Shown here: positions 1-64,000 of the stretch, piece by piece
Numbering within the stretch: position 1 is the stretch's first letter
Layout: every line of letters begins with the position of its first letter
Source of the DNA: a virus
Taxonomy: Duplodnaviria; Caudoviricetes
IMG/VR virus record: IMGVR_UViG_3300005670_000019
Strand: one strand, 5' to 3'
DNA: 64,000 bases
The notes under the pieces: model-generated
What the model saw: only the letters and a program-made list of their open reading frames with translations
Told to the model about the DNA's origin: nothing
Databases searched by the model: none
Made by a program: the position numbers and the translations under genes

Positions 1-1114
1 AACCTAACAAGAAATCAATAGCAACCACTTCATTACTGTCTGTATCTTGTGCTCGAAGACGAACATAAACTATTGTTCTAATTCGATATCTGTAAGAAGT
101 TCCATATTTGATTTGACGATCAATCGTAGAAGATGCAAAAGGATTTTCAACAACGATTGAGTTTTTTCTCACAGGACCATTCGAAGTAAGTTCTTCTTTT
201 TCAATGACATAACCGATTGGCTGAACAATTGTTTTGAAATCTGTTTCATCAATTGGTAAAACACTCAAATACTCAAGAACCTCAAAATCATAATTTTGAG
301 CATTCATCAAGTTGCTTGGATTTGCTAGAATTGCTGCTTTCTGGTCTGTTTCTGCCAATCTTTGAGCTGACAGTAGATCATCAGTTAGAAAGCGTAATGT
401 ATTTTGAGTATTTCCTTTGAGAACATCAGCTAGAACATTTCTTGAAATTTGAGTTTTTACACTAACATCCTTGATTGAATTGAGTATTGAATTCAAAAAA
501 ACTTGTTTGTTGTCATTATTCACAAACAAATATTGACTATCAATTTCTTGTAAGTTTGCAAGTGTTGTAGCAAGAAAGTTTGCAGAAATTTCTTCATCAG
601 TTCTTTCATTTAGAAACTTGGCAACATCTAAAGGAGATTTTTCTGGCTTGAAAGGATTCGGCTTTGTTGCTGTTCCTGGCACTGTATTTTGTTGCCTTTG
701 AACATCCTCCAAGAGACGTTTCACGTAAAACTTAGCTCTTTCATCATAGAAACTATCTTGGACTTTCACGGTACTGAATTCATCATTTGAAAATTGATCT
801 TCGCCTTGGATTTTATCAAGGTTGTTTCTGATGCTTGCATCAACTGATTGAACATTGCTTGTGTATTTGACGACTGGCGTCCATGAAAATCTTGTAAAGC
901 GAGGAGTAAATCTACGGAAATTGATTGAATCAATCTGATCGGAAGAAAACTGTTCTGGATTGAGGCGTTCGATTGCCAAATCTCCAGGAATATCTCCACT
1001 GTCATTCAATCTTTCATCCGTGGTAAAAAAGATGTAATTGAAGTCTGCCTCAAAATTTTTAACTTCAGGAGTATCAACAACAGCAAATTTTTTGGAAGGT
1101 AATGAAATAGCCAT
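1..1114 (-). CDS. Hypothetical protein, probably virion-associated (partial, runs off left edge)
   Basis: Not in ORF track. ATG at 1114 overlaps the TAA of the upstream gene (TAATG). Reads MAISLPSKKFAVVDTPEVKNFEADFNYIFF...; appears to continue to the window edge. Confidence 0.7.
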   Translation of the reverse strand, partial: MAISLPSKKFAVVDTPEVKNFEADFNYIFFTTDERLNDSGDIPGDLAIERLNPEQFSSDQIDSINFRRFTPRFTRFSWTPVVKYTSNVQSVDASIRNNLDKIQGEDQFSNDEFSTVKVQDSFYDERAKFYVKRLLEDVQRQQNTVPGTATKPNPFKPEKSPLDVAKFLNERTDEEISANFLATTLANLQEIDSQYLFVNNDNKQVFLNSILNSIKDVSVKTQISRNVLADVLKGNTQNTLRFLTDDLLSAQRLAETDQKAAILANPSNLMNAQNYDFEVLEYLSVLPIDETDFKTIVQPIGYVIEKEELTSNGPVRKNSIVVENPFASSTIDRQIKYGTSYRYRIRTIVYVRLRAQDTDSNEVVAIDFLLG

Positions 1115-4100
1115 TATGCACCCCTAAGTGTTTCTACAGTAAGAAAGAAATCATCAAAACGTAAGTCATCTTGTTTTTTCAATTTCATTATTCCTTGAGT
1201 TTCAAATAGTGCTTCATCAATCAATGAAAGAAATTCTCTCTTTTCAAGGAGGCGTCGTCCACTTTCTGTCAAACGAGTTGCCTCAACATCTATTTCAAAA
1301 TCATCAACATTCAAAAGAAATGTAAATGTTCTATCAAACTTCTTCGGACTAATCACAAGCTCTTGAACGTATTCTGGTTTGGACAAAATGTTTCCAAATG
1401 AAATCAGTTGCAACATGTCTCGAATTTCAACAGGTACACTTTCGTTTGTTAGAAGTTCGTTGACATTTGTTGAAGGAAGATTGTATCTCATATCATTTCG
1501 AATGTAATCCAAAACAAGATTTGACAAATCAGGATTGAATTCTGCTTCTGCTTCATAAAGCGGATTGTAAGTAAAGTTTCTCTCAGTCAGGTCTATTCCA
1601 GTTACTATATTCATATATTCATTCAAAAGGTTTGATTGAACATGATTAGAAACCATCTGTCTTATTTCGAATGGTTGAAGGAAATTGTAAGAAGTTGAGT
1701 TTTGCAAATCTCTCAAGTTTACTTTTTGTCCGTCTGTTTTTGACAAGTCTCTAAGAGTAATTGTTTCAAGAAGTCTTTCAAAGTCATAAAATCTTCCATT
1801 TCTTTCCAAGACAAAAGATGGATCTTGATAAAGGCTCAAGTCAAATAACAATTTTTTAGGCTTGAAGACAAGTTCTTCTCTTCTCAAATCACGTTTGTAA
1901 ACATTGATTGAAACAACGTCAAATTCTTTGTCAACAAAACTTGTTCTGGTGATCGCGTCTCCATTAATTCTATCACTAATTTGATTGGTCATATTTTGAG
2001 GAAGTCCAATTGAGACTACTTTCAATTTTGACCTTTCATTACCAATGTCTTGAAGTTCCTTTTGAGAAAGAAAAGACAGCAGCGCATTATAAATGTTGTT
2101 TTGAAAACCATCAAAGATAACAAAATTGCTGTTTTGAATTTGCCTTCCTCTTGTTACTTTTCTTGGATTTCTGTCTGTCATAGACAGAAAATCTTGATAG
2201 ATGTTCTCCATTGTATCAACTTGGGTTCTTGATTTCAACAAACTCAAGTCCTCTTCTTGATTTCCCAATGCAAGGAACTGTTGAATGAGATTGGTTGTAA
2301 GATTCGAAGAAACTTTTGCTTTTCCATCCATTAGCATTGCTTCGATCTTTTCAAAGATATGCAAGAAGTTTTCAACAATCAAATTCTCCGTTGCCAATTT
2401 ATTTCTAATTGAACGGAGGGAAATGAAGTATTCAAAACCACGGAAAATATCCGGACGTAGAGCAATATCTCTAAAGAAACGATCATTGGCTCCAATGTTC
2501 TTGAATGTGTTGAGCATATTTGTGAAATCCGCCAGAGATTTCACATTTGTTCCTGCTAATGGACTACGTAGTGCATCCACCAAAAGATTTGAAGGCAGCA
2601 CAGATTTATTCAAAACGTTTGAGACAGAAGAAGCACCACTGGTCCCCTCGCCAGAAGAACGGAATAATAAGTTGCTATTCGACAAAAGAGTATTTGGGAT
2701 AATCTTTGGGATGGTTGTGCCTGCTAATTGCCCTGCAAAAGTGCCTAGTGGAACATAACCAATTAGAGATACTTTCGGGGTGGCAGCGAGCTTTTGTTGA
2801 ATAATATTCTCCAATGATCCTATAATCAGACCATGCATATCGGTGGCGTGTTCAATTTTGAATCCTGATGATGCAGAATTCTTTGAAAAGGATTGGAAAG
2901 AGTATTTCTCAAGAAAAGAAGCAAATGTTTCAAAAATCAAAAGAAAGATTGTTGTTGATGACAAGAAATTAAATCTTGTTCTGTGGCTAAGATCATTCAG
3001 TAAGTGAACTGGGTTTGCAATGTCAGAAGCCAGTCGATATGTACTTGTGTACATATCAATGATTGCTTTTATCGTGTTGTTTGATGAAACTCCAGATGCT
3101 TCAACACTTTCAACAAGAGTTGAAGTTATTGCACCATCAGCAAGACTTAGAATGTTTCCATTTCCAAAGGAGCCAAGCAAGGAAGAAGGAATGTTTAGTT
3201 GCAGATTTGATAGTTGATTTCTCAACGTTCCATTTAGAACATTGATTTCCAAAGTGTTTGTTCTTCTAGAGGAAGATCGTGTTGTTGTAACAAGAGTCTT
3301 TACTCTTGCTTCGATATCACTTGCAAGTCGACGCAACAATTCACTAAACTCAACAGTTCGGTCTGAAACAAATGGATCTTCCCCTGGTTCCAAACGAACA
3401 AAATTTAGACTTGAAAAAGTTCTCTTTAGGTCACTGATGAAATGTTGGATTGAACCACGTTGTTCTTCTTCTTTGGAAGAATCCAGTGCTGCAAGAATAC
3501 AAAACTGGAACAACATGTTTTTCAAAACAAGGTCTGTGTTTGAAAGTTTGAATACAGCGTTTATGATTAGTTGATCAGTGTTCAATGAATTCTTGTCGAC
3601 AGTTCCCTCAATACTTGCGCGAAACATTGAACTGAACATATCAAACAAGTTATCTGGAACGAGTCCTGATGAAATCTGTTGATCAAGTTGAAGAAGTTTT
3701 GTTATTGAGTTTCTTACAGAAGAACTGACTTTTACATATCTAGAAACAAAATCAGTGTACGGTTGAATGTTGAAGCCTTGAGCAGGAGTAACTGACTGAA
3801 CAATAGTTTCAGCCAAATATTCACTACCCGGTACATATGTTTTTTTCACACTTTCAAAGTCAATGTATTTGTTTTCAAATGGTAAAACTGCAACATCTTC
3901 ATTGATATCAATTCGGAAAATTGAAGCAAGAGAACCTTCTCCAAGAGGCGCATCAAAAATGGTTGTATTTACCGTTCCAAGAATATTATCGAAAGGATTA
4001 CCTTCTGTTCCCTGTCCGAAATCTCTTTGAATGTCATTTTGAATTTGAGTAGTTCCCAAACCTTTTGAAACTCTCAGTTCTTTTGATAGTAGGTTGATTA

Positions 4101-5163
4101 AAAGTTTGATCTTATCATCAGGATTTACTGGAAGACTTGAAACAAATTGAGAAAAAAATGATGTTTCTGATGCGTTTAGTGGTTCAATTGGAGAACGAAT
4201 TGAATTTACATTGAACGTAAAGCCATCGGTCAAATCATATGTTGTGTCTAGTGTTACTGGTGAAAAATTACTTGGTCGATCGGTATCAACAATATCAAAT
4301 AAGTTGTAGGAGTAATTCTCCAAGATTTTTCTCAAATCAAAAGTCATCTGAAGGAGGATTTTGCTTTCAGCAAACTGGTTCCAGTTGTCTTCAGTGAATT
4401 GAAGATGACTTGTAAAAAAATCCTTCAAAGTTTTGAATTTCTTTGTGTCATATACAGAACTTGGATATTTTTTGATATCCAAGGCTTTGTTTACAACTTG
4501 GACATTTGAAAGAATCTGATTGTAAATCTTTAGACTTTCTCCAATGTTTCTTATTCTTTGATCATAATCAGAACGAAGTCGAGACAAGTTTGCTCTTCCA
4601 TTTCTGGAATTCTCCAACTGTTCAAAGATGTAGACAAGTGTCTCAAACCTGATTTTTGATGCTTGATATTGGAAATCAATTAAGTTTCCAACTCCAGTCA
4701 GTTGTCCATTATTGAAGGCTGAAAGAAAGTCTGTAACGGTTAGAATCTCTGGACGGTACGATGAGATTCCATCTTTTTCAACTGGAACAAAAGAACCGTT
4801 CAAGATAGTGTTTCTAGAAACATCAAGCGTGTCTGTTGATAACTCTCTAAAGTCACGGATTCTGGAAACAACATCAACTCCAGTTCGACGTCTCAATCCT
4901 TCCAAAACTTCAACAACACCATTTCCTGTAATTCTTCGATTGACTTGATCTTGCAATGGAGCAGAAGAAATATCTCCAATTTGCCCAGCAACATCGTCTC
5001 TCAATCTAGAACCAGTAAATCCAGAAGATGATGGACTTTCTGCCGGTGTACTTGATGGTGTGCTCGATGGTCTTGGTAGGTTTGGAATAGGAGTTCCAGT
5101 GACTTGAATTCCTCCAAGACTTGCTCCACGTCCCCTAACTCCTAATCCGAAATATCTGGTCAT
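1114..5163 (-). CDS. Large hypothetical protein (1349 aa), probable virion structural protein
   Basis: Long ORF in a tightly coupled minus-strand operon; no enzymatic motif recognised. Confidence 0.6.
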   Translation of the reverse strand: MTRYFGLGVRGRGASLGGIQVTGTPIPNLPRPSSTPSSTPAESPSSSGFTGSRLRDDVAGQIGDISSAPLQDQVNRRITGNGVVEVLEGLRRRTGVDVVSRIRDFRELSTDTLDVSRNTILNGSFVPVEKDGISSYRPEILTVTDFLSAFNNGQLTGVGNLIDFQYQASKIRFETLVYIFEQLENSRNGRANLSRLRSDYDQRIRNIGESLKIYNQILSNVQVVNKALDIKKYPSSVYDTKKFKTLKDFFTSHLQFTEDNWNQFAESKILLQMTFDLRKILENYSYNLFDIVDTDRPSNFSPVTLDTTYDLTDGFTFNVNSIRSPIEPLNASETSFFSQFVSSLPVNPDDKIKLLINLLSKELRVSKGLGTTQIQNDIQRDFGQGTEGNPFDNILGTVNTTIFDAPLGEGSLASIFRIDINEDVAVLPFENKYIDFESVKKTYVPGSEYLAETIVQSVTPAQGFNIQPYTDFVSRYVKVSSSVRNSITKLLQLDQQISSGLVPDNLFDMFSSMFRASIEGTVDKNSLNTDQLIINAVFKLSNTDLVLKNMLFQFCILAALDSSKEEEQRGSIQHFISDLKRTFSSLNFVRLEPGEDPFVSDRTVEFSELLRRLASDIEARVKTLVTTTRSSSRRTNTLEINVLNGTLRNQLSNLQLNIPSSLLGSFGNGNILSLADGAITSTLVESVEASGVSSNNTIKAIIDMYTSTYRLASDIANPVHLLNDLSHRTRFNFLSSTTIFLLIFETFASFLEKYSFQSFSKNSASSGFKIEHATDMHGLIIGSLENIIQQKLAATPKVSLIGYVPLGTFAGQLAGTTIPKIIPNTLLSNSNLLFRSSGEGTSGASSVSNVLNKSVLPSNLLVDALRSPLAGTNVKSLADFTNMLNTFKNIGANDRFFRDIALRPDIFRGFEYFISLRSIRNKLATENLIVENFLHIFEKIEAMLMDGKAKVSSNLTTNLIQQFLALGNQEEDLSLLKSRTQVDTMENIYQDFLSMTDRNPRKVTRGRQIQNSNFVIFDGFQNNIYNALLSFLSQKELQDIGNERSKLKVVSIGLPQNMTNQISDRINGDAITRTSFVDKEFDVVSINVYKRDLRREELVFKPKKLLFDLSLYQDPSFVLERNGRFYDFERLLETITLRDLSKTDGQKVNLRDLQNSTSYNFLQPFEIRQMVSNHVQSNLLNEYMNIVTGIDLTERNFTYNPLYEAEAEFNPDLSNLVLDYIRNDMRYNLPSTNVNELLTNESVPVEIRDMLQLISFGNILSKPEYVQELVISPKKFDRTFTFLLNVDDFEIDVEATRLTESGRRLLEKREFLSLIDEALFETQGIMKLKKQDDLRFDDFFLTVETLRGA

Positions 5164-5173
5164 TCTTTCACCG

Positions 5174-7612
5174 TTATTCTACCACAACCGTATTTGTTTT
5201 TACTTCAGCGCCTCGTCCCTGATCTTGATAAACTGGAATTATGATGTATGTCAATCCACCCTTTTCATTGTTTGTCAAGTTGTCCAAAAATCTGAAATGG
5301 TTTGTGTTTCCGAGAGCATGAGATTTTCCAACGACTGTTCTAATCCCAAGAACCTCAAGAATAACTATGAAGTGGTCTATTTTCTTTAGAGTTCCTTTTA
5401 CATTCCAAGAAATTAGAACCTTTGAGTTTGAAATTTTTGAAGCAACAGCCTGTTCAACAATTGGAATGTTGTCAGCCAAGGAAACTGTTGTGGTTGTAAT
5501 GTCAACTACGTCACCGAAAGTAAAATCACTTTCCGCAAAGTTTCTCTTTCTACTTTCAGGAGTTGAAAGAGTTCCTTGGTTGAGTGCCAACGGATGTTTC
5601 CATTTGAATGGTTGATAAGTGTATCCTCTAGAACCAGAAACAGTTGTTCTAATTGATGACAACAAACTGTCCGTTGCTCTTAGGTAAGTTGTCACTTTGT
5701 ATTGATAGCGAGCTCCGGCTTCAATTGGTTTTACTGATGAGTTTTTTTGATATTTCAAGTCTGAAAATGATGGTTCTCTTATCACACCAAAATCCTCAAG
5801 TTCACCAGTTACCATATTGAACCTCTCAACCTTGTATGAAAACAATTTTTGAAGTTGAGATCGGTCTGCCTGAATAGCGTCTGCGTACTCTGTGAGCCCC
5901 TGTGAGGCGAGTGCATTTTTCACAAGGTCAATCTGCCCAGGAATTATCTCAGAGGTTATAGAGAATGTTGTATCGTATTCGTTGCCCACTGTAATGACAG
6001 TTGGAGATAGTATTTTTGTGTTGACAATGTTGGAAGAGATTGGTTTGAAACCAATTGTTGAAGTTGATGTCGAATCAACTTCAAAACCGTCTTTATAAAT
6101 CATCCTGATTTTGTAGTCATAAATTTTATCAAGATTGACTGTTGTATCTTCAAAAATAAGAGGAGCGGAACTTTCATCGGTGATTTGAAAAATGTTTGAA
6201 ATTGTAGAATACTTGGTTTCTTTGTTGCTTAGATTTTTTCTCAAAACGCACCAAGAAATTGGACCTGCTGGCATCGAGCGAACTTCAACTTTTACACCGT
6301 TTGAAAAATTTTCTGTGTTGATAGAAACAGAAGATGGTCTTTGTTGTCTCTTCTTGTTTGACAAAGAGAATGAATTTTCAACATCTACAAAAGCAGAAGA
6401 AAATTCGGCACCCATTACACCGTTTGTTCCAACCGGAACAGCTCGATAAATCGTTGGTGACAATCCGGGCAAAACATCCAGAACTCTAACATATTCCGCT
6501 CCTTGAACAGAATACCTTCCAACCTCAACAAAGCTTTCTTCGGAAGAAGGTGCGTCTTTCTTGATTTGTTTTCTATAGAGAAAAATTTGTGTTGCAGTTG
6601 GATCAACTTGCTTTAGGGCAATATCAACAAAGTTGTTGTTTACTCTTGGAAGAACCTCAATCATCGGAGCTTTTGTTGGAATGTTTAGATTTTCAACATT
6701 CTTCAAATGTGGAACATAGAAATTATAGATACCTTGAACAACATTCTGTTTTGTTTTGTGAAGTAAGGTAAAATAAAAATTGTCTGTATTCAAATCTCCA
6801 ACTGGAATAAGAATATCAAATGTTGCTGTTAGAAAATATGTTTCTTCTTCAACAGGCATCATCAGGATTGCATCAGGCGGAAGACTGCGAAGAGCATCCG
6901 CAGTTCTATCATTCAGCAATGATCCAATGATTGAGTTCTTTTCTCTATCATTCAATCCTTGACTGATTGTCATCAACTTCTTTGGAGTTTTAGGTATTGT
7001 TCCATTGAAAGAAGAATTTGCAGTTCCAACAGTAAATGTTGGAGAACTGAAATCGGCTGGATCACGTTTTGTATCAAACAAAACCTTGTTCATGTCACTT
7101 TTCAAAACTGCATTATTTGCTGTTCTTGTTGAGGTGACGATATTGCGTGAAAGGTTGTTTTCCAAAATAGGTGCAGAAACATTTTTTGACTGTAGGTCAC
7201 CAACAGCCACGGGTTTCAATGTTCTTTTTTTCAATACAGCACTTTTATCAAAAGCATTTTGTATTTTTCCAATAGCGGTTTTTGGGAAAAAGGCAGTAAG
7301 ATCAAGTTCCTTTGAAAAGAATGCCTCAATTTTAGTAGACCTTGCCAAATCAATAGCAGAAGGTCTTTGAGTTTGAAGTTCCTTTACGATCAAATCAGGA
7401 TTGAAGTTTGGGAAAATTTTTGGCTCAACTTTTTCATAAGCCTTTTCTCTACCGAGAAGAGTAACGGCAAATGACTTCTCTGCAAGAATTTTGTTGAAGT
7501 TGAAGTTCAATCTCATTTTATAATGAAAATATCCATCCTTGATTGTTTCCAACGTGATGCCATCTTTGGCAACATTCAACAACTCATTCTGTTTTTTTAG
7601 TTTGACTTTCAT
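5174..7612 (-). CDS. Hypothetical protein (812 aa) with beta-sandwich/FN3-like C-terminal segments, probable virion protein
   Basis: Long ORF. Segments such as VLISWNV, YDYKIRMIY and YQYKVTTY resemble FN3/Ig strands. Confidence 0.55.
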   Translation of the reverse strand: MKVKLKKQNELLNVAKDGITLETIKDGYFHYKMRLNFNFNKILAEKSFAVTLLGREKAYEKVEPKIFPNFNPDLIVKELQTQRPSAIDLARSTKIEAFFSKELDLTAFFPKTAIGKIQNAFDKSAVLKKRTLKPVAVGDLQSKNVSAPILENNLSRNIVTSTRTANNAVLKSDMNKVLFDTKRDPADFSSPTFTVGTANSSFNGTIPKTPKKLMTISQGLNDREKNSIIGSLLNDRTADALRSLPPDAILMMPVEEETYFLTATFDILIPVGDLNTDNFYFTLLHKTKQNVVQGIYNFYVPHLKNVENLNIPTKAPMIEVLPRVNNNFVDIALKQVDPTATQIFLYRKQIKKDAPSSEESFVEVGRYSVQGAEYVRVLDVLPGLSPTIYRAVPVGTNGVMGAEFSSAFVDVENSFSLSNKKRQQRPSSVSINTENFSNGVKVEVRSMPAGPISWCVLRKNLSNKETKYSTISNIFQITDESSAPLIFEDTTVNLDKIYDYKIRMIYKDGFEVDSTSTSTIGFKPISSNIVNTKILSPTVITVGNEYDTTFSITSEIIPGQIDLVKNALASQGLTEYADAIQADRSQLQKLFSYKVERFNMVTGELEDFGVIREPSFSDLKYQKNSSVKPIEAGARYQYKVTTYLRATDSLLSSIRTTVSGSRGYTYQPFKWKHPLALNQGTLSTPESRKRNFAESDFTFGDVVDITTTTVSLADNIPIVEQAVASKISNSKVLISWNVKGTLKKIDHFIVILEVLGIRTVVGKSHALGNTNHFRFLDNLTNNEKGGLTYIIIPVYQDQGRGAEVKTNTVVVE

Positions 7613-7622
7613 GGTAAATTCT

Positions 7623-8594
7623 TTAGCTGAGAATGATGGTGAACATGTTCACAAATGTGTCAACACCGTAGTTGTCTGTGAAGACTTTACCTGCGAAGAG
7701 CACTCTTTTCGCCACCGAGTTTTTTCCGGGAAAAGAACCAAAATCAATAACATCAAGCTTTCGAGTTTCACCATCTTCGCCAACCTCAAAAAACTGAGCG
7801 AAGAAACGATTTTTCTTTGAAGTCTCAGTGAAATAGATTGTTCTACCGTAACCGCTGTTTATTCTAGGTGCCAAATCATTTTCAAGTTCGTCTATAGTAA
7901 GGATCGGTGCCTGATTTATTCTTTCGTAGTTTCCTAGTGGTTCATTAGTTGAAGAACCAAGACGTCCCTTGTTGACAGGCGGCAAGAATTGAAAGTTTGG
8001 AATATGAGACAACCTTTTATCTTGGAAGAAACCCTCGACTTGGTTGATATCAACTTCTTGAAGATCCACTTCTTCAATTGGATTATTGTCAGTGATAATG
8101 AATGGTTCTGGAGAAAGTGGTCCAACGATAAACTCATCACGATTTTCATCAATCAATTCTGGTGAACCAAGAATACGACAACGCTTGTAGTTTTGAAGAG
8201 AACTTCCAAGCAGAGTATCCATTTGAGAAAGGTAAGCTTGACCAGTAAGTGTCTCTTGTGTGCCAGACACAGTAATCATGATTTGTCCAGGAGCTACAGA
8301 AAGAGTTGAGGATGTAATCCCGAACAACGAGTTTGCAAGAGTTTTGGAAATCAGTCTACCGCTATCATCAGCTTCAAAGGTTATCGTATCCTGTGGAAGA
8401 GAACAAATTTCCAGTTGAGGTCTGTCAATAGCTTCGAGACTTCCTGAAACAATCGTATCCTCATTGTAAACTGCTGTTGCATCAGAAAAAGAATAGAACT
8501 CTGCACGCAAACGACCCTCCGCCAACTGCCTTTTTCCTTCGGCGGTTAGAATGGTATCGAGAAACCTTGTTTTTGGGTCGAGAAAACCTGACAT
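7623..8594 (-). CDS. Probable jumbo-phage structural protein (323 aa)
   Basis: N-terminus MSGFLDPKTRFLDTILTAEGKRQLAEG..FYSFSD resembles the D-x-x-LT-x-x-G-[RK] start common in phage tail/baseplate proteins. First gene of the operon. Confidence 0.55.
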   Translation of the reverse strand: MSGFLDPKTRFLDTILTAEGKRQLAEGRLRAEFYSFSDATAVYNEDTIVSGSLEAIDRPQLEICSLPQDTITFEADDSGRLISKTLANSLFGITSSTLSVAPGQIMITVSGTQETLTGQAYLSQMDTLLGSSLQNYKRCRILGSPELIDENRDEFIVGPLSPEPFIITDNNPIEEVDLQEVDINQVEGFFQDKRLSHIPNFQFLPPVNKGRLGSSTNEPLGNYERINQAPILTIDELENDLAPRINSGYGRTIYFTETSKKNRFFAQFFEVGEDGETRKLDVIDFGSFPGKNSVAKRVLFAGKVFTDNYGVDTFVNMFTIILS

Positions 8595-8599
8595 ACCTT

Positions 8600-8607
8600 C
8601 TAAATAT
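8600..8607 (-). promoter_or_regulatory. Candidate late-promoter motif ATATTTAG
   Basis: 5 nt upstream of ATG 8594. Same or similar motif precedes genes at 52861, 55239, 58210, 63706 and 27904. Confidence 0.45.
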
Positions 8608-8659
8608 TATGGTTTCAGCTTTCATGGTTTTCTTTCTTCTTTTCATTTGAATGCATTTT

Positions 8660-8688
8660 TTGAAAAAGGCGTCGGTCTGTGCTACGCC
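8660..8688 (+). promoter_or_regulatory. Sigma70-type early promoter P1 (TTGAAA-17-TACGCC, extended TG)
   Basis: Same architecture as P2-P5 but weaker -10. AAGGAG RBS before ATG 8707. Confidence 0.45.
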
Positions 8689-8706
8689 TAAACCAAGGAG
8701 AATATT

Positions 8707-8970
8707 ATGTCCGTAGAAAATCTCGAATATGCCCTCGCGACCCTTGAGGATGCCCTAAACGATCCTTACGCTTTGGAGATCGACCGCCAGGTTTTGAAGG
8801 ATTGTGCCGATCAGGTGAACATTGCCCTGTGGCTTTTGTTCGTGGAAGGAATGAGTTTCTTCTATTGGGACCAGCTCGATCAGCTCAAATTGCTCGGGGT
8901 TTCTGCGAAAGAGTTGGATCTTTTGAAAACCATGATCGAGCTGCTTCAAAAGCATCCTTCATCGCAATGA
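8707..8970 (+). CDS. Hypothetical protein (87 aa)
   Basis: Strong RBS (AAGGAG); first gene of the plus-strand island. Confidence 0.75.
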   Translation: MSVENLEYALATLEDALNDPYALEIDRQVLKDCADQVNIALWLLFVEGMSFFYWDQLDQLKLLGVSAKELDLLKTMIELLQKHPSSQ

Positions 8971-9017
8971 TTACAGTGAAGACGGAATTACAGTTACACT
9001 GTATTTGATCCCATTTC

Positions 9018-9046
9018 TTGAAAAACGACCAGACCTCTGTTATGGT
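9018..9046 (+). promoter_or_regulatory. Sigma70-type early promoter P2 (TTGAAA-17-TATGGT, extended TG)
   Basis: -35 at 9018-9023, -10 at 9041-9046. ATG 9053 lies at the expected +1. Confidence 0.7.
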
Positions 9047-9052
9047 GTGAGA

Positions 9053-9496
9053 ATGTATTTCGTTTTCACATGCAGGCACCGACAGTCCGTCGATTCCCGA
9101 ACGGATGACGGATCGGGTTGGCTCGAAGAGGAGCGTTCACACGAATACAGCGATTTCGCTGTGTCCGTTGTTGAGGACACTCAATATGACGCTTCCTCTC
9201 TTGGAAGCGGCTATTTCGAGAGCTTTTTCTCGAAGCCTATCGCGAACGAAGCGTTGAATTCCGCTGTTTACGTGGTCGTAAAGTACGTCACCATGCGTGA
9301 TACGTTCAATGTCGACCACGACCTTCTCGAAGTTGCCTATTTCGGGCAAGACTTCGAAATTGCTCAAAAAATCCTCGAAGATATCGAGGACGAAAAGAAC
9401 CTTGCGTCAAGCGGCTACTTCGCGGACGAGATCACCGGGAGTGACCTCATGACGTTCAAGGCACCCTTCGCAGTCCTGCCACAGCGCAAAAAGTAA
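9053..9496 (+). CDS. Acidic hypothetical protein (147 aa), probably leaderless
   Basis: Track start 9005 overlaps promoter P2. ATG 9053 has no SD and sits 7 nt after the -10. Confidence 0.7.
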   Translation: MYFVFTCRHRQSVDSRTDDGSGWLEEERSHEYSDFAVSVVEDTQYDASSLGSGYFESFFSKPIANEALNSAVYVVVKYVTMRDTFNVDHDLLEVAYFGQDFEIAQKILEDIEDEKNLASSGYFADEITGSDLMTFKAPFAVLPQRKK

Positions 9497-9498
9497 TA

Positions 9499-9524
9499 GT
9501 GTCCTTATTTGGGGACACCCTTTT
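9499..9524 (+). terminator. Putative intrinsic terminator
   Basis: GTGTCCTT-ATTT-GGGGACAC hairpin then CCTTTT, directly after stop 9496. Confidence 0.4.
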
Positions 9525-9583
9525 CGAAAGCTTCCCTTGTAATTTCAAGGGTTTAGGAGCCTGAAAAAAAGTTCTCCTATTTC

Positions 9584-9612
9584 TTGAAAATCGCTCTTGG
9601 GTATGCTAACTT
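9584..9612 (+). promoter_or_regulatory. Sigma70-type early promoter P3 (TTGAAA-17-TAACTT, extended TG)
   Basis: -35 at 9584-9589, -10 at 9607-9612. AAGGA RBS before ATG 9639. Confidence 0.7.
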
Positions 9613-9638
9613 AGAAGCATAAGGAAAAGGAAAACAAC

Positions 9639-10286
9639 ATGTCGATCACCTCCAAGGATGGCAAGTCGTTTCACGTTGGCATGGTCGTGGCTACGGTCAC
9701 GAAGCACGACGTGCGAATCATGAGTGACGTGTGGGCGAACGTCACGTACGCCGTGGTCTATCAGCCGACCGGCGAGGAGAACATCGAGGATAGCTTCCGC
9801 TATCACACGACCCCTTGGAAGGAGTTTTACAAGCTCGACCAGGGCATGTTCACTTTCGTTCGCCTTTCGTGCAGCGAGTTTGGAATGAACTCGAACGTCC
9901 AGGGCTACAACATCGATGCTTCTCCTGAAATTCAGGAGATTTACCAGGCTTGGTTGCGTGGTAAGGACTTCGCGAGCAAGCTCCACGTCTACGACTCGGA
10001 CGAGTGGCGGATTCAGGAAGGACGTCGCCGCATCGAGACTGGTCGTTTCGCTCGCGTCGTGAAGGGTCGAAAGGTTCCAAAGGGAACCGTGGGCAAGATT
10101 TTTTGGGTCGGCGACAAGGGTTACGGTCCTTGTGTCGGACTCGCTCTTCCTTCCGATGACGGTGTCATTCGTGGGAAGGAAATCACCACGAAGTACGGAA
10201 AGAAGATCACGAGCTACGAGAAGACGGTTTTCGTTGCAAGCTCGTATGTTGCGGTGACGGACGGTCTGGACGGTCGCGTCCTCTGA
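9639..10286 (+). CDS. Phage hypothetical protein with SH3/KOW-like C-terminal motif (215 aa)
   Basis: VVKGRKVPKGTVGKIFW motif; RBS present; GC-rich third codon positions. Confidence 0.7.
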   Translation: MSITSKDGKSFHVGMVVATVTKHDVRIMSDVWANVTYAVVYQPTGEENIEDSFRYHTTPWKEFYKLDQGMFTFVRLSCSEFGMNSNVQGYNIDASPEIQEIYQAWLRGKDFASKLHVYDSDEWRIQEGRRRIETGRFARVVKGRKVPKGTVGKIFWVGDKGYGPCVGLALPSDDGVIRGKEITTKYGKKITSYEKTVFVASSYVAVTDGLDGRVL

Positions 10287-10311
10287 TCCAAAACAAAAAC
10301 GATAGCTTAGA

Positions 10312-10412
10312 TGCGGCAGGCTGGGATTCGGGATGTTCCTGTGTTCCAGCCTTGCTGTAATTGGTGGGGTCTGTAAACCCCAACCTCCTGTTCAACATCA
10401 CTGTAATTGCAG
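10312..10412 (+). ncRNA. Candidate structured RNA (three hairpins) in intergenic region
   Basis: ~21-bp stem at 10312-10359 with five G-U pairs, so it folds well only on the + strand. Further hairpins at 10363-10385 and 10401-10412. Flanked by AAAACAAAAA direct repeats. Confidence 0.4.
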
Positions 10413-10445
10413 CGTAACTAAAACAAAAAATTCGACAAGCATTAG

Positions 10446-10474
10446 TTGAAAATCAACCTCCAGCCTGTTATATT
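10446..10474 (+). promoter_or_regulatory. Sigma70-type early promoter P4 (TTGAAA-17-TATATT, extended TG)
   Basis: -35 at 10446-10451, -10 at 10469-10474. ATG 10481 at expected +1 with no SD. Confidence 0.75.
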
Positions 10475-10480
10475 GTAATC

Positions 10481-10681
10481 ATGGGAAAGACGGTTAGCAA
10501 GGCACAGCGGTTCTCGAAGCGTGATAGCCGGGACCACGAAGACATGAAGGGCTTCCTCCGCTCGAAGCAGAAGGGACCGCAAAAGATGCGTCCCCGAGAC
10601 TATCGCGAGCTGACGAGTGAAGATTGGCAAAGCCTCTTGCTCGAAGAGCTTGCCGAATCATCTTCGGATCCGGGTGAGTGA
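10481..10681 (+). CDS. Small protein, basic N-terminus and acidic C-terminus (66 aa), probably leaderless
   Basis: ATG 7 nt after the -10 of P4. Confidence 0.65.
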   Translation: MGKTVSKAQRFSKRDSRDHEDMKGFLRSKQKGPQKMRPRDYRELTSEDWQSLLLEELAESSSDPGE

Positions 10682-10712
10682 ACGTTCTAACGATTCCATT
10701 CGAAAGAAAACC

Positions 10713-11165
10713 ATGCGAAACAGTCGACAGCTAAAGAAGGCAGTACAGGCGAGCCTCGAAGTGGCAGAGGCACTTGCTCTCGTCAGTGACGAACGATTCC
10801 AGAGTCGAGCGCGTGCTCTGATCAAGTCGCAACAGCAAATCGACGAGCGCCTTTTGGAGCTTTTCGCGGACGTGCGTAAGGCAGAAGGTGTGCGCGAAGA
10901 GCACGTTCGTCCACCGGACGAACCTTACGACGTGGGAACATGGGTTCACGTTCGTGTGAAGGTGATGGACGGTGGTGGAGCGAAGTTTGCTGCCGATGAC
11001 ATTCGTCGCTTGGAGCATCCTCTCGTTCGATGCCTGATCGTTCAGAACCATCTTTCGCCAGGTTGGAAGCTTCCAAAGGGCGGCTACTTTCTGGAGACGG
11101 AAGAGGGTGAGCAGAAGCTTTCGTTCCTTTTCTTCGAGGAAGATTTCGAAAAGGTTGGGTGGTGA
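10713..11165 (+). CDS. Hypothetical protein (~150 aa)
   Basis: Track ORF 10617-11165; likely start ATG 10713 (MRNSRQLKK). Confidence 0.6.
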   Translation: MRNSRQLKKAVQASLEVAEALALVSDERFQSRARALIKSQQQIDERLLELFADVRKAEGVREEHVRPPDEPYDVGTWVHVRVKVMDGGGAKFAADDIRRLEHPLVRCLIVQNHLSPGWKLPKGGYFLETEEGEQKLSFLFFEEDFEKVGW

Positions 11166-11166
11166 C

Positions 11167-11421
11167 ATGAATCCGAACGCAACCGAAACTGAGAAGATGC
11201 TCCGCCTCGACGAGTTGAAGGACAAGATTGAATGCGCTCAACGAGCCCGTAATCATCTATCGAACGCGTACGGGGACGGGATTGTTGCTGAGCTTTTCGA
11301 GGCTGGCGATAGGGACCGGCTTCTCCGACTTGAGGAGAGTGCAAAGAGGATCATTTACGACCTTTGCACGGAATATGACGAACTTCACCGCGAGATTTAT
11401 GGGGTGCGGGAGTCGGATTGA
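11167..11421 (+). CDS. Hypothetical helical protein (84 aa)
   Basis: ATG 11167 right after the previous stop, with a GGTGGTGA SD-like sequence. Confidence 0.65.
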   Translation: MNPNATETEKMLRLDELKDKIECAQRARNHLSNAYGDGIVAELFEAGDRDRLLRLEESAKRIIYDLCTEYDELHREIYGVRESD

Positions 11422-11445
11422 CCAAAACTTGGTGAGACAATAAAC

Positions 11446-11805
11446 ATGAGACTTCTTTGGAAACTTTTTTTGGATGACGAACGTGACCTTGCCTATATCG
11501 GCGAGGAAGGTCATCTTGAGTGGCGCGTGGCTCGCTCTGTTGAAGAGGCAAAAAAGCTTGTCGAAAAGCTTGGAATGCCTGTTGAAATGTCTCTCGATCA
11601 CGACCTTGGTGTTGTGAATGGAGAATGCTCGACGACGATGGAGTTTCTCAAGTGGCTCCAAGAATGGTGGGACGCAAACAAGCGTCCGCGTGTCCCGGAT
11701 TTCCAAGCTCACAGCGCCAATCCCGTAGGTGTGCAGAACATTCGAAGTTTCATGCGGAGCTGGCTTCGTTTCGAAGAAATGGAGAACAATGTTCCTAACA
11801 GTTGA
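11446..11805 (+). CDS. Cyclic-phosphate-processing receiver (cREC)-like domain protein
   Basis: Motifs LFLDDER, ARSVEEA, SLDHDLG and HSANPVG match this phage-common REC-like family. Confidence 0.75.
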   Translation: MRLLWKLFLDDERDLAYIGEEGHLEWRVARSVEEAKKLVEKLGMPVEMSLDHDLGVVNGECSTTMEFLKWLQEWWDANKRPRVPDFQAHSANPVGVQNIRSFMRSWLRFEEMENNVPNS

Positions 11806-11902
11806 GGAGCTGGAAAAGCTTCCGGCGTGGAATAAGTTTCGAAACAGTCATGATGTTTCGGCAGTATCTAAAGGTTCCAATAAACCGAAGGCAACTGAAT
11901 GA
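11789..11902 (+). CDS. Small protein (37 aa, MFLTVEELEKLPAWNKFRNSH...)
   Basis: Below track cutoff. GGAG RBS; stop overlaps the next ATG (ATGA). Confidence 0.5.
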   Translation: MFLTVEELEKLPAWNKFRNSHDVSAVSKGSNKPKATE

Positions 11903-12144
11903 AAATCATTATTCGATCCCCTCTGCATAAACAGGCAAGAGCAGAGCTTTCTGAGGTGTATAAAAAGATTTGCACGTTGCTCAAAAAGCGCAATTTCATA
12001 CCTCTTCAAGTGTTTACACCTGTATATGAAGGAAACACACTCACTCTTGAGTTTAGGCAGACCGAGCATGTCATTCTGGTTCTAAATGAGCTTAGATGGC
12101 TTTTGGCACAGAAAGCCACATGGAATTATGAGGTCCTGCGGTGA
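11899..12144 (+). CDS. Hypothetical protein (81 aa)
   Basis: Translationally coupled ORF in the island. Confidence 0.55.
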   Translation: MKIIIRSPLHKQARAELSEVYKKICTLLKKRNFIPLQVFTPVYEGNTLTLEFRQTEHVILVLNELRWLLAQKATWNYEVLR

Positions 12145-12250
12145 ATTCTATAGCAAATTTGAACGACACCCTCGTTGGCAGCAGGTTTTTGAGCAAACTG
12201 AAGAGTCAGTTCTAGTTGATTGGAGTCAATATGACCAAAGAAGAGTGTGA
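12128..12250 (+). CDS. Possible small protein (40 aa, MRSCGEFYSKFERHPRWQQVF...)
   Basis: Below track cutoff; fills the gap between neighbouring genes with short overlaps. Confidence 0.35.
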   Translation: MRSCGEFYSKFERHPRWQQVFEQTEESVLVDWSQYDQRRV

Positions 12251-12446
12251 AAAGTTTGTCACGGCGACCTGCAAGGCGAAGGGAGAAAAGACCCTTAATT
12301 ACTTGCGTATCAACTCGTGCTACATCCTCCCTGACCATATTGTTTCGATCGAAATTTTCCGGACGTTGACATGGTCATTCCGGTGGAAGTGGGGCTTGAG
12401 GGTTGAGCTAAGCACGGGTCGAACTCTGCGCGTCACCGACATTTGA
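12231..12446 (+). CDS. Hypothetical protein (71 aa)
   Basis: GGAG RBS before ATG 12231 (MTKEECEK). Confidence 0.55.
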   Translation: MTKEECEKFVTATCKAKGEKTLNYLRINSCYILPDHIVSIEIFRTLTWSFRWKWGLRVELSTGRTLRVTDI

Positions 12447-12519
12447 GGTTGAATATGACTGCTGAACAAACATCAAATTTTGCCGGGAAAAGTGAGTTTA
12501 GAAAATCGGCTGGCATTAA

Positions 12520-12548
12520 TTGAAAATCCAAGCCCGATTTGTTATATT
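12520..12548 (+). promoter_or_regulatory. Sigma70-type early promoter P5 (TTGAAA-17-TATATT, extended TG)
   Basis: -35 at 12520-12525, -10 at 12543-12548. Leader has a GGGCT...AGCCC hairpin before the AAGGA RBS. Confidence 0.75.
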
Positions 12549-12598
12549 GGAAGCATCAGATAAGGGCTTGGAAAAAGAGCCCGAAACCAAAGGAAAAA

Positions 12599-13162
12599 AT
12601 GATGCGTTTCGATTCGATTTTCATGGTGTTTTCGGTGGTGTTTGCGCTGGGAGCTTGTTCAGCAAGCGTTCTTCCCGTCGAACCCGACTGTCTTTCGCTC
12701 TGCGAGCAGGGAGCACTTTGTTCGGTGGCGGACGGGGTTTCATGCGAGGTCACGTGCCAGCGTTGGGAAGAGGCAACGGACCGCTATTCTTGCGAGCCGC
12801 AGTATCAAGCAGTTCTGGATTGCGCAGAAGCAAACCTTGAGTGCGGACCCTGTCTTGAGGTCCAGCAGGCTTGGGCTTCGTGCGTGGTTGACGGAATGAT
12901 GACGAGTGCATCTTCGTATTGCAATACGTGGACATGCATGTCTTATCCCGCACGCCCTTCGGATCATACTGAATGCGTTGGTTGGGTTCAGGAATGGATT
13001 TTCCTTGCGGATGTTGAGCCTGCGATTTCATGGATCGAGCGTGGAAATGAAATCGATGAGTGTGCTCGATGCACCGAGGAAAACTTTGGCGTTCAGAACT
13101 TCGACGAGTGTAATCTTGGCGAGGCTCTTTGGAAGACGACCTGCCCTGTCTGTAGGGATTGA
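12599..13162 (+). CDS. Cysteine-rich lipoprotein (187 aa)
   Basis: Signal peptide with lipobox FALGA-C; many CxxxC/CxxC pairs in the mature part; RBS AAGGA before ATG 12599. Confidence 0.75.
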   Translation: MMRFDSIFMVFSVVFALGACSASVLPVEPDCLSLCEQGALCSVADGVSCEVTCQRWEEATDRYSCEPQYQAVLDCAEANLECGPCLEVQQAWASCVVDGMMTSASSYCNTWTCMSYPARPSDHTECVGWVQEWIFLADVEPAISWIERGNEIDECARCTEENFGVQNFDECNLGEALWKTTCPVCRD

Positions 13163-13175
13163 ACCGGAGGATTTG

Positions 13176-13433
13176 ATGGAACAGAAAGTGTTTGGTAAGC
13201 TGATTCATGAGGACATTCTCGAAGCGGCGCGAGGATGGTTGTCTCGTGGAGCATTCCTTCGTTCGCTAACTGTGAATGAGCGTACCGGAGAAATTCAATA
13301 CATTATCTGGTCAACTGACCACACCGAAAATAGAGTCATCGGAAAAACGTTCATCGACAGTGATGGAAACGCAGTTGGTCACGGAGAGGGCGTTCGTGTT
13401 TTGGAGACTCTCGTTGAGAGTCAAGATTCCTGA
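13176..13433 (+). CDS. Hypothetical protein (85 aa)
   Basis: GGAGG RBS before ATG 13176 (MEQKVFGK). The track's upstream extension overlaps the lipoprotein gene. Confidence 0.65.
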   Translation: MEQKVFGKLIHEDILEAARGWLSRGAFLRSLTVNERTGEIQYIIWSTDHTENRVIGKTFIDSDGNAVGHGEGVRVLETLVESQDS

Positions 13434-13437
13434 TCGT

Positions 13438-14673
13438 TCAATCAAAGAACGGTTGTCCTGAGCGGTACAGATAGTCATAAATTCCACTATCACGTGGATT
13501 GAAATCGGTGGCAGTTGAAGAGGTAGCATACCAGACAGCACGTTGATAACTGGTCGAACCCGAAACAAAAGTGATGGATACCGGAGCATAAATACTTGCT
13601 CCGGTATTTTTGTTTATGGTCGCACAACCTTGGCGTTGCTCTAACATGTCGCGCAAGTAACCAAAATGGGTTCTTGAGAAGCGAGCACCGACTGGCTTGG
13701 CAATGGAGCTTTCAAGCCCATACTTGAAGCCGCGGATGATTGGAACGGAAACGTACGAAGAGTTTGCAAGTGCTGACGACCCAGGTTTGTACTGAAAACC
13801 GAAGGTTGGTTGATATCGTCCAATGTCAATAACGGTCGTTGCTTGAGCGCCTTCATTGACGCCGTTTCTGTTGCTAAGTTTGCCACCATCGCCGATTCCA
13901 TAGAAAGTCTTAGAAAGGTCTTGCCAAGATGGAGAACCAAGTTCTTTTTCTTTCCAAACCAAGGATGATGTTGCAGATGTAATCATTGAACAGAGGAATA
14001 CAGGAATCGAGTTAACAACTGTGTTGCTCTCGGCATAGATTATGAGTCGCGCAAGAAAATTTGAGCCTGATGCTGGGGACACAGGAGTTCCTGAACTATC
14101 AACTGCAAGTCTTTGTTCGACTGCGAGAGAAGCATCTTGACGAAGTGTCTTTTGAAGAAGACGATATTTCGTTTGAAACGGAAATTCATCTCTCCAGTTA
14201 CAGTCAACCCCGTCAAAAGTCGGGTCAGATGAGTCGTCTATTGGGTTTGTGCTATAAGCAATTTCAAACCCCTGTCTTCCAAGTCCTTGAACACCCCAAC
14301 GCTCTCCACCATAAGGAGTTGTTGAAGAAGTAGTAAAAAGAGCCGGAACGGCAGCATTCACTCTCAGAATAGAAACAGGATGTGGGATAAATGTATCAGC
14401 AATGTATTCATCACCGTCAAAAAATGAAGTATTTCTGGTGAAACTTCCAATAAACGATCCTGTTTCGTAAGCAGATCGTAACCAGTATGGAACATAATAG
14501 TCTTGAAAAACGCTAAGATTTAGTCCGTCTATTTTTCCACCGACATCATATCGAGGATCACCACTTATACTTGGAGTTTGATTGAATAGAAAATCACCAA
14601 AGAGAACTCTATCAACAGATGAGCTTTGGAAACTGTTTTTACTTTCAATATCAAACTGGTCGAATACAGGCAT
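13438..14673 (-). CDS. Probable virion/baseplate-associated protein (411 aa)
   Basis: Last gene of the baseplate operon; Ser/Thr/Gly-rich; TAATG coupling. Confidence 0.55.
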   Translation of the reverse strand: MPVFDQFDIESKNSFQSSSVDRVLFGDFLFNQTPSISGDPRYDVGGKIDGLNLSVFQDYYVPYWLRSAYETGSFIGSFTRNTSFFDGDEYIADTFIPHPVSILRVNAAVPALFTTSSTTPYGGERWGVQGLGRQGFEIAYSTNPIDDSSDPTFDGVDCNWRDEFPFQTKYRLLQKTLRQDASLAVEQRLAVDSSGTPVSPASGSNFLARLIIYAESNTVVNSIPVFLCSMITSATSSLVWKEKELGSPSWQDLSKTFYGIGDGGKLSNRNGVNEGAQATTVIDIGRYQPTFGFQYKPGSSALANSSYVSVPIIRGFKYGLESSIAKPVGARFSRTHFGYLRDMLEQRQGCATINKNTGASIYAPVSITFVSGSTSYQRAVWYATSSTATDFNPRDSGIYDYLYRSGQPFFD

Positions 14674-17366
14674 TATTCAATTACCTTTCGAATGGTATTA
14701 GAAGTAAGTATTTGATCAAGTGTTTCGTGATATTCTTTTCCTTCTACAACGTAAGAACCATACAATCTTACCTTGAACTTACCCGGAAGGATAGAAAGTG
14801 TAGGACCACGGTTTACAGATGAAGAAGTGAATGGAAATGCGTCTGTATATTCACTCTTACCAATGTAAGCACCCTGGAATCCAAAGATCAAGTTATCTGT
14901 TGGTTGCAAAACGTAAGGTGTCGCTTGTTGGAGTTTCGGATAAACCTTTTCAGTTCCGGTAAGAACATCGGTGGTGTTGTATCGTTCAATACCAACAACA
15001 TTTCGTAAAAGGTTTCTACTGTCAGCAGAGCCATACTGCCCAACACCTGATCGACCACCATAGCTTCCTGGGTTTTGAATTTCATTATGAGCGCCTGCGA
15101 TAACAGGACCAGGCAAAGTCATTTTGATGCTATCGCCAGGAGCGATAGTTTGAATGGTTCTTTGAATATCTTGAGTTGGATAACATAGGTTTGCAGATCC
15201 GGAAATAACAATGGAACCAGTGTAATCAAACCTAATTCTTTCCCAATCATTATCTTGTCCACATAAGAAATATGGAATATTTCTTGAATTCAAAGCTGAT
15301 TTTGCAGCAATCCAAGCACTATCCGTATCAATGGAAGCTGTTGGAGCTGCCAAGAAAGCAAACTGATTGAATGAAACCAAATCCAATGATGAAGTTGTGG
15401 CAGCAAACGAAACAAGATATTCCGTTTTTACGGAAGTTCCCGAGGCAAGATCAATTGTTGGAGCAATCGTTCCAGAAAAATAGTTTTTCATTTTTCTTTG
15501 ATTCAGAATGAAAAACGTATTGATTGCTTCACCATGAGAACCACCTGTTCCTTGTGCCCAATAATCTCTGGAGAAATGAGAGCAACTGAACTCAACAACG
15601 ACTTTTTCAAGAACGAAAGGTTGTTTGATTTTGTCTGTCAAGGGAATAAGAATAGAAGAAGATCCGGGTGCGTAATTGGATCCAAAGGAATTGTATGGAA
15701 TATGATATTTGTCATCAAATGGAAATCCGAATTCACTGATCGGTGCTTGACTGAAGTATGTTGCATATTGCGAGTTGGCGACGTTCGGAACAAATGGCAA
15801 GAATCCAACAGCCTTATCAGACAAATAGGCTTGGGCGGTGACTTGAGAAGCTTCACTGTCACCTAGAAATCCGACAAAAGTATCATAAATATCTTGGTAG
15901 TAATTCCAACTTCTATTGCTTCCGACTCCCCAAAATGCTTGAGCATCCGGGTTCCAATACATCATCGCATAATCGTTTCCTTCACTATTTCCATTTGAAG
16001 CGGAACGATATCCTACAGAACTTGTATGAAGAACTTCATAATCAAACTCAAGAACAGTCTTTGACCAAAGGGGTTCTTGGAACCCTTCACCAGCATCAAT
16101 GACGGATGATCCTGTAGCGAAAAAATCCAATCCATTTGATTTGCCGTCAGAGGCATATTGATTACCATCAGAAAATGGCAATGTTTCTTTCTCTTCAAAA
16201 AATGAAACAAAACCATCTGCTACATTTACGGTTGCGCGAGCATTTGGAACAATCATTGAAGAAGTGAATTCTGTGCTATTGATCCACTGATTTTGTGTAT
16301 TCAAACCAATAGGGTAAACAACACCACCTTGTTCATCCAAAACCAAGGAAGAGCGACAGTTGTATATCTTCCTAACTTCTTCGGCTGAAAGAGCCTTACC
16401 AAAAATTGCAACTTCGTTCAGATAACCACCCCAGCGATTTGTCTCGGAGTCCGGATTTCTTCCAAACCAAATTGGTTCTGTGATGTTTGCAATCTCAACA
16501 AAAGTTCCAAAAGAAAGATTTTGTGTTGCAAAATCTGTTTCTCCATTTATATAAAGATCCAAAGACGGAGAAGATCCGGAATGATAAACGGCTGCAATAT
16601 GCATCCAGTCATTTTGATTTGAAGAAAATCTTGGAAGATTTTTGATTATAGAAATAGAGCCGCCGGAATTAGAATCGACAACAACGAAAGCAACATAAGG
16701 TGATGCTCCTCCCGCTTCTACACCTCCCATTTGAATGTTGAATTCGTCGGTGCGATAAATAATATATCCTTCTCCATCACCGAAGGCTTCTTCAGGTTTT
16801 ACCCAAACAGTGAAACTCAAATCAGATCTGGATAGATCGATTTGATCTTCTGTGTTTATGAATTGAATATTGAAATTGTCATTATCTTCATGATTATTCC
16901 AAAAAAAACGAGGGGTACGATCAAGTTTTCCAAAAGAATTGAAGTTCAATCCTAAATCGTCTTTTGTGTATGCGTAATCCGGATATTGATTTCTTTGAAT
17001 ACTTGTTGTTATTTGTGTAAACTGCTGATACAGGAAAACACTTCCGGAAACCAAAGCTTCTTCAGCTTGCACACTCAAACACCTCGGCAAGAAACTTGGA
17101 GAAAAATATTCAACTTTGAAGTTTTGTTCAAAAGATTTTGTTCCGGGATTTCCAATTCTTTCCGAAAGGGAATTATCACTATTCATTTTGAAGTAAAGCC
17201 ACAAATCATCTTTCCAAGTATTTGAACTTGAAGGATAAGTCGCAAAAGTAATGGCACTTCGATCGTCCCAAAATGTGTTTGTTGAAGATCCGGCATTCTC
17301 TCTGTTTTGAAGTTGTAGACGCGGAGGCAAACCCTTTGCTCTACTTCGTTTGTTTGAACGTGGCAT
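14673..17366 (-). CDS. LamG/concanavalin-A-like domain virion protein (897 aa)
   Basis: LamG signature: LSFTVWVKP, WMHIAAVY, LYING, GYLNEVAIFGKALSAEEV. Confidence 0.75.
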   Translation of the reverse strand: MPRSNKRSRAKGLPPRLQLQNRENAGSSTNTFWDDRSAITFATYPSSSNTWKDDLWLYFKMNSDNSLSERIGNPGTKSFEQNFKVEYFSPSFLPRCLSVQAEEALVSGSVFLYQQFTQITTSIQRNQYPDYAYTKDDLGLNFNSFGKLDRTPRFFWNNHEDNDNFNIQFINTEDQIDLSRSDLSFTVWVKPEEAFGDGEGYIIYRTDEFNIQMGGVEAGGASPYVAFVVVDSNSGGSISIIKNLPRFSSNQNDWMHIAAVYHSGSSPSLDLYINGETDFATQNLSFGTFVEIANITEPIWFGRNPDSETNRWGGYLNEVAIFGKALSAEEVRKIYNCRSSLVLDEQGGVVYPIGLNTQNQWINSTEFTSSMIVPNARATVNVADGFVSFFEEKETLPFSDGNQYASDGKSNGLDFFATGSSVIDAGEGFQEPLWSKTVLEFDYEVLHTSSVGYRSASNGNSEGNDYAMMYWNPDAQAFWGVGSNRSWNYYQDIYDTFVGFLGDSEASQVTAQAYLSDKAVGFLPFVPNVANSQYATYFSQAPISEFGFPFDDKYHIPYNSFGSNYAPGSSSILIPLTDKIKQPFVLEKVVVEFSCSHFSRDYWAQGTGGSHGEAINTFFILNQRKMKNYFSGTIAPTIDLASGTSVKTEYLVSFAATTSSLDLVSFNQFAFLAAPTASIDTDSAWIAAKSALNSRNIPYFLCGQDNDWERIRFDYTGSIVISGSANLCYPTQDIQRTIQTIAPGDSIKMTLPGPVIAGAHNEIQNPGSYGGRSGVGQYGSADSRNLLRNVVGIERYNTTDVLTGTEKVYPKLQQATPYVLQPTDNLIFGFQGAYIGKSEYTDAFPFTSSSVNRGPTLSILPGKFKVRLYGSYVVEGKEYHETLDQILTSNTIRKVIE

Positions 17367-17369
17367 TCT

Positions 17370-18227
17370 TCACCCTCTCAAAAGACCGGCATATGCGATC
17401 GAATCGGTACCATATCTTGCATTACCAGCATCGATAATGGTTCCTGCTGTAGTTGATTTTACTGTAAATTTCTGTCGAATGTCTTCGCTCAAATCAAAAT
17501 CCAGGCGATTCAGCACAGAAATGAAATCTGAATTTGTGGTATTGATCTGTTTTACAATTTCTTCATCCTTAGTTTCGTCCCAAGGACGAATCAACGTTTC
17601 TTGATAAGCAACATAACCATGAATGGTTATGCCTCCCATAGTCTCTTGACCTTCATCAAGAAAATATCTTACTTGAAGAGGATCTTGGTAGTCTATAAAC
17701 TGTTCAATTCTATTTGAGCGTCTATCAAGAGTTTCAAAGTTGTTTCCATCTTCCAGTGTTCCATGAATTTGTCTTGGAAAGAATGGACCTGAATGGTCTT
17801 TCCTGTAAGGAATCGTCAACGGTTCAATGATTGCCTCCTCCTCAGATTGTGGTCCATCATTGAAATAAATTGGTGTTGGGTAACTGTCTCCAGAGCTCAA
17901 ATAAGCAACAGGGTTGAATTCGGGAAGTTCTTCCCAAATTAGTGAGTTTTCATATTCAACCCATGATCTTGCTTGACCAATTGGATTTGTTCTTGTGTAA
18001 TGACGAATGTTTCCAGACCAAAGTTTTGGTTGAGAGCTTCCGTAAAGTTCACGATATCCTCTAAGTTCCACACCTTGACGATAGGCATCAATTTGTCTTG
18101 TGTTGACTCCTTCACGAGTTGATTCAAACTTCAACACTGCTCGTGCAACAAGAATGGAATCAGTCGCATCATTGAACGGAGTAAATTCCGTTGCAAACTC
18201 CCATTCATTATCAGAAAAAACACTCAT
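17370..18227 (-). CDS. Probable virion structural protein (285 aa)
   Basis: Located inside the baseplate operon; no catalytic motif recognised. Confidence 0.55.
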   Translation of the reverse strand: MSVFSDNEWEFATEFTPFNDATDSILVARAVLKFESTREGVNTRQIDAYRQGVELRGYRELYGSSQPKLWSGNIRHYTRTNPIGQARSWVEYENSLIWEELPEFNPVAYLSSGDSYPTPIYFNDGPQSEEEAIIEPLTIPYRKDHSGPFFPRQIHGTLEDGNNFETLDRRSNRIEQFIDYQDPLQVRYFLDEGQETMGGITIHGYVAYQETLIRPWDETKDEEIVKQINTTNSDFISVLNRLDFDLSEDIRQKFTVKSTTAGTIIDAGNARYGTDSIAYAGLLRG

Positions 18228-18228
18228 A

Positions 18229-21200
18229 TCAATACCTATTCACCTCTCCAACAATTAGGCGGAGAAGGATGGTTGGTTTCAATCCATCTCTATTTGTGTC
18301 ACCAAGATAAGCATCTTCATATTTGTATTGAACTTTTGGTCTTTCCAACATGTGACTTTCAACAACAAAGTTTGTTCCATTATATCTTGTTCTACGAGGA
18401 ATGAGTTGCTCAATAAACATTCCAATGTTAGTATCAAACCATTTGTAAAACTCAAAGAAAGATTTCAAATTCATTCGACCTGTAAGTCGATTGAAATAGA
18501 TTGATCGAAGGTTGTCCAAGCCTGGATAATCAGGGGAAAATTGCAGTTCTGGATTTCCAATCACGTTGTCAAGTTCATTTAGTGTTGCAAAGATTTTTAC
18601 AATATCCTGATTGAGTGCATCAACAATAGAAAAATCTATAGAAAATTTATTGTTGTCGGTCGGTATTTCTGATCTCGGCAAGGAATAAACAGGTGCCGTT
18701 TGTGCTATTGAAGAAGATGCAACATTTTGAAAATCTTGGAATGAACGAACGCGAATTTTTTCAACAGAAACTCCTTCATCAAACTTTGGAGAAATGTAGC
18801 TGTAATAGTACATCTCTGGAACGATGACACTTGAAGTCAAAGGAAAAGCCGAACCAGACCAACCAAAATCACCCTGAGAAAAATCAAAGAGATCCAGTTC
18901 TCCGGTAACGTTTGATTGAGTAACGGCTTGATCTGTCGAAACATCCATTCTCAATTTTTGCCAAGAACCACTTACATTTGTAACGAAACCAAATTGACTT
19001 GATGGATTTTCAACACCAAGTGAGGAAGGATTTCGTACATGTTCAAGCCACTCGTGGTCAGTCAAATATTTCGACCAAAAACGTAGATAGGAAACCTTTC
19101 CAGCAAAGTTGGTTGTAAGAGAAGTCTGATCTCCATCTGCTCCCAAATAGGCTGTTTGATCAATTGAAGAACTTCCAATTGCCAAGAAAGCTCCAGATAC
19201 ATTTGAAGTAGAATCGATCTGCATGTATGGTGGAGGTGATCCAACAGTTGCAGTTAGGAAAGAAGAAGTTTGAAAAACTTGTTCAACTTCGCCAAAGTTC
19301 TGCTTGGCGGCACGAATAAAGAAAGATGAAGAAATTGTGGAATTCAATCCATCATCATTTCTTCGTCTTCCAAAAGAAATGTACCATTTGTCTCCATCAA
19401 AAATATCTGCTCCGGAAAGAAAAAGTGAATCATTCGAAACAACATCATCACTTTGATAAAGGTACAAACCCTGTCCATTTACAGCAACAAGATTCATCAA
19501 TGTTTGTCCAACTCCTTGAGGAGCTGACGAGCCAGTTGTTAGAAATCTAATCAAACTTTGTGATGGGAAGAGTTGAACAGAAAGTGGAGAGAATTTGTAT
19601 GTTCCTTCTATTGTCCAAGAACCCGATGTAAGAAGCGCATCGTTTCCTGCATCACCGGAAATGTATGGGTATCCTGGCTCTGTTCTTGGTGCGGTCAAAT
19701 ATGAACTTTGAACGAAACCTCCGGAAAGGAAGTTCAACATCATCGCACTTTCCGATCTTGTTTCTCTAGAAAATGTTAGTGGGCTTCTATTTGGTCCACC
19801 GTATTCTCTAATACGGAAGTTATTGTCAGGATCAATTCCAACTGTTCTCAAAAACGCTTTGATCGAGTGCAAAGTTCCCTTTGACCTCATAATACTATTG
19901 AGATTTACGAGAATACGGCGCCAAATTTGGTTTTGAACAAATTGTAAGGAACTTTCAGCAGAGGAATATTCCGTATCTAAATCATCTCCATCAATGAATT
20001 GTGAGATTGAAGAATTGGTGAATAATGGAGGAAGTACAATTCCTTCTCTTCTTGCAAAATCTTGTAGAAGTGCATTGGGAACTGTATCGATTGAATTGTA
20101 ATCAATTGCAACAACATTTGAAAATGCTTGCAAATAGAGCTTCATTTCATCAAAGAATTTTGCCCAAAGATACAACATTGAAAGCATTGCTGTTGTATCT
20201 CCCATTTGAGTTGTTCCAGGATTCGATCCAGAAATTAATGGATCAATGATATTTCCATCTTCATTTTCATATCCATAACTCTCTTGAGCTTCCAACAAAT
20301 AATGTTGAGGAATGAGGCGTGTAATAAGGTTTGGATTGTTCTGATCAAAAAAACTTGCAGAGGTGAGAAGGGTTGTTTCAAACTCAACCAATGGAGTGTA
20401 TTTTGGAAAAAGCACAGGGCTGTACAGAGGCTTCTCTAATGTCATTGGGGAAGGACCCGCAATTGAACTTGTCGGAATATCACGAACTCCTAGTTGATAT
20501 CCAGAAAGAGATAGGTTGCCATGAAGGCTGTTCGATGAATGATCCAGAACCAATCTTGTTTGAGAACCGGAAGGTTCATTGAAGCGATAGTAAAGTTTTA
20601 GATCATCTCCAGAAAAGACATTTCTCTTTGAGAACTTTTTCAACTCTTCAACTGTTCTAATATCATGCCAAACACGAAATTCATCAATAGCTCCGGACAA
20701 AGTATTTGAAGGAGTAAATCCAGAAAAAGAAGAACCAGATCCAATGATAAGAACTGAGGAGGTCAGAGGAAATGAATTGAATTCGATTGCAAATGAACTT
20801 GTTGAATTCAATTCTTGGTTTACATAACCATAAATTTGTTGATTACCCGGTGTTCTGTTCCAGATAAATGCGAGATGATTCCACTGTCCCTTATTGAACT
20901 CAATTGTTGTACTGTTTGTGTAACCACCAGAAACAACAAACAAAGTAGAAGAGCCATAGTCTGTTGAGGCTGTCGAGTTTAGAGTGATTGCATAACCAAA
21001 GTTGTCACTAATTTTGTTCAGAATGAACTGATTATCATTTGATTGTGAAGGTGCGAAAAATTGAAACTCAAAAGTCATTGACTTATTTTGAGGCATCAAT
21101 ATGGAGTCACCGGATGTGTTTGAAGATGCATTTGGAAATGTTGCACCTGCAATGTCTTGAGTTGTAACATACGTTCCTCCAGAACCTTCTCCATTGCTTC

Positions 21201-21615
21201 CTGAGAAGAAAAGGTAGGTGCAGTTCTTCGGCATTGTTTCAAAGACCCAACGTTCGAATCCTGTTAGGTTATCAAGAAATTCATCAATTTCTCCACGGTT
21301 TCCATCGAATGGGAAACTGTCAATTATCTTTTGAAAAGCGACATTTGACTTTACTTGAGCCGAGTTGAAAAATGTGTGATTCTCAAATTGTGACCATGAG
21401 ATGTTGAGTTGTTGTGTGTTTTTCAACCCTACCAAATTTGGTTCATATTTGAAAGAAGATGTTGACGAAAGAGAAGTTGAAGAAACCTCGTCTGCGTTAT
21501 ACTTTGACAAAACAACAGCATCACCTTGCACGTTTGTAATACCACGAATTACCGTTGGTTCAAACAATGATGGTTTGTTGAACTGAAGAGATGTAATGTT
21601 GTTGTTTTTTGGCAT
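18229..21615 (-). CDS. Baseplate wedge-like protein with two LamG-like domains (~1128 aa)
   Basis: LamG motifs (WNHLAF..GAIDEFRVW..LYYRFNE; GKVSYLRFWSK) flank a tail-I/gp7-like motif SKGTLHSIKAFL..GI. Confidence 0.7.
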   Translation of the reverse strand: MPKNNNITSLQFNKPSLFEPTVIRGITNVQGDAVVLSKYNADEVSSTSLSSTSSFKYEPNLVGLKNTQQLNISWSQFENHTFFNSAQVKSNVAFQKIIDSFPFDGNRGEIDEFLDNLTGFERWVFETMPKNCTYLFFSGSNGEGSGGTYVTTQDIAGATFPNASSNTSGDSILMPQNKSMTFEFQFFAPSQSNDNQFILNKISDNFGYAITLNSTASTDYGSSTLFVVSGGYTNSTTIEFNKGQWNHLAFIWNRTPGNQQIYGYVNQELNSTSSFAIEFNSFPLTSSVLIIGSGSSFSGFTPSNTLSGAIDEFRVWHDIRTVEELKKFSKRNVFSGDDLKLYYRFNEPSGSQTRLVLDHSSNSLHGNLSLSGYQLGVRDIPTSSIAGPSPMTLEKPLYSPVLFPKYTPLVEFETTLLTSASFFDQNNPNLITRLIPQHYLLEAQESYGYENEDGNIIDPLISGSNPGTTQMGDTTAMLSMLYLWAKFFDEMKLYLQAFSNVVAIDYNSIDTVPNALLQDFARREGIVLPPLFTNSSISQFIDGDDLDTEYSSAESSLQFVQNQIWRRILVNLNSIMRSKGTLHSIKAFLRTVGIDPDNNFRIREYGGPNRSPLTFSRETRSESAMMLNFLSGGFVQSSYLTAPRTEPGYPYISGDAGNDALLTSGSWTIEGTYKFSPLSVQLFPSQSLIRFLTTGSSAPQGVGQTLMNLVAVNGQGLYLYQSDDVVSNDSLFLSGADIFDGDKWYISFGRRRNDDGLNSTISSSFFIRAAKQNFGEVEQVFQTSSFLTATVGSPPPYMQIDSTSNVSGAFLAIGSSSIDQTAYLGADGDQTSLTTNFAGKVSYLRFWSKYLTDHEWLEHVRNPSSLGVENPSSQFGFVTNVSGSWQKLRMDVSTDQAVTQSNVTGELDLFDFSQGDFGWSGSAFPLTSSVIVPEMYYYSYISPKFDEGVSVEKIRVRSFQDFQNVASSSIAQTAPVYSLPRSEIPTDNNKFSIDFSIVDALNQDIVKIFATLNELDNVIGNPELQFSPDYPGLDNLRSIYFNRLTGRMNLKSFFEFYKWFDTNIGMFIEQLIPRRTRYNGTNFVVESHMLERPKVQYKYEDAYLGDTNRDGLKPTILLRLIVGEVNRY

Positions 21616-23201
21616 CAAGAAACCTTGAAAATAAATCCGTTATTTTGAATTAGTGTATCTTTTCCGTTTTCAGAAATTTTGAATTCAAACTCATAAACCT
21701 GTCCAGAAACTAAATCAGACATCCAAAAATCAAAATAGTTTCCATCTCCATCATATGATGTTTTGGTTGCAACATCATCAAATGGAATGATGACTTGTTT
21801 TGTAATGCCGTCAACCATTCTCCAAAACATGTTCTTTTTGACAGAAGGTTTCGGGTCACGTGAAAACTTAGAGGGCACCAGGAAATCGCTATAATCCTGT
21901 ACGAACACTCGCAGACGAGCAACCTGATCTCTGGTGTACGTGTTCTGAAGATTGAACATACTCACAACAACATTTTGACTTGGCAGCGAGGAAATCGTAC
22001 TTGTTTTTCTAGAAAATTGAATTGCCGAGCCAGTGGCGAACACATAAGAAGCGTCTGAACTCTTCCAATATGGTGTGAAAGAAAAATCTGTTGAACCAGA
22101 TAGGAAGGCATTTAGTTCTGAGTTCGCTGTTGGATCGAGAACCACAGAAGCCGAGTAATATCCGGTCAGTGGAACATAACCAATTAAGACAGACGAACCA
22201 CTGAACTGCTGGGTAAACGTTGAGAGCGATCTGGTCAAATGGTTTATGGATGCAGAATGAGTTGTGCTATAACTACTCGTCCAGTAACTCACCCATTTAC
22301 TTCCAACAAGTTCCAACAACAAACAATTACTTCCCGAAACTTCATTTCCAGCAAGAACGAAGTTTTGGAAAATTCCATTTGGAGAGTTGTAAAGAAAGAT
22401 GTTGTTTGGGATAGAACCAAACAACGCTTTTGAATTGTCATCTTGAAGAACGTCATCGTATTTTACGATAAGTCTTGGTTGAAGATCAGGGTTTGCTTGT
22501 TTTGATCCAAATCGCTTCACAAAGCGTGTTTGGTTGTCAGTTTCTTCAAGATTTGAAAAGGAAATTCTCCAGCCGTGATCAGGAAGAAGACCAACAATCG
22601 TTCCTGAAACCAATGAAGTGACTTCAACAAAAAGGTCTTCATCTCCACGGGCAAAAGCAAAACTTGCTGTGGTCGATTGCACACCGACACCGAGATTACC
22701 GGAAGTGATCAAATCAATATTGTTAGAACCGAGCAAACCCTTGGCATTTGCGCCAGCTTCATTCCAGAGGGAAGTACCATTGTTTATTGAGGCTGTCAAC
22801 CAATTCACAGCATCTTTATCTCTAAATGAGATAACGTCTCTTCCTCGTCCTTCATCCCAGGATTTTGAAACTGGAATTACTTCGAGTGTAAAGTTTGATG
22901 GAGTAGTCTGTCCTCCATACACATCTTTCATGTGCAGATATGCCTTGAATGAATTATCTCCAACGTTCAGAATACTACTTGTAAGTGCAACAATTGGTGA
23001 TAAATCAAACTTCAACAAACCTCTTGTAAGTTCGATCTCATCATCGATTACAGTAGATCCGCTCAGGATCTTGGTTTCGCCATATAGTTTATAAAGGTCA
23101 ATTGTTCCTGCTTGACCAGTATTTGCATTGAATGACCTACTTCCTGCAATGTATTTTGAGGTGATGTAGGCATCTTTTGAACATGATAAAATTCTGTACA
23201 T
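21615..23201 (-). CDS. Probable virion structural protein (~528 aa)
   Basis: Start ATG 23201 (MYRILSCSKDAYIT). RGLLKFDL..WDEG.G..PRLIVKY pattern resembles DNRLRE-like beta domains. Confidence 0.6.
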   Translation of the reverse strand: MYRILSCSKDAYITSKYIAGSRSFNANTGQAGTIDLYKLYGETKILSGSTVIDDEIELTRGLLKFDLSPIVALTSSILNVGDNSFKAYLHMKDVYGGQTTPSNFTLEVIPVSKSWDEGRGRDVISFRDKDAVNWLTASINNGTSLWNEAGANAKGLLGSNNIDLITSGNLGVGVQSTTASFAFARGDEDLFVEVTSLVSGTIVGLLPDHGWRISFSNLEETDNQTRFVKRFGSKQANPDLQPRLIVKYDDVLQDDNSKALFGSIPNNIFLYNSPNGIFQNFVLAGNEVSGSNCLLLELVGSKWVSYWTSSYSTTHSASINHLTRSLSTFTQQFSGSSVLIGYVPLTGYYSASVVLDPTANSELNAFLSGSTDFSFTPYWKSSDASYVFATGSAIQFSRKTSTISSLPSQNVVVSMFNLQNTYTRDQVARLRVFVQDYSDFLVPSKFSRDPKPSVKKNMFWRMVDGITKQVIIPFDDVATKTSYDGDGNYFDFWMSDLVSGQVYEFEFKISENGKDTLIQNNGFIFKVS

Positions 23202-23202
23202 A

Positions 23203-25044
23203 TCAAACAGCCGTTCCCTGTAGATCAAAATTCTTATACTTTACTTCAAAGATGGATCCCGGAGGTCCAATAACAATTCCCTTTGAAGTGTTTGCTTCAA
23301 CGTTGAACTGAACATTTGAATATGTTCTTTGTCCAACACTTGTGTTTATGTTTTTGACATTGATTGTGTCAACTGAAATAACACCAGGATTGTTGAAGAT
23401 GATGTTGTGAAGATCAGAAAGAACGAGCGGTTGATCAATATCAAAGTTCTTTTGTTGAAAGAATGCTGACAGTTTTTTGACTACGTTTTGAACAACAATC
23501 TGTTTGTTTTCTCTAGGATCCACAACAATACTGAAATCTACTCCAATGTTTATAATTTGAGCATCGAGAATGTCAATTGCATCTGAGATTATTCGATAAG
23601 TGGAAAGAAAGGTTCGAATATTCTTTTTCAAGGCATCCGGTGAGATTGTTAATTGTCCATTCGAATCTCTAGAAACAACAAACAGTTGCGATGCCATTGG
23701 ATTGTCAGGATTGTTTCTAATGGAAGCTCGGAAAACTCGACCGAAATTGGAAGGCATTGTATAAAGCCTTGCCAGCAAGTCGGGCTTTGAAACAATTCTT
23801 CCTTGAGAAGCTTTCACGGAAGGTGCTCGAAGTTTCAAATCATCAATCGACGGAGCATCCTCACCTCCTCCAGCCTTTTCATCATTTGAAGCATCAAGCG
23901 ATGATCTTACAAACTGTGCTGTGGCAGGATCAGGCGAGCCTGGAAAGGTAATTCTTGTTTGAACAACGCCAGAAATGCTCTTTCGTGGAATGTTGTGATT
24001 TAGACCGCCACCATGACGATATGTGACTGTAACCGTAGTGTTTGGTGCCAAAATACCAAGTGTTGTAGTTTTCAAAAGATTTCCAGGATTGATGGAGAAC
24101 CTTGAAAACGTTCTCTTTCCATAGAGAGGCACGGCAAACTCACTCGGATCCGGAATGATATCATCATTCAAAGTCTCAGCAGAACCACCGCCAAAAGTAA
24201 GTGTTGTAAGTCTGGTTTGAAGATTCATCTTTGAAATAAATCTATAAGGCGCAGGAATTGGAATTAGATTGTCTGGCACATCTGCAAAGTCACTTGCAAT
24301 GTTCGTCACAGCTTTGTACACTGTATCTTCATTGAGAGCATCAACTTCATAATATACGTTTCCAAGACTATCTGTAACTGAGATTATTTCAGTTACATTT
24401 TCTTTGGAAAGTGTAAAGGTTTTGAATGGTTCAAAACTTCCAACAGAAAAACTATCTGAAGCTCTTTGTCCAGAAATACAAATCTCTTTGCGTTTCAAAA
24501 AGAAGGTTGTTGGAATATTTGAACTGTTCAATTGTCCGATTGAGACTTCTGCCAACAGAACACCATTGGGGTTTGTTTCTCTGAAATCAATATCTTCAAC
24601 AAGTTCGAACTCTACTCCATTATTTGAACGAATCACAGTTCCGGCTCTGAGGATTGGAAGAGCAGCAGGATTTGGTCTTGGATTTGGATCTGAGATTGCT
24701 GGTACTTCAATAAAGAATGTTGCATTGAGAACTGCTGGAGATGCCCCAACTATTTTCACTCCATCCTTTTCAAGCAGACGTTGAATGTTTCTGTTTTCTA
24801 CAGCACTATCTGTAAATGTTTCTTGGTATTGGTGGTCAAGATAGAAAGAAGAAACGTCCCCAACGTAAGATGCAAAATCAAGAAGCATTCCTCCGAATGA
24901 AGCTTCAGAGAAATCTCTGTTTGCATCATTGTAATAGGTTCGCGCATAATCCAAAAGATCACGTTTGAAACCATCAAAATCTTTGTTTAGATACTTTCTT
25001 TCTTTGATCCTTTTGAGGATATCTTTCTTGCTGTTATCTGCCAT
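23203..25044 (-). CDS. Baseplate wedge subunit (T4 gp6 / baseplate J-like)
   Basis: YLNKDFDGFK..DFSEASFGGMLLD..YVGDVSSFYLD N-terminus; GGGEDAPSIDDLK..QGRIVSKPD. Confidence 0.85.
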   Translation of the reverse strand: MADNSKKDILKRIKERKYLNKDFDGFKRDLLDYARTYYNDANRDFSEASFGGMLLDFASYVGDVSSFYLDHQYQETFTDSAVENRNIQRLLEKDGVKIVGASPAVLNATFFIEVPAISDPNPRPNPAALPILRAGTVIRSNNGVEFELVEDIDFRETNPNGVLLAEVSIGQLNSSNIPTTFFLKRKEICISGQRASDSFSVGSFEPFKTFTLSKENVTEIISVTDSLGNVYYEVDALNEDTVYKAVTNIASDFADVPDNLIPIPAPYRFISKMNLQTRLTTLTFGGGSAETLNDDIIPDPSEFAVPLYGKRTFSRFSINPGNLLKTTTLGILAPNTTVTVTYRHGGGLNHNIPRKSISGVVQTRITFPGSPDPATAQFVRSSLDASNDEKAGGGEDAPSIDDLKLRAPSVKASQGRIVSKPDLLARLYTMPSNFGRVFRASIRNNPDNPMASQLFVVSRDSNGQLTISPDALKKNIRTFLSTYRIISDAIDILDAQIINIGVDFSIVVDPRENKQIVVQNVVKKLSAFFQQKNFDIDQPLVLSDLHNIIFNNPGVISVDTINVKNINTSVGQRTYSNVQFNVEANTSKGIVIGPPGSIFEVKYKNFDLQGTAV

Positions 25045-25046
25045 AA

Positions 25047-25526
25047 TCAACCACCAACATAAATAACCACTTCAGCAACCGCTTCCGAAATGGCAGCTTG
25101 TGGCACTGAATAAATAAGAATGATTTTCACCTTTGCTATTCTTCCATCAACATCTGTTCTATCAATTTTACTTTCATAGAACAATGGAGTGACGAATGGC
25201 ATCCATTTTGTTATGGCTGAGTTGATACGAACGATTGCCTGATTGTCAAAATCTTCTTTATTGAGAAATTCAAAACACAAAGGTCTTAGATTTGCCCCAA
25301 AATTGTATAGCTCTACGCGCTCACCCCAATTGGTCATAACCAAGTTTTTCAAATTGTCAGCAACTTGATCACCGAGAAGATAATTCATCTCAAAGAAACT
25401 TCTTCCGGAATAATCCAGTCGAACTGGAGTTTTTACTCCAATTGGTATTTCTAGTGTTCGTCTTGATAGACTTTCATTTCTATTTGAATACTCAACTCCA
25501 ACATCTTTGAAACTCATTCTTGACAT
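25047..25526 (-). CDS. Baseplate protein, GPW/gp25 family
   Basis: NLKNLVMTNWGERV..NFGANLR..FE..AITKWMPFV; adjacent to the gp6-like gene. Confidence 0.85.
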   Translation of the reverse strand: MSRMSFKDVGVEYSNRNESLSRRTLEIPIGVKTPVRLDYSGRSFFEMNYLLGDQVADNLKNLVMTNWGERVELYNFGANLRPLCFEFLNKEDFDNQAIVRINSAITKWMPFVTPLFYESKIDRTDVDGRIAKVKIILIYSVPQAAISEAVAEVVIYVGG

Positions 25527-25528
25527 GA

Positions 25529-25825
25529 TCAAACCTCGCTAATCGTTGGAACAGAATTTCCAGCGGTTCTTCTTATTTCTTCACGCAGCTCAGCAATTCT
25601 GTTTTCAACATAATCTACAACAAACTGATAAATCACTTCACCACGTTCTTTTGCATCAATCTCTAAAATCTCTGTGGCAATCCGTTCTGCTCTTCTCCTG
25701 ATCTCCTCAGCAGATTGGTTTGTTGAAGAGTTTCCAGATTTGGATTTTTCAATAGCTCTTTCTCTTGTTTTTTCAGAAGCTTTTTTCAAACCCTCTGTCA
25801 ATGTCTTTTTTGTTGCTTCTGCCAT
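25529..25825 (-). CDS. Hypothetical protein (98 aa)
   Basis: Coupled ORF in the baseplate operon. Confidence 0.6.
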   Translation of the reverse strand: MAEATKKTLTEGLKKASEKTRERAIEKSKSGNSSTNQSAEEIRRRAERIATEILEIDAKERGEVIYQFVVDYVENRIAELREEIRRTAGNSVPTISEV

Positions 25826-25828
25826 TTA

Positions 25829-27490
25829 TCATTCTCCAAAGATGCGTTTTGAACGTGCTTCGTCAATCTTGTTTTTCGTTTTTGTATTTCCGTCACTTAC
25901 ATGTTGGTCCGTACTTGGTTTTTGCTGACTGTTTGCCGTTCTGACATTTGTCAAACCAGCACTGATAATGCTTGCTGCTGCTGTGGCGCCACTATCTGGT
26001 CCATATGGAGTACATGTACTTGCTTGCAAAGCCAATCCTACTTGTTGAAGCAAATTGGCAACTTGATCCCTCACAGCTTCAATCTCTTTTCTCATGTCAG
26101 ATCGTAGATTTTCGATTGTTTCTGCAATGCTTTCACCAGCTTCTTTTACTTTTGTGTATTTCAGATAAGGTTCTGGACCTGCTTCAACAGAATCCAAATC
26201 GGGTTCTTGGGAACCATCAGTCGCTCTTCCAAGGAAAATTTGAGCTCCATTTATTTGAATGCGTCCATCTTTGGTAATCAAAATATTCGCTATGGTATTT
26301 TTATCACCTTCTTTGACAATAAGAATGGAACCTTCTACTTCTTCATTATGTCTTGCAATAATTCTAACGTTGTCACTCTTTGCAACAACATATGAACGAT
26401 TTTTTACGCCACTTGCCTCTGGTTGTGGCTGAACAAGAACATTACTTGGATATTCCAATTCTGTCAATCCAAAACTTTCATCTGCTCTAGCTTGTTGTGC
26501 AATATAAAGCCTCGAAGCATCCTCAACAAAGTCATTGTCACCCTCTTGTGGGTTGTTGTTCTTGTTGCGTCTGTATGGGGCTCTATCTGCCTCTAGAAGC
26601 CCTCTACGATTCTCTATAAGGCGCGCAGATGTTTTCTGTGGGTCTTCGTCCTGTGAATTAGGAACGGTCCTTCCACGACCTGCTACAAGGTCTATACAGC
26701 CCGCAGAACCAGAGACGTCCAGTTCTGATCTTGATGTTCCAGAAGTTTGATCTTCACCCAAAAGAATGGCTGAATTATTCGATCCCTGAATGAGGAAATC
26801 TCCGGGTCTTTTCTTTTTGATTGGAACAGGTTCATATGTTGTAACTTTGTTAGCCTTGGCTGTTTGAAAGATTGTTTCAAACGGGTTTTGTCCAACATCT
26901 GTCGGAGACACTCCAATAGAAAACGTAGATGAAGTATTTCCTCCATTTTGAAATCCGGGAGGAATAGCTTGGTCAGTTCGTTCGTCTCTTTCACTGGTTC
27001 GATAGTTATCTGGATGAAAAGTTGGATCAAACTTTCTATCTGAATGTGAATAGTTTGGATCTTCGATTGTTGCCCATTCAGTTGGACGAGAAAGCCAATA
27101 TCCAATCTTCATACCGTTGTTTTGAATGTCTTCAAATAGTCCCCAAACCATTTCACCAGCTTTTACTGGAAGCATCAAGTGAGATGAAAAGAAAGGTAGA
27201 AGAATAATCCCTTGGGCATTGGTGCTTTCTTGTTGGTCTGAGACGATTCGCGCAACAACAGATCCATTCGGCATTACATCAATGATTTCTGGGTTTACAA
27301 CAGATGAGGCGATTAGATCGAGGTCCTCTTCTTCAAATTGTTCAATGTCATAAATCACGTCAACAACAACACATTTGACAAAAGAAGACGGATTGCCTTG
27401 TTTGCGCAAGGCACCTAAATCATTAGAAATGTCAGTTCTATTACCTGACGTCAATCTCCTATTTGGATTGAATCCGCTTCTTACTGCCAT
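25829..27490 (-). CDS. Probable baseplate hub/central spike protein (gp5/VgrG-like OB-fold N-terminus)
   Basis: LPVKAGEMVW..GYWLS OB-fold pattern; PGDFLIQGSNNSAILLG; position next to gp25-like gene. Confidence 0.55.
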   Translation of the reverse strand: MAVRSGFNPNRRLTSGNRTDISNDLGALRKQGNPSSFVKCVVVDVIYDIEQFEEEDLDLIASSVVNPEIIDVMPNGSVVARIVSDQQESTNAQGIILLPFFSSHLMLPVKAGEMVWGLFEDIQNNGMKIGYWLSRPTEWATIEDPNYSHSDRKFDPTFHPDNYRTSERDERTDQAIPPGFQNGGNTSSTFSIGVSPTDVGQNPFETIFQTAKANKVTTYEPVPIKKKRPGDFLIQGSNNSAILLGEDQTSGTSRSELDVSGSAGCIDLVAGRGRTVPNSQDEDPQKTSARLIENRRGLLEADRAPYRRNKNNNPQEGDNDFVEDASRLYIAQQARADESFGLTELEYPSNVLVQPQPEASGVKNRSYVVAKSDNVRIIARHNEEVEGSILIVKEGDKNTIANILITKDGRIQINGAQIFLGRATDGSQEPDLDSVEAGPEPYLKYTKVKEAGESIAETIENLRSDMRKEIEAVRDQVANLLQQVGLALQASTCTPYGPDSGATAAASIISAGLTNVRTANSQQKPSTDQHVSDGNTKTKNKIDEARSKRIFGE

Positions 27491-27493
27491 ATG

Positions 27494-27904
27494 TCAGTGC
27501 TTCTTTCGCCTTGAGAAAGGATCGATAACTTCTTTCTTTTCGATAGTTTCATAGACGTCTTCTCCATCTATGTAGTTGTCCTCTTCCTTCTTTCTGCTAA
27601 TGAGATCAGCTAACTTGATTAATTGATCGTTTGCTTTACTCATTCTTTCAAGATATTTTGTGATTGTTTGTCCATGGATTGCATGCTCATTTGAGTTTCC
27701 ATGAACCTTCATGTAAAGATCAGAGAAGCAAAGGTAAGCATTGCTTCTGTCTGTAATGGCATTTGAATAGATGTTCTTCCACAATGCCTTTTGTTTGTCT
27801 TCAAGAGAACTGATTGAATCAAGCACGTCAGCAAAATCTTGGATTTGTCTCTTGTTTTCATCGTTGAGTTCTTCTGGTGATTTTAGGTCAAATTCTGTTG
27901 TCAT
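27494..27904 (-). CDS. Hypothetical helical protein (136 aa)
   Basis: GGAG RBS; first gene of the baseplate operon; ATAATTAT motif upstream. Confidence 0.65.
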   Translation of the reverse strand: MTTEFDLKSPEELNDENKRQIQDFADVLDSISSLEDKQKALWKNIYSNAITDRSNAYLCFSDLYMKVHGNSNEHAIHGQTITKYLERMSKANDQLIKLADLISRKKEEDNYIDGEDVYETIEKKEVIDPFSRRKKH

Positions 27905-27959
27905 TATTTCTCCGTATCAAATAAATTGTACCTATAATTATGGCAAAGTTCAATTCCAA

Positions 27960-28481
27960 ATGATTTATGTTCACTTTACAAACCTGAAAGATGCCGTTGC
28001 TATCAAAAAGAGTGGAGTTCTCTGGAAGAGTTCCTATATCGAAGGTATCTTTGCTGTAGCAAAAGGCGGGTTTTCATCACCAGGTGTTCAACAATCCAAA
28101 CTTGGTAGAGTAAGTAATAGAAATGTGGCAGTGGTCTTCAAAACAGAAGTTCTGCCAGATGCAGCCTTTCCGGAAGAAGTTGTTTGGCATGATCTTGAAG
28201 ATATACCAATAAAGGTCATAAGCATTGTGAATCTTGATCAGTTGGAAAGGTCAGGTTTTCTTGATGAGAGCCTGCCCATAGATCCAGAGTTTGATCAACT
28301 TTCCATCCCACTTCATCCTGCATTCTCTTGGTTTCCAGATAGAGACTGGACAAGAATGCCAAAAGGAACCAAGCCGTGGATCCCGGGAAGAGACAATGAG
28401 AAATACAAAAAGGCTCACGCCATGTTTGCAGCGGAAGCCTCAATAGAAGAAATTTCAGATTTTTGGAACTCTTTCAAATAG
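27960..28481 (+). CDS. Possible ADP-ribosyltransferase-fold protein (~173 aa)
   Basis: Start ATG 27960. YVHFT..AIKKSGVL..GIFAV..PEEVVW resembles an H-x-T / late-Glu ART core. Lone plus-strand gene. Confidence 0.4.
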   Translation: MIYVHFTNLKDAVAIKKSGVLWKSSYIEGIFAVAKGGFSSPGVQQSKLGRVSNRNVAVVFKTEVLPDAAFPEEVVWHDLEDIPIKVISIVNLDQLERSGFLDESLPIDPEFDQLSIPLHPAFSWFPDRDWTRMPKGTKPWIPGRDNEKYKKAHAMFAAEASIEEISDFWNSFK

Positions 28482-29220
28482 CGTCTTCAATCGTTTTCTT
28501 TGCTGTCTTATAATGTTTTTTCAAGTTGCTCAAAACCACAGAAAGTTGTTTTGGAGTTAGATTGGTGATCTCTCTAATGTAAAGAAGGATAGCTCTCTTT
28601 GAGACAAGATCAAGATCATCAAGTTGGTCAAGAACGATCTTGATTGCTCGAACTGTTTCCTTTTCGTTTTCTGTTGTCGAAAGACTTTCAATTTCTTTGA
28701 TGAGATTTCTTACGTTTTCACGCAAGTTCTTTTGTTCCAACATGTCTTCCCAAGTTGGAACAATTGAATAGTTCTCAATCGTCTCCATGTCATGATTTGA
28801 GATTCCATCTTGGTTATCAATAGAAATATACCTTTGAACATTTTTGACATTTTGCTTTGAGCGAATCGTTAGGTAGCGTTTTGCAACAACGTTGAAATAG
28901 GAAAATGCTTTTGAGTTTTTTGCAGAATTAAACTTGAGAATAGCTCCATAAAGGAACTCCACACATTCACTCTTCAAATCTTTTTTTGTTTCGTGAATGA
29001 CATTGAAACCATAGACGTTTATCAAATTTTCAACAAGGGCATCAAAAGCTGGAAAAATTTCTTTTTCATAGATTTTGTGCCTCTCTTCTTTTGTCGTCGC
29101 TTTTTGATATTTTATGATCGACTCCTGTGTTTGAGCCGTAAAATAGTTCTTTGATTTGCCCGGCTTTCGCTTTATCAGACGTCGACCTTCAATACGTTGA
29201 ACACCTTTTGTTTCCATCAT
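28474..29220 (-). CDS. Phage RNA polymerase sigma factor (gp55-like late sigma)
   Basis: KNYFT N-terminus; DLKSECVEFLYGAILKFN..KAFSYFNVVAKRYL resembles sigma region 2 (cf. gp55-family xFxYF motif). Confidence 0.7.
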   Translation of the reverse strand: MMETKGVQRIEGRRLIKRKPGKSKNYFTAQTQESIIKYQKATTKEERHKIYEKEIFPAFDALVENLINVYGFNVIHETKKDLKSECVEFLYGAILKFNSAKNSKAFSYFNVVAKRYLTIRSKQNVKNVQRYISIDNQDGISNHDMETIENYSIVPTWEDMLEQKNLRENVRNLIKEIESLSTTENEKETVRAIKIVLDQLDDLDLVSKRAILLYIREITNLTPKQLSVVLSNLKKHYKTAKKTIEDAI

Positions 29221-29627
29221 TTCCATCTTTCATTCAGTTTTTCAAGGTCTGCTTCTGACAATCTACGTGTTGTTCTCTTGTATCTTGCAATCGTTTTTAG
29301 AGCCTGGTCTATTTCATCAACCTCTTCGACAACATACTTTTCTTTAGAGAATTCAACAAATCTCTCAATCAATCTGCTTACTGAAACCTTTGCCATCGTA
29401 ACATCATCTTTAGCTTCTACGACTGCCGCTTGAAGTTCTTGGTTGTCGAAATAAAGTTTCAAAGCAAGGAAACCTTCAAGACTTTGTTCAACATTTTCAA
29501 ATGCGTCGATTGTTTGAGAGAGTTCATCTTCTAAAACCATGATAATTTTAGCTAACTGCATGTATTTTACAATCATCACAGTCAAAGCCAAAACAAGCAA
29601 CGCAGTTAGAATTCCAAAAAAATACAT
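29217..29627 (-). CDS. Membrane-anchored coiled-coil protein (136 aa)
   Basis: N-terminal hydrophobic helix, then heptad-rich region; GAGG RBS. Confidence 0.65.
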   Translation of the reverse strand: MYFFGILTALLVLALTVMIVKYMQLAKIIMVLEDELSQTIDAFENVEQSLEGFLALKLYFDNQELQAAVVEAKDDVTMAKVSVSRLIERFVEFSKEKYVVEEVDEIDQALKTIARYKRTTRRLSEADLEKLNERWK

Positions 29628-29633
29628 AAGACC

Positions 29634-30797
29634 TCAAAGATATGTAGAAAGAACCTCATCGTATTTCTTTGAAACACTTTCAAACGAATATCTTTCTTGA
29701 ACTTCGGACATTTGTTTCTTGGCAGCTTCGACAGGAATCTTTGAGTTCTCGTAGAACTTCAAAAGACGTTTCTTTGCACTTTCCTCTTTGACAACTGCCC
29801 ATTTTCCTTCTGGATGAAACAAAGACTTGACGCTGTCTGCTGGTGTTGTTGGTTTCAGGTCGTAATCAACGGAAAGAAATCCAGGAGTTTTCAGAAACTC
29901 CGTGTGAGCTGACCAGTTGGTTGCAATGACAGGAAGTCCACATGCTGCTGCCTCAAGCATTGGAAGTCCGAAACCCTCTCCTTTGGTGAAAGAGAACAAT
30001 GCCTTGATTTTTGGATTTTTGTACAGACCCGCAACTTCTTTATTTGTCATTGTTCCATGAAGAAGATAAACTTTTGGATTTTGTGTAAGTTTGGACTCCA
30101 TCAAAATTTGAGAAAGGATGTGTTGAGAAACTCGTTTATCAATTGTTGAGTTTCTTCCCATGTTGGTCTTTACAACCAACCCAACATCATCTCTATCTTT
30201 GAAAACCTCACAGAACCACCTGATTGCGTAAAAGGTATTCTTTCGATCTGTATCTGGATTTCCTGTAATCTGTCCAAAGAGAAGGAAGTTGAAAGGAGTA
30301 GACAGTTCAAGATGTAATGGCTCTGCCGATACACATTCATCTAAAAAGCTCTCGGGGATGACGACAATCTTGTTGGCAAGTGAAGGATCAATCGCAAGAA
30401 AGGCGCGGCGAGAGAACTCACTTGGAACAACAACCAATGACATTTTGTGAACATGAGGAATCCACGAAGGGTTTACCTTATCTGCTTCGATTCCTGCCGT
30501 TATTCCAATGTTTACTTCACCAAGATTTTCATCCCATTCATTTGGAAGTTGAACTTGAAGAGTTAGTGAGTATTTTGGAAGTTGTTTTTTTGAAGCTTCA
30601 ATAACTTTTCCAATCAACCCATTTTCTCCATCACCATTCAAAAGCCATGGTGTGTTACCCCAAGGAAGTGGTTGACAGAAAACAGATTGCTCTGGAAACT
30701 TGTTAAAAGCCCAGCGTGCAACTTGTCGTGCATGAACACCATAACCGGAATTAGTTAGAAATGGTCCACGAAGAAGAACAGTTTTTTCACTTGTCAT
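29634..30797 (-). CDS. Glycosyltransferase, GT4/GT-B family
   Basis: SGYGVHAR; KGEGFGLPMLEAAACGLPVIATNWS. Confidence 0.9.
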   Translation of the reverse strand: MTSEKTVLLRGPFLTNSGYGVHARQVARWAFNKFPEQSVFCQPLPWGNTPWLLNGDGENGLIGKVIEASKKQLPKYSLTLQVQLPNEWDENLGEVNIGITAGIEADKVNPSWIPHVHKMSLVVVPSEFSRRAFLAIDPSLANKIVVIPESFLDECVSAEPLHLELSTPFNFLLFGQITGNPDTDRKNTFYAIRWFCEVFKDRDDVGLVVKTNMGRNSTIDKRVSQHILSQILMESKLTQNPKVYLLHGTMTNKEVAGLYKNPKIKALFSFTKGEGFGLPMLEAAACGLPVIATNWSAHTEFLKTPGFLSVDYDLKPTTPADSVKSLFHPEGKWAVVKEESAKKRLLKFYENSKIPVEAAKKQMSEVQERYSFESVSKKYDEVLSTYL

Positions 30798-32283
30798 TTG
30801 TCAACACACTTTCTTTCTTTTGTCTCTTTTTGACGTTCATTGTCTTTTTCAATTCACTCATTTTTTTCATAACTTCTTCTTGAAGTTTTTGATTTTCATT
30901 CAAAGCCGCGGGTGGCTGTTCGACTCTTCTAACTGGAGTATCGATGGATTGCAAAGTCCAGATGCCGACTTGTTCTTTCGAATTATGTCGGAACTTCTCA
31001 ATGGTTGAAGAAAGTGTTGCATCCCAATCTGCGATGACTTTTTCAAAGTTGAATTCATGATCAACATAATCGATCATTTGGGCTTTTAGTGTTAACTTCT
31101 CTTCTGGTGTGAAGTTGTACACCTTGATGAACGCATCACGAAGTTGCTCATGAGTGAAAAAGTCTTCATAGATATATGGAACAAGTTGAGAACCAATCAA
31201 TGAACGAACAGCAGGTTGAATAGCGACTCCATTTTCTTTTCCGGTTCTGTAGTCAATAACTTGACGCGTGATTCCTCCGGTGCAAAGTCCTATGATGGGC
31301 TTCCCGACCTGCATTGAAATCAATGTGGAAAGACCAAAGCCTTCATTCTTGGAAACATTCACGGTTGTATCAACAATGTTATGAAGAATGTTCATCTTTT
31401 CAAAATCAAGTTGAACAGTTGAAAACCAAACATTGTTCTGCAATCCAAGAAGCTCAGCGTTTGCCAAAAGATTTGGACCGGCTTCATCATAAGGATTTGT
31501 GTGCATGATCAATGCAGCTTTTCGATGACCTTCTGTCTTTTCAAGATGATCAAGAAAGAGCTTCCATGAAGTGAGCACATCTCCAGGCATCTTTCTTGAT
31601 GCATTTCGATTTACCCACAAGGCAAAAAACCAATCGCTCTTATCTCCGAAATTCTCTTTGCGTAACTTGACAATATCTGCATCAGGAAGTGGTCGATAGA
31701 TTTCTTTTGGAAATGCGTGTGGAATATAGTTTGTCTTTTCAGGAAAGTTTGGCTTCACAAGTTCATATGTTTTATAAGCCAAACAGTTGATCAAATCTGT
31801 TCCTTCATAGAAAGGACTGTTGAATGCTGGGAAAGGATCATTATCCCAAACGTGCCAGTAAACAATAGGACAAACCTGACGGACTTCATCTTCAATTTCC
31901 CACAACCAGATAAACTGACGTGGGTCCGTGAAAATAAAGATTGCATCCGGCTTCTCGATTGCAAGAAGGTCACGAATCATTCTTTGATCACCGAAACCAT
32001 TGATTGGCTTCACAATAAAATCTGGATTGACAACAACTGTATCATAGTTGTCATGCTTCATCGCGCCACCAAGACAACGAAATGAAAACTTTCCGGTTTT
32101 GATCAATCCTTCAATTAGAAAACGCGCCTGAACACCGACACCTGACGGAGCTAGTGGGTGATCTGACAACATCAAAATTTTATACTTTTTTGAAGGTGTC
32201 TTCATAAAGAGATCATCGTCATCATCGGTTTCTGGTCCATTAGGACCCAAAAGTGCTGGGTCAACTGTCAATAGGTCTGCCAT
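30787..32283 (-). CDS. Glycosyltransferase, GT4/GT-B family
   Basis: SDHP..PSGVGVQ; NRNASRK; NEGFGLSTLISMQVGKPII. Confidence 0.9.
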   Translation of the reverse strand: MADLLTVDPALLGPNGPETDDDDDLFMKTPSKKYKILMLSDHPLAPSGVGVQARFLIEGLIKTGKFSFRCLGGAMKHDNYDTVVVNPDFIVKPINGFGDQRMIRDLLAIEKPDAIFIFTDPRQFIWLWEIEDEVRQVCPIVYWHVWDNDPFPAFNSPFYEGTDLINCLAYKTYELVKPNFPEKTNYIPHAFPKEIYRPLPDADIVKLRKENFGDKSDWFFALWVNRNASRKMPGDVLTSWKLFLDHLEKTEGHRKAALIMHTNPYDEAGPNLLANAELLGLQNNVWFSTVQLDFEKMNILHNIVDTTVNVSKNEGFGLSTLISMQVGKPIIGLCTGGITRQVIDYRTGKENGVAIQPAVRSLIGSQLVPYIYEDFFTHEQLRDAFIKVYNFTPEEKLTLKAQMIDYVDHEFNFEKVIADWDATLSSTIEKFRHNSKEQVGIWTLQSIDTPVRRVEQPPAALNENQKLQEEVMKKMSELKKTMNVKKRQKKESVLTNDK

Positions 32284-32332
32284 TACAATCCTTTTCTATC
32301 TCATATTAGTGCCAGAACTGATTGATGTATCT

Positions 32333-33322
32333 TCACATGTTCAATTCACGATCAAAGTCTTCTTCATACATTATCTTGACTAGTTCTTTGAACGTAACTG
32401 TCGGTGTCCACCCAAGCTTCTCTCTTGCTTTTGTGGCATCACCAAGAAGAAGAGGAACTTCATGTGGTCGAAAAAGTCTTTCGTCAATCATAAGATGTTT
32501 CTCAACATTTAGTCCTGCAAGAGAGAATGTTTCTTCAAGAAATTCTCTAACTGTGTGAGTTTCGCCTGTTGCAATGACATAATCATCAGGTTCAGGCTGT
32601 TGAAGCATTAGCCACATTGCACGAGTGTAATCGTCAGCAAGACCCCAATCTCTTTTGGCATCCAAATTACCAAGTTTCAAAATCTCTTGTTTGCCAAGTT
32701 TGATTCTGGCAGCAGCCATTGTGATTTTTCTTGTTACAAAAGTCTCACCTCTTACTGGACTTTCATGATTGAACAAAATCCCACAACTGATATGAAGTCC
32801 GTATGCTTCACGATAGTTTCTGCAAAGATTATGAGCATAAAGTTTTGCACAAGCGTAAGGAGACGCTGGCATCATCTTTGTTTCTTCGTTTTGTGGAGCT
32901 TCTGGATTATCTCCATACATCTCACTGCTTGAAGCTTGATAAAATCTGGCGTGAGGAACAATTTGACGATATGCTTCCAAGAGCTTGAGTGTACCTCCGG
33001 CAACAACATCCAGAGTTTCTTCGGGAACTTCAAAAGAAACTCTTACATGAGATTGCGCTGCTAGATTGTAGATTTCATTTGGTTGATACTTCTGCAAGAG
33101 TCGATACAGACATGAACTGTCTGTCATGTTTCCGTATTCCAACTTGAAGTTCGGATGAAAGAAAACGTCACTATCTTCATCAAGTCTATCAGTGTTGATG
33201 AGAGAAGTTCTTCTCTTCATTCCAACAACTGTATAACCTTTTTCAAGAAGTTGCTTTGCTAAAATAGAACCATCCTGACCTGTTACACCTGTAATAAAGG
33301 CTGTTTTACCAATGTCAGTCAT
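32333..33322 (-). CDS. gmd: GDP-mannose 4,6-dehydratase
   Basis: [59 protein letters not shown]. Confidence 0.97.
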
Positions 33323-34260
33323 TTCATTCCTCTTATTCTTTCTTTTCTTTCATTCAGAAACCAGTTCCAAGTCTCGGTCAATCCCTTTTTCAAAGGGGTG
33401 AAATCTTCTTGATCCCAATGCAAGAAGGTTAGGTCAACTTTTGTCGGTTTCTTTTGTTGACCATCTGGTTTCATCAAATCCCATTGAATTGTATCCGGAT
33501 CAACGTCGGCTATTTCACACATCAAATTTACAACATCAACAATCTGATAGTTTGTAGGATTTCCAATATTCAAAGGTTCTTCCTTGTCATAAAGGATCAA
33601 TGCCTTCATGATGATTTTGCAAATGTCTGTAGAATAAGTGAACTCCCTTTCAGGTTTTCCTGTGCCCCACATTACAATCGGTGTTCCATTTTCTTTGAAA
33701 TCAGCAAACTTTCGAATGAGAGCTGGAATGAAGTGACTAGTTTCCAAGTCAAAGTTGTCATTCGGTCCATAAAGATTGTTTGGAACTAGCGTCACAAAAG
33801 CCGTTCTTCCAAGTTTTTGATTTAGGGCACGTCCATATACATCAATCATGCGCTTCGCGTAGGCATATCCGAAGTTTGAAGGATGCGGAGGTCCATCATG
33901 AAGTTTCTCTGCCTCTATGGGATATTCTATTTTGTCTGGATAGATACAGGAGGATAGTAGAGACACTGTTTTCTCACAATCGAACTTGGCAGCAGTTCCA
34001 AGAACATTTAGAGCCATTTGAACATTTTGTTCAAAGAACTCTGCCTGGTTTTCCATATTGTCTTTCAACCCTCCAACGCGAGCCGCCAGGTGAATAACAT
34101 GAGTTGGTTTGTAAACAGAAAAAGCCCTCTCAACATCTTCTTTATTCAAGAAGTCAACTTCTTGTCTAGTGGGAAAAAAGACCTTTTCATTTTTCAGAAC
34201 TTGCCGAAGAGAACGACCAACCATTCCCCATCCACCTGTTACAAGAATTCTTCTTTTCAT
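33319..34260 (-). CDS. fcl: GDP-L-fucose synthase (epimerase/reductase)
   Basis: [55 protein letters not shown]. Confidence 0.93.
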
Positions 34261-34262
34261 GT

Positions 34263-35420
34263 TCAACCTTTGTAAGAGTTTACAACAGAAACGATATGTT
34301 CTCTGTCTTCATCTGTAAGCCACCATCCAACAGGAATACAAAGATGAGTTTCGTCAAACAATCCAACAAACTCTAAATCATCTTTTTTGAACATGGAAAA
34401 ACATGTGTATTGATCATTTCGAACATGAACAACATCCGAAGCAATCCCATTTTCTTGAAGATATGTTTGAAACTTTCTTCTATCTGAAGAATTATTCAAG
34501 AAAATCGTGTAAAGCCACCAAGAAGGTTCAGACACCAACGTGTTTACTTTTGTTTTGCCAATCAAAGGATTGTTGATGTACATGTCAAAGTAGGCAGCAT
34601 TCATCTTATGCTTCCTAATAATGTCTTGAAGATATGGCAATTGAAGTAGACCAATAGTGGCGTTGGTGTCATTCATATGATATTTGAAGCCAGCTTCACA
34701 GATATTTTGACTCCACTTGGAACCTTCATACTCACGGCTCAATCCAAACCATCGAAGTTTGCGCGCACGCCGAGCCCACGAAGGACCTTCACTGTCTTTA
34801 TTGAAAGGACAAAAAGCAACGGCACCACCATCACCTGTTGTTAGATGTTTGATTGCCTGAAACGAGAAACACGTTATTGTTCCATGATTGTCAAAACAAT
34901 CTTCTCCAACAAGAACTTTCTTCTCTGTCCATTTTGCACCCAAGGCATGTGCTGCATCAATTACCAAATAGATTCTTCTTTTTTGAAGAAACTCAAGGAT
35001 TGATGGGTCAAAAGGAATGCCGCCCCACATAACAGCAACAACTGCTTTTGTTTTATCCGTAACCAAACGCTTTACGGAATCCAAGGCAATGTTACCTGTG
35101 GCTGGATTGATGTCTGCCCAAACAATTTTGGCACCTCGATGAACTAGTGGCTCATTTGTAGCAGCACAAGTCATCGGGGATGAAATCACTTCATCACCCT
35201 TACCAATATTCAAACAAGCATAAGCAAGATCAAGTGCTGATGTTCCAGAGTTTGTTAGGACCACATTTTCGTTCTTGATGAACTTTCCAAACTCTTGTTC
35301 AAACTTTGTTGCAACAGGTCCCTCGGACACCATTCCACTATCCCAAACTTTTTGTATAGCTTCTCCGATTCCTTCGGGTTTATGTACTTTGAAAAGCGGG
35401 ATTGTTTTTTCGATTGTCAT
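34263..35420 (-). CDS. DegT/DnrJ/EryC1/StrS PLP-dependent sugar aminotransferase
   Basis: NSGTSAL, IDAAHALGA, FSFQAIKHLTTGDGG, GFKYHMND. Confidence 0.93.
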   Translation of the reverse strand: MTIEKTIPLFKVHKPEGIGEAIQKVWDSGMVSEGPVATKFEQEFGKFIKNENVVLTNSGTSALDLAYACLNIGKGDEVISSPMTCAATNEPLVHRGAKIVWADINPATGNIALDSVKRLVTDKTKAVVAVMWGGIPFDPSILEFLQKRRIYLVIDAAHALGAKWTEKKVLVGEDCFDNHGTITCFSFQAIKHLTTGDGGAVAFCPFNKDSEGPSWARRARKLRWFGLSREYEGSKWSQNICEAGFKYHMNDTNATIGLLQLPYLQDIIRKHKMNAAYFDMYINNPLIGKTKVNTLVSEPSWWLYTIFLNNSSDRRKFQTYLQENGIASDVVHVRNDQYTCFSMFKKDDLEFVGLFDETHLCIPVGWWLTDEDREHIVSVVNSYKG

Positions 35421-36373
35421 CTTTTTGTTTTCTCCATGTATGATTTTATCATCTCATCGAGAGAACTTTCAAGCTTTCGCTGCTGTTTCCATCCAAGCTT
35501 CTTTGTTTTTGAATATTCAAGGGCATAACGGACGTCGGCACCAGAACGATCACTTGACATATCAGCTACGTTTTCAAATGTTGTTCCAAATTTTTGCGCA
35601 ATCATTGAGACGATTTCTTTTACAGAATATTCTTCATCTGATGCAATGTGATATGAAGTGTTTCTCTTTCCCTTTTCTATGATCTTGAGGATAGCTTCAA
35701 CATTATCTTCAACATGAATCCAGTTTCTTACATAAGAACCTGAACCATGGACAGGGACCTTTTTACCTAAAATCATGTTTGTAATGGCGCGTGGTATCAA
35801 CTTTTCGCTATGTTGACGAGCGCCATAATTGTTGGTCGTTCTTGTGATGATATATGGAATTCCATATGTTCTTCCCCAAGCAACAACGAGTTGTTCTGCT
35901 GCTGATTTTGAAGCTGAATATGGGTTGCTTGGTTTGTGGCGATCGTTCTCACGAAACCCAACACCCTTTTCCTTGTCTCCAAAGACTTCATCCGTACTGA
36001 TCTGAATGAAAAGGGGATAGGCGTGCTCCCAGCCTTTCTCCATATTCTCGACTTTTTTGTTCTTGAGCAACTCAAGTAGATTATGGACGCCTTCAATGTT
36101 GCTTTTCAAAAATGGATCGGAGGTTGTGATTGAGTTGTCAACGTGACTTTCTGCTGCAAAATTTACCAAGAAATCACATCGAGGAAGCGAAGTCAATTCG
36201 CTAATATCAGCTTCAATAAACTTGTAGTCGCCTTCAAACTCAAGATTTCTATTTGCTGCATAAGTCAATTTGTCAATATTGACAACTGAGTGTCCTTGTG
36301 AAAGGACTTTCTCAATGAAGTGACTTCCAATAAACCCACAACCGCCAGTAACCAAAAATGTTTTCTTGTTCAT
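35417..36373 (-). CDS. rfbB: dTDP-glucose 4,6-dehydratase
   Basis: TGGCGFIGS, DKLTYA, NFAAESHVD, ISTDEVFG, PYSASKS, NNYG.RQH.EKLIP. Confidence 0.93.
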   Translation of the reverse strand: MNKKTFLVTGGCGFIGSHFIEKVLSQGHSVVNIDKLTYAANRNLEFEGDYKFIEADISELTSLPRCDFLVNFAAESHVDNSITTSDPFLKSNIEGVHNLLELLKNKKVENMEKGWEHAYPLFIQISTDEVFGDKEKGVGFRENDRHKPSNPYSASKSAAEQLVVAWGRTYGIPYIITRTTNNYGARQHSEKLIPRAITNMILGKKVPVHGSGSYVRNWIHVEDNVEAILKIIEKGKRNTSYHIASDEEYSVKEIVSMIAQKFGTTFENVADMSSDRSGADVRYALEYSKTKKLGWKQQRKLESSLDEMIKSYMEKTKR

Positions 36374-36864
36374 AATCTTTTTTCCATGAAAATCTCTTCA
36401 AAAGTTTCTCCATCTTTTCTTGTATGAAAACCACGAGAAATTTCTACGAAGCCGAGATCCATGTATAGGTTATGAGCAATATGATTTTTTGAAAAAACTT
36501 TCAACGAGGCTTTTGAAAAATTGTTCAATTTCAAAAACTCAAAAAACAAACGATAAAAAGGTTTGGACAATTTCCTTCCTTGAAACATTGGGGATATGTC
36601 CATTCCAATCATAATAGTTTTTTCAATTTGATTGGAAGTTCTAAAATATCCAATTGAATGTCCATTTAGTTCGGCAATAAAAAAAGAAGGGCTTTCTCTA
36701 TCAAACCAACTGAACGTTTCCTCAAGACTAAAAAAGGTGTTGTCATGCAAATTCTGACGAACTAAATTCCGCACCTCATTGTAAAATGAAACATCGTCAG
36801 ACGTCATTTTTCTAATTGCGAAAGATCCAGATTGGATGCTGTCAATGGTGAATAAAGAAGTCAT
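36370..36864 (-). CDS. GNAT-family N-acetyltransferase (probable NDP-aminosugar acetylase)
   Basis: IGMDISPMFQGRKL, LKVFSKNHIAHNLYMDLGF; likely start ATG 36864. Confidence 0.8.
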   Translation of the reverse strand: MTSLFTIDSIQSGSFAIRKMTSDDVSFYNEVRNLVRQNLHDNTFFSLEETFSWFDRESPSFFIAELNGHSIGYFRTSNQIEKTIMIGMDISPMFQGRKLSKPFYRLFFEFLKLNNFSKASLKVFSKNHIAHNLYMDLGFVEISRGFHTRKDGETFEEIFMEKRL

Positions 36865-37600
36865 TTCTATACAGTGAGGTAAATCTAAATCCGGCGTGCC
36901 ACAGCTCGGTCGGAAATCCAACTTCACCGTAGTCTATTCCATCTATTTGATGCTCATACTTTACTGTTTGATTTCCTTTGTGAAACACCCCAATCGCTTC
37001 TTCGATTCGGCACAGTCGCATTTTTGTGGTAAAGTAAAAGCCGCCGTCGGTCCAATACTCACATTCTCTCATTTTTTTTCGAGCATTGCCCCGTGATGCT
37101 GTAGTTTTGTATTCGGCTATTACAGAAGTGGAGCCGGTTAGAGTAAATTCTCCAACGTAAATTATGTCTGGTGTTAGTTTGACCTTAGCAGCGTCGAACC
37201 AATCAATCTCATTTGAATAGAAATCTTCTTCAAAATGGGCAACATGAACATCATTTGAGAAGTTGCCAACAAACTCTTTCCACAAAGTCCAAAGTGCAGC
37301 GATTGTGCCACCCCAATTGTACATAAACAACATTTGAAGATCATTTGGAATGTGGCAGTCTCGAAACAGTTTGGTCAAGTCCTGTTCATAATCATCTAAA
37401 TTATCAACAGAACAAACAATGACAGGAAGGACTTTCAAACCTTGTTTTCTTAGTTTTGAGATTTGTTTGAGATGTCCAACAATATTTTTTGTTTTGTTTC
37501 TACTCAGATAGTAACAAACAGAATAGATCAAGTCATATTCTTCATTGAAGTTGGCAAAACCTCCATTCCATTTATTCTCAATAAAATAGAGACTTCTCAT
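36842..37600 (-). CDS. Glycosyltransferase-like protein (GT-A-like)
   Basis: YNWGGTIAA and VAHFEEDF (DxD-like) motifs; cluster context. Confidence 0.45.
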   Translation of the reverse strand: MRSLYFIENKWNGGFANFNEEYDLIYSVCYYLSRNKTKNIVGHLKQISKLRKQGLKVLPVIVCSVDNLDDYEQDLTKLFRDCHIPNDLQMLFMYNWGGTIAALWTLWKEFVGNFSNDVHVAHFEEDFYSNEIDWFDAAKVKLTPDIIYVGEFTLTGSTSVIAEYKTTASRGNARKKMRECEYWTDGGFYFTTKMRLCRIEEAIGVFHKGNQTVKYEHQIDGIDYGEVGFPTELWHAGFRFTSLYRNDFFIHH

Positions 37601-37604
37601 GAAA

Positions 37605-38024
37605 CTAAATATTTGATTTTATCAAATCATCCCAGGAAACATATTTGATTGTATCTGGATTGTTCGGATGCCATGCTTTTGAGGGACAATTAACGATTGT
37701 ACCAATGGAGCTTCCACGAGAAACAAATCTTACAGGAATGTTCTCTTCCAAAATCAACGTACTGTATTCTTGGGGACGTTCTTCATCATGAAGGTTGTAT
37801 GTGCAAACAACTCCATTTACCAAAACCTCAATGTCAACAGTTCCAGTGATTGCAGTCACAAAATACTTTCTTTCTTTGTGAAGAATTGGACCTTTGACTG
37901 TATTTGGAAGCATAGTTGTCACATACACCATTTTCGGGTCGTAATCTGGATGTTCCCAGTCTTTGAAGACAGGCATCATATCACCTTCTGGCGTTGAGAT
38001 TTTCTTAGTTGAGAAGTATTTCAT
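37605..38024 (-). CDS. RmlC-like cupin (NDP-sugar epimerase or 3,4-ketoisomerase)
   Basis: G.MMPVF..MVYVTTMLPNTVKGPILH cupin pattern; cluster context. Confidence 0.7.
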   Translation of the reverse strand: MKYFSTKKISTPEGDMMPVFKDWEHPDYDPKMVYVTTMLPNTVKGPILHKERKYFVTAITGTVDIEVLVNGVVCTYNLHDEERPQEYSTLILEENIPVRFVSRGSSIGTIVNCPSKAWHPNNPDTIKYVSWDDLIKSNI

Positions 38025-38608
38025 AATCTGACAATAGACATTCCAGGGAAACGTTCATCAATAACCGTGTAGGGAATTGTTGTTTCACAAATTGGTTTCT
38101 TGTTGTATTTGACCATCCACTCGATTTGATCTCGCTCAGGAGTTCCTCCTTCAAAAACCATTAGAGCTCCCTTTGTTTGAGGGCGGTCCTTCAACATGTC
38201 ATACAACTTTTGAAGTTTGTCTCCATCATTTGAAATATCAACATGAAGCAAATCAAACGGATCAGGATTTGCTGCCCAATCAAAGATGTCAAGTTCTCCA
38301 AGAGTAATCCAGTCACCTAAATTGTTTTCCAAAATTCGATTTGAAACGGTTGCAAAATCTCCATGTTTGTGTTCATAGTTTTCCCAAAGGTCATATCCAT
38401 AAACATGACCGCGGTTATTTAAAACAGAAACAGCTTTCCCTAACCAAAGTGTTGAGTACCCGTTCAGAACTCCAAACTCAATAACGATTTTTGGTTTCTC
38501 TTGGAGAACAAGAGAAGCAAGTTTCTTTCCCATTTCATTTTGCGTATATGAGGATTCTAGGTGACGAAAAGGATCTGGTTCAATAAGATATGAATTATAA
38601 TTTGCCAT
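38021..38608 (-). CDS. Class I SAM-dependent methyltransferase (probable sugar O-methyltransferase)
   Basis: KPKIVIEFGVLNGYST, YGYDLW, FDLLHVD. Confidence 0.85.
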   Translation of the reverse strand: MANYNSYLIEPDPFRHLESSYTQNEMGKKLASLVLQEKPKIVIEFGVLNGYSTLWLGKAVSVLNNRGHVYGYDLWENYEHKHGDFATVSNRILENNLGDWITLGELDIFDWAANPDPFDLLHVDISNDGDKLQKLYDMLKDRPQTKGALMVFEGGTPERDQIEWMVKYNKKPICETTIPYTVIDERFPGMSIVRL

Positions 38609-39252
38609 CAAACTTCTCTTGTAACATTAGCAAAACTGTCATGCCAAAAACATGAAACCTTATCAACAACCTTCAAAGACTTATTCTTTGTTTTGATAAA
38701 GTGAAAAAGGTGATCTTCAATTGAAACCTTGTAATCAACCATGGGCTGCAAATTTTCCTCAGACAAATATTCACAAAAATCATCTGTCTTCATAGAAAAC
38801 AATCCAGTAAAAAATTGATTTTTGTTTGCCAAAGAAAATATGTTGTCCGGGTGTTCTCTGAACTTCTTGAAGAAGGTGTCGTCTTTCAGAGTCAGTCTTG
38901 GCTCAAAATGAATGATGTAATCGTAATCTTGAAGCAAACCCGAATTCTTCAAAAGAAGATAGTTTTCAACAATACCGGCACCCTTATTTTTTGAACCAAA
39001 AACATTGCTCTCTGTTGGAATAAAAAACCAATCATCTTTCCAGAGACTCAGAATTTCTGGTGGAATTTCATCCTTGTCCTTGACGGTATTTTCAATTAAC
39101 AAAACGGAAAACTCATCATTGGGGAGAGTTTCACAGACTTCTTTGAGTGCTTCAAACCCGTCGAGGAATTCTTGTTTCCTTTGTTTTCCCTGAGAATGGT
39201 ACGGATTATTTGGTGGATTGAGAGTGAATAAACAAGTTATTAGGGTTCTCAT
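38608..39252 (-). CDS. Glycosyltransferase-like hypothetical protein
   Basis: LIENT..NKGAG..YDYIIHFEPR pattern; cluster context. Confidence 0.45.
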   Translation of the reverse strand: MRTLITCLFTLNPPNNPYHSQGKQRKQEFLDGFEALKEVCETLPNDEFSVLLIENTVKDKDEIPPEILSLWKDDWFFIPTESNVFGSKNKGAGIVENYLLLKNSGLLQDYDYIIHFEPRLTLKDDTFFKKFREHPDNIFSLANKNQFFTGLFSMKTDDFCEYLSEENLQPMVDYKVSIEDHLFHFIKTKNKSLKVVDKVSCFWHDSFANVTREV

Positions 39253-40121
39253 AACCAAACCTCTTGTTGTCCTGCTGTGTCACGATAGTCCATTGAGTCG
39301 ACGTTTGAATAATCGTAATCCTTCAATCGAAAGTTTGTCCAGCCGCCGCAATAAGGACGTTCAAGAGAAACAGTTCCAGCAATTGCGTTGATGCCTGTTC
39401 CTACATCCAGAAACACAACGTTTCTTGGTGCATTTTTTCGAAGCCATCCCAACAAACCATTTTTAGTGTGTCCGATTCCAACAAGGAAAATTTTCGATGA
39501 GCACTTTTCTAACTGTTCCAGCACCATTTTTCGTGTTTGATAAATGTTGTCGCAAGCAAACTTTTCCGGGATACTAACGTAGTCTTCGAAGCGTTCAATT
39601 CCAAGATAGTTCTGATACTCTTCATGCTTCATCAGCTCTTGAATAAGTTTCATTTTTTCAGAACCGCCTAACAAACCGATCTTTCCACGAAACTGCTGAA
39701 AAACCCATCTCGATGTTACAGCAGCATAAGTAAACTCGGCAGCAAAATCAATTGGAGTTTCTGGAATTGCTTCAAAGAACTTCATTCTGTTTTCTGGATA
39801 GAGTTCAACAAGATAGTAATCGTTCAATCTAGCATCCTTCCGAATTTCATCCATTGGAAGTTCTGAATATGGTCTGGACAACGCTCGTTTACCAGGCGTA
39901 GCGGAACCATGTGAAATTTCTTTCAAGAAATAGTAATCACCATCTCCAAACTTGTAGTAAGTTGTTGTGTATTCGTGATCTTCAGCAGCCCGAACATCAG
40001 CAATTAGATTTGATTTGAAATCTTCCCAGTTTTCTTGGAAATCTGGATCGCTTGCAGGATTGTTAAAACATGGATGCGTATCTCTTTGTTCTGTTCCTTC
40101 TATCTTATATTGATCAAGCAT
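39249..40121 (-). CDS. GT-D fold (DUF1792-like) glycosyltransferase
   Basis: YYKFGDGD, IFLVGIG and FLDVGTG resemble the RFGDGE / LxxLG / IDxG motifs of the GT-D fold. Confidence 0.6.
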   Translation of the reverse strand: MLDQYKIEGTEQRDTHPCFNNPASDPDFQENWEDFKSNLIADVRAAEDHEYTTTYYKFGDGDYYFLKEISHGSATPGKRALSRPYSELPMDEIRKDARLNDYYLVELYPENRMKFFEAIPETPIDFAAEFTYAAVTSRWVFQQFRGKIGLLGGSEKMKLIQELMKHEEYQNYLGIERFEDYVSIPEKFACDNIYQTRKMVLEQLEKCSSKIFLVGIGHTKNGLLGWLRKNAPRNVVFLDVGTGINAIAGTVSLERPYCGGWTNFRLKDYDYSNVDSMDYRDTAGQQEVWL

Positions 40122-40743
40122 TCTTCACTCTCCAGATGCTAAGACTTTTACGCCACCAAGGATAGAATGCAGGGTTTTGATGACTACTTTCAAGTAGCTT
40201 GGCAGTTTGATTTTCAAGCAAATAAAACCCATTTTGCTCCATCATTTCACGGAACTGTTCAAACTTCATCGGGTTCAAATGTTGATGATTTGGATCATTT
40301 GCACGATCATGTTCACCGCCGGAATCCGACCAACTCATAATGAGATACTTTCCTGTAAGCTTCTTGAGATTTTCCAAAAAGGCAGAAGTATATGCAGGGT
40401 CAATGTGTTCACCAACTTCAGTGCAAAGCACTATATCGAACTTGTCGTTTTCAGAAATCGGGTCGCGCATGTCATGGATAACGATCTCCTCGGTAATGGT
40501 AGATGGTGAAGCATCCTTATGGTATTGAAAATACTCATATCCTCGAACTTTACAATAAGGAAAACTTCTCTTGACCTCATTTATCAAATGTCCGGTTGCA
40601 CATCCGACATCACAAAACGATTTGACTTTTTGAAAGTCAAAAACACCTGAGAGGGTTTTGTAAAAGGCAATGTATGGGGAAGGGTCTTTTCTAACTTCTT
40701 CGTCTTTTTGATATCTGTTTGTAATGTCAACTTTTTCAGTCAT
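40114..40743 (-). CDS. Class I SAM-dependent methyltransferase
   Basis: SFCDVGCATG, FDIVLCTEVGEHI, HLNP. Confidence 0.85.
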   Translation of the reverse strand: MTEKVDITNRYQKDEEVRKDPSPYIAFYKTLSGVFDFQKVKSFCDVGCATGHLINEVKRSFPYCKVRGYEYFQYHKDASPSTITEEIVIHDMRDPISENDKFDIVLCTEVGEHIDPAYTSAFLENLKKLTGKYLIMSWSDSGGEHDRANDPNHQHLNPMKFEQFREMMEQNGFYLLENQTAKLLESSHQNPAFYPWWRKSLSIWRVKNA

Positions 40744-41768
40744 TTGAAACACTCCAAGTATCTTCCGGCTGCTTGAATTAGTGTATGGTGTTCAAGAATA
40801 TATTGTCGAGGGTTGAACATTGACAACTTCAAGAAAAAATCTTCAACATCTTTTTTTGATAAACTATTTCCAACAATTTTTCCACATCTTTCATCAAAAA
40901 AAGGAACAGATGTTGCTGGAGCATTATTTCCATTATATTCCCAAACCGTTTTATCAAGAACAAAAATCGGAACATTCATACTGAGAATTTGCATAACAGC
41001 TATTCCTTGCGATTCTGTATTGTCCAACAGTACACAAAATTGAGAGTTTTCACAAATTTCGTGCAGTTTTTCTGGTTTGTAATTCCCATATTCAATTACT
41101 TCCACATTCATTCCTTGATTTTTGAAAACTTGTTTTACCAAACTGAGCTCTTCTCTTGTTCTACCTTTGAAATAAATAAAACAGTTCTGTTGAGATTTTG
41201 AGTTTCCAGAAGGTTTCCACATATCTGTATCAATTCCTGCGCTCCAAATTTTTAGCTCGGGAGATACAAATGTCGCGTCAATTTTTTTAATTTTTTCAAA
41301 ATCTTTAACATATTTGTCATATACCCATTTTGATGGAACAAGAAATGTTTTCAAACCTGAAATAATTTGGGGCATCTCTGATGGCAAAACACAGATATTA
41401 GGTCCTGCCACAATGTTATTTGTTTTTCTATCAATTAGACTATTTGTTAATTGCAGAATTCCTAAATTAGGTGAGGTTGAAGTTACTTCAACGTTTAATT
41501 TCTGGAGTCCTTTCAATAAGGATTGAACGACTTGTCCCGGACCATTTACAGAGGAATTTGAATAGGATAAATTTACGTCTTTTTTCTTTGCACGAACATA
41601 AACAGCTTTGGCAAAATCAAAACTTTCAAACTCTAGTGAAGTTCTATAAAATCCATTCTTCCCAAAGAAATCATCTGCTTCTGATATTGATCTAACATTT
41701 TGAGAACCATTCAAACTAACAACAGTTTTGATTTGTTCACTTAAATTATCAAGTATTGTTTCTGTCAT
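40740..41768 (-). CDS. Glycosyltransferase, GT-B-like
   Basis: GPGQVV, GPN, PSKWV, GIDT, ESQGIA..LSMNVP. Confidence 0.7.
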   Translation of the reverse strand: MTETILDNLSEQIKTVVSLNGSQNVRSISEADDFFGKNGFYRTSLEFESFDFAKAVYVRAKKKDVNLSYSNSSVNGPGQVVQSLLKGLQKLNVEVTSTSPNLGILQLTNSLIDRKTNNIVAGPNICVLPSEMPQIISGLKTFLVPSKWVYDKYVKDFEKIKKIDATFVSPELKIWSAGIDTDMWKPSGNSKSQQNCFIYFKGRTREELSLVKQVFKNQGMNVEVIEYGNYKPEKLHEICENSQFCVLLDNTESQGIAVMQILSMNVPIFVLDKTVWEYNGNNAPATSVPFFDERCGKIVGNSLSKKDVEDFFLKLSMFNPRQYILEHHTLIQAAGRYLECFK

Positions 41769-42595
41769 ATTGATTTCATTTCGTATTTCATTTCAAAATG
41801 GACACTGGGAGTTTCAAGACCATTGAACGGCTCGTAATCAATCTCAATTCCTTGGAGATACAGGTCGTTCAACTTTGAAAGCTGAGCTTCTTCAAGATTA
41901 GCATGACGGTTATTGAAAGTATCCTGAGTTCTGTTAGCAGGTACATTCACTAATTTTGCTTGATTGTATGCCAAAAGGAATGGATGCGGGATCGGATTCT
42001 GACTAAGAGCTGCTTCAAAAGAATTTGGATTCCAATAGTTCAATCTCTGAACTAATGGGAGGATTTCTTGTGTTCGAAACACGGTTCCATCTACAGACAT
42101 TGGATAACCAAAATCCCCATCTTTCCCATGCCAAGCATAACAAAAAAATCCTTCATTATGACTTTCAGGAACTTTCATTACTTGATCAATTGCATAACAA
42201 TAAGTTTTTTGTGGGTCCAATCGTAAACTCAATCCGAGAATATCTTCGTCTTTTCGAAAGAAAAGAAATTCAGGATCATTCATAGAGAATTCATGTGTGA
42301 AAACAATGTCGTCAACCAAAAACATTGTAAATTCTCTGGTCGACTGAATTGCAGATATTGTGGCTTCCTTGAAGGAAGTCTGCTCTTCGTTTATCCATGA
42401 AACATATCCTGTTGCCTTATCTTTACGTCCCCATTTCTTTATGAGTTTTTTATAACCATCTACGAAGCTTTGATTACTTGCACGAAAAATTACAGTAACG
42501 TTTTGATAGTAAGGCTTGGCAAAATTCTTCTCTATTGATCTGAGAAGGAGGTCAAGTTGTGCTGCACGGTCTTTTGAAAAGATTATAACATTCAT
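41765..42595 (-). CDS. Glycosyltransferase, GT-A-like
   Basis: IIFSKDRAAQLDLLLRS, FLVDD, YPMSVDG. Confidence 0.7.
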   Translation of the reverse strand: MNVIIFSKDRAAQLDLLLRSIEKNFAKPYYQNVTVIFRASNQSFVDGYKKLIKKWGRKDKATGYVSWINEEQTSFKEATISAIQSTREFTMFLVDDIVFTHEFSMNDPEFLFFRKDEDILGLSLRLDPQKTYCYAIDQVMKVPESHNEGFFCYAWHGKDGDFGYPMSVDGTVFRTQEILPLVQRLNYWNPNSFEAALSQNPIPHPFLLAYNQAKLVNVPANRTQDTFNNRHANLEEAQLSKLNDLYLQGIEIDYEPFNGLETPSVHFEMKYEMKSI

Positions 42596-42816
42596 TTGTT
42601 ACAATCTCCTTCATCATCAATTTCTTCACACATCATTTTGTACCAATCCCAAAGAGGTTTTCTTCTTTCCGCCATTCTGATGTATCTCTGTCTTTCTTTT
42701 TCACTTGGAGCTATTTGAGCTCTTTGATAAAGAATTGCGGGTGTAGCAAATTTATTTTCTTTGTACAGAGTTTCTCTCAAAGAATTTAGGAAATCTTTTT
42801 TTCCAATTGCCATCAT
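42592..42816 (-). CDS. Hypothetical protein (74 aa)
   Basis: ATGA-coupled on both sides. Confidence 0.6.
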   Translation of the reverse strand: MMAIGKKDFLNSLRETLYKENKFATPAILYQRAQIAPSEKERQRYIRMAERRKPLWDWYKMMCEEIDDEGDCNK

Positions 42817-43562
42817 TTACCTTCCAACCAAGCATTGTTAGTGCTCGTATTTCTTCTATAGCAATAAAGCTTCTCTCGAAGAACTGAGGTTTTTTGAAGA
42901 AGTAACGTCAACTTTGTATTGTGATCACTATCTTCTGCCTTCTGACATCGGAGTCCAAGATTGCCTGGTAAGAACTTCATTCCATGGGTCCAGAGGGATT
43001 TGTAGAATACTGTGGAGGCTCCGTGAACTTCAAACTCTCCAGTGTAGTAGTGATTTACTCCAGGGGTATTGAAGCCCAAATGGACCGCGCGGACGACCGT
43101 TTGATGATCATCGATTGGAGCCATTGAAATGGGGTATTCAACTTTGTTGTTCTTGAACTTTGAAAGTGTTTCCTGATCAAAACAATGAACAAATCCACAA
43201 AGATTGTGGAATGAACCCATCTTGATCATTGTCGCAACTTGACGCTCAATACGTTGAGGCATTGAAGCATCGTCAGCATCTTGAAGTGCAATTAATTCGC
43301 CTGTGGCTTGTTCAATGCCAACATTCAAAGCAAACCATTTCCCACTGTTTTTTTCCAATGAAATGAGTTTGACAGGAAATGGTTTTTGATCATAATCTTC
43401 TTTCAACTTCTTCATCTTTTCAAGAGAGTCATCAGTTGAACCATCATCAACCATGATTATTTCAAGATTGTCATAAGTTTGATTGACAACAGAAAGAAAT
43501 GCTTCCTCAAGATATTGAGAATGATTATAGTTTGTAAAGATAACTGATACTTTTTTACTCAC
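42813..43562 (-). CDS. Glycosyltransferase family 2
   Basis: VSVIFTNYN, VDDGSTD, ALNVGI, QDADD, ED. Confidence 0.92.
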   Translation of the reverse strand: MSKKVSVIFTNYNHSQYLEEAFLSVVNQTYDNLEIIMVDDGSTDDSLEKMKKLKEDYDQKPFPVKLISLEKNSGKWFALNVGIEQATGELIALQDADDASMPQRIERQVATMIKMGSFHNLCGFVHCFDQETLSKFKNNKVEYPISMAPIDDHQTVVRAVHLGFNTPGVNHYYTGEFEVHGASTVFYKSLWTHGMKFLPGNLGLRCQKAEDSDHNTKLTLLLQKTSVLREKLYCYRRNTSTNNAWLEGK

Positions 43563-44598
43563 TGTACCTTACTCCAAATTCTACATTACCACAAAATCCT
43601 TTGAAGGTTCTCTTGTTGCAATAAGAGAAAGAACTTTGCAATCCTCCCTCAACATTTTTTACAAAATCCGCAACAGTTTTTGAACACTCAACGGTTGTTT
43701 CTTTTCCTTCTGGAGTACATGAGACTTTGCCTTTGAAATCGATCATGGCAGCAGCCGAAGCCATTCCACGATAAACAGGAGCGTGTCCTGTGGCAAATGC
43801 TTCTCGTCCTGCAACAGAATCCGAACACTCAGCAAAAAGCTTTCCAACCATTACCAAATCAGCTCCAGCTCCGATTGCTTTCGCAATATCTCCGATTTCA
43901 CGGACACCACCATCGGCAATAATAACTCTATTGAATCCATCAATTGAATCAAAGTCACGAATAGTTTTTACACATTCAACAACTGCCGTAAACTGTGGAA
44001 CTGTTACACCAGTTACATTCTTCGTTGTACAAACTGCCCCAGGACCAACACCTATTTTGTATCCATCAACAAACTTGGAAAAATCGGAATCAAGAAAATA
44101 ATGAACGGTTCTTGGATTTGCGAAGTTGCCAACAACAACTTTGAAATCTTTTCCTTGTCCACTAACTTTTGAGAAGTCTTGTAGACGTTTCAACATCAAC
44201 ATTACATTCTGTGAGGCTCCATGGGCAATATCAATAATAAACCATCTTGCCCCAACCTCATACAATTTCTTGAAGCGTTCCATTTCTTCAAGATTTGTTC
44301 CAATTGAACAAAAACATTCTTTGGTTTTATGGTGTTGTTTGAACAACAAATATTCTTTAATGTTGTCTTCAACTGACATGAATCGATGAAGTGCAGCAAG
44401 AGCGCCTGCATGTGTTGTGTAAACGGCAAAAGCTCCGTCTGTAACGGTATCCATATTTGCAGACACAATAGGAACCCTGACCTTTTTTCCCCACAGTTTT
44501 TGGGAAATGTCAACGTCCTTTCTTGACAAAACCTCAGAGAACTGAGGTTTGATAAACACGTTGTGATAATGATATGAGGGAGTTGAGTCAATTTTCAT
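43555..44598 (-). CDS. guaC: GMP reductase (IMPDH/GMPR family, no CBS domains)
   Basis: SANMDTV, IDIAHG, GVGPGAVCTT, IIADGG, YRGMAS, PEGK. Lacks the IMPDH flap Arg-Tyr dyad. Confidence 0.75.
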   Translation of the reverse strand: MKIDSTPSYHYHNVFIKPQFSEVLSRKDVDISQKLWGKKVRVPIVSANMDTVTDGAFAVYTTHAGALAALHRFMSVEDNIKEYLLFKQHHKTKECFCSIGTNLEEMERFKKLYEVGARWFIIDIAHGASQNVMLMLKRLQDFSKVSGQGKDFKVVVGNFANPRTVHYFLDSDFSKFVDGYKIGVGPGAVCTTKNVTGVTVPQFTAVVECVKTIRDFDSIDGFNRVIIADGGVREIGDIAKAIGAGADLVMVGKLFAECSDSVAGREAFATGHAPVYRGMASAAAMIDFKGKVSCTPEGKETTVECSKTVADFVKNVEGGLQSSFSYCNKRTFKGFCGNVEFGVRYSE

Positions 44599-45632
44599 TG
44601 TTTCTTCTTTTCGTCAACTAGTTTGATCCAATCAAGAATGAACTTCGGGTGTGAAATGTTTTGTTTCTTGAATTTTTCAAAAGAAAGTGATGGTCTGTTT
44701 GACCCATTCCATTTGTCGTGAAAAATCCAACCGCCTGTTTCCTTCTCTAGTCGAAGACCTAACTCAACTATCTCACTGTCTTGCATATCATTCAATGACT
44801 TGTCAGCAAATGGATTCCAGTTCGGATCTCTATTTTCGTTATAAAGTGACTTCCATGAATTGTTCCAAAAATATTTGTATTTCAAAATTTTCTCAGGAAT
44901 AGAATACCAAGAATAATGAAATACGCCTGGAGTATTTTTCATCATTGAAACATAATCATGAACAAGAATTTCTTCATTTGCTTGAAATGGATTTTGTAAA
45001 AAGTTTTGCCTATGAAGTTCAACTTGTTGTGGATATGTTGACATCATTGAAACTGGATTCATTGAAGTATCGATATAATCACATCCGTCTGTTCCGTGCT
45101 TTGCGTACAGAAGTCCGTCTTCAATTTTGATAAGAGCTTTCGGAATACCATGAGTAATGTTCTTGTCGTTTATTGACATTCGCGGCTTCCAAGGATTTAT
45201 GTCAGCACGGATCTTATCTGGACCCCAAAACTCGATCACAGGCAAAATCAAAAGTTTTGGGGAAGTTGGGTTTGCCTGAACTGACGTCAAAAACTGCTGT
45301 GCAATTTCACGAATGATTGGTCCATGGTCTTCATGAACAATCTCATCAGCGTCCATTTGCCAAAGAACATCACCAGTACAATAGCTGCGCGCCATTGCCT
45401 TTGTCTGTCCATCATAAATTCCATGATTTGGTGCGTCCCAAGGAATTTCCACATCCACAATAATCAACTTTGGATCATCAATAGAATTGAGAGCATCAAT
45501 AGTGTCTTGACAATCTGAACTGTCAAGAACCACAACTTCATCACAGAAAGAGAGCATTGATTTGATGCTCTCTAAAAATGGATAACCCATTGATTTTGCA
45601 TTACGTATTGTTGTATAACCAGATAATTTCAT
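44595..45632 (-). CDS. Glycosyltransferase family 2-like
   Basis: LSGYTTIRN..YPFLESIKS..CDEVVVLD, QMDADE, FHYSW. Confidence 0.8.
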   Translation of the reverse strand: MKLSGYTTIRNAKSMGYPFLESIKSMLSFCDEVVVLDSSDCQDTIDALNSIDDPKLIIVDVEIPWDAPNHGIYDGQTKAMARSYCTGDVLWQMDADEIVHEDHGPIIREIAQQFLTSVQANPTSPKLLILPVIEFWGPDKIRADINPWKPRMSINDKNITHGIPKALIKIEDGLLYAKHGTDGCDYIDTSMNPVSMMSTYPQQVELHRQNFLQNPFQANEEILVHDYVSMMKNTPGVFHYSWYSIPEKILKYKYFWNNSWKSLYNENRDPNWNPFADKSLNDMQDSEIVELGLRLEKETGGWIFHDKWNGSNRPSLSFEKFKKQNISHPKFILDWIKLVDEKKKQ

Positions 45633-45638
45633 ATGACC

Positions 45639-46526
45639 TCAAGTGCAGTCTGATGTTCGTTTGAACTGACAATATTTGCAAGAGTTTCTATTTTTCAGAT
45701 AGAGTTTCTTGTTGAGAATGCTCAAATGCTTTTTGAGACTTTCAAGAGCTTTCGTTATTGAACCATCTCCAAGAGAAACAGGAACGATTTCAAAAGGCTC
45801 GGCGTCGGGCTTGACAATTCGCTTTACAAGTACGAACGAACATTTGATATCACTATATGGAACATTGTACTTTTGAGAAAGATAATGCTTATAGAATGCA
45901 AGTTGCTTCAACTTGGCAAAATCTTGTTTCTTTTCCCTTGTCCAACCCCATGAAGTAGTTTTCCAGTCGATAACCAAATAGTAATGACCTTCGGCAGGCT
46001 TCTTACTTCCTTTTCGTGGCTTCTTTGGAAGCTTCAATACACAGTCAATATAACCCTTGAAGAACCTATTCTTCAACTCAGGAACTTCTTCAAAAAGAGG
46101 AATTTCAACTCCAACCACTTCTGCATCTGGATAGTTCTTTTTGAACCATTCTGGAAATGCTGTAAGGGCACGGACAGCAGCCTGGAAGTAATCTTCCACT
46201 TCTTCGTCTTTGTACTCAAGTTCTGTCTCTTTTAGAGCTTCAAGGAACTTTTGTTTTTCCTCAACTTTCTGTTCCTCTGTTTGCATTGGTTCAACAGAGT
46301 TTAGAAGGTAGTTCTCTATGTTTGAGTGAATCATTTTTCCATACGCTGTGTGAATATTACCCTTGTCATTTCCAAGTTTCTTCACATAAACAAGCATATG
46401 CTTCCACGAACATTCTTCATGGACAGTAAGCTCTGAGAACGATGTGTGGGCTTTTTCGGTTGGCAATAGATCAGTTTCATCAATAACCGGCAGATGAACC
46501 TTTTGATCTTTTTCTTGGTTTTCCAT
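45639..46526 (-). CDS. PD-(D/E)XK nuclease, Cas4/AddB-like with probable 4Fe-4S cluster
   Basis: SFSEL...C, YGKMIH, E..KGYID..IDWKT, QLAFY, C-terminal CKYC.....C. Confidence 0.85.
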   Translation of the reverse strand: MENQEKDQKVHLPVIDETDLLPTEKAHTSFSELTVHEECSWKHMLVYVKKLGNDKGNIHTAYGKMIHSNIENYLLNSVEPMQTEEQKVEEKQKFLEALKETELEYKDEEVEDYFQAAVRALTAFPEWFKKNYPDAEVVGVEIPLFEEVPELKNRFFKGYIDCVLKLPKKPRKGSKKPAEGHYYLVIDWKTTSWGWTREKKQDFAKLKQLAFYKHYLSQKYNVPYSDIKCSFVLVKRIVKPDAEPFEIVPVSLGDGSITKALESLKKHLSILNKKLYLKNRNSCKYCQFKRTSDCT

Positions 46527-46534
46527 ATTTCTCT

Positions 46535-46563
46535 ATTCTATCAGATCACAGCAAGGAGTTCAA
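46535..46563 (-). promoter_or_regulatory. Sigma70-type promoter (TTGAAC-17-TAGAAT, extended TG)
   Basis: -35 at 46563-46558, -10 at 46540-46535. Only 8 nt separate the -10 from ATG 46526, so near-leaderless. Confidence 0.6.
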
Positions 46564-47457
46564 TTTGTTCCAAAAAGATAAGGGACGTTCTTTCAAACTA
46601 GCAAGAAGTTCCTCGCCAGATAACTTCGTCCATTCTTCTCCGACATGAAGAACATTTTCATTCAATATAAGATCCAATCCCATCAACTGTGCTTCAATTA
46701 CAATCCTTGGACAAGTATCAAATCCGAGAGGAAGAAAAATCAAACCTTTTCTTTTTGAAAGTTCTTCAATGAATTGATGATACGGTAAGTCACCAAGCAA
46801 GTCATATTTCAATTTAGAACTCTTTGCATACTCAATGGTTTGTTCAGTTCCTTTTATCCAAGAAGCTCCAGTAAGAATTGCCCAATGGTCACTCCTTTCA
46901 GACGTAGAAAGTTGTTTTAGTTTATCTAAATGTTCTGGTTCCCACGTGGAACTTTGTACACTTGAGTTCTTTCCTAGTTCTGGAAATCGTTCAAGATACC
47001 ATTTCCTTTGATTTTCAGACATATAGAACACATGTCTAGCAGATAAGAAAAAGTTCTTCATCCACTGTCCGATAGGACGCATATGACAATCACAACTTTG
47101 ACCTGTTTGAATTTGATGAAGTTGCGGAGAACGGAAAGCGCAATACTTGAAATCATATTCGATTACAAAGTATTTCGTCCCCTGTCGAACCAACTCCTCC
47201 AAGGCTTGAGGATGCATGGAAGAAAAATTGCCAATTATCCATGTTTTATTCTTGTTGTCTCTTACAAACTCTTTTTGTTCCTCAACTGTTTTTTTGGTCG
47301 ATGGTTTGAATTTATAAACAGAAAAAGGCGATGCCTTTAGAATTGCCTCTGTGGTCAATTCGGCACCGCCTCTAAAATCTTCAACAAAAAAGTCAGCTAC
47401 ACAAACTACTTGCTCTTTGACTTCTTGGTTTTTTATTGCGAAATGGTCAGAAAACAT
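46546..47457 (-). CDS. Glycosyltransferase, GT-B-like
   Basis: VADFF..GGAELT, WIKG, DTCPRIVIEAQLMG. Confidence 0.7.
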   Translation of the reverse strand: MFSDHFAIKNQEVKEQVVCVADFFVEDFRGGAELTTEAILKASPFSVYKFKPSTKKTVEEQKEFVRDNKNKTWIIGNFSSMHPQALEELVRQGTKYFVIEYDFKYCAFRSPQLHQIQTGQSCDCHMRPIGQWMKNFFLSARHVFYMSENQRKWYLERFPELGKNSSVQSSTWEPEHLDKLKQLSTSERSDHWAILTGASWIKGTEQTIEYAKSSKLKYDLLGDLPYHQFIEELSKRKGLIFLPLGFDTCPRIVIEAQLMGLDLILNENVLHVGEEWTKLSGEELLASLKERPLSFWNKLNSLL

Positions 47458-49283
47458 CAAACTTGAGCGGAAGTATCTTCCTCTTCCGCTTCCTCCTCAT
47501 TAGGAGGATACCAAATCTTGCTCTCTTGTCCAGGCTTCAAGTCCTTGCGCTTGATATGGAAAATCACAGGAACAGTTCGACCCTTTGCTCCAAAGACTTC
47601 GTACTTTCCGTCTTCCTTTCGATAGAGGATTTCTGCGAATCCAATCGAACGCTCGAAGTCTAGCTCTCCGAAAGTAAAAGTACGCTCTTCGTTGTCAGTC
47701 TTGCGCAGGACATGAAGAGTGGTTCCGTCCTTTTGAAGGACTTCAAACTTTTCATATCCAATACCAACAATATCCTCGGGTTCGATACTGTCGAAAAGTT
47801 GCTGAGTTGCAACAGGATCTTGGACCAAGTTTCCTTCGGAAAAAAGCTGCATTTCAAAATCTGCAAGCTCCATAGTCTTTTCAGTATATGCCTTGTTGTA
47901 CTCATAGGTGGTACGGAAATAGGCGTACTTTTCATCGCTTGGATGCTTCTTGTTCTTGATGAAGTGCTCTTCGCGAATTTGCACGACTTCTTCGGGGTCA
48001 TGCTCCGTACTATTTTCAGTGGTTTGCTCAGGAGCAACACTAACTTCTTGAACGTTTTCTTCACTCATGAGTTCATGATCCTTTTCTTGAGGAGTTTCAC
48101 TCTTTCCTTCAGTATACGATAATGGAGAGGTAATTTCAAGCAAAACGTTCCAGAGGTTACCACTTGAAGTTCTCTTTCTTTCAAATCCTAACTCTTTCAA
48201 TTTCCTCGCAAAAAGCTGAGATTTATAATGGGGTGGGTGCGGTACTCCATAAGTACCAAAAAACTTATCATATTGTTGCATTAGGAAATCTAATGTAACA
48301 TACACTTTAGATGATTTTTGCATTGATCCAAAGAAATGCACATCAAGTTTACGAATCCAGTTTTCGTTTACTTTTTCTTCATTTTTGTTCATGAACTTTA
48401 CATAACCATCCACAACTTTCGAAGGTTCATAATTGTTGTATGGTACATACTTCATTGCAGAAGATGCAATATGACTAAGTTCGTTGTCTGTTATAGTCGA
48501 AGGTTCTTCACAAAGAGATCGATATTTCAGAGCATTGGTCCACATGTCGTTCTTATAAAGAACACCTTTTGCGCGATCAGAAGAAAGTAATCGATGAATT
48601 GTGGTGTTGCGAACCCCATTTGGTATAAGGATGCCTTGATCAAGTCTTGCGCGAATTTCTGGAACGGAAAGTCCTGCCCAATGATGAGCAAGTGGCTTAT
48701 TTTGCTTTCCCGTCCCTTGTCGAACAATCGACCCAGATTTCTTTTCTGTAAAGAACCATTCTGGAAGTTCAGCTATTTCATGATGAGAGTTCTCGTGAAA
48801 GTGATAAACTCCACCTGTTCGGTGTCTGGAGGGTGGAACAACAACATAACCACCAGCTCCGCGAACATCAACTTTTTCTGCGATTGCGGAGATTGAGTTA
48901 TTGACTTGCTTCTTTGAAAAGAACCAAAAATGATGCCCTCCGGAACCCGTTTTGTAATTGAAGGTCTTTGGAAGCTTCGATAGAAGTGGATGAGTTTTTG
49001 TATCAAAATCAAGAACAACAAGGTGCTTTCCAGAAGGAAGTTCTCCTGTGCAAACGCCAAGATTTAGCGTTGTTCCGTATTTCTCATTCCAAGTTTTCAA
49101 CATAGATTTATCAGAAGAAGCAATCTTCTTCCAAGATTTTCTTATTCTTGGATGTTTTCCTGGGGAAATGCATTTCTCATTTCCACAAGTACATTTCCCC
49201 TCGTTGATTGAATGAAGAGGAAGAAAAGATATGCCGTGTTCATCAATCATTTTTGAGAATAGGTGGATGTACTTTTGCATCAT
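47457..49283 (-). CDS. Bifunctional primase/polymerase (Prim-Pol) N-terminal domain protein with C-terminal extension (608 aa)
   Basis: CTCG...C.SPGKHP, NLGVCTG, VVLDFD, TGSGGHHFWF, DVRGAGGYVVVPPS.H..G..Y, LPEW; PriCT-like GVRNTT. Confidence 0.85.
   Translation of the reverse strand: MMQKYIHLFSKMIDEHGISFLPLHSINEGKCTCGNEKCISPGKHPRIRKSWKKIASSDKSMLKTWNEKYGTTLNLGVCTGELPSGKHLVVLDFDTKTHPLLSKLPKTFNYKTGSGGHHFWFFSKKQVNNSISAIAEKVDVRGAGGYVVVPPSRHRTGGVYHFHENSHHEIAELPEWFFTEKKSGSIVRQGTGKQNKPLAHHWAGLSVPEIRARLDQGILIPNGVRNTTIHRLLSSDRAKGVLYKNDMWTNALKYRSLCEEPSTITDNELSHIASSAMKYVPYNNYEPSKVVDGYVKFMNKNEEKVNENWIRKLDVHFFGSMQKSSKVYVTLDFLMQQYDKFFGTYGVPHPPHYKSQLFARKLKELGFERKRTSSGNLWNVLLEITSPLSYTEGKSETPQEKDHELMSEENVQEVSVAPEQTTENSTEHDPEEVVQIREEHFIKNKKHPSDEKYAYFRTTYEYNKAYTEKTMELADFEMQLFSEGNLVQDPVATQQLFDSIEPEDIVGIGYEKFEVLQKDGTTLHVLRKTDNEERTFTFGELDFERSIGFAEILYRKEDGKYEVFGAKGRTVPVIFHIKRKDLKPGQESKIWYPPNEEEAEEEDTSAQV
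48111..48139 (-). promoter_or_regulatory. Internal sigma70-type promoter (TTGAAA-17-TATACT) inside Prim-Pol ORF
   Basis: -35 at 48139-48134, -10 at 48116-48111. Followed by AAGGA and an in-frame ATG at 48068. Confidence 0.6.
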
Positions 49284-49434
49284 CCATCTAGAGTAGAGGA
49301 GAGTTGAATAACACTCAAACTATATGAATAAGATCATTCTCAAGAGCATCACCTCAATCTAGGACTGGTGCTCTAATTGGTTATCTTCCACTACCTCAAA
49401 CTACAGTCAAAATTTGATTGACTGATATTTCAAA

Positions 49435-50283
49435 TTAGACAGATATTCCATACCTTGCATTGAAGTATTGTCTAATATTGGTCTGTTCTTGAGTGCTTAG
49501 TTGTTTGTTGAAAATTACCAACTCTCCAACTTCTCCAAGAGTTTCATCAAACACTCTCATATCAACAGCATTCAAGTTGTTGAAACCAACATTACTTGCA
49601 GATACAGGTGTGTTGTTATTTACTCTTACATAAGCTCTAGAGTCAGCAACATCACGATAGAATTCAACTAAGAATGGTTGATCTATGGAACCAACCGATG
49701 CTGTAACTCTTTGTCCAGTGCTCAGCCATGTAAATCCATAAACAACTGTCTCCACTTCAAACATGTGATATAGACCCCACCACCCTGGTGAATCACCAAC
49801 TATTCTATGATTTGTCCACCAAGAAAGATTTGAATCGGTTGCAGGCAAACGTCGAATTCCAACATAAAACACATGCCACGACGAACCGCCACTTGTACCG
49901 GAAAGATAGGTATTTTGGAGTCCAGCAATTCCATATGAACTGTCACTTTTTGAAACAAATGTTCTTGAGCCGCTTACAACTAATGCAAATGGCGAAGTAT
50001 TTACCCAAGAAACACTTCCGGTTCTTGGTGTCCACGAGATGACATTTCCTGTAACTTCTGCATCATCTCCAACCATCCAAAATGTAAGTGCAGCACTCGA
50101 TGCTTCATCAGGATTTAGTCCGGGATCTACGGGAGGAGTAAGATTTGGCTCGATCCAAGGATCCTCACTTGTAAATCCAATCACCGTTGGAAAGATCGCA
50201 TCATTAGGTGGAAAGGCATCAGTGAATAAAAAGTTGCTTCCACTCGCAGCTAATCTAAATCTGTATAAAGGTCGTTTGATCAT
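49435..50283 (-). CDS. LamG-like / lectin-like virion protein (282 aa)
   Basis: C-terminal GEVGELVIFNKQLS..E...IRQYFNARYGI is typical of phage LamG-like domains. Confidence 0.65.
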   Translation of the reverse strand: MIKRPLYRFRLAASGSNFLFTDAFPPNDAIFPTVIGFTSEDPWIEPNLTPPVDPGLNPDEASSAALTFWMVGDDAEVTGNVISWTPRTGSVSWVNTSPFALVVSGSRTFVSKSDSSYGIAGLQNTYLSGTSGGSSWHVFYVGIRRLPATDSNLSWWTNHRIVGDSPGWWGLYHMFEVETVVYGFTWLSTGQRVTASVGSIDQPFLVEFYRDVADSRAYVRVNNNTPVSASNVGFNNLNAVDMRVFDETLGEVGELVIFNKQLSTQEQTNIRQYFNARYGISV

Positions 50284-52085
50284 GAGCTGAAAATCAAATC
50301 AGAGTTATGGTGAACAATCGCAAGAGAACCTCCGCCAATTGTTCCAGAAACTTGAACTTCAACAAGAATGCTTGAAGTGATTATTGAATTGAGATTTGCA
50401 GAAGTAAGAACAGTTGGAGTTGTACTTGTTGTATTCAATTCAAAAACTCCTGCACCTCCAATTGGAAGATAATAACCATCTGTTATACTGAAAAGGCGAA
50501 GATGTGCTGTGTTTAAAGCATCACTTGTGCTTAGAATGGATCTCATTAGGATAGAGCCAGATTGATGTTCTGAAGATACAATATAGTTTCCCCCAACAGT
50601 TTGAGAGTTTGACTGAGTAACTGTTGTATAGTTTCCAACAGAAACTCTCGTCGGGAAAGATGAACCTCCACCACCACCACCAGTTGCAGCAAGTTGTGTA
50701 AGAGTGTAGCCGCCTGGATTTGAAGTGTCAAAAAATCTTAGATCGTTACCATCTTTTAGGATGTATGTATCATCTGCCCATGCAAGAGCTCCGGAGGTTT
50801 TAATTGAACCTCTAAATGAAGCATACCTTGCTGAAGAACCGGAAGTTATTGAGCCTGAAACTACTAAAAATTCATCATTGTTGGCGGAGTTATAGACAGA
50901 ATCAACTTGATCTGATCTGTCTGTAAGGTAAATCGTTCCATATCGTTCCGCAACAAATGTGTCAGGATCATCATATTTTGTTCCAACTTTCAGTTCGATA
51001 AAACCAGGACTCAAAAATGAATTACCAGCTGCTAAAGAAATTGTGCCAGGAGCACCATGAGTGCTGAAATCTGAACTGCCTCCATTTCCTGCCACAACAA
51101 CAAATCGACCACCGGCTCCAGCAACTTCATCAGTGTTTTCATCATTTCCACCATCTCCAAGATAGAAAGATACATCGCCACCGGCACCTGCATAAATTGG
51201 TCCTGAATTAGCTCCAGCATCACCACCATCACCAGTCTCGACATAGAAATTGCCTCCGGCACCACCGTTACCAGTGCTTCCGGCACCACCATTTCCAGTA
51301 TAAAATTCAACGCCTCCACCTTGTCCACCAGATGGACCACCGGAACCATTTCCGCAGTTGAACGAGAAATTGCCTCCCGAACCTCCTGCACCTTCTACGG
51401 TACCTCCACCAAAACCGGAATAGAATTCAAATCCGCCACCTGTGCCTCCGCCGCCTCCAAAACCAGAATTATCTTGGTTTCCTCCGTCTCCAGCAACAAA
51501 ATAATGCTTTCCGCCCGTACCACCCTTTTTATTTCCTGCTGTTGGACTGTTTCCAGTTCCGGCGTAGTATTCAATATCTCCACCTTGATATCCAATACTT
51601 GTGCCAGGTCCCAAACCAGCGTTACCGGCTCTAAGTTCCAAATTTCCGCCAGATCCAGACACCCCAACATTTGCAGCTCGAACAAGCAAATCTGTAATCA
51701 AACCTACTGAATAGTCAGAAACTTCTGCCATTCCGATCACAACTTCACTTTCCAAGTTTGGAACATTGGAAAACGTCAAAAAATACTGACCAAGAAAAGC
51801 GTTTGATTCCGCAACAGCTATCGTTCCCGAAACTTTTGTGTCTCCACCAAAGACAACAAGACCACCATTTGACTGATCAATTGTTCCTTTCGAACCGGAA
51901 AAGAAAATAAATGTGTCAGCTCCAATAGAACTTGTATTGAAAATTGCAGTGTTGATATTACCTTGGTTTGCCGGGGTTCCATCAGCAGAAATATCATAAA
52001 CCAGCAACTTTGCTGGAGTGCCTGTTGAACCAGACGTAATAAGTTTATTGGTTCTTACTTGTGAAGCTCTGAAATCGTATGCCAT
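50280..52085 (-). CDS. Glycine-rich tail fibre/spike-like protein (601 aa)
   Basis: About nine quasi-repeats of GG-x-[FVI]-x-[FLY]-x-x-G-x-GG; Ser/Thr-rich termini. Confidence 0.6.
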   Translation of the reverse strand: MAYDFRASQVRTNKLITSGSTGTPAKLLVYDISADGTPANQGNINTAIFNTSSIGADTFIFFSGSKGTIDQSNGGLVVFGGDTKVSGTIAVAESNAFLGQYFLTFSNVPNLESEVVIGMAEVSDYSVGLITDLLVRAANVGVSGSGGNLELRAGNAGLGPGTSIGYQGGDIEYYAGTGNSPTAGNKKGGTGGKHYFVAGDGGNQDNSGFGGGGGTGGGFEFYSGFGGGTVEGAGGSGGNFSFNCGNGSGGPSGGQGGGVEFYTGNGGAGSTGNGGAGGNFYVETGDGGDAGANSGPIYAGAGGDVSFYLGDGGNDENTDEVAGAGGRFVVVAGNGGSSDFSTHGAPGTISLAAGNSFLSPGFIELKVGTKYDDPDTFVAERYGTIYLTDRSDQVDSVYNSANNDEFLVVSGSITSGSSARYASFRGSIKTSGALAWADDTYILKDGNDLRFFDTSNPGGYTLTQLAATGGGGGGSSFPTRVSVGNYTTVTQSNSQTVGGNYIVSSEHQSGSILMRSILSTSDALNTAHLRLFSITDGYYLPIGGAGVFELNTTSTTPTVLTSANLNSIITSSILVEVQVSGTIGGGSLAIVHHNSDLIFSS

Positions 52086-52099
52086 GTTTATTCCAATAA

Positions 52100-52861
52100 C
52101 TATTCAAATGCCAATACATGTATTGGACTATTAATTTCTGCACTGCTTGTCAGTATAACATTGTCTGCATCTGCATAGGAACTTGAAAGTTGAACATCGA
52201 TATCTCCATTTCCAAGAGTATCAAACGCTGTAAACAAAACTCTACTAAATGAAGACGTTAATTCTGTGTATGGGATGCTAAACTCATTTCCAGATACCGT
52301 AACAGCATTTGCTGAAACCATGAAGGCGCTTCCTGTAAATGAACTGGTCACCACTACAGGATAAGTTGTAGAGTAGATTGCACGATATCTGATATTGCCT
52401 GCGTATGGTGCTGAGGTTCCAATGTCAAAACCAGTGGTGCTAACAGAAAGACCATAAGCAATGATATTCTCCCAACCTTCTATGTCTGGTTGGTCGGCTG
52501 GTTCTGCAATAGAGAAAACAACGTAGGGTGTTGAAGAAAAAGTAAAATTGAAGGCTTGATATTCATTGTCTGTGAAGTTGAATGAAACAATACCTTCATC
52601 ATATTCTCCAAGTGAAGATGTTGGAGGAGGTTCAGGAGAGCTTGTAATTGGTGTTGCCGCAACAAATAAACTTCCGCCATTGTCAACAACGAAGAAATCT
52701 CTATCCCTTACAATTTTTTGGAAATCAAATGATCTTGTTGTGCCCGAACCAACATCAACAAATGTGTATGTGTCGGGTTTTCTACGAATAAAACCATAGG
52801 TCTTCCTAAACAAATTAGGATTACGACCTATGGTTCTATTGAGACTTTCAGATGTTGGCAT
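52100..52861 (-). CDS. Probable virion protein (253 aa), beta-rich
   Basis: FNFTFSSTPYVVFS..VSTTGF..I.Y.A pattern resembles H-type-lectin-like tail domains. ATATTTAT motif upstream. Confidence 0.5.
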   Translation of the reverse strand: MPTSESLNRTIGRNPNLFRKTYGFIRRKPDTYTFVDVGSGTTRSFDFQKIVRDRDFFVVDNGGSLFVAATPITSSPEPPPTSSLGEYDEGIVSFNFTDNEYQAFNFTFSSTPYVVFSIAEPADQPDIEGWENIIAYGLSVSTTGFDIGTSAPYAGNIRYRAIYSTTYPVVVTSSFTGSAFMVSANAVTVSGNEFSIPYTELTSSFSRVLFTAFDTLGNGDIDVQLSSSYADADNVILTSSAEINSPIHVLAFE

Positions 52862-52916
52862 ACTTTCCGCTTACAAGTACGGATAAATATGTCATGTAAT
52901 GACATCCACGATCAGT

Positions 52917-54257
52917 TCATAGAACATCCGCAGCAAGCGATGCCAGTTCTGATCTCTCACCCTTCAATAGAGTTACGTGTGCTGCCAAGTTATATTCTTT
53001 GAATTTTTCAATAGCAACAGAAAGACCATTGTTGTAAGCATCAAGAGACAAAGTGTCAATTTGATCAACGTCTCCTGTCAAAACAATTTTGGTATTCTCA
53101 CCAGCTCTAGTAATGATTGTTTTCAATTCGTGTTGCGTCAAGTTCTGAGCTTCGTCAATAATGATGAAGGAGTTATGAAAAGAGCGACCTCGGATTAGAG
53201 AAATTGGTTGAAGTTCAATCGTTCCTTTTTCCATGAGCAAATCAATCGTTATTTCTGTTTGTCTTGAACGTTTCTTTCCACCCAAAAGAAAGTGAAGATT
53301 GTCAACAATCGGCATCATCCAGGGCATAGTTTTTTCTTCTGCTGAACCTGGCAAGAAACCCATTTCTTTTCCAACTGAAATCATTGGGCGAGCAACAACA
53401 AGCTTCTCATATTTCTTATCAAGAACCTGCTCCAATCCTGCTCCAACAGCAAGAATCGTTTTTCCATTTCCAGCTTTGCCGGTTAGGGTAACAAGTTTTA
53501 CATTTGGATCTTGAAGTACATCCAAAGCAAATCTTTGCTCCTTGTTACGAGGAGTTAGTTTGTGCATGTTGCTTTCTTTTACAAGACAAAATCCCTCTTT
53601 TTTGTTTTTGTAACGAAGGATTGCACTTGCTTTAGATTTCTCATCTTTGAAGAGCACAAACTCATTTGGATACAACTCCTCTCCAACCGAGAAGTCTAAT
53701 GGATCACCATTCTTCTCGCATTCGTGGAAATAGTCGATGGTTTCACGATCAATACCTTCTGTGATTACTCGGAAACCTTTATAAAATCCGTCTTCTTCGA
53801 CGTTGATTTTGTTCTTCTTATATCCTTGGACTTTCAATCCAACGCTATTTGCTTTGATTTGAAGTAGAAGGTCTTGAGTAACGAGAATGACTTGTTCTTT
53901 TGGATTGTTAGCCATCAAGTCCTTTGCCAAGGAAAGAATGACGTTATCGGGTTTTCCATCCATCTCTAATGGTTGCTTGAAATGATATTGCAAATCATTT
54001 GAAGAAAGTGCTCTAACTGTTCCATTACCCTTTTCAGTTTTGAAACCTTTCTTCAAATCAAATCCCTTTTCGAGATATTTCGATATGTTTCTTGAAAATT
54101 CTCTAGCATTCCTTCCAATTTCATCACTTCTTGTTTTGTGTTTTTCAAGTTCTTCGATGACGATAAAAGGAATAATTACCTCATTGTCCTCGAAGCTCTC
54201 AAATGAAACAGGGTCGGTTAGGATTACATTTGTATCGAGAACATAAACTTTTTTCAT
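52917..54257 (-). CDS. phoH: PIN-PhoH protein (PhoH2/YlaK-like)
   Basis: N-terminal PIN (YVLDTNV, EELE, DNVIL, LVTQD). PhoH ATPase motifs GKAGNGKT, GFLPG, RGRSF, IIDEAQN, GDVDQID. Confidence 0.92.
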   Translation of the reverse strand: MKKVYVLDTNVILTDPVSFESFEDNEVIIPFIVIEELEKHKTRSDEIGRNAREFSRNISKYLEKGFDLKKGFKTEKGNGTVRALSSNDLQYHFKQPLEMDGKPDNVILSLAKDLMANNPKEQVILVTQDLLLQIKANSVGLKVQGYKKNKINVEEDGFYKGFRVITEGIDRETIDYFHECEKNGDPLDFSVGEELYPNEFVLFKDEKSKASAILRYKNKKEGFCLVKESNMHKLTPRNKEQRFALDVLQDPNVKLVTLTGKAGNGKTILAVGAGLEQVLDKKYEKLVVARPMISVGKEMGFLPGSAEEKTMPWMMPIVDNLHFLLGGKKRSRQTEITIDLLMEKGTIELQPISLIRGRSFHNSFIIIDEAQNLTQHELKTIITRAGENTKIVLTGDVDQIDTLSLDAYNNGLSVAIEKFKEYNLAAHVTLLKGERSELASLAADVL

Positions 54258-54277
54258 ATCATTTCTCCGTGTCTTTA

Positions 54278-54673
54278 TCAAGACTCTTCTTTTTTACTCT
54301 TCTTTTTCTTTGGAACGTTTTCCTTGGAAGGAATCACTATCTCTTTCAAAGCATTTTTTGGCTTTTTAGAAACAGTTTCTTTCTTTGGTTTTACTTCCAA
54401 CTCTTTCACTTCTTCACCGGAAGTGTTTTCTTGTGTTTCTTCCGGATTGTTCAAATGTTCAACATATTCATTCCACTTTTCTTTTTTGATTTCGAAAGGT
54501 GGCGAAACAAACAAAGCCCACTCCGGCTCCACTTCTGTTTCGACGTTCTGCGAAACTTGTGGAGTTGGATGTGGGTTTCTATTTCCTTCAACTTGTAGAA
54601 GTTCATGTTTTGAAATTGGACGATTGGGATCAAATCCCAATTCTTGAAGTCTCGATACCATTTTTTTGTTCAT
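54278..54673 (-). CDS. Low-complexity charged protein (~131 aa)
   Basis: GAGGA RBS before ATG 54673; Lys/Glu-rich tail. Confidence 0.6.
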   Translation of the reverse strand: MNKKMVSRLQELGFDPNRPISKHELLQVEGNRNPHPTPQVSQNVETEVEPEWALFVSPPFEIKKEKWNEYVEHLNNPEETQENTSGEEVKELEVKPKKETVSKKPKNALKEIVIPSKENVPKKKKSKKEES

Positions 54674-54681
54674 TATTTTCC

Positions 54682-55239
54682 TCAACGATTGATAAAGTAT
54701 TCGTATGCAAACTTGCCAGCCATACCAACAATTGCTAAGACGAAAGCCCATGCAATTTTTGTGAAAGACTTACCATGTTTGATTGTTGTTCGCAAATCTT
54801 CATGGTCTTTTCCTGTAATACCCAGCAGCACACTGTTTTCTTTTTCAAGCGTATCAACTCTGTCTTCGATTTTATCAACCTTCTCAGAGTTTTCCTTTAT
54901 GGATCTATAAGATTTTCCAATATCTTCACTAAAATCATTCAGTGCTTCATTCTGTCCATGCACTTTATAATCAATGATCTTGATGCGAGCATACAAACCT
55001 TTATCGGGTTCATAGATCGAATCCGAGATATGATCAACTTGTTCAGCAACTTCGTCAATTGTTTTTTCAAGACGATTTTGCTGAGCTTGCATTTCTTTTT
55101 GTTGAATTTGGATTTCTCCAATCTTGTTCACAAGACGATCGAATCCATCATTGAGAGCGGGAGCTTTCTCAATACTAGATTTGATACTTGACATCAATTC
55201 TCTAATGTCTTTATCTTTTTGATTATCGTCTTTGTTCAT
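54682..55239 (-). CDS. Coiled-coil protein with C-terminal transmembrane helix (~185 aa)
   Basis: Heptad repeats, GLYARIK, then IAWAFVLAIVGMAG; start ATG 55239. Confidence 0.65.
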   Translation of the reverse strand: MNKDDNQKDKDIRELMSSIKSSIEKAPALNDGFDRLVNKIGEIQIQQKEMQAQQNRLEKTIDEVAEQVDHISDSIYEPDKGLYARIKIIDYKVHGQNEALNDFSEDIGKSYRSIKENSEKVDKIEDRVDTLEKENSVLLGITGKDHEDLRTTIKHGKSFTKIAWAFVLAIVGMAGKFAYEYFINR

Positions 55240-55278
55240 ACAACTTCTTGAACTGAGTGATACTCCTAAGTATTGATC

Positions 55279-56679
55279 ATGCCTACTTCTGTCGTACATA
55301 AAGAAACCTTGAATGATGAGCTTCTACGAATTTGCGAAAAGACACTTTCAAATTATGAAAAGTTTGGAAATCTCATAAGTGAAAATCTTGTACCGCTTTC
55401 TAAGGAAAGCTATCATTTTTTTACGAACATTTTACATCCAAACACAAGAGAAGAAAAAGTGTTCTACAACCTACTATTCTCTGCCTTGTTCAAAGCAGAA
55501 AAGATGGCTGGTGGCAGTTCATATTTGACTTTCCTGTCAGCAACAAATCTCTATAAAACACTCATTCATTCAAAAGAGACGCTTCCAATAAATCATGTTG
55601 AACTGAAAAAAGAATGGGATAGTTCTTTGGAACGTTTCAAACAAATTCTTGAAGACAACGCTTCTTGTATAACAGAACAGTATCTTGAGAAGTTCATCTT
55701 GGAGAATGTTTCAAATAGGAGTCTTGGAGTTTCTATTTTTGAAGCTTTGAAGATGGCTGGTTTGGAAGGAAGCATTTTTGTAGAAGATGGAAAGTCTGAC
55801 AAGTATGTCATTGAATATCGTGAAGGATTTCGATTCCCACTGAAAACTTACAACTTCTTTCTTCAAGGACAGATTGAAACAAAGCTACGAGACGCTAAAG
55901 TTTTGATTGTGGACGGCATCATCGAAACCGTTGGTGAACTTGATCAACTTCTATTGAAAAGTCAGCAAGAAAGTTGTCCAATGGTTATTTTTGCTCAAGG
56001 TTTTAGTGAAGAGATCATTGCCACCCTGAAACACAACATTGACCTCAACAGACTTAGAGTTTTTCCTGTAAAAATTCCAACTGAAATAGAAGCTTTGAAT
56101 GTTGTAAATGACATTGCTTACGCTTGCAATAGTGACATTGTCTCCTCGTTGACTGGACAAAAAGTGTCAATGACAAAATGGGAAGACCTAAAGGTTGTTG
56201 ACATGGTCATTTTGACAGAAAGAGAAACCAGCATTGTAAACCCAGCTTCAATGAAGGCTGTATCTCTACGCCTTCAAGAAATGATCAAACAAAGAAAAAA
56301 CTCGGTACCAGATGTTCAAGAGTTCATTGATAAGAGAATAAAATCATTCTCCCCTTCTTCTGTGGTTCTTCGTCTTCCAAACACTGATAAAATCTCAAAT
56401 GAAAATCTAAGAACGGAAATTGATATTCAACTCAGAACTATCAAGTCATTGAAATCCTGGGGCACCACAAACCTCTCAGAGGCTCTTCAAAAATACAGAC
56501 AGACAAGTTGCCAAACAAACATGGATCGAGCCTTGCAGCGCGTCCTGATGGCTCTGATTGGCTATCTAGGAGAAAGGGCGAGTGACGTTCCGTTGTTGAA
56601 CATCTACCTCGCCCTATATTTTTCTGGTAAACAAATGATTGAACTTTATTGTTCAGATGTTTTTGTCAAGATTGTGTGA
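55279..56679 (+). CDS. Divergent GroEL/Cpn60-like chaperonin homologue lacking the GDGTTT ATP motif
   Basis: IFEALKMAGLEGSIFVEDG..EGFRF, VLIVDGII, PMVIFAQGFSEEIIATLKHN, VKIP and DIA align by eye with the GroEL intermediate/apical domains. Confidence 0.8.
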   Translation: MPTSVVHKETLNDELLRICEKTLSNYEKFGNLISENLVPLSKESYHFFTNILHPNTREEKVFYNLLFSALFKAEKMAGGSSYLTFLSATNLYKTLIHSKETLPINHVELKKEWDSSLERFKQILEDNASCITEQYLEKFILENVSNRSLGVSIFEALKMAGLEGSIFVEDGKSDKYVIEYREGFRFPLKTYNFFLQGQIETKLRDAKVLIVDGIIETVGELDQLLLKSQQESCPMVIFAQGFSEEIIATLKHNIDLNRLRVFPVKIPTEIEALNVVNDIAYACNSDIVSSLTGQKVSMTKWEDLKVVDMVILTERETSIVNPASMKAVSLRLQEMIKQRKNSVPDVQEFIDKRIKSFSPSSVVLRLPNTDKISNENLRTEIDIQLRTIKSLKSWGTTNLSEALQKYRQTSCQTNMDRALQRVLMALIGYLGERASDVPLLNIYLALYFSGKQMIELYCSDVFVKIV

Positions 56680-58210
56680 GATTATATCCAGCTTTTTTCA
56701 GAACGTTCAATACTGCTTCCATATTTTTTGGATTTGAAAGTTGTTGAGCGATTTTCTTTTCTACGTCACTAAGTGAACCATCTTTTGAAATAGACTTTGC
56801 CTTAGTTGCAACTCCTTTAGCATCATTTGGAGACTTTGTTCCTGCTCCTGTTGCCTGAGTTGCCTCGGTTCCTTGAGTTGGAATGTTCGAGGTTGTTGTA
56901 TTTGAAGTTTGGGGTTCTTTTGGATTTTGAGTAAAAGAAGTTAGGTCTGGAAGTTTCGTTGCAAGAACACCATCAAGAACCGCAAAAGCTTTGGCTTTTT
57001 CTTCTGGTGTTTTGCTTTGTTGTTGAATGTTTGTGATTGTTTGCATCAAATCCGTTACGATTCGATTTGGTTCCAGTCCAGCAAAAGGCTTTACCTTGAA
57101 GAGATTTGTGATTTTATTCAAGAAGTTTCCAGAGATTGCCTTGTTCAAAAGAGCCTGGATTTGTCCAAGTTCTGCTGAGGAAAGTTCTCCGTCTTCAAAA
57201 AGAGGTTTGATTTGCTCCCAAGAGTTTTGAATTTGTTTGAAGGTGTTATAGAAAAGTTCGAGTTGTTTGATTTTGATAGAAAGGTCGTCTTTGTCAACCA
57301 AAGAAGCCAATGCTTGCCCAATTCCACCTTCTTGAGCAAGTCCTCTTCTAATGCTAGAAATCAAGTTGTTTAGAGACTTTGAGACATTTGGAAAAAGTGT
57401 TTTGTTCTTTCCAAGAAGTTCGTTGATTTTGGAAGTTAGTTCGATTACTTTGTTTAGTTTTTGAGGATTGAGTGCCTCGGTCAAAAGTTCTTCATTTACT
57501 TTTTTTTTTACACCTTCACCAATTTGAAGTTCTGCTTTCTTTGGTTCAAGTTTTATATTTTGTTCTCCAACAACTCCGTCAACTTCATCTTGAGTAACAA
57601 CCATTGGGGTTTTCTGTACGCCACTAAGTTGCATCAAATCACTGTAAGAAAGAGCAAGAAGGTTAGAAGCAATTACTTTCGCATCAACCATTGGCAACTT
57701 CCCTTTCTTGTAAATTCTCTTGTACATGGTCATTTCATCTTTTGATGGACGAAGAGAGTTTTCAAAAGCGGCGAGAACTGATTTGGTATCGAAAGTTCCT
57801 GAGAGTGAATCAAGACGAACAGTCGGATTTTCTTTTGCGTCACGAAACATGTGCATCTTTAGAAGAACAGGCAAGTCTTGAGAGAAGAAAGAAGAAAGTA
57901 GATTGTAAAGAACAGACAACTCTTTCAAAAGATCAGAAGCTCTTGTGTCTGATGCTTTTCCTGTAACAACAAGTTGCAATCCGGTCTGTGCCTGATCAAG
58001 AATATCTCGAATGGCAGGAAGCCTATCAGAAAACTCTCCAAACTTCTCTTCAAACTTTGTGATTGATTGGATCAGGCGATTGACGTCTTTCCTGTTCAGT
58101 TTTTCGTTGATGAGGATGAAATTTTCTTCAACCCATGAAATTGCAGCCTCGCTAACAATTTCATTCTTCTTTTCTTTATACTGTTTATATTCTTTTCTTA
58201 GGGATGACAT
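56666..58210 (-). CDS. Hypothetical helical protein (514 aa), possibly head-associated/internal
   Basis: GAGGA RBS; ATATTTAG motif upstream; no recognised domain. Confidence 0.6.
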   Translation of the reverse strand: MSSLRKEYKQYKEKKNEIVSEAAISWVEENFILINEKLNRKDVNRLIQSITKFEEKFGEFSDRLPAIRDILDQAQTGLQLVVTGKASDTRASDLLKELSVLYNLLSSFFSQDLPVLLKMHMFRDAKENPTVRLDSLSGTFDTKSVLAAFENSLRPSKDEMTMYKRIYKKGKLPMVDAKVIASNLLALSYSDLMQLSGVQKTPMVVTQDEVDGVVGEQNIKLEPKKAELQIGEGVKKKVNEELLTEALNPQKLNKVIELTSKINELLGKNKTLFPNVSKSLNNLISSIRRGLAQEGGIGQALASLVDKDDLSIKIKQLELFYNTFKQIQNSWEQIKPLFEDGELSSAELGQIQALLNKAISGNFLNKITNLFKVKPFAGLEPNRIVTDLMQTITNIQQQSKTPEEKAKAFAVLDGVLATKLPDLTSFTQNPKEPQTSNTTTSNIPTQGTEATQATGAGTKSPNDAKGVATKAKSISKDGSLSDVEKKIAQQLSNPKNMEAVLNVLKKAGYNLTQS

Positions 58211-58251
58211 TCTTTGTTCCTCTTGAAGTAAGGATAATTAGGCACCTAAAT

Positions 58252-58929
58252 ATGTTCATCAAAAAAACAGGGTCAATTTCTATCGACGTTCTATCTTCGG
58301 ATGAAAAAGAAGATGAGAACAAAATAGAAATCAAGAAAACTGAAAATCCTTCGCGAAAGGTTGAAAAATACTACCTTCCTGTGTTACACCTAAACAGGAC
58401 CGAGGAATGGCAACCCGTTCCAAATAGCGAACGAAAACACTTCACAGATGAAGTGGCAATGGAAACATGTCTTTCAAAATGCTGCGGACATGAAGGACTA
58501 AAATCAGCTTGTTGCACACTTGACCCTGATGACCTCGAACACATTCTTGGTCCTTTAGATGAAAAGTGGATCAAGAAAACAATTTCCTGGCTTAGAAAAA
58601 AAGGAATTAATGTAACAAGGCATGATATAGTTATCGATTATGAAGAAGGAAAGTTGATTGGAGTAAATCACTTCAATGGACATAAAATCTTCGAACAAAA
58701 AACATCATACCCAATGATGCGCATCCAAGTCTTCGGACCAAGATGGGCATGTAAGTTTTTGAATGTAAATTCAGGTATGTGTACGATCTATGACAAAAGA
58801 CCTGATATGTGTCGCGACTACCTGTGTCAGTACGTGAAATCTAACTTCTTAGTTAGAACGAAAACGAAACCAAACACATATCAAAATGTAAGAAGGAAAG
58901 AAAAGCCTGATTTAGAAAGTGAAGAGTAG
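58252..58929 (+). CDS. YkgJ-family (CxxxCC...C..C..RP..C) cysteine-cluster protein
   Basis: CLSKCCG..SACC, CKFL...GMCTIYDKRPDMCRDYLC. Confidence 0.8.
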   Translation: MFIKKTGSISIDVLSSDEKEDENKIEIKKTENPSRKVEKYYLPVLHLNRTEEWQPVPNSERKHFTDEVAMETCLSKCCGHEGLKSACCTLDPDDLEHILGPLDEKWIKKTISWLRKKGINVTRHDIVIDYEEGKLIGVNHFNGHKIFEQKTSYPMMRIQVFGPRWACKFLNVNSGMCTIYDKRPDMCRDYLCQYVKSNFLVRTKTKPNTYQNVRRKEKPDLESEE

Positions 58930-58932
58930 AAT

Positions 58933-59451
58933 ATGGAAACGAGAGTTTGGAAAATGCCGGACGTCGGCAAGGTGACTGAAGAAGAGATGCTCAACAAAAT
59001 TCAGAGTGCCAAGATGCACAATGATAACATGATTGTTTTTGTTGGCACAGACAGTCAGACACAAGGTCGTTTCTATAACTTCATCACAGTTGTAGGACTT
59101 TACACTCCCGGAAAGGGAGGAACTTACTTCTTTACGGGAGAAATAGAAGAACGCCGCAAAATGAAGGGAGCTCAAAAGCTTCGTATGTTTGATGAAGCAA
59201 CGAAGTCCATTGCAGTTGCAACACTTCTTTTTGAAAAGTTGGACATTCTTCCAGAAGTTCATCTTGACGTCTCTCCTGCCCACAAGAAAGAATTTACATC
59301 TTCTTTGGCTGATCAGCTTTATGGATATGTACTTTCTTCGGGTTTTGAACCTAAGCTAAAGCCTGATAGCTGGGCTGCATCTGCAATCGCTGACAGACAT
59401 GCCCGTCGTAAAGGAAAGATTGTATGGATAGACAAAAACTTGACACCATGA
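58933..59451 (+). CDS. RNase H-like YkuK (DUF458) family protein
   Basis: VFVGTDSQ, GKGG, RMFDEATKS, EVHLDV, KPDSWAASAIADR. Confidence 0.88.
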   Translation: METRVWKMPDVGKVTEEEMLNKIQSAKMHNDNMIVFVGTDSQTQGRFYNFITVVGLYTPGKGGTYFFTGEIEERRKMKGAQKLRMFDEATKSIAVATLLFEKLDILPEVHLDVSPAHKKEFTSSLADQLYGYVLSSGFEPKLKPDSWAASAIADRHARRKGKIVWIDKNLTP

Positions 59452-59720
59452 TTGAAAAAGAAGTTCGAAAACTTCTCAAGGAAAGCGTTGAATGGTCAGT
59501 AGACAACGTTGTTCTTTCATGTCGCAAAAGAGGTGTTCCTGTTGAGGGAGCAGATTTAGCACGAGTGCTTGACCTTTTTCGTGATGCAATGAATCACGCG
59601 TTCTTGACGAGAGTTGACGGATTTCAAAAAGGTGTCTCGGTTCATCTAGATGAATATCTAGCGGAGCAAACAAAGACAAGTCGAAAAAAAGTGGGAAACG
59701 CCACGCAACCTGGCGAGTGA
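59448..59720 (+). CDS. Hypothetical protein (90 aa)
   Basis: ATGA overlap with the YkuK stop. Confidence 0.65.
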   Translation: MIEKEVRKLLKESVEWSVDNVVLSCRKRGVPVEGADLARVLDLFRDAMNHAFLTRVDGFQKGVSVHLDEYLAEQTKTSRKKVGNATQPGE

Positions 59721-59839
59721 CCGAAAAGACTGTCAAGTCAGATGATAGGGGAATAAAAAAGAGAGTGCTCTTAGCTCTTTTTGTTATTGCCCTATTGGCA
59801 ATTTGTCTTTTGTTTTTCTTTGGAGGTTTGCATGTCTAA
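59717..59839 (+). CDS. Small single-pass membrane protein (40 aa, MTEKTVKSDDRGIKKRVLLALFVIALLAICLLFFFGGLHV)
   Basis: Below track cutoff. GTGA overlap with the previous stop; basic residues then a ~19-aa hydrophobic helix. Confidence 0.6.
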   Translation: MTEKTVKSDDRGIKKRVLLALFVIALLAICLLFFFGGLHV

Positions 59840-60332
59840 TGAAAGAACCTATGTAAAGCATCTTGTTGAATGCAACTGTATTCTCCAAATATTCAAAGGA
59901 ATGGAAAATCCTCCATTTCACAAGTTCCCCGTTTTCTCAGAACTTGAAGGTCAACAACAGAAGTTCATTTCTCATTTTGCTGTTTGTCCAAACTGTAATG
60001 CCGTTCACAAAGTTTTTGAAGTGAACCGCTCCAAAGTTCAAAGAAAAGAAACGGTCGCGGCTCTAAAAACCAAAGAAGAAATTGCAAGCAACTTGCCAGA
60101 TAAATTGGCTTCCATTCTAGAAAAGAATGAATGCGACATAACAGTCTTTCAAGAAGCAGAATTCATTCTCCAGCATCAACTTTGGGGAAAGCCGATTGTT
60201 CTCACAAAAGAGAGACAAGACGATGAGCTTGTTGGAAAATGTTTGACGATTTTGGGAGAAACCATTTTCAAGGTTGACAGCTTCTCATATACAGAGTTTG
60301 TTGCCTTGAATGATGAAGAAGAAGAAAGTTGA
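59832..60332 (+). CDS. Zn-binding hypothetical protein (166 aa)
   Basis: GGAGG RBS; ECNC and CPNC motifs. Confidence 0.7.
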   Translation: MSNERTYVKHLVECNCILQIFKGMENPPFHKFPVFSELEGQQQKFISHFAVCPNCNAVHKVFEVNRSKVQRKETVAALKTKEEIASNLPDKLASILEKNECDITVFQEAEFILQHQLWGKPIVLTKERQDDELVGKCLTILGETIFKVDSFSYTEFVALNDEEEES

Positions 60333-60333
60333 T

Positions 60334-60861
60334 ATGTCCTTATTCATTGTTGATGTAGAGAGTGATGGTCCTTGTCCTGGTTTATATTCCATGATTTCAT
60401 TTGGTGCTGTCATGGTATCAAAAGATAGAAACTGGAAAACTTTTCATGGAAAGGTTGCACCTCTTCCAAACGCCAATAGGATTGAAGAAGCGGCAAATGT
60501 ATCAGGGGTGTCAAGGGAAGAACATGAAACATACATCTCTCCACCGATTGTCATGCAAGAGTTTGCTAAATGGATTCAATCTGTGAATATGGGTGGAAAG
60601 CCAACATTCGTTTCAGACAATCCTGCTTTTGATTGGCAGTTTGTCAACTATTACTTTCATTTGTCCGGGATAGAAAATCCATTCGGATTCTCTGCTCGCA
60701 GGATTGGTGACATTTATGCGGGCGCTGTGAAAGATTTGAAAGCTTCTTCAAACTGGAAGAAGCTTCGAAAGACTGTACATGACCACAATCCGGTAAATGA
60801 TGCGATTGGAAACGCAGAAGCCTTGCTTGAATTCTGCAAGGCGCTTGACATCAAACTTTGA
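60334..60861 (+). CDS. DEDDh 3'-5' exonuclease
   Basis: VDVESDGP, DNPAFDW, HDHNPVNDA. Confidence 0.88.
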   Translation: MSLFIVDVESDGPCPGLYSMISFGAVMVSKDRNWKTFHGKVAPLPNANRIEEAANVSGVSREEHETYISPPIVMQEFAKWIQSVNMGGKPTFVSDNPAFDWQFVNYYFHLSGIENPFGFSARRIGDIYAGAVKDLKASSNWKKLRKTVHDHNPVNDAIGNAEALLEFCKALDIKL

Positions 60862-60871
60862 GGAGAATGAA

Positions 60872-61249
60872 GTGACAAACAGCAAAAAAATAGATCCATT
60901 CAACACAGACTTCTTGACAGATAAATCAAAGAGCGATGAATCGGATAAGGAAAGCTACATCATCCCAAATATTGAGACAAAGCTTCCGAAGAGGAAGAGG
61001 GATGAATGTCGAGAGATCGTGAAAGAAATCAAAGAGTTTGGTGTAAGTCAAAGGCAACTCTTATACACAATCTACCTTCTCTCTCTAGAGTTAGAGAATA
61101 TCGAAGCAATGAGAAACATTGCGAAAGTAGTCGGAGAGGTGAGGGAGACAATTCCGGTAAACTCTCTTCATTTAGAAGACAAGTCAGAAGGAAAGAAAGT
61201 TGAAGATAAGGAAGTTGTTTCATCTTCAAAAAAGAAACTGATTATCTGA
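60872..61249 (+). CDS. Hypothetical protein (~125 aa)
   Basis: GAGGAG RBS before GTG 60872. Confidence 0.65.
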   Translation: MTNSKKIDPFNTDFLTDKSKSDESDKESYIIPNIETKLPKRKRDECREIVKEIKEFGVSQRQLLYTIYLLSLELENIEAMRNIAKVVGEVRETIPVNSLHLEDKSEGKKVEDKEVVSSSKKKLII

Positions 61250-61271
61250 GTCGTTTTCACACAAAAAGAAC

Positions 61272-61295
61272 AAGGCAGCCGTTTGGCTGCCTTTT
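61272..61295 (+). terminator. Rho-independent terminator, probably bidirectional
   Basis: AAGGCAGCC-GTTT-GGCTGCCTT perfect stem then TT; A-rich on the 5' side; lies between convergent operons. Confidence 0.8.
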
Positions 61296-61331
61296 ATATT
61301 TGAACTTCGAGGACAAGAAGAAAAAAGAGAT

Positions 61332-61589
61332 TCATCCAAGTCCAATCAAGACAACCTCTTGTCCGTCAGGAAGAATCCAATCATATTGTCCATACAAAGA
61401 CCGTTCACCTTGTCGAGCAATCCTATAAAGACGACCGTGCTCGACCTTGTCAATTTTTGTGGAGACAATATCTCCACCTTCATTCACCTTATGCAGGAAG
61501 TAAAACATAAGCTCACGGAAAATACCGTTTTCAACCATTCGGAATGTTCTTTCAATTCCGGGACGCCAACGAACTTCATTATTGGTCAT
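61332..61589 (-). CDS. Hypothetical protein (85 aa)
   Basis: ATGA-coupled to the amidase. Confidence 0.6.
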   Translation of the reverse strand: MTNNEVRWRPGIERTFRMVENGIFRELMFYFLHKVNEGGDIVSTKIDKVEHGRLYRIARQGERSLYGQYDWILPDGQEVVLIGLG

Positions 61590-62401
61590 ACCTTCACTCC
61601 TTTGAAACCAAGATTATTTTTGCAGCTTTCGACACATTGAAGTGCTGCATCAATTTTTTGTGTGTCAAACATATGGATATGCTCAATCACACCAGAGAAA
61701 CTTTCCATTTGCTTTCTTGTCATCTTCTTTGACAAAAGAAGCCCATTTGTTGCCAAAGGCACCTGGCGAGGAATACGAATTCCGGTTTCATCAAGCTTGA
61801 ATGCAATATCAAGTTCTTCTCGGGTCAGAGCATTCTCAGGTGTTAGTGTGAGAAGATTTGCGAGTCTGTTCCATGCTTTTATTTGTCCGGGATAGAAGAG
61901 AACAATCTCTCTTGATCGACCATTCAATGTTTTCTTTGCTCTCGGACGACGACGAACATCCAACTTTCCAGGGACACCGGCAGAAACAATTTCGACACCG
62001 ATAGATCGAGAGTTGACAGCTCCAGAACCAACGTGAACATTTCCAGTTGTTCCAAGGTCAAGACATTGCCAAACGGCAGCTTCCTTTTCAGGGTCTTGGG
62101 GATCACAGGCACCAATCACAAAAGCAATCGAAACCTTTAGCTTTCGACCAATGAATTTTTCGCTCATGCGATTTTTCATTCCATAAACAACACGTGGTCC
62201 ATCATCTTCAACCGTGGCAAGCCCAGCTTCTCCTGCTGTCCAATGTCCGCAAAGAATGTCAATGTTCTTTGCGCGTTTGGTTGTTTGATAGTCTCCTTCG
62301 TCCCACCAACAAACATCTTTTCCGTAAGGCAACTGAAGTTCTTTACCGCTTCTTATCCACTCTGTGTGTTCTATTTCTTTTCCATTTATGATTAGAGACA
62401 T
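61586..62401 (-). CDS. N-acetylmuramoyl-L-alanine amidase (Amidase_2-like), candidate endolysin
   Basis: HWTAG, H.G...NSRSIGVEIV, GVIEH......KID Zn-amidase motifs. Confidence 0.78.
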   Translation of the reverse strand: MSLIINGKEIEHTEWIRSGKELQLPYGKDVCWWDEGDYQTTKRAKNIDILCGHWTAGEAGLATVEDDGPRVVYGMKNRMSEKFIGRKLKVSIAFVIGACDPQDPEKEAAVWQCLDLGTTGNVHVGSGAVNSRSIGVEIVSAGVPGKLDVRRRPRAKKTLNGRSREIVLFYPGQIKAWNRLANLLTLTPENALTREELDIAFKLDETGIRIPRQVPLATNGLLLSKKMTRKQMESFSGVIEHIHMFDTQKIDAALQCVESCKNNLGFKGVKV

Positions 62402-62404
62402 TCT

Positions 62405-62923
62405 TTATTTTACCTTTTCGAAATACTTGTAGAATATCTTACTTTGGGAATAAGGTATACCACGATCATTCGATTCCAAAAATATCCATGAACAAACCTT
62501 ACAGTTTTCTCCATCAATGTCAAAAAGAAGAAACTCAAACCAATAGTATGAAACAAAAGAAAATTGGGCAGCGTCATCATCTCTTTTATGTTCCGTTCCA
62601 AGCTCTTGAAACATTTCTTCAATTGATGTTTTCGATGTCTCCGGTACAGGTGAGTTATAGCCATGAAAATCAAATCCATGGTCCTCCAAGTTGACGCAAC
62701 GAAGAAAGACCATTCGATTGGTTTGGTATTGAAAGTTGTCCGTTCGAATGCCGTATCCGCCTTGTGGGTTTATGGTAGGAAGCACACATTCACCCGTCAG
62801 CGACTCGGGATCAATCCAGATTGTTTGAATATAGGATTTCTCATGGTCCTCCGCTCCAACCAAAATGTGTTGAAAGGTTTTATGCCATTCTTTTTTCCAT
62901 TGATAGAGTTCCCCTTCTTCCAT
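62405..62923 (-). CDS. Hypothetical protein (172 aa)
   Basis: AGGA RBS; in operon with the amidase. Confidence 0.6.
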   Translation of the reverse strand: MEEGELYQWKKEWHKTFQHILVGAEDHEKSYIQTIWIDPESLTGECVLPTINPQGGYGIRTDNFQYQTNRMVFLRCVNLEDHGFDFHGYNSPVPETSKTSIEEMFQELGTEHKRDDDAAQFSFVSYYWFEFLLFDIDGENCKVCSWIFLESNDRGIPYSQSKIFYKYFEKVK

Positions 62924-62959
62924 TTCACAATCCTACCTTTCCCCATCTTTTCAATCAAC

Positions 62960-63706
62960 TTATTTGTTTTCTTTTCCTTCTTCTTTCTTGTTTTCAAGGA
63001 GACGAAAGAGTTGGTGAAATGAAAGATAGGTCTTCATCCAAACCATTCGTTGAAGCTTTGGTTCATAAAGAAGATAGATGCCAAAGTTCTTTGGAGCATA
63101 ATAAGCCTTTTGACCAATAGAGAAGTAAGCATAATCAAGAAGAATGAGGGCATCCTCTTTCAGAGAAACTGTCTTCTCTTTCTCAATCAGTGTCTTGATT
63201 CCCAATGAACGCATAAAGTCTCCCTCATTTGGCTTGAACTCTTTTGTATGTCCAGAACTATCTGTGATCAATACAGCGAAAGTAGAGGGATCAGGGTCGT
63301 TGAAACCAGCAGATGAGGAAGAAACAGAGGTTGAACTTTCTCGATCAAGTTCAGCAAAAAAGGAACCTTTCGGTGCCGTAAAGACATCCGTTCTGTTGTT
63401 GCGCCCCGCTCCCGAAGATGCCCTTGTTGGAAATGGGATATTGTACTTCGGCGCTGAAAGAGAAACACTCTCTTCCACACTATAGAAGAAGACAATGTCC
63501 TCCCAGGATTTTACAAAATAGAGTGTCTTGAGAGAAAGATAGCCCTTTGTTCGAAGTTCATACAAAGAGCCAATGTCCATTTGATTTGAAGAAGGATTTG
63601 AAGAAGGATTTGAAGATGACATTGAGGAAACTGATGAGGTTGAGACAGTTGATGCATTTGCATTATATGCATCAAACACGTTACTTCCGCTCACCATCAT
63701 TGTCAT
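62960..63706 (-). CDS. Hypothetical protein (248 aa) with Ser-rich N-terminus
   Basis: ATATTTAG motif at 63741-63734 upstream; short 12-nt tandem repeat encoding SSNP. Confidence 0.6.
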   Translation of the reverse strand: MTMMVSGSNVFDAYNANASTVSTSSVSSMSSSNPSSNPSSNQMDIGSLYELRTKGYLSLKTLYFVKSWEDIVFFYSVEESVSLSAPKYNIPFPTRASSGAGRNNRTDVFTAPKGSFFAELDRESSTSVSSSSAGFNDPDPSTFAVLITDSSGHTKEFKPNEGDFMRSLGIKTLIEKEKTVSLKEDALILLDYAYFSIGQKAYYAPKNFGIYLLYEPKLQRMVWMKTYLSFHQLFRLLENKKEEGKENK

Positions 63707-63838
63707 TTCTTTATCTCACTTCATCATCAACATCTAAATATGAGCTAAAGTTCATGAGCCCTCGGCTCACATTCACCTTTCTTCATAGTATCAAAAGAAG
63801 TTCAAATAGAAGCTCAAATGGAACCTCTATGGATTTCC

Positions 63839-63927
63839 AAAATTTTTCCAAAAATTTTTTGGGAATTTTTTGTTTTTGTGTGTGTGGGGGTTGTCATTCC
63901 CAAAAATTTTTAGAAATTTTTGTTTTT
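63839..63927. repeat. Phased AAAATTTT tracts forming an imperfect ~29-bp direct repeat in non-coding DNA
   Basis: A/T junctions at about 63842, 63854, 63865, 63906 and 63916. CCAAAAATTTTT(T)..AATTTTT(T)GTTTTT occurs at 63848 and 63900. Confidence 0.6.
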
Positions 63928-64000
63928 ATCTATTGGGGTCAAGGCTCCTTCTTCAAAACCCCCCCCGTCGAAAAACACGTCCTAGACCCTCCCCAGGTCC

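Follow-up and report, generated by a model that had tools for sequence, protein, structure and literature searches.

The 64,000-nt window (the whole 64-kb stretch of DNA analyzed here) carries a baseplate operon, a glycosyltransferase (GT) island, and a second cluster of structural-type genes, with every feature described below on the minus strand. In the operon, a gp6-like baseplate wedge gene (23203–25050; phrog_219, E = 2e-16) has upstream of it, in the same place as in relatives, a gp25-like wedge gene whose match is weak (25047–25532; PF04965, E = 0.002, under the family cut-off). Adjoining gp6 is the gene for an all-β baseplate protein of 537 aa when read from a TTG codon (21615–23228); translation probably begins at an ATG at 23201 instead, which would yield about 528 aa, as in its homologues. 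Farther along lie genes for a 1129-aa baseplate protein (18229–21618; Laminin_G_3, PF13385, E = 7e-14) with homologues in Mel-JY01, G001, and LR756508 detected by tblastn, a 285-aa protein (17370–18227), an 897-aa baseplate/fiber protein (14673–17366; Laminin_G_3, PF13385, E = 4e-17), and, at the distal end of the operon, a 411-aa structural protein without a Pfam or PHROG match (13438–14673). The second cluster encodes proteins of 282 aa (49435–50283), 601 aa (50280–52085; Gly-rich core, 20% Gly), and 253 aa (52100–52861). PHROGs and NCBIfam gave no matches for the motif-rich proteins described next or for the unannotated ORFs of the island, and Rfam and tRNA scans of the window returned none.

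Seven of these proteins are rich in the tripeptide [ST][GAS]S, usually flanked by hydrophobic residues. It occurs 19 times in the 1129-aa protein (6.4 expected), 14 times in the 897-aa protein (4.1 expected), 11 times in the 537-aa protein (3.3 expected), 7 times in the 411-aa protein (2.7 expected), 5 times in the 282-aa protein (1.4 expected), and 7 times, as the TSS type, in the 253-aa protein (1.9 expected); the 601-aa protein holds six SGS against 1.6 expected. The by-eye SGS counts of the initial annotation were exact (7 in 18229–21618, 6 in 50280–52085, 4 in 21615–23228, 3 in 14673–17366, and 2 each in 13438–14673 and 49435–50283), as was its observation that the gp6-like wedge contains no SGS. 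That wedge lacks the motif entirely (0 against 1.7 expected), as do the gp25-like protein and the 285-aa protein (0 against 0.55 expected), the latter providing an internal contrast within the same operon. Pooled over the seven proteins, which were picked after the motif had been seen (a choice offset in part by the unpreselected tripeptide scan and the genome-wide scans below), SGS occurs 24 times against 5.3 expected (z = 8.1) and [ST][GAS]S 71 times against 25.0 (z = 9.3). Neither value was attained in 2000 shuffles of whole proteins, bearing out the enrichment over composition-shuffled controls that had been proposed, and the remaining 45 ORFs of the window hold 27 motifs against 27.4 expected.

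The Ser content of the carriers (11–13%) and the choice of the motif by eye would fit a compositional or sampling artifact of Ser/Gly-rich proteins picked post hoc. Shuffles confined to blocks of 10, 20, or 40 residues nevertheless still gave z values of 8–9, with 0 of 500 attaining the observed count, and the permuted tripeptides SSG (1 against 5.2 expected) and GSG (6 against 5.0) show no excess in the seven proteins. When all 8000 tripeptides were scored with no preselection, TSS ranked first (22 against 4.3) and SGS second (24 against 5.3), each with p of about 1e-9, and the pattern was replicated in 36 loci and four whole genomes. The artifact reading is effectively refuted, and the excess of [ST][GAS]S in this window is confirmed. 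Because the 71 sites fall in 59 distinct 9-mers, the signal resides at the protein level, and a DNA-level repeat as the origin of the motif is ruled out. Paralogy or a single inherited repeat was likewise rejected, as the carriers are non-homologous (no paralogy among them by BLAST) and the spacing is irregular, with gaps of 1–149 residues, sites dispersed in folded domains, and densities up to about one per 40 residues; this irregularity also speaks against a periodic structural repeat.

The specificity of the motif was resolved with 50 proteins (32,225 aa) from nine related genomes, in which SGS is enriched 6.2-fold (183 against 29.6 expected, p = 3e-80), TGS 5.7-fold, SAS 3.6-fold, TAS 3.2-fold, and TSS 2.4-fold. 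In the same set, the values were 1.0-, 0.5-, and 0.7-fold for the position 1 variants AGS, GGS, and NGS, 1.0-fold for the middle-position variants STS and TTS and 0.6-fold for SNS, and 1.3-, 1.6-, 0.5-, and 0.8-fold for the position 3 variants SGT, SGA, SGG, and SGN. The rule is sharp: Ser or Thr at position 1, Gly over Ala over Ser at position 2, and Ser only at position 3, a strictness at the last position that is unlike a generic turn.

The window belongs to a large clade of aquatic myoviruses, among whose members are Flavobacterium phage immuto and Microcystis phage Mel-JY01 as well as uncultured relatives in the thousands, their contigs reaching ~360 kb; its cultured members are immuto (host Flavobacterium sp. 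LMO8), Mel-JY01 (Microcystis), and RM378 (Rhodothermus marinus). Across 36 loci of this lineage, the sequences downstream of gp6 hold 2028 [ST][GAS]S against 448 expected (4.5-fold), with 573 SGS against 74, and the ORFs upstream of gp6 hold 83 against 85.8 (0.97-fold). Genome-wide, enrichment is seen in 12 of 143 ORFs of the relative G001 and 9 of 119 ORFs of immuto, with all remaining ORFs at 1.05–1.1-fold. Enriched ORFs in relatives include fiber proteins with collagen and Peptidase_S74 domains and annotated tail spikes, and the gp23-like capsid protein of G001 is absent from that genome's enriched set. Baseplate modules of six unrelated myoviruses, drawn from an annotated phage collection since a T4 gp6 search gave only close T4 relatives, showed 0.73–1.43-fold; the motif is therefore not generic to myovirus baseplates. 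These data support a highly specific, lineage-wide motif limited to a subset of proteins, namely those of the peripheral baseplate, the fibers, and other parts of the structural module. One immuto tail spike (97614–100775) carries 53 [ST][GA]S sites.

The island has motif-rich genes on both flanks. At one end lie the genes for two GT4 glycosyltransferases, both soluble: GT4-B (29634–30797; PF00534, E = 3e-9) and GT4-A (30787–32283; PF00534), the latter a retaining-type GT-B/GT4 enzyme. They are followed by a nucleotide-sugar tailoring block (32333–40752), in which Pfam identifies a GDP-mannose 4,6-dehydratase, two further SDR epimerase/dehydratases, a DegT aminotransferase, a GNAT protein, an FdtA-like protein, and two methyltransferases among unannotated ORFs. 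Beyond it are a GT2 glycosyltransferase (42813–43562; PF00535, E = 6e-31) and a probable GT2-like enzyme (44595–45632), for which the ESM Atlas feature score is 0.99 and the structural TM score 0.82 to viral clusters with PF00535, and which is 40% identical to an ORF of the relative G003. A probable divergent GT (40740–41768), put forward as a lead only, lacks Pfam, PHROG, and NCBIfam matches, and its nearest ESM Atlas clusters are putative GTs, some with PF00534 (score 0.94–0.98). The conserved upstream end of the module is marked by a PD-(D/E)XK nuclease (45639–46526; PF12705), found directly upstream of GT4-A in immuto, Mel-JY01, G001, G003, and LR756508. The initial annotation had counted about ten GTs, an overestimate given that Pfam confirms three (GT4, GT4, and GT2) and the ESM Atlas makes two more probable; the GT-D enzyme that it invoked finds no counterpart, as no island protein has a DUF1792 domain by Pfam.

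Both GT4-A and GT4-B are generic GT4s, with no GtfA/GtfB equivalog match and neither DUF1975 nor DUF1792. The AF2 model of GT4-A (pLDDT 82) shows an ordinary GT-B fold with MshA, chlorovirus B736L, and BshA as its nearest folds, and its nearest solved relatives (MshA, BshA, and sucrose-phosphate synthase) act on small molecules. When a GT4-A profile was compared with the PDB, B736L was the best match by sequence (E = 4e-5) and third by fold (TM 0.61/0.75), a similarity that is generic to GT4 enzymes. NCBIfam, PDB profile, and fold comparisons revealed no hallmark of protein O-glycosyltransferases in GT4-A. Partial C-terminal matches of the G001 GT4-B to GTs of Arthrobacter siphoviruses likewise reflect generic GT4 similarity and are noted as a lead only.

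Two other targets were considered for the island. DNA glycosylation of the T4 α/β-GT type is argued against by LC-UV-MS/MS of digested DNA from the relative immuto, which has orthologous GT4-A and GT4-B and in which only dA, dC, dT, and fdPreQ1 were detected, with no glycosylated nucleoside (PMC10516641). No protein from 29634 to 47460 has a transmembrane-like segment, and this lack of membrane proteins speaks against a lipid-linked envelope polymer. Pfam also finds in the island none of the parts of O-antigen or envelope conversion (Gtr-type proteins, Wzx/Wzy, or an initiating phosphoglycosyltransferase).

The adjacent soluble GT4-A/GT4-B pair belongs to the core genes of the lineage. Among 50,697 phage records, GT4-A was found only in immuto, Mel-JY01, LR756508, and RM378. 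GT4-A homologues are 58–67% identical. Full-length GT4-B orthologues (29–39% identity) occur in immuto, Mel-JY01, G001, and G003, and RM378 encodes a divergent GT4-B homologue adjacent to GT4-A (hhalign 96%, E = 5e-9) that, used as a probe, retrieved no additional phages. The conservation of GT4-A/B in phages of hosts as different as Bacteroidota-type bacteria (Flavobacterium and Rhodothermus) and Cyanobacteria argues for a phage-intrinsic acceptor. GT4-B and the motif occur together in the window clade, immuto, Mel-JY01, G001, and G003; in RM378, which also has GT4-B, the signal is modest, with enrichment in 6 of 131 ORFs. In LR756508, gp6, a relative of the 1129-aa protein, and a GT4-A in syntenic position are all present, yet GT4-B is missing, and none of the 352 ORFs is enriched. 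In Sf-FS3, D479, and PX29, neither a PF00534 GT above cut-off nor motif enrichment was found.

GT4-B tracks the motif in two contrasts (both present in RM378, neither in LR756508), although these represent few independent events and the loss of some different lineage-specific gene from LR756508 would fit equally well. In LR756508 the motif is missing, but GT4-A persists, as do a GT29-like enzyme and genes for sugar nucleotides. The whole cluster is therefore not tied to the motif, and at least part of the glycan machinery has another target. If any enzyme of the cluster is tied to the motif, GT4-B is the candidate by its phyletic pattern, and the link between motif and glycosyltransferase is circumstantial but improved. 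A motif that behaves as a recognition site could instead serve a different Ser modification (phosphorylation, acylation, or a phospho-sugar) made by some phage or host enzyme, the co-occurrence with GT4-B being coincidental; in a proteomic study of marine phage virions, structural proteins of other phages were reported to be phosphorylated and acetylated (PMC12014285). We regard this as improbable, given that no kinase or acyltransferase of fitting phyletic pattern was seen in the window, that GT4-B follows the motif in both contrasts, and that G001 and Mel-JY01 have GT genes set in the midst of motif-rich ones, with a fused GT4+GT9 enzyme directly between motif-rich structural genes.

The family of the 537-aa protein, with hundreds of homologues, shows how the sites evolve. 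The motif class is retained at 7 of its 11 sites in 58–100% of homologues, with middle-residue swaps remaining among the small residues Gly, Ala, and Ser, and each homologue carries 6–14 motifs against 1.3–3.8 expected. At least one homologue holds the motif at each of 47 different columns, and with the conserved columns set aside the enrichment still stands at 2.1-fold; sites turn over, and motif numbers are kept. The AF2 model of the protein (pLDDT 80.9) is a β-sandwich with a CBM-like fold. The expectation that the motifs would map to exposed turns is borne out in part by DSSP secondary structure, with 8 of 11 sites in loops, in hairpin turns, or where a strand ends, and the remaining 3 in the last few residues of long strands.

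Such placement, together with the hydrophobic flanks, the small middle residue, and the β-rich, LamG/CBM-like character of the carriers, is what would be expected if the motif were a structural or assembly element, either a strand-end/hairpin feature of β-sandwich and fiber domains or a chaperone signal, with the GT island serving an envelope intermediate or a small molecule. The resemblance of GT4-A to small-molecule GT4s and the persistence of GTs without the motif in LR756508 point the same way. A turn element would, however, rarely demand Ser alone at position 3, to the exclusion of Thr, Asn, Gly, and Ala, and Ser or Thr alone at position 1. Nor would it readily explain a motif that recurs in non-homologous proteins, turns over at constant count with enrichment beyond conserved columns, and is not enriched in unrelated myovirus baseplates or in LR756508, despite a homologous baseplate protein there. 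We consider this reading unlikely, though deserving of serious weight. The unmodified motif might also act directly. Side chains i and i+2 of a strand project in the same direction, and hydroxyl arrays at exposed strand ends of receptor-facing proteins, at up to about one site per 40 residues, could bind host glycans, other polysaccharides, or water or ice, much as Thr-x-Thr ladders do in ice-binding proteins. The irregular spacing gives no sign of an ordered ladder, position 3 does not admit Thr, the residue that known ladders favor, and the association with GT4-B would be left unexplained; we judge direct binding very improbable.

Since the motif excess is found only in phages with GT4-B, the motif is probably the attachment site of a phage-made sugar coat. 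The reading that we prefer takes [S/T]-[G>A>S]-S as a short recognition sequence under selection in surface-facing baseplate, fiber, and other accessory structural proteins, where it would be a sequon whose serine accepts an O-linked glycan in the cytoplasm. The first sugar would come from a soluble phage GT, GT4-B being the best candidate, possibly with the adjacent GT4-A. Enzymes of the variable rest of the island would provide the sugars and lengthen the chain through a GDP-mannose-derived deoxy- or amino-sugar pathway, N-acetylation, O-methylation, and further GT2/GT4 enzymes, and tail and fibers of the assembled virion would be covered by a phage-specific glycan, with a putative role in shielding or adhesion. 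That the motif is an acceptor sequon for a phage-made O-glycan, with GT4-B as the best candidate writer, we place at about an even chance. The fuller proposal of a phage-encoded, sequon-directed, cytoplasmic, Ser-specific O-glycosylation system, with a conserved GT4 writer, a serotype-like variable island, and a "glycocalyx" on the host-recognition apparatus, is put slightly below even. As first advanced, the sequon and glycan-coat idea keeps its core, a specific lineage-wide motif co-occurring with a conserved soluble phage GT module, and loses its likeness to GtfA/B and GT-D along with the ten or so GTs. A literature search found no glycoproteomic or glycan-staining data on virions of this lineage.

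To our knowledge, only some actinobacteriophages are established as glycosylating their virions with enzymes of their own, and no acceptor rule is known. If the proposal is correct, glycosylated phage proteins would become predictable from sequence alone, and phage genes labeled "LPS biosynthesis" or auxiliary metabolic would need reinterpretation in an abundant aquatic clade. It would also add a layer to host recognition, defense evasion, and particle stability, and offer a soluble Ser-specific tool for protein glycosylation. Because three members are cultured (immuto, Mel-JY01, and RM378), the hypothesis is directly testable.

Several known systems offer partial parallels. As in GtfA/GtfB, which O-GlcNAcylates the serine-rich-repeat (SRR) adhesins of streptococci, two GT4-type genes are adjacent, and the acceptor proposed here is a Ser in small-residue contexts such as S-A-S or T-S-A-S. 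A GtfA/GtfB-like pair was nonetheless rejected, with NCBIfam giving only weak generic GT4 matches far under cut-offs, no DUF1975, and GtfA outside the top 50 fold matches; the window lineage also has dispersed single tripeptides in folded β domains rather than long low-complexity SRR tracts. Chloroviruses and giant viruses (PBCV-1; NY-2A B736L) similarly encode soluble GTs and nucleotide-sugar enzymes, including a GDP-mannose 4,6-dehydratase, that are independent of host membranes. Chlorovirus glycans, however, are N-linked and sit on the major capsid protein, and the acceptor proposed here is Ser on tail proteins.

Mycobacteriophages, too, carry GTs near structural genes, which there decorate the phage's own virion proteins and here would putatively do so. 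According to Freeman et al. 2023, as relayed in PMC12619734, mycobacteriophage glycans are located at the C-termini of capsid and tail-tube subunits, whereas the present lineage has its putative sites, dozens of them, at internal tripeptides in baseplate and fiber proteins, with the G001 capsid not enriched; the hosts also differ, these being large myoviruses of Gram-negative aquatic bacteria.

A further parallel is found in the bacterial autotransporter heptosyltransferase systems TibC/TibA and Aah/AIDA-I, where the enzyme, of the GT-B type and soluble in the cytoplasm, hyperglycosylates a β-rich surface adhesin at many of its serines. TibC and Aah modify Ser and not Thr in small-residue contexts such as QNSGG and NTSAA (PMC4358343), a rule reminiscent of the position 3 Ser of the candidate acceptor, where the preference is statistical (SGT 1.3-fold against SGS 6.2-fold). 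G001, G003, and Mel-JY01 moreover carry a GT9 heptosyltransferase-family domain fused to GT4, adjoining motif-rich fiber genes. In contrast, no window protein has a GT9 domain (PF01075), the GT4+GT9 fusion is absent in immuto, and the donor pathway of the window is GDP-mannose-derived rather than based on ADP-heptose, with no heptose-pathway family detected by Pfam. The candidate writer here is a GT4, its substrates would be phage baseplate and fiber proteins instead of autotransporter β-helices, and the tripeptide rule here differs from theirs and is better defined.

Seven proteins of the window (13438-14673, 14673-17366, 18229-21618, 21615-23228, 49435-50283, 50280-52085 and 52100-52861) carry a real and strong excess of the tripeptide [ST][GAS]S. 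The initial annotation had counted SGS by eye in such proteins and proposed an enrichment; every count was exact on recount, and shuffled controls bore the enrichment out (SGS, 24 vs 5.3 expected; [ST][GAS]S, 71 vs 25; reached by 0 of 2000 shuffles). The remaining 45 window ORFs hold 27 motifs vs 27.4 expected, and permuted tripeptides are not enriched in the seven proteins (SSG, 1 vs 5.2; GSG, 6 vs 5.0). Because z stays at 8-9 when shuffling is confined to blocks of 10, 20 or 40 residues, local Ser/Gly-rich patches do not account for the signal. TSS and SGS ranked first and second in a scan of all 8000 tripeptides, TSS being unusually strong in the window (4.9x vs 1.1-3.9x elsewhere). The 71 sites lie in 59 different 9-mers; selection therefore acts at the protein level. 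Hydrophobic residues occupy the flanking positions (-3 to -1 and +1) of 55-62% of the window motifs, vs a background of 39%.

Among the carriers, the 601-aa protein (50280-52085, minus strand; 20% Gly overall) has a very Gly-rich, GGxGG-like center of ~250 residues with only short G-x-y runs, and is not collagen-like by Pfam. A 248-aa protein (62960-63706, minus strand; 15.7% Ser) with low-complexity Ser/Asn/Pro tracts has a count of 5 vs 2.2 that SSS runs, not the [ST]GS rule, explain.

The window has a GC content of ~38% and nearly all of its genes on the minus strand. The gp25-like and gp6-like wedge genes (25532-23203) lead into the next five large genes (23228-13438), and an ~18 kb sugar-gene island (47460-29634) lies upstream of them. 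Past the island there is a PrimPol gene, along with three further genes that look structural (52861-49435) and a PIN-PhoH fusion. The closest cultured phages, Flavobacterium phage immuto and Microcystis phage Mel-JY01, and the uncultured 484 kb genome LR756508 share only ~30% gp6 identity with the window. Homologues of the gp6-adjacent protein and of the island glycosyltransferase GT4-A (30787-32283) run from hundreds into the thousands, with contigs reaching ~340-365 kb. The window phage belongs to an extensive clade of large aquatic myoviruses.

The motif is a property of this lineage. In immuto and Mel-JY01, almost all proteins encoded downstream of gp6 are enriched; gp6 and the nonstructural proteins are not. 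Across 36 related viral contigs, spanning gp6 identities from 57% down to 32%, downstream proteins hold 2028 motifs vs 448 expected (4.5x) and 573 SGS vs 74 (7.7x), and ORFs upstream of gp6 at the same loci hold 83 vs 85.8. Baseplate modules of six unrelated myoviruses (T4, Aeromonas PX29, Vibrio D479, Dickeya phiDP23.1 and two cyanomyoviruses) reach only 0.73-1.43x, and the T4 long tail fibers 14 vs 12.5. Whole-genome scans found enriched ORFs in the complete 166 kb related genome G001 (12/143), immuto (9/119) and Mel-JY01 (14/176), with all other ORFs at 1.05-1.13x. Beyond the baseplate module, those of G001 include fiber proteins with collagen repeats and Peptidase_S74, adjoining a gp23-like capsid gene.

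A specificity matrix pooled from 50 proteins of nine lineage genomes defines the sequence rule. SGS tops all tripeptides at an observed/expected ratio of 6.2 (183 vs 29.6, p 3e-80), followed by TGS (5.7), SAS and TAS (3.6 and 3.2), and TSS and SSS (2.4 and 1.8). Position 1 requires Ser or Thr (AGS, GGS and NGS at 1.0, 0.5 and 0.7), position 2 does not tolerate Thr (STS and TTS at 1.0; SNS at 0.6), and position 3 requires Ser (SGT, SGA, SGG and SGN at 1.3, 1.6, 0.5 and 0.8). Preferred neighbors in this pool are I or V before the motif and F, L, Y, A or G after it.

A single inherited structural repeat is not the source of the motif: BLAST found no paralogy among the carriers, and gaps between motifs vary irregularly from 1 to 149 residues. 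In the family of the 537-aa protein (21615-23228), represented by 33 homologues of 45-98% identity, 7 of the 11 window sites retain the motif class in 58-100% of homologues, with G, A and S interchanging at the middle residue (site 83: TSS 17, TAS 8, TGS 7). Each homologue has 6-14 motifs vs 1.3-3.8 expected; the motif occurs in at least one sequence at 47 different columns, and the excess is still 2.1x outside ten conserved columns. An AlphaFold2 model of this protein (pLDDT 80.9) predicts a chain of β-sandwich/CBM-like domains. By its DSSP string, which describes secondary structure only, eight sites would fall where strands end, in two-residue hairpin turns or in short loops, and the other three in the final few residues of long strands.

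The island had been credited with about ten glycosyltransferases (GTs). A GT cluster is present, but the number was an overcount: Pfam identifies two GT4 enzymes, GT4-A and the adjacent GT4-B (29634-30797), and one GT2 (42813-43562), and two unannotated ORFs resemble divergent GTs in the ESM Atlas. No GT-D (DUF1792) domain was found in the island. Pfam also assigns a GDP-mannose 4,6-dehydratase, two further SDR epimerase/dehydratases, a DegT aminotransferase, a GNAT, an FdtA-like protein and two methyltransferases; NCBIfam and PHROGs gave no family for five other unannotated ORFs. An IMPDH/GMP-reductase-family gene (43555-44598, minus strand) lies inside the island; it is conserved beside a PD-(D/E)XK gene in Mel-JY01 and is also present in LR756508. 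The GT4-A model is a plain GT-B fold (pLDDT 82) nearest to MshA, chlorovirus B736L, BshA and sucrose-phosphate synthase, with B736L also the top PDB match by sequence (E 4e-5). NCBIfam yields no GtfA/GtfB equivalog, and nothing in the sequence or predicted fold marks the GT4 enzymes specifically as protein O-glycosyltransferases.

GT4-A and GT4-B orthologues are full-length, adjacent and in the same order in immuto, Mel-JY01, G001 and the related genome G003 (29-39% identity), preceded by a PD-(D/E)XK gene as in the window. Of 50,697 phage records, only four carry GT4-A (immuto, Mel-JY01, LR756508 and Rhodothermus phage RM378), and BLAST detects GT4-B in just the first two of these. GT4-A is more conserved than the baseplate protein (58-67% vs 45-52%), and matching contig sizes suggest that both sit on the same large contigs. 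Genome-wide searches of three controls (Sf-FS3, D479 and PX29) brought up no PF00534 GT above cutoff.

In RM378, whose gp6 is beyond the reach of BLAST, the unannotated ORF next after GT4-A is a divergent GT4-B (hhalign 96%, E 5e-9, 342 columns). This gene (L104:10616-11893; Rm378p014, "hypothetical protein") has the SGYG, WG and DRKNT signatures common to the lineage GT4-B, and 6/131 RM378 ORFs, clustered at 64.8-78.5 kb, are motif-enriched vs 1.3 by chance. LR756508 has a related gp6, a homologue of the 1129-aa Laminin_G_3 baseplate protein (18229-21618) and a syntenic PD-(D/E)XK-GT4-A pair; GT4-B is absent, 0/352 ORFs are enriched (1.39x overall), and the baseplate module is marginal (8 vs 3.9). 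The baseplate fold therefore does not demand the motif, and GT4-B predicts it where GT4-A alone does not. The contrasts are few in number, and statistically they are not independent of losses of other genes. After GT4-A, LR756508 carries genes for a cytidylyltransferase and a GT29 sialyltransferase-like enzyme (L153:8060-9877), which suggest a sialic-acid-type or related nonulosonic-acid glycan in a phage without the [ST]GS motif.

The best single explanation of the motif is that it may serve as a glycosylation sequon, a reading evenly balanced in our judgment. The GTs could instead glycosylate DNA, but a digest of DNA from immuto, not the window phage, yielded only dA, dC, dT and fdPreQ1 by LC-UV-MS/MS (PMC10516641). 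Synthesis of an envelope polymer is likewise argued against, as the island holds no membrane components (no island protein has transmembrane-like segments) and the GT4 pair has been conserved in phages with unrelated hosts. Neither the DNA-chemistry nor the envelope argument amounts to proof for the window phage. A literature search found no paper on this motif or on glycosylation in this clade; a 2025 study of a large aquatic phage lineage reports four core GT orthogroups whose target is not known (PMC12619734).

For the sequon reading, further enzymes lie beside motif-rich genes. G001 encodes a 767-aa GT4+GT9 fusion (L126:11351-13654) between motif-rich fiber genes. Mel-JY01 has a 1226-aa GT4+GT9 protein (L136:4750-8430) whose annotation reads FkbM methyltransferase. 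On its flanks lie a motif-rich "structural protein" (14 vs 3.2) and other enriched ORFs; the nearby terminase, portal and other head-morphogenesis genes show no enrichment. G003 has a 1055-aa frame matching GT4, GT9 and GT2. GT9 is the heptosyltransferase family. TibC/Aah-type enzymes, which hyperglycosylate serines, not threonines, of β-rich adhesins, have a catalytic domain resembling the GT-B heptosyltransferase WaaC (PMC4358343).

Several other features of the window were noted. The segment 8600-13433 breaks the minus-strand structural region with a GC content of 46-51% (vs ~38%) and short overlapping ORFs on both strands, without Rfam or tRNA matches. A lower-GC region (34-38%) holds a pair of very large ORFs (1349 and 812 aa; 1114-7612, minus strand) that match no Pfam family and, unlike the adjoining baseplate proteins, show no motif enrichment (5 vs 4.4; 1 vs 2.1). 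A 468-aa ORF (55273-56679, plus strand) has no Pfam match at E ≤ 0.01. The PIN nuclease-PhoH fusion (PF13638 and PF02562; 52917-54281, minus strand) adjoins the second motif-rich cluster, and PhoH is conserved also in immuto, Mel-JY01 and G001.
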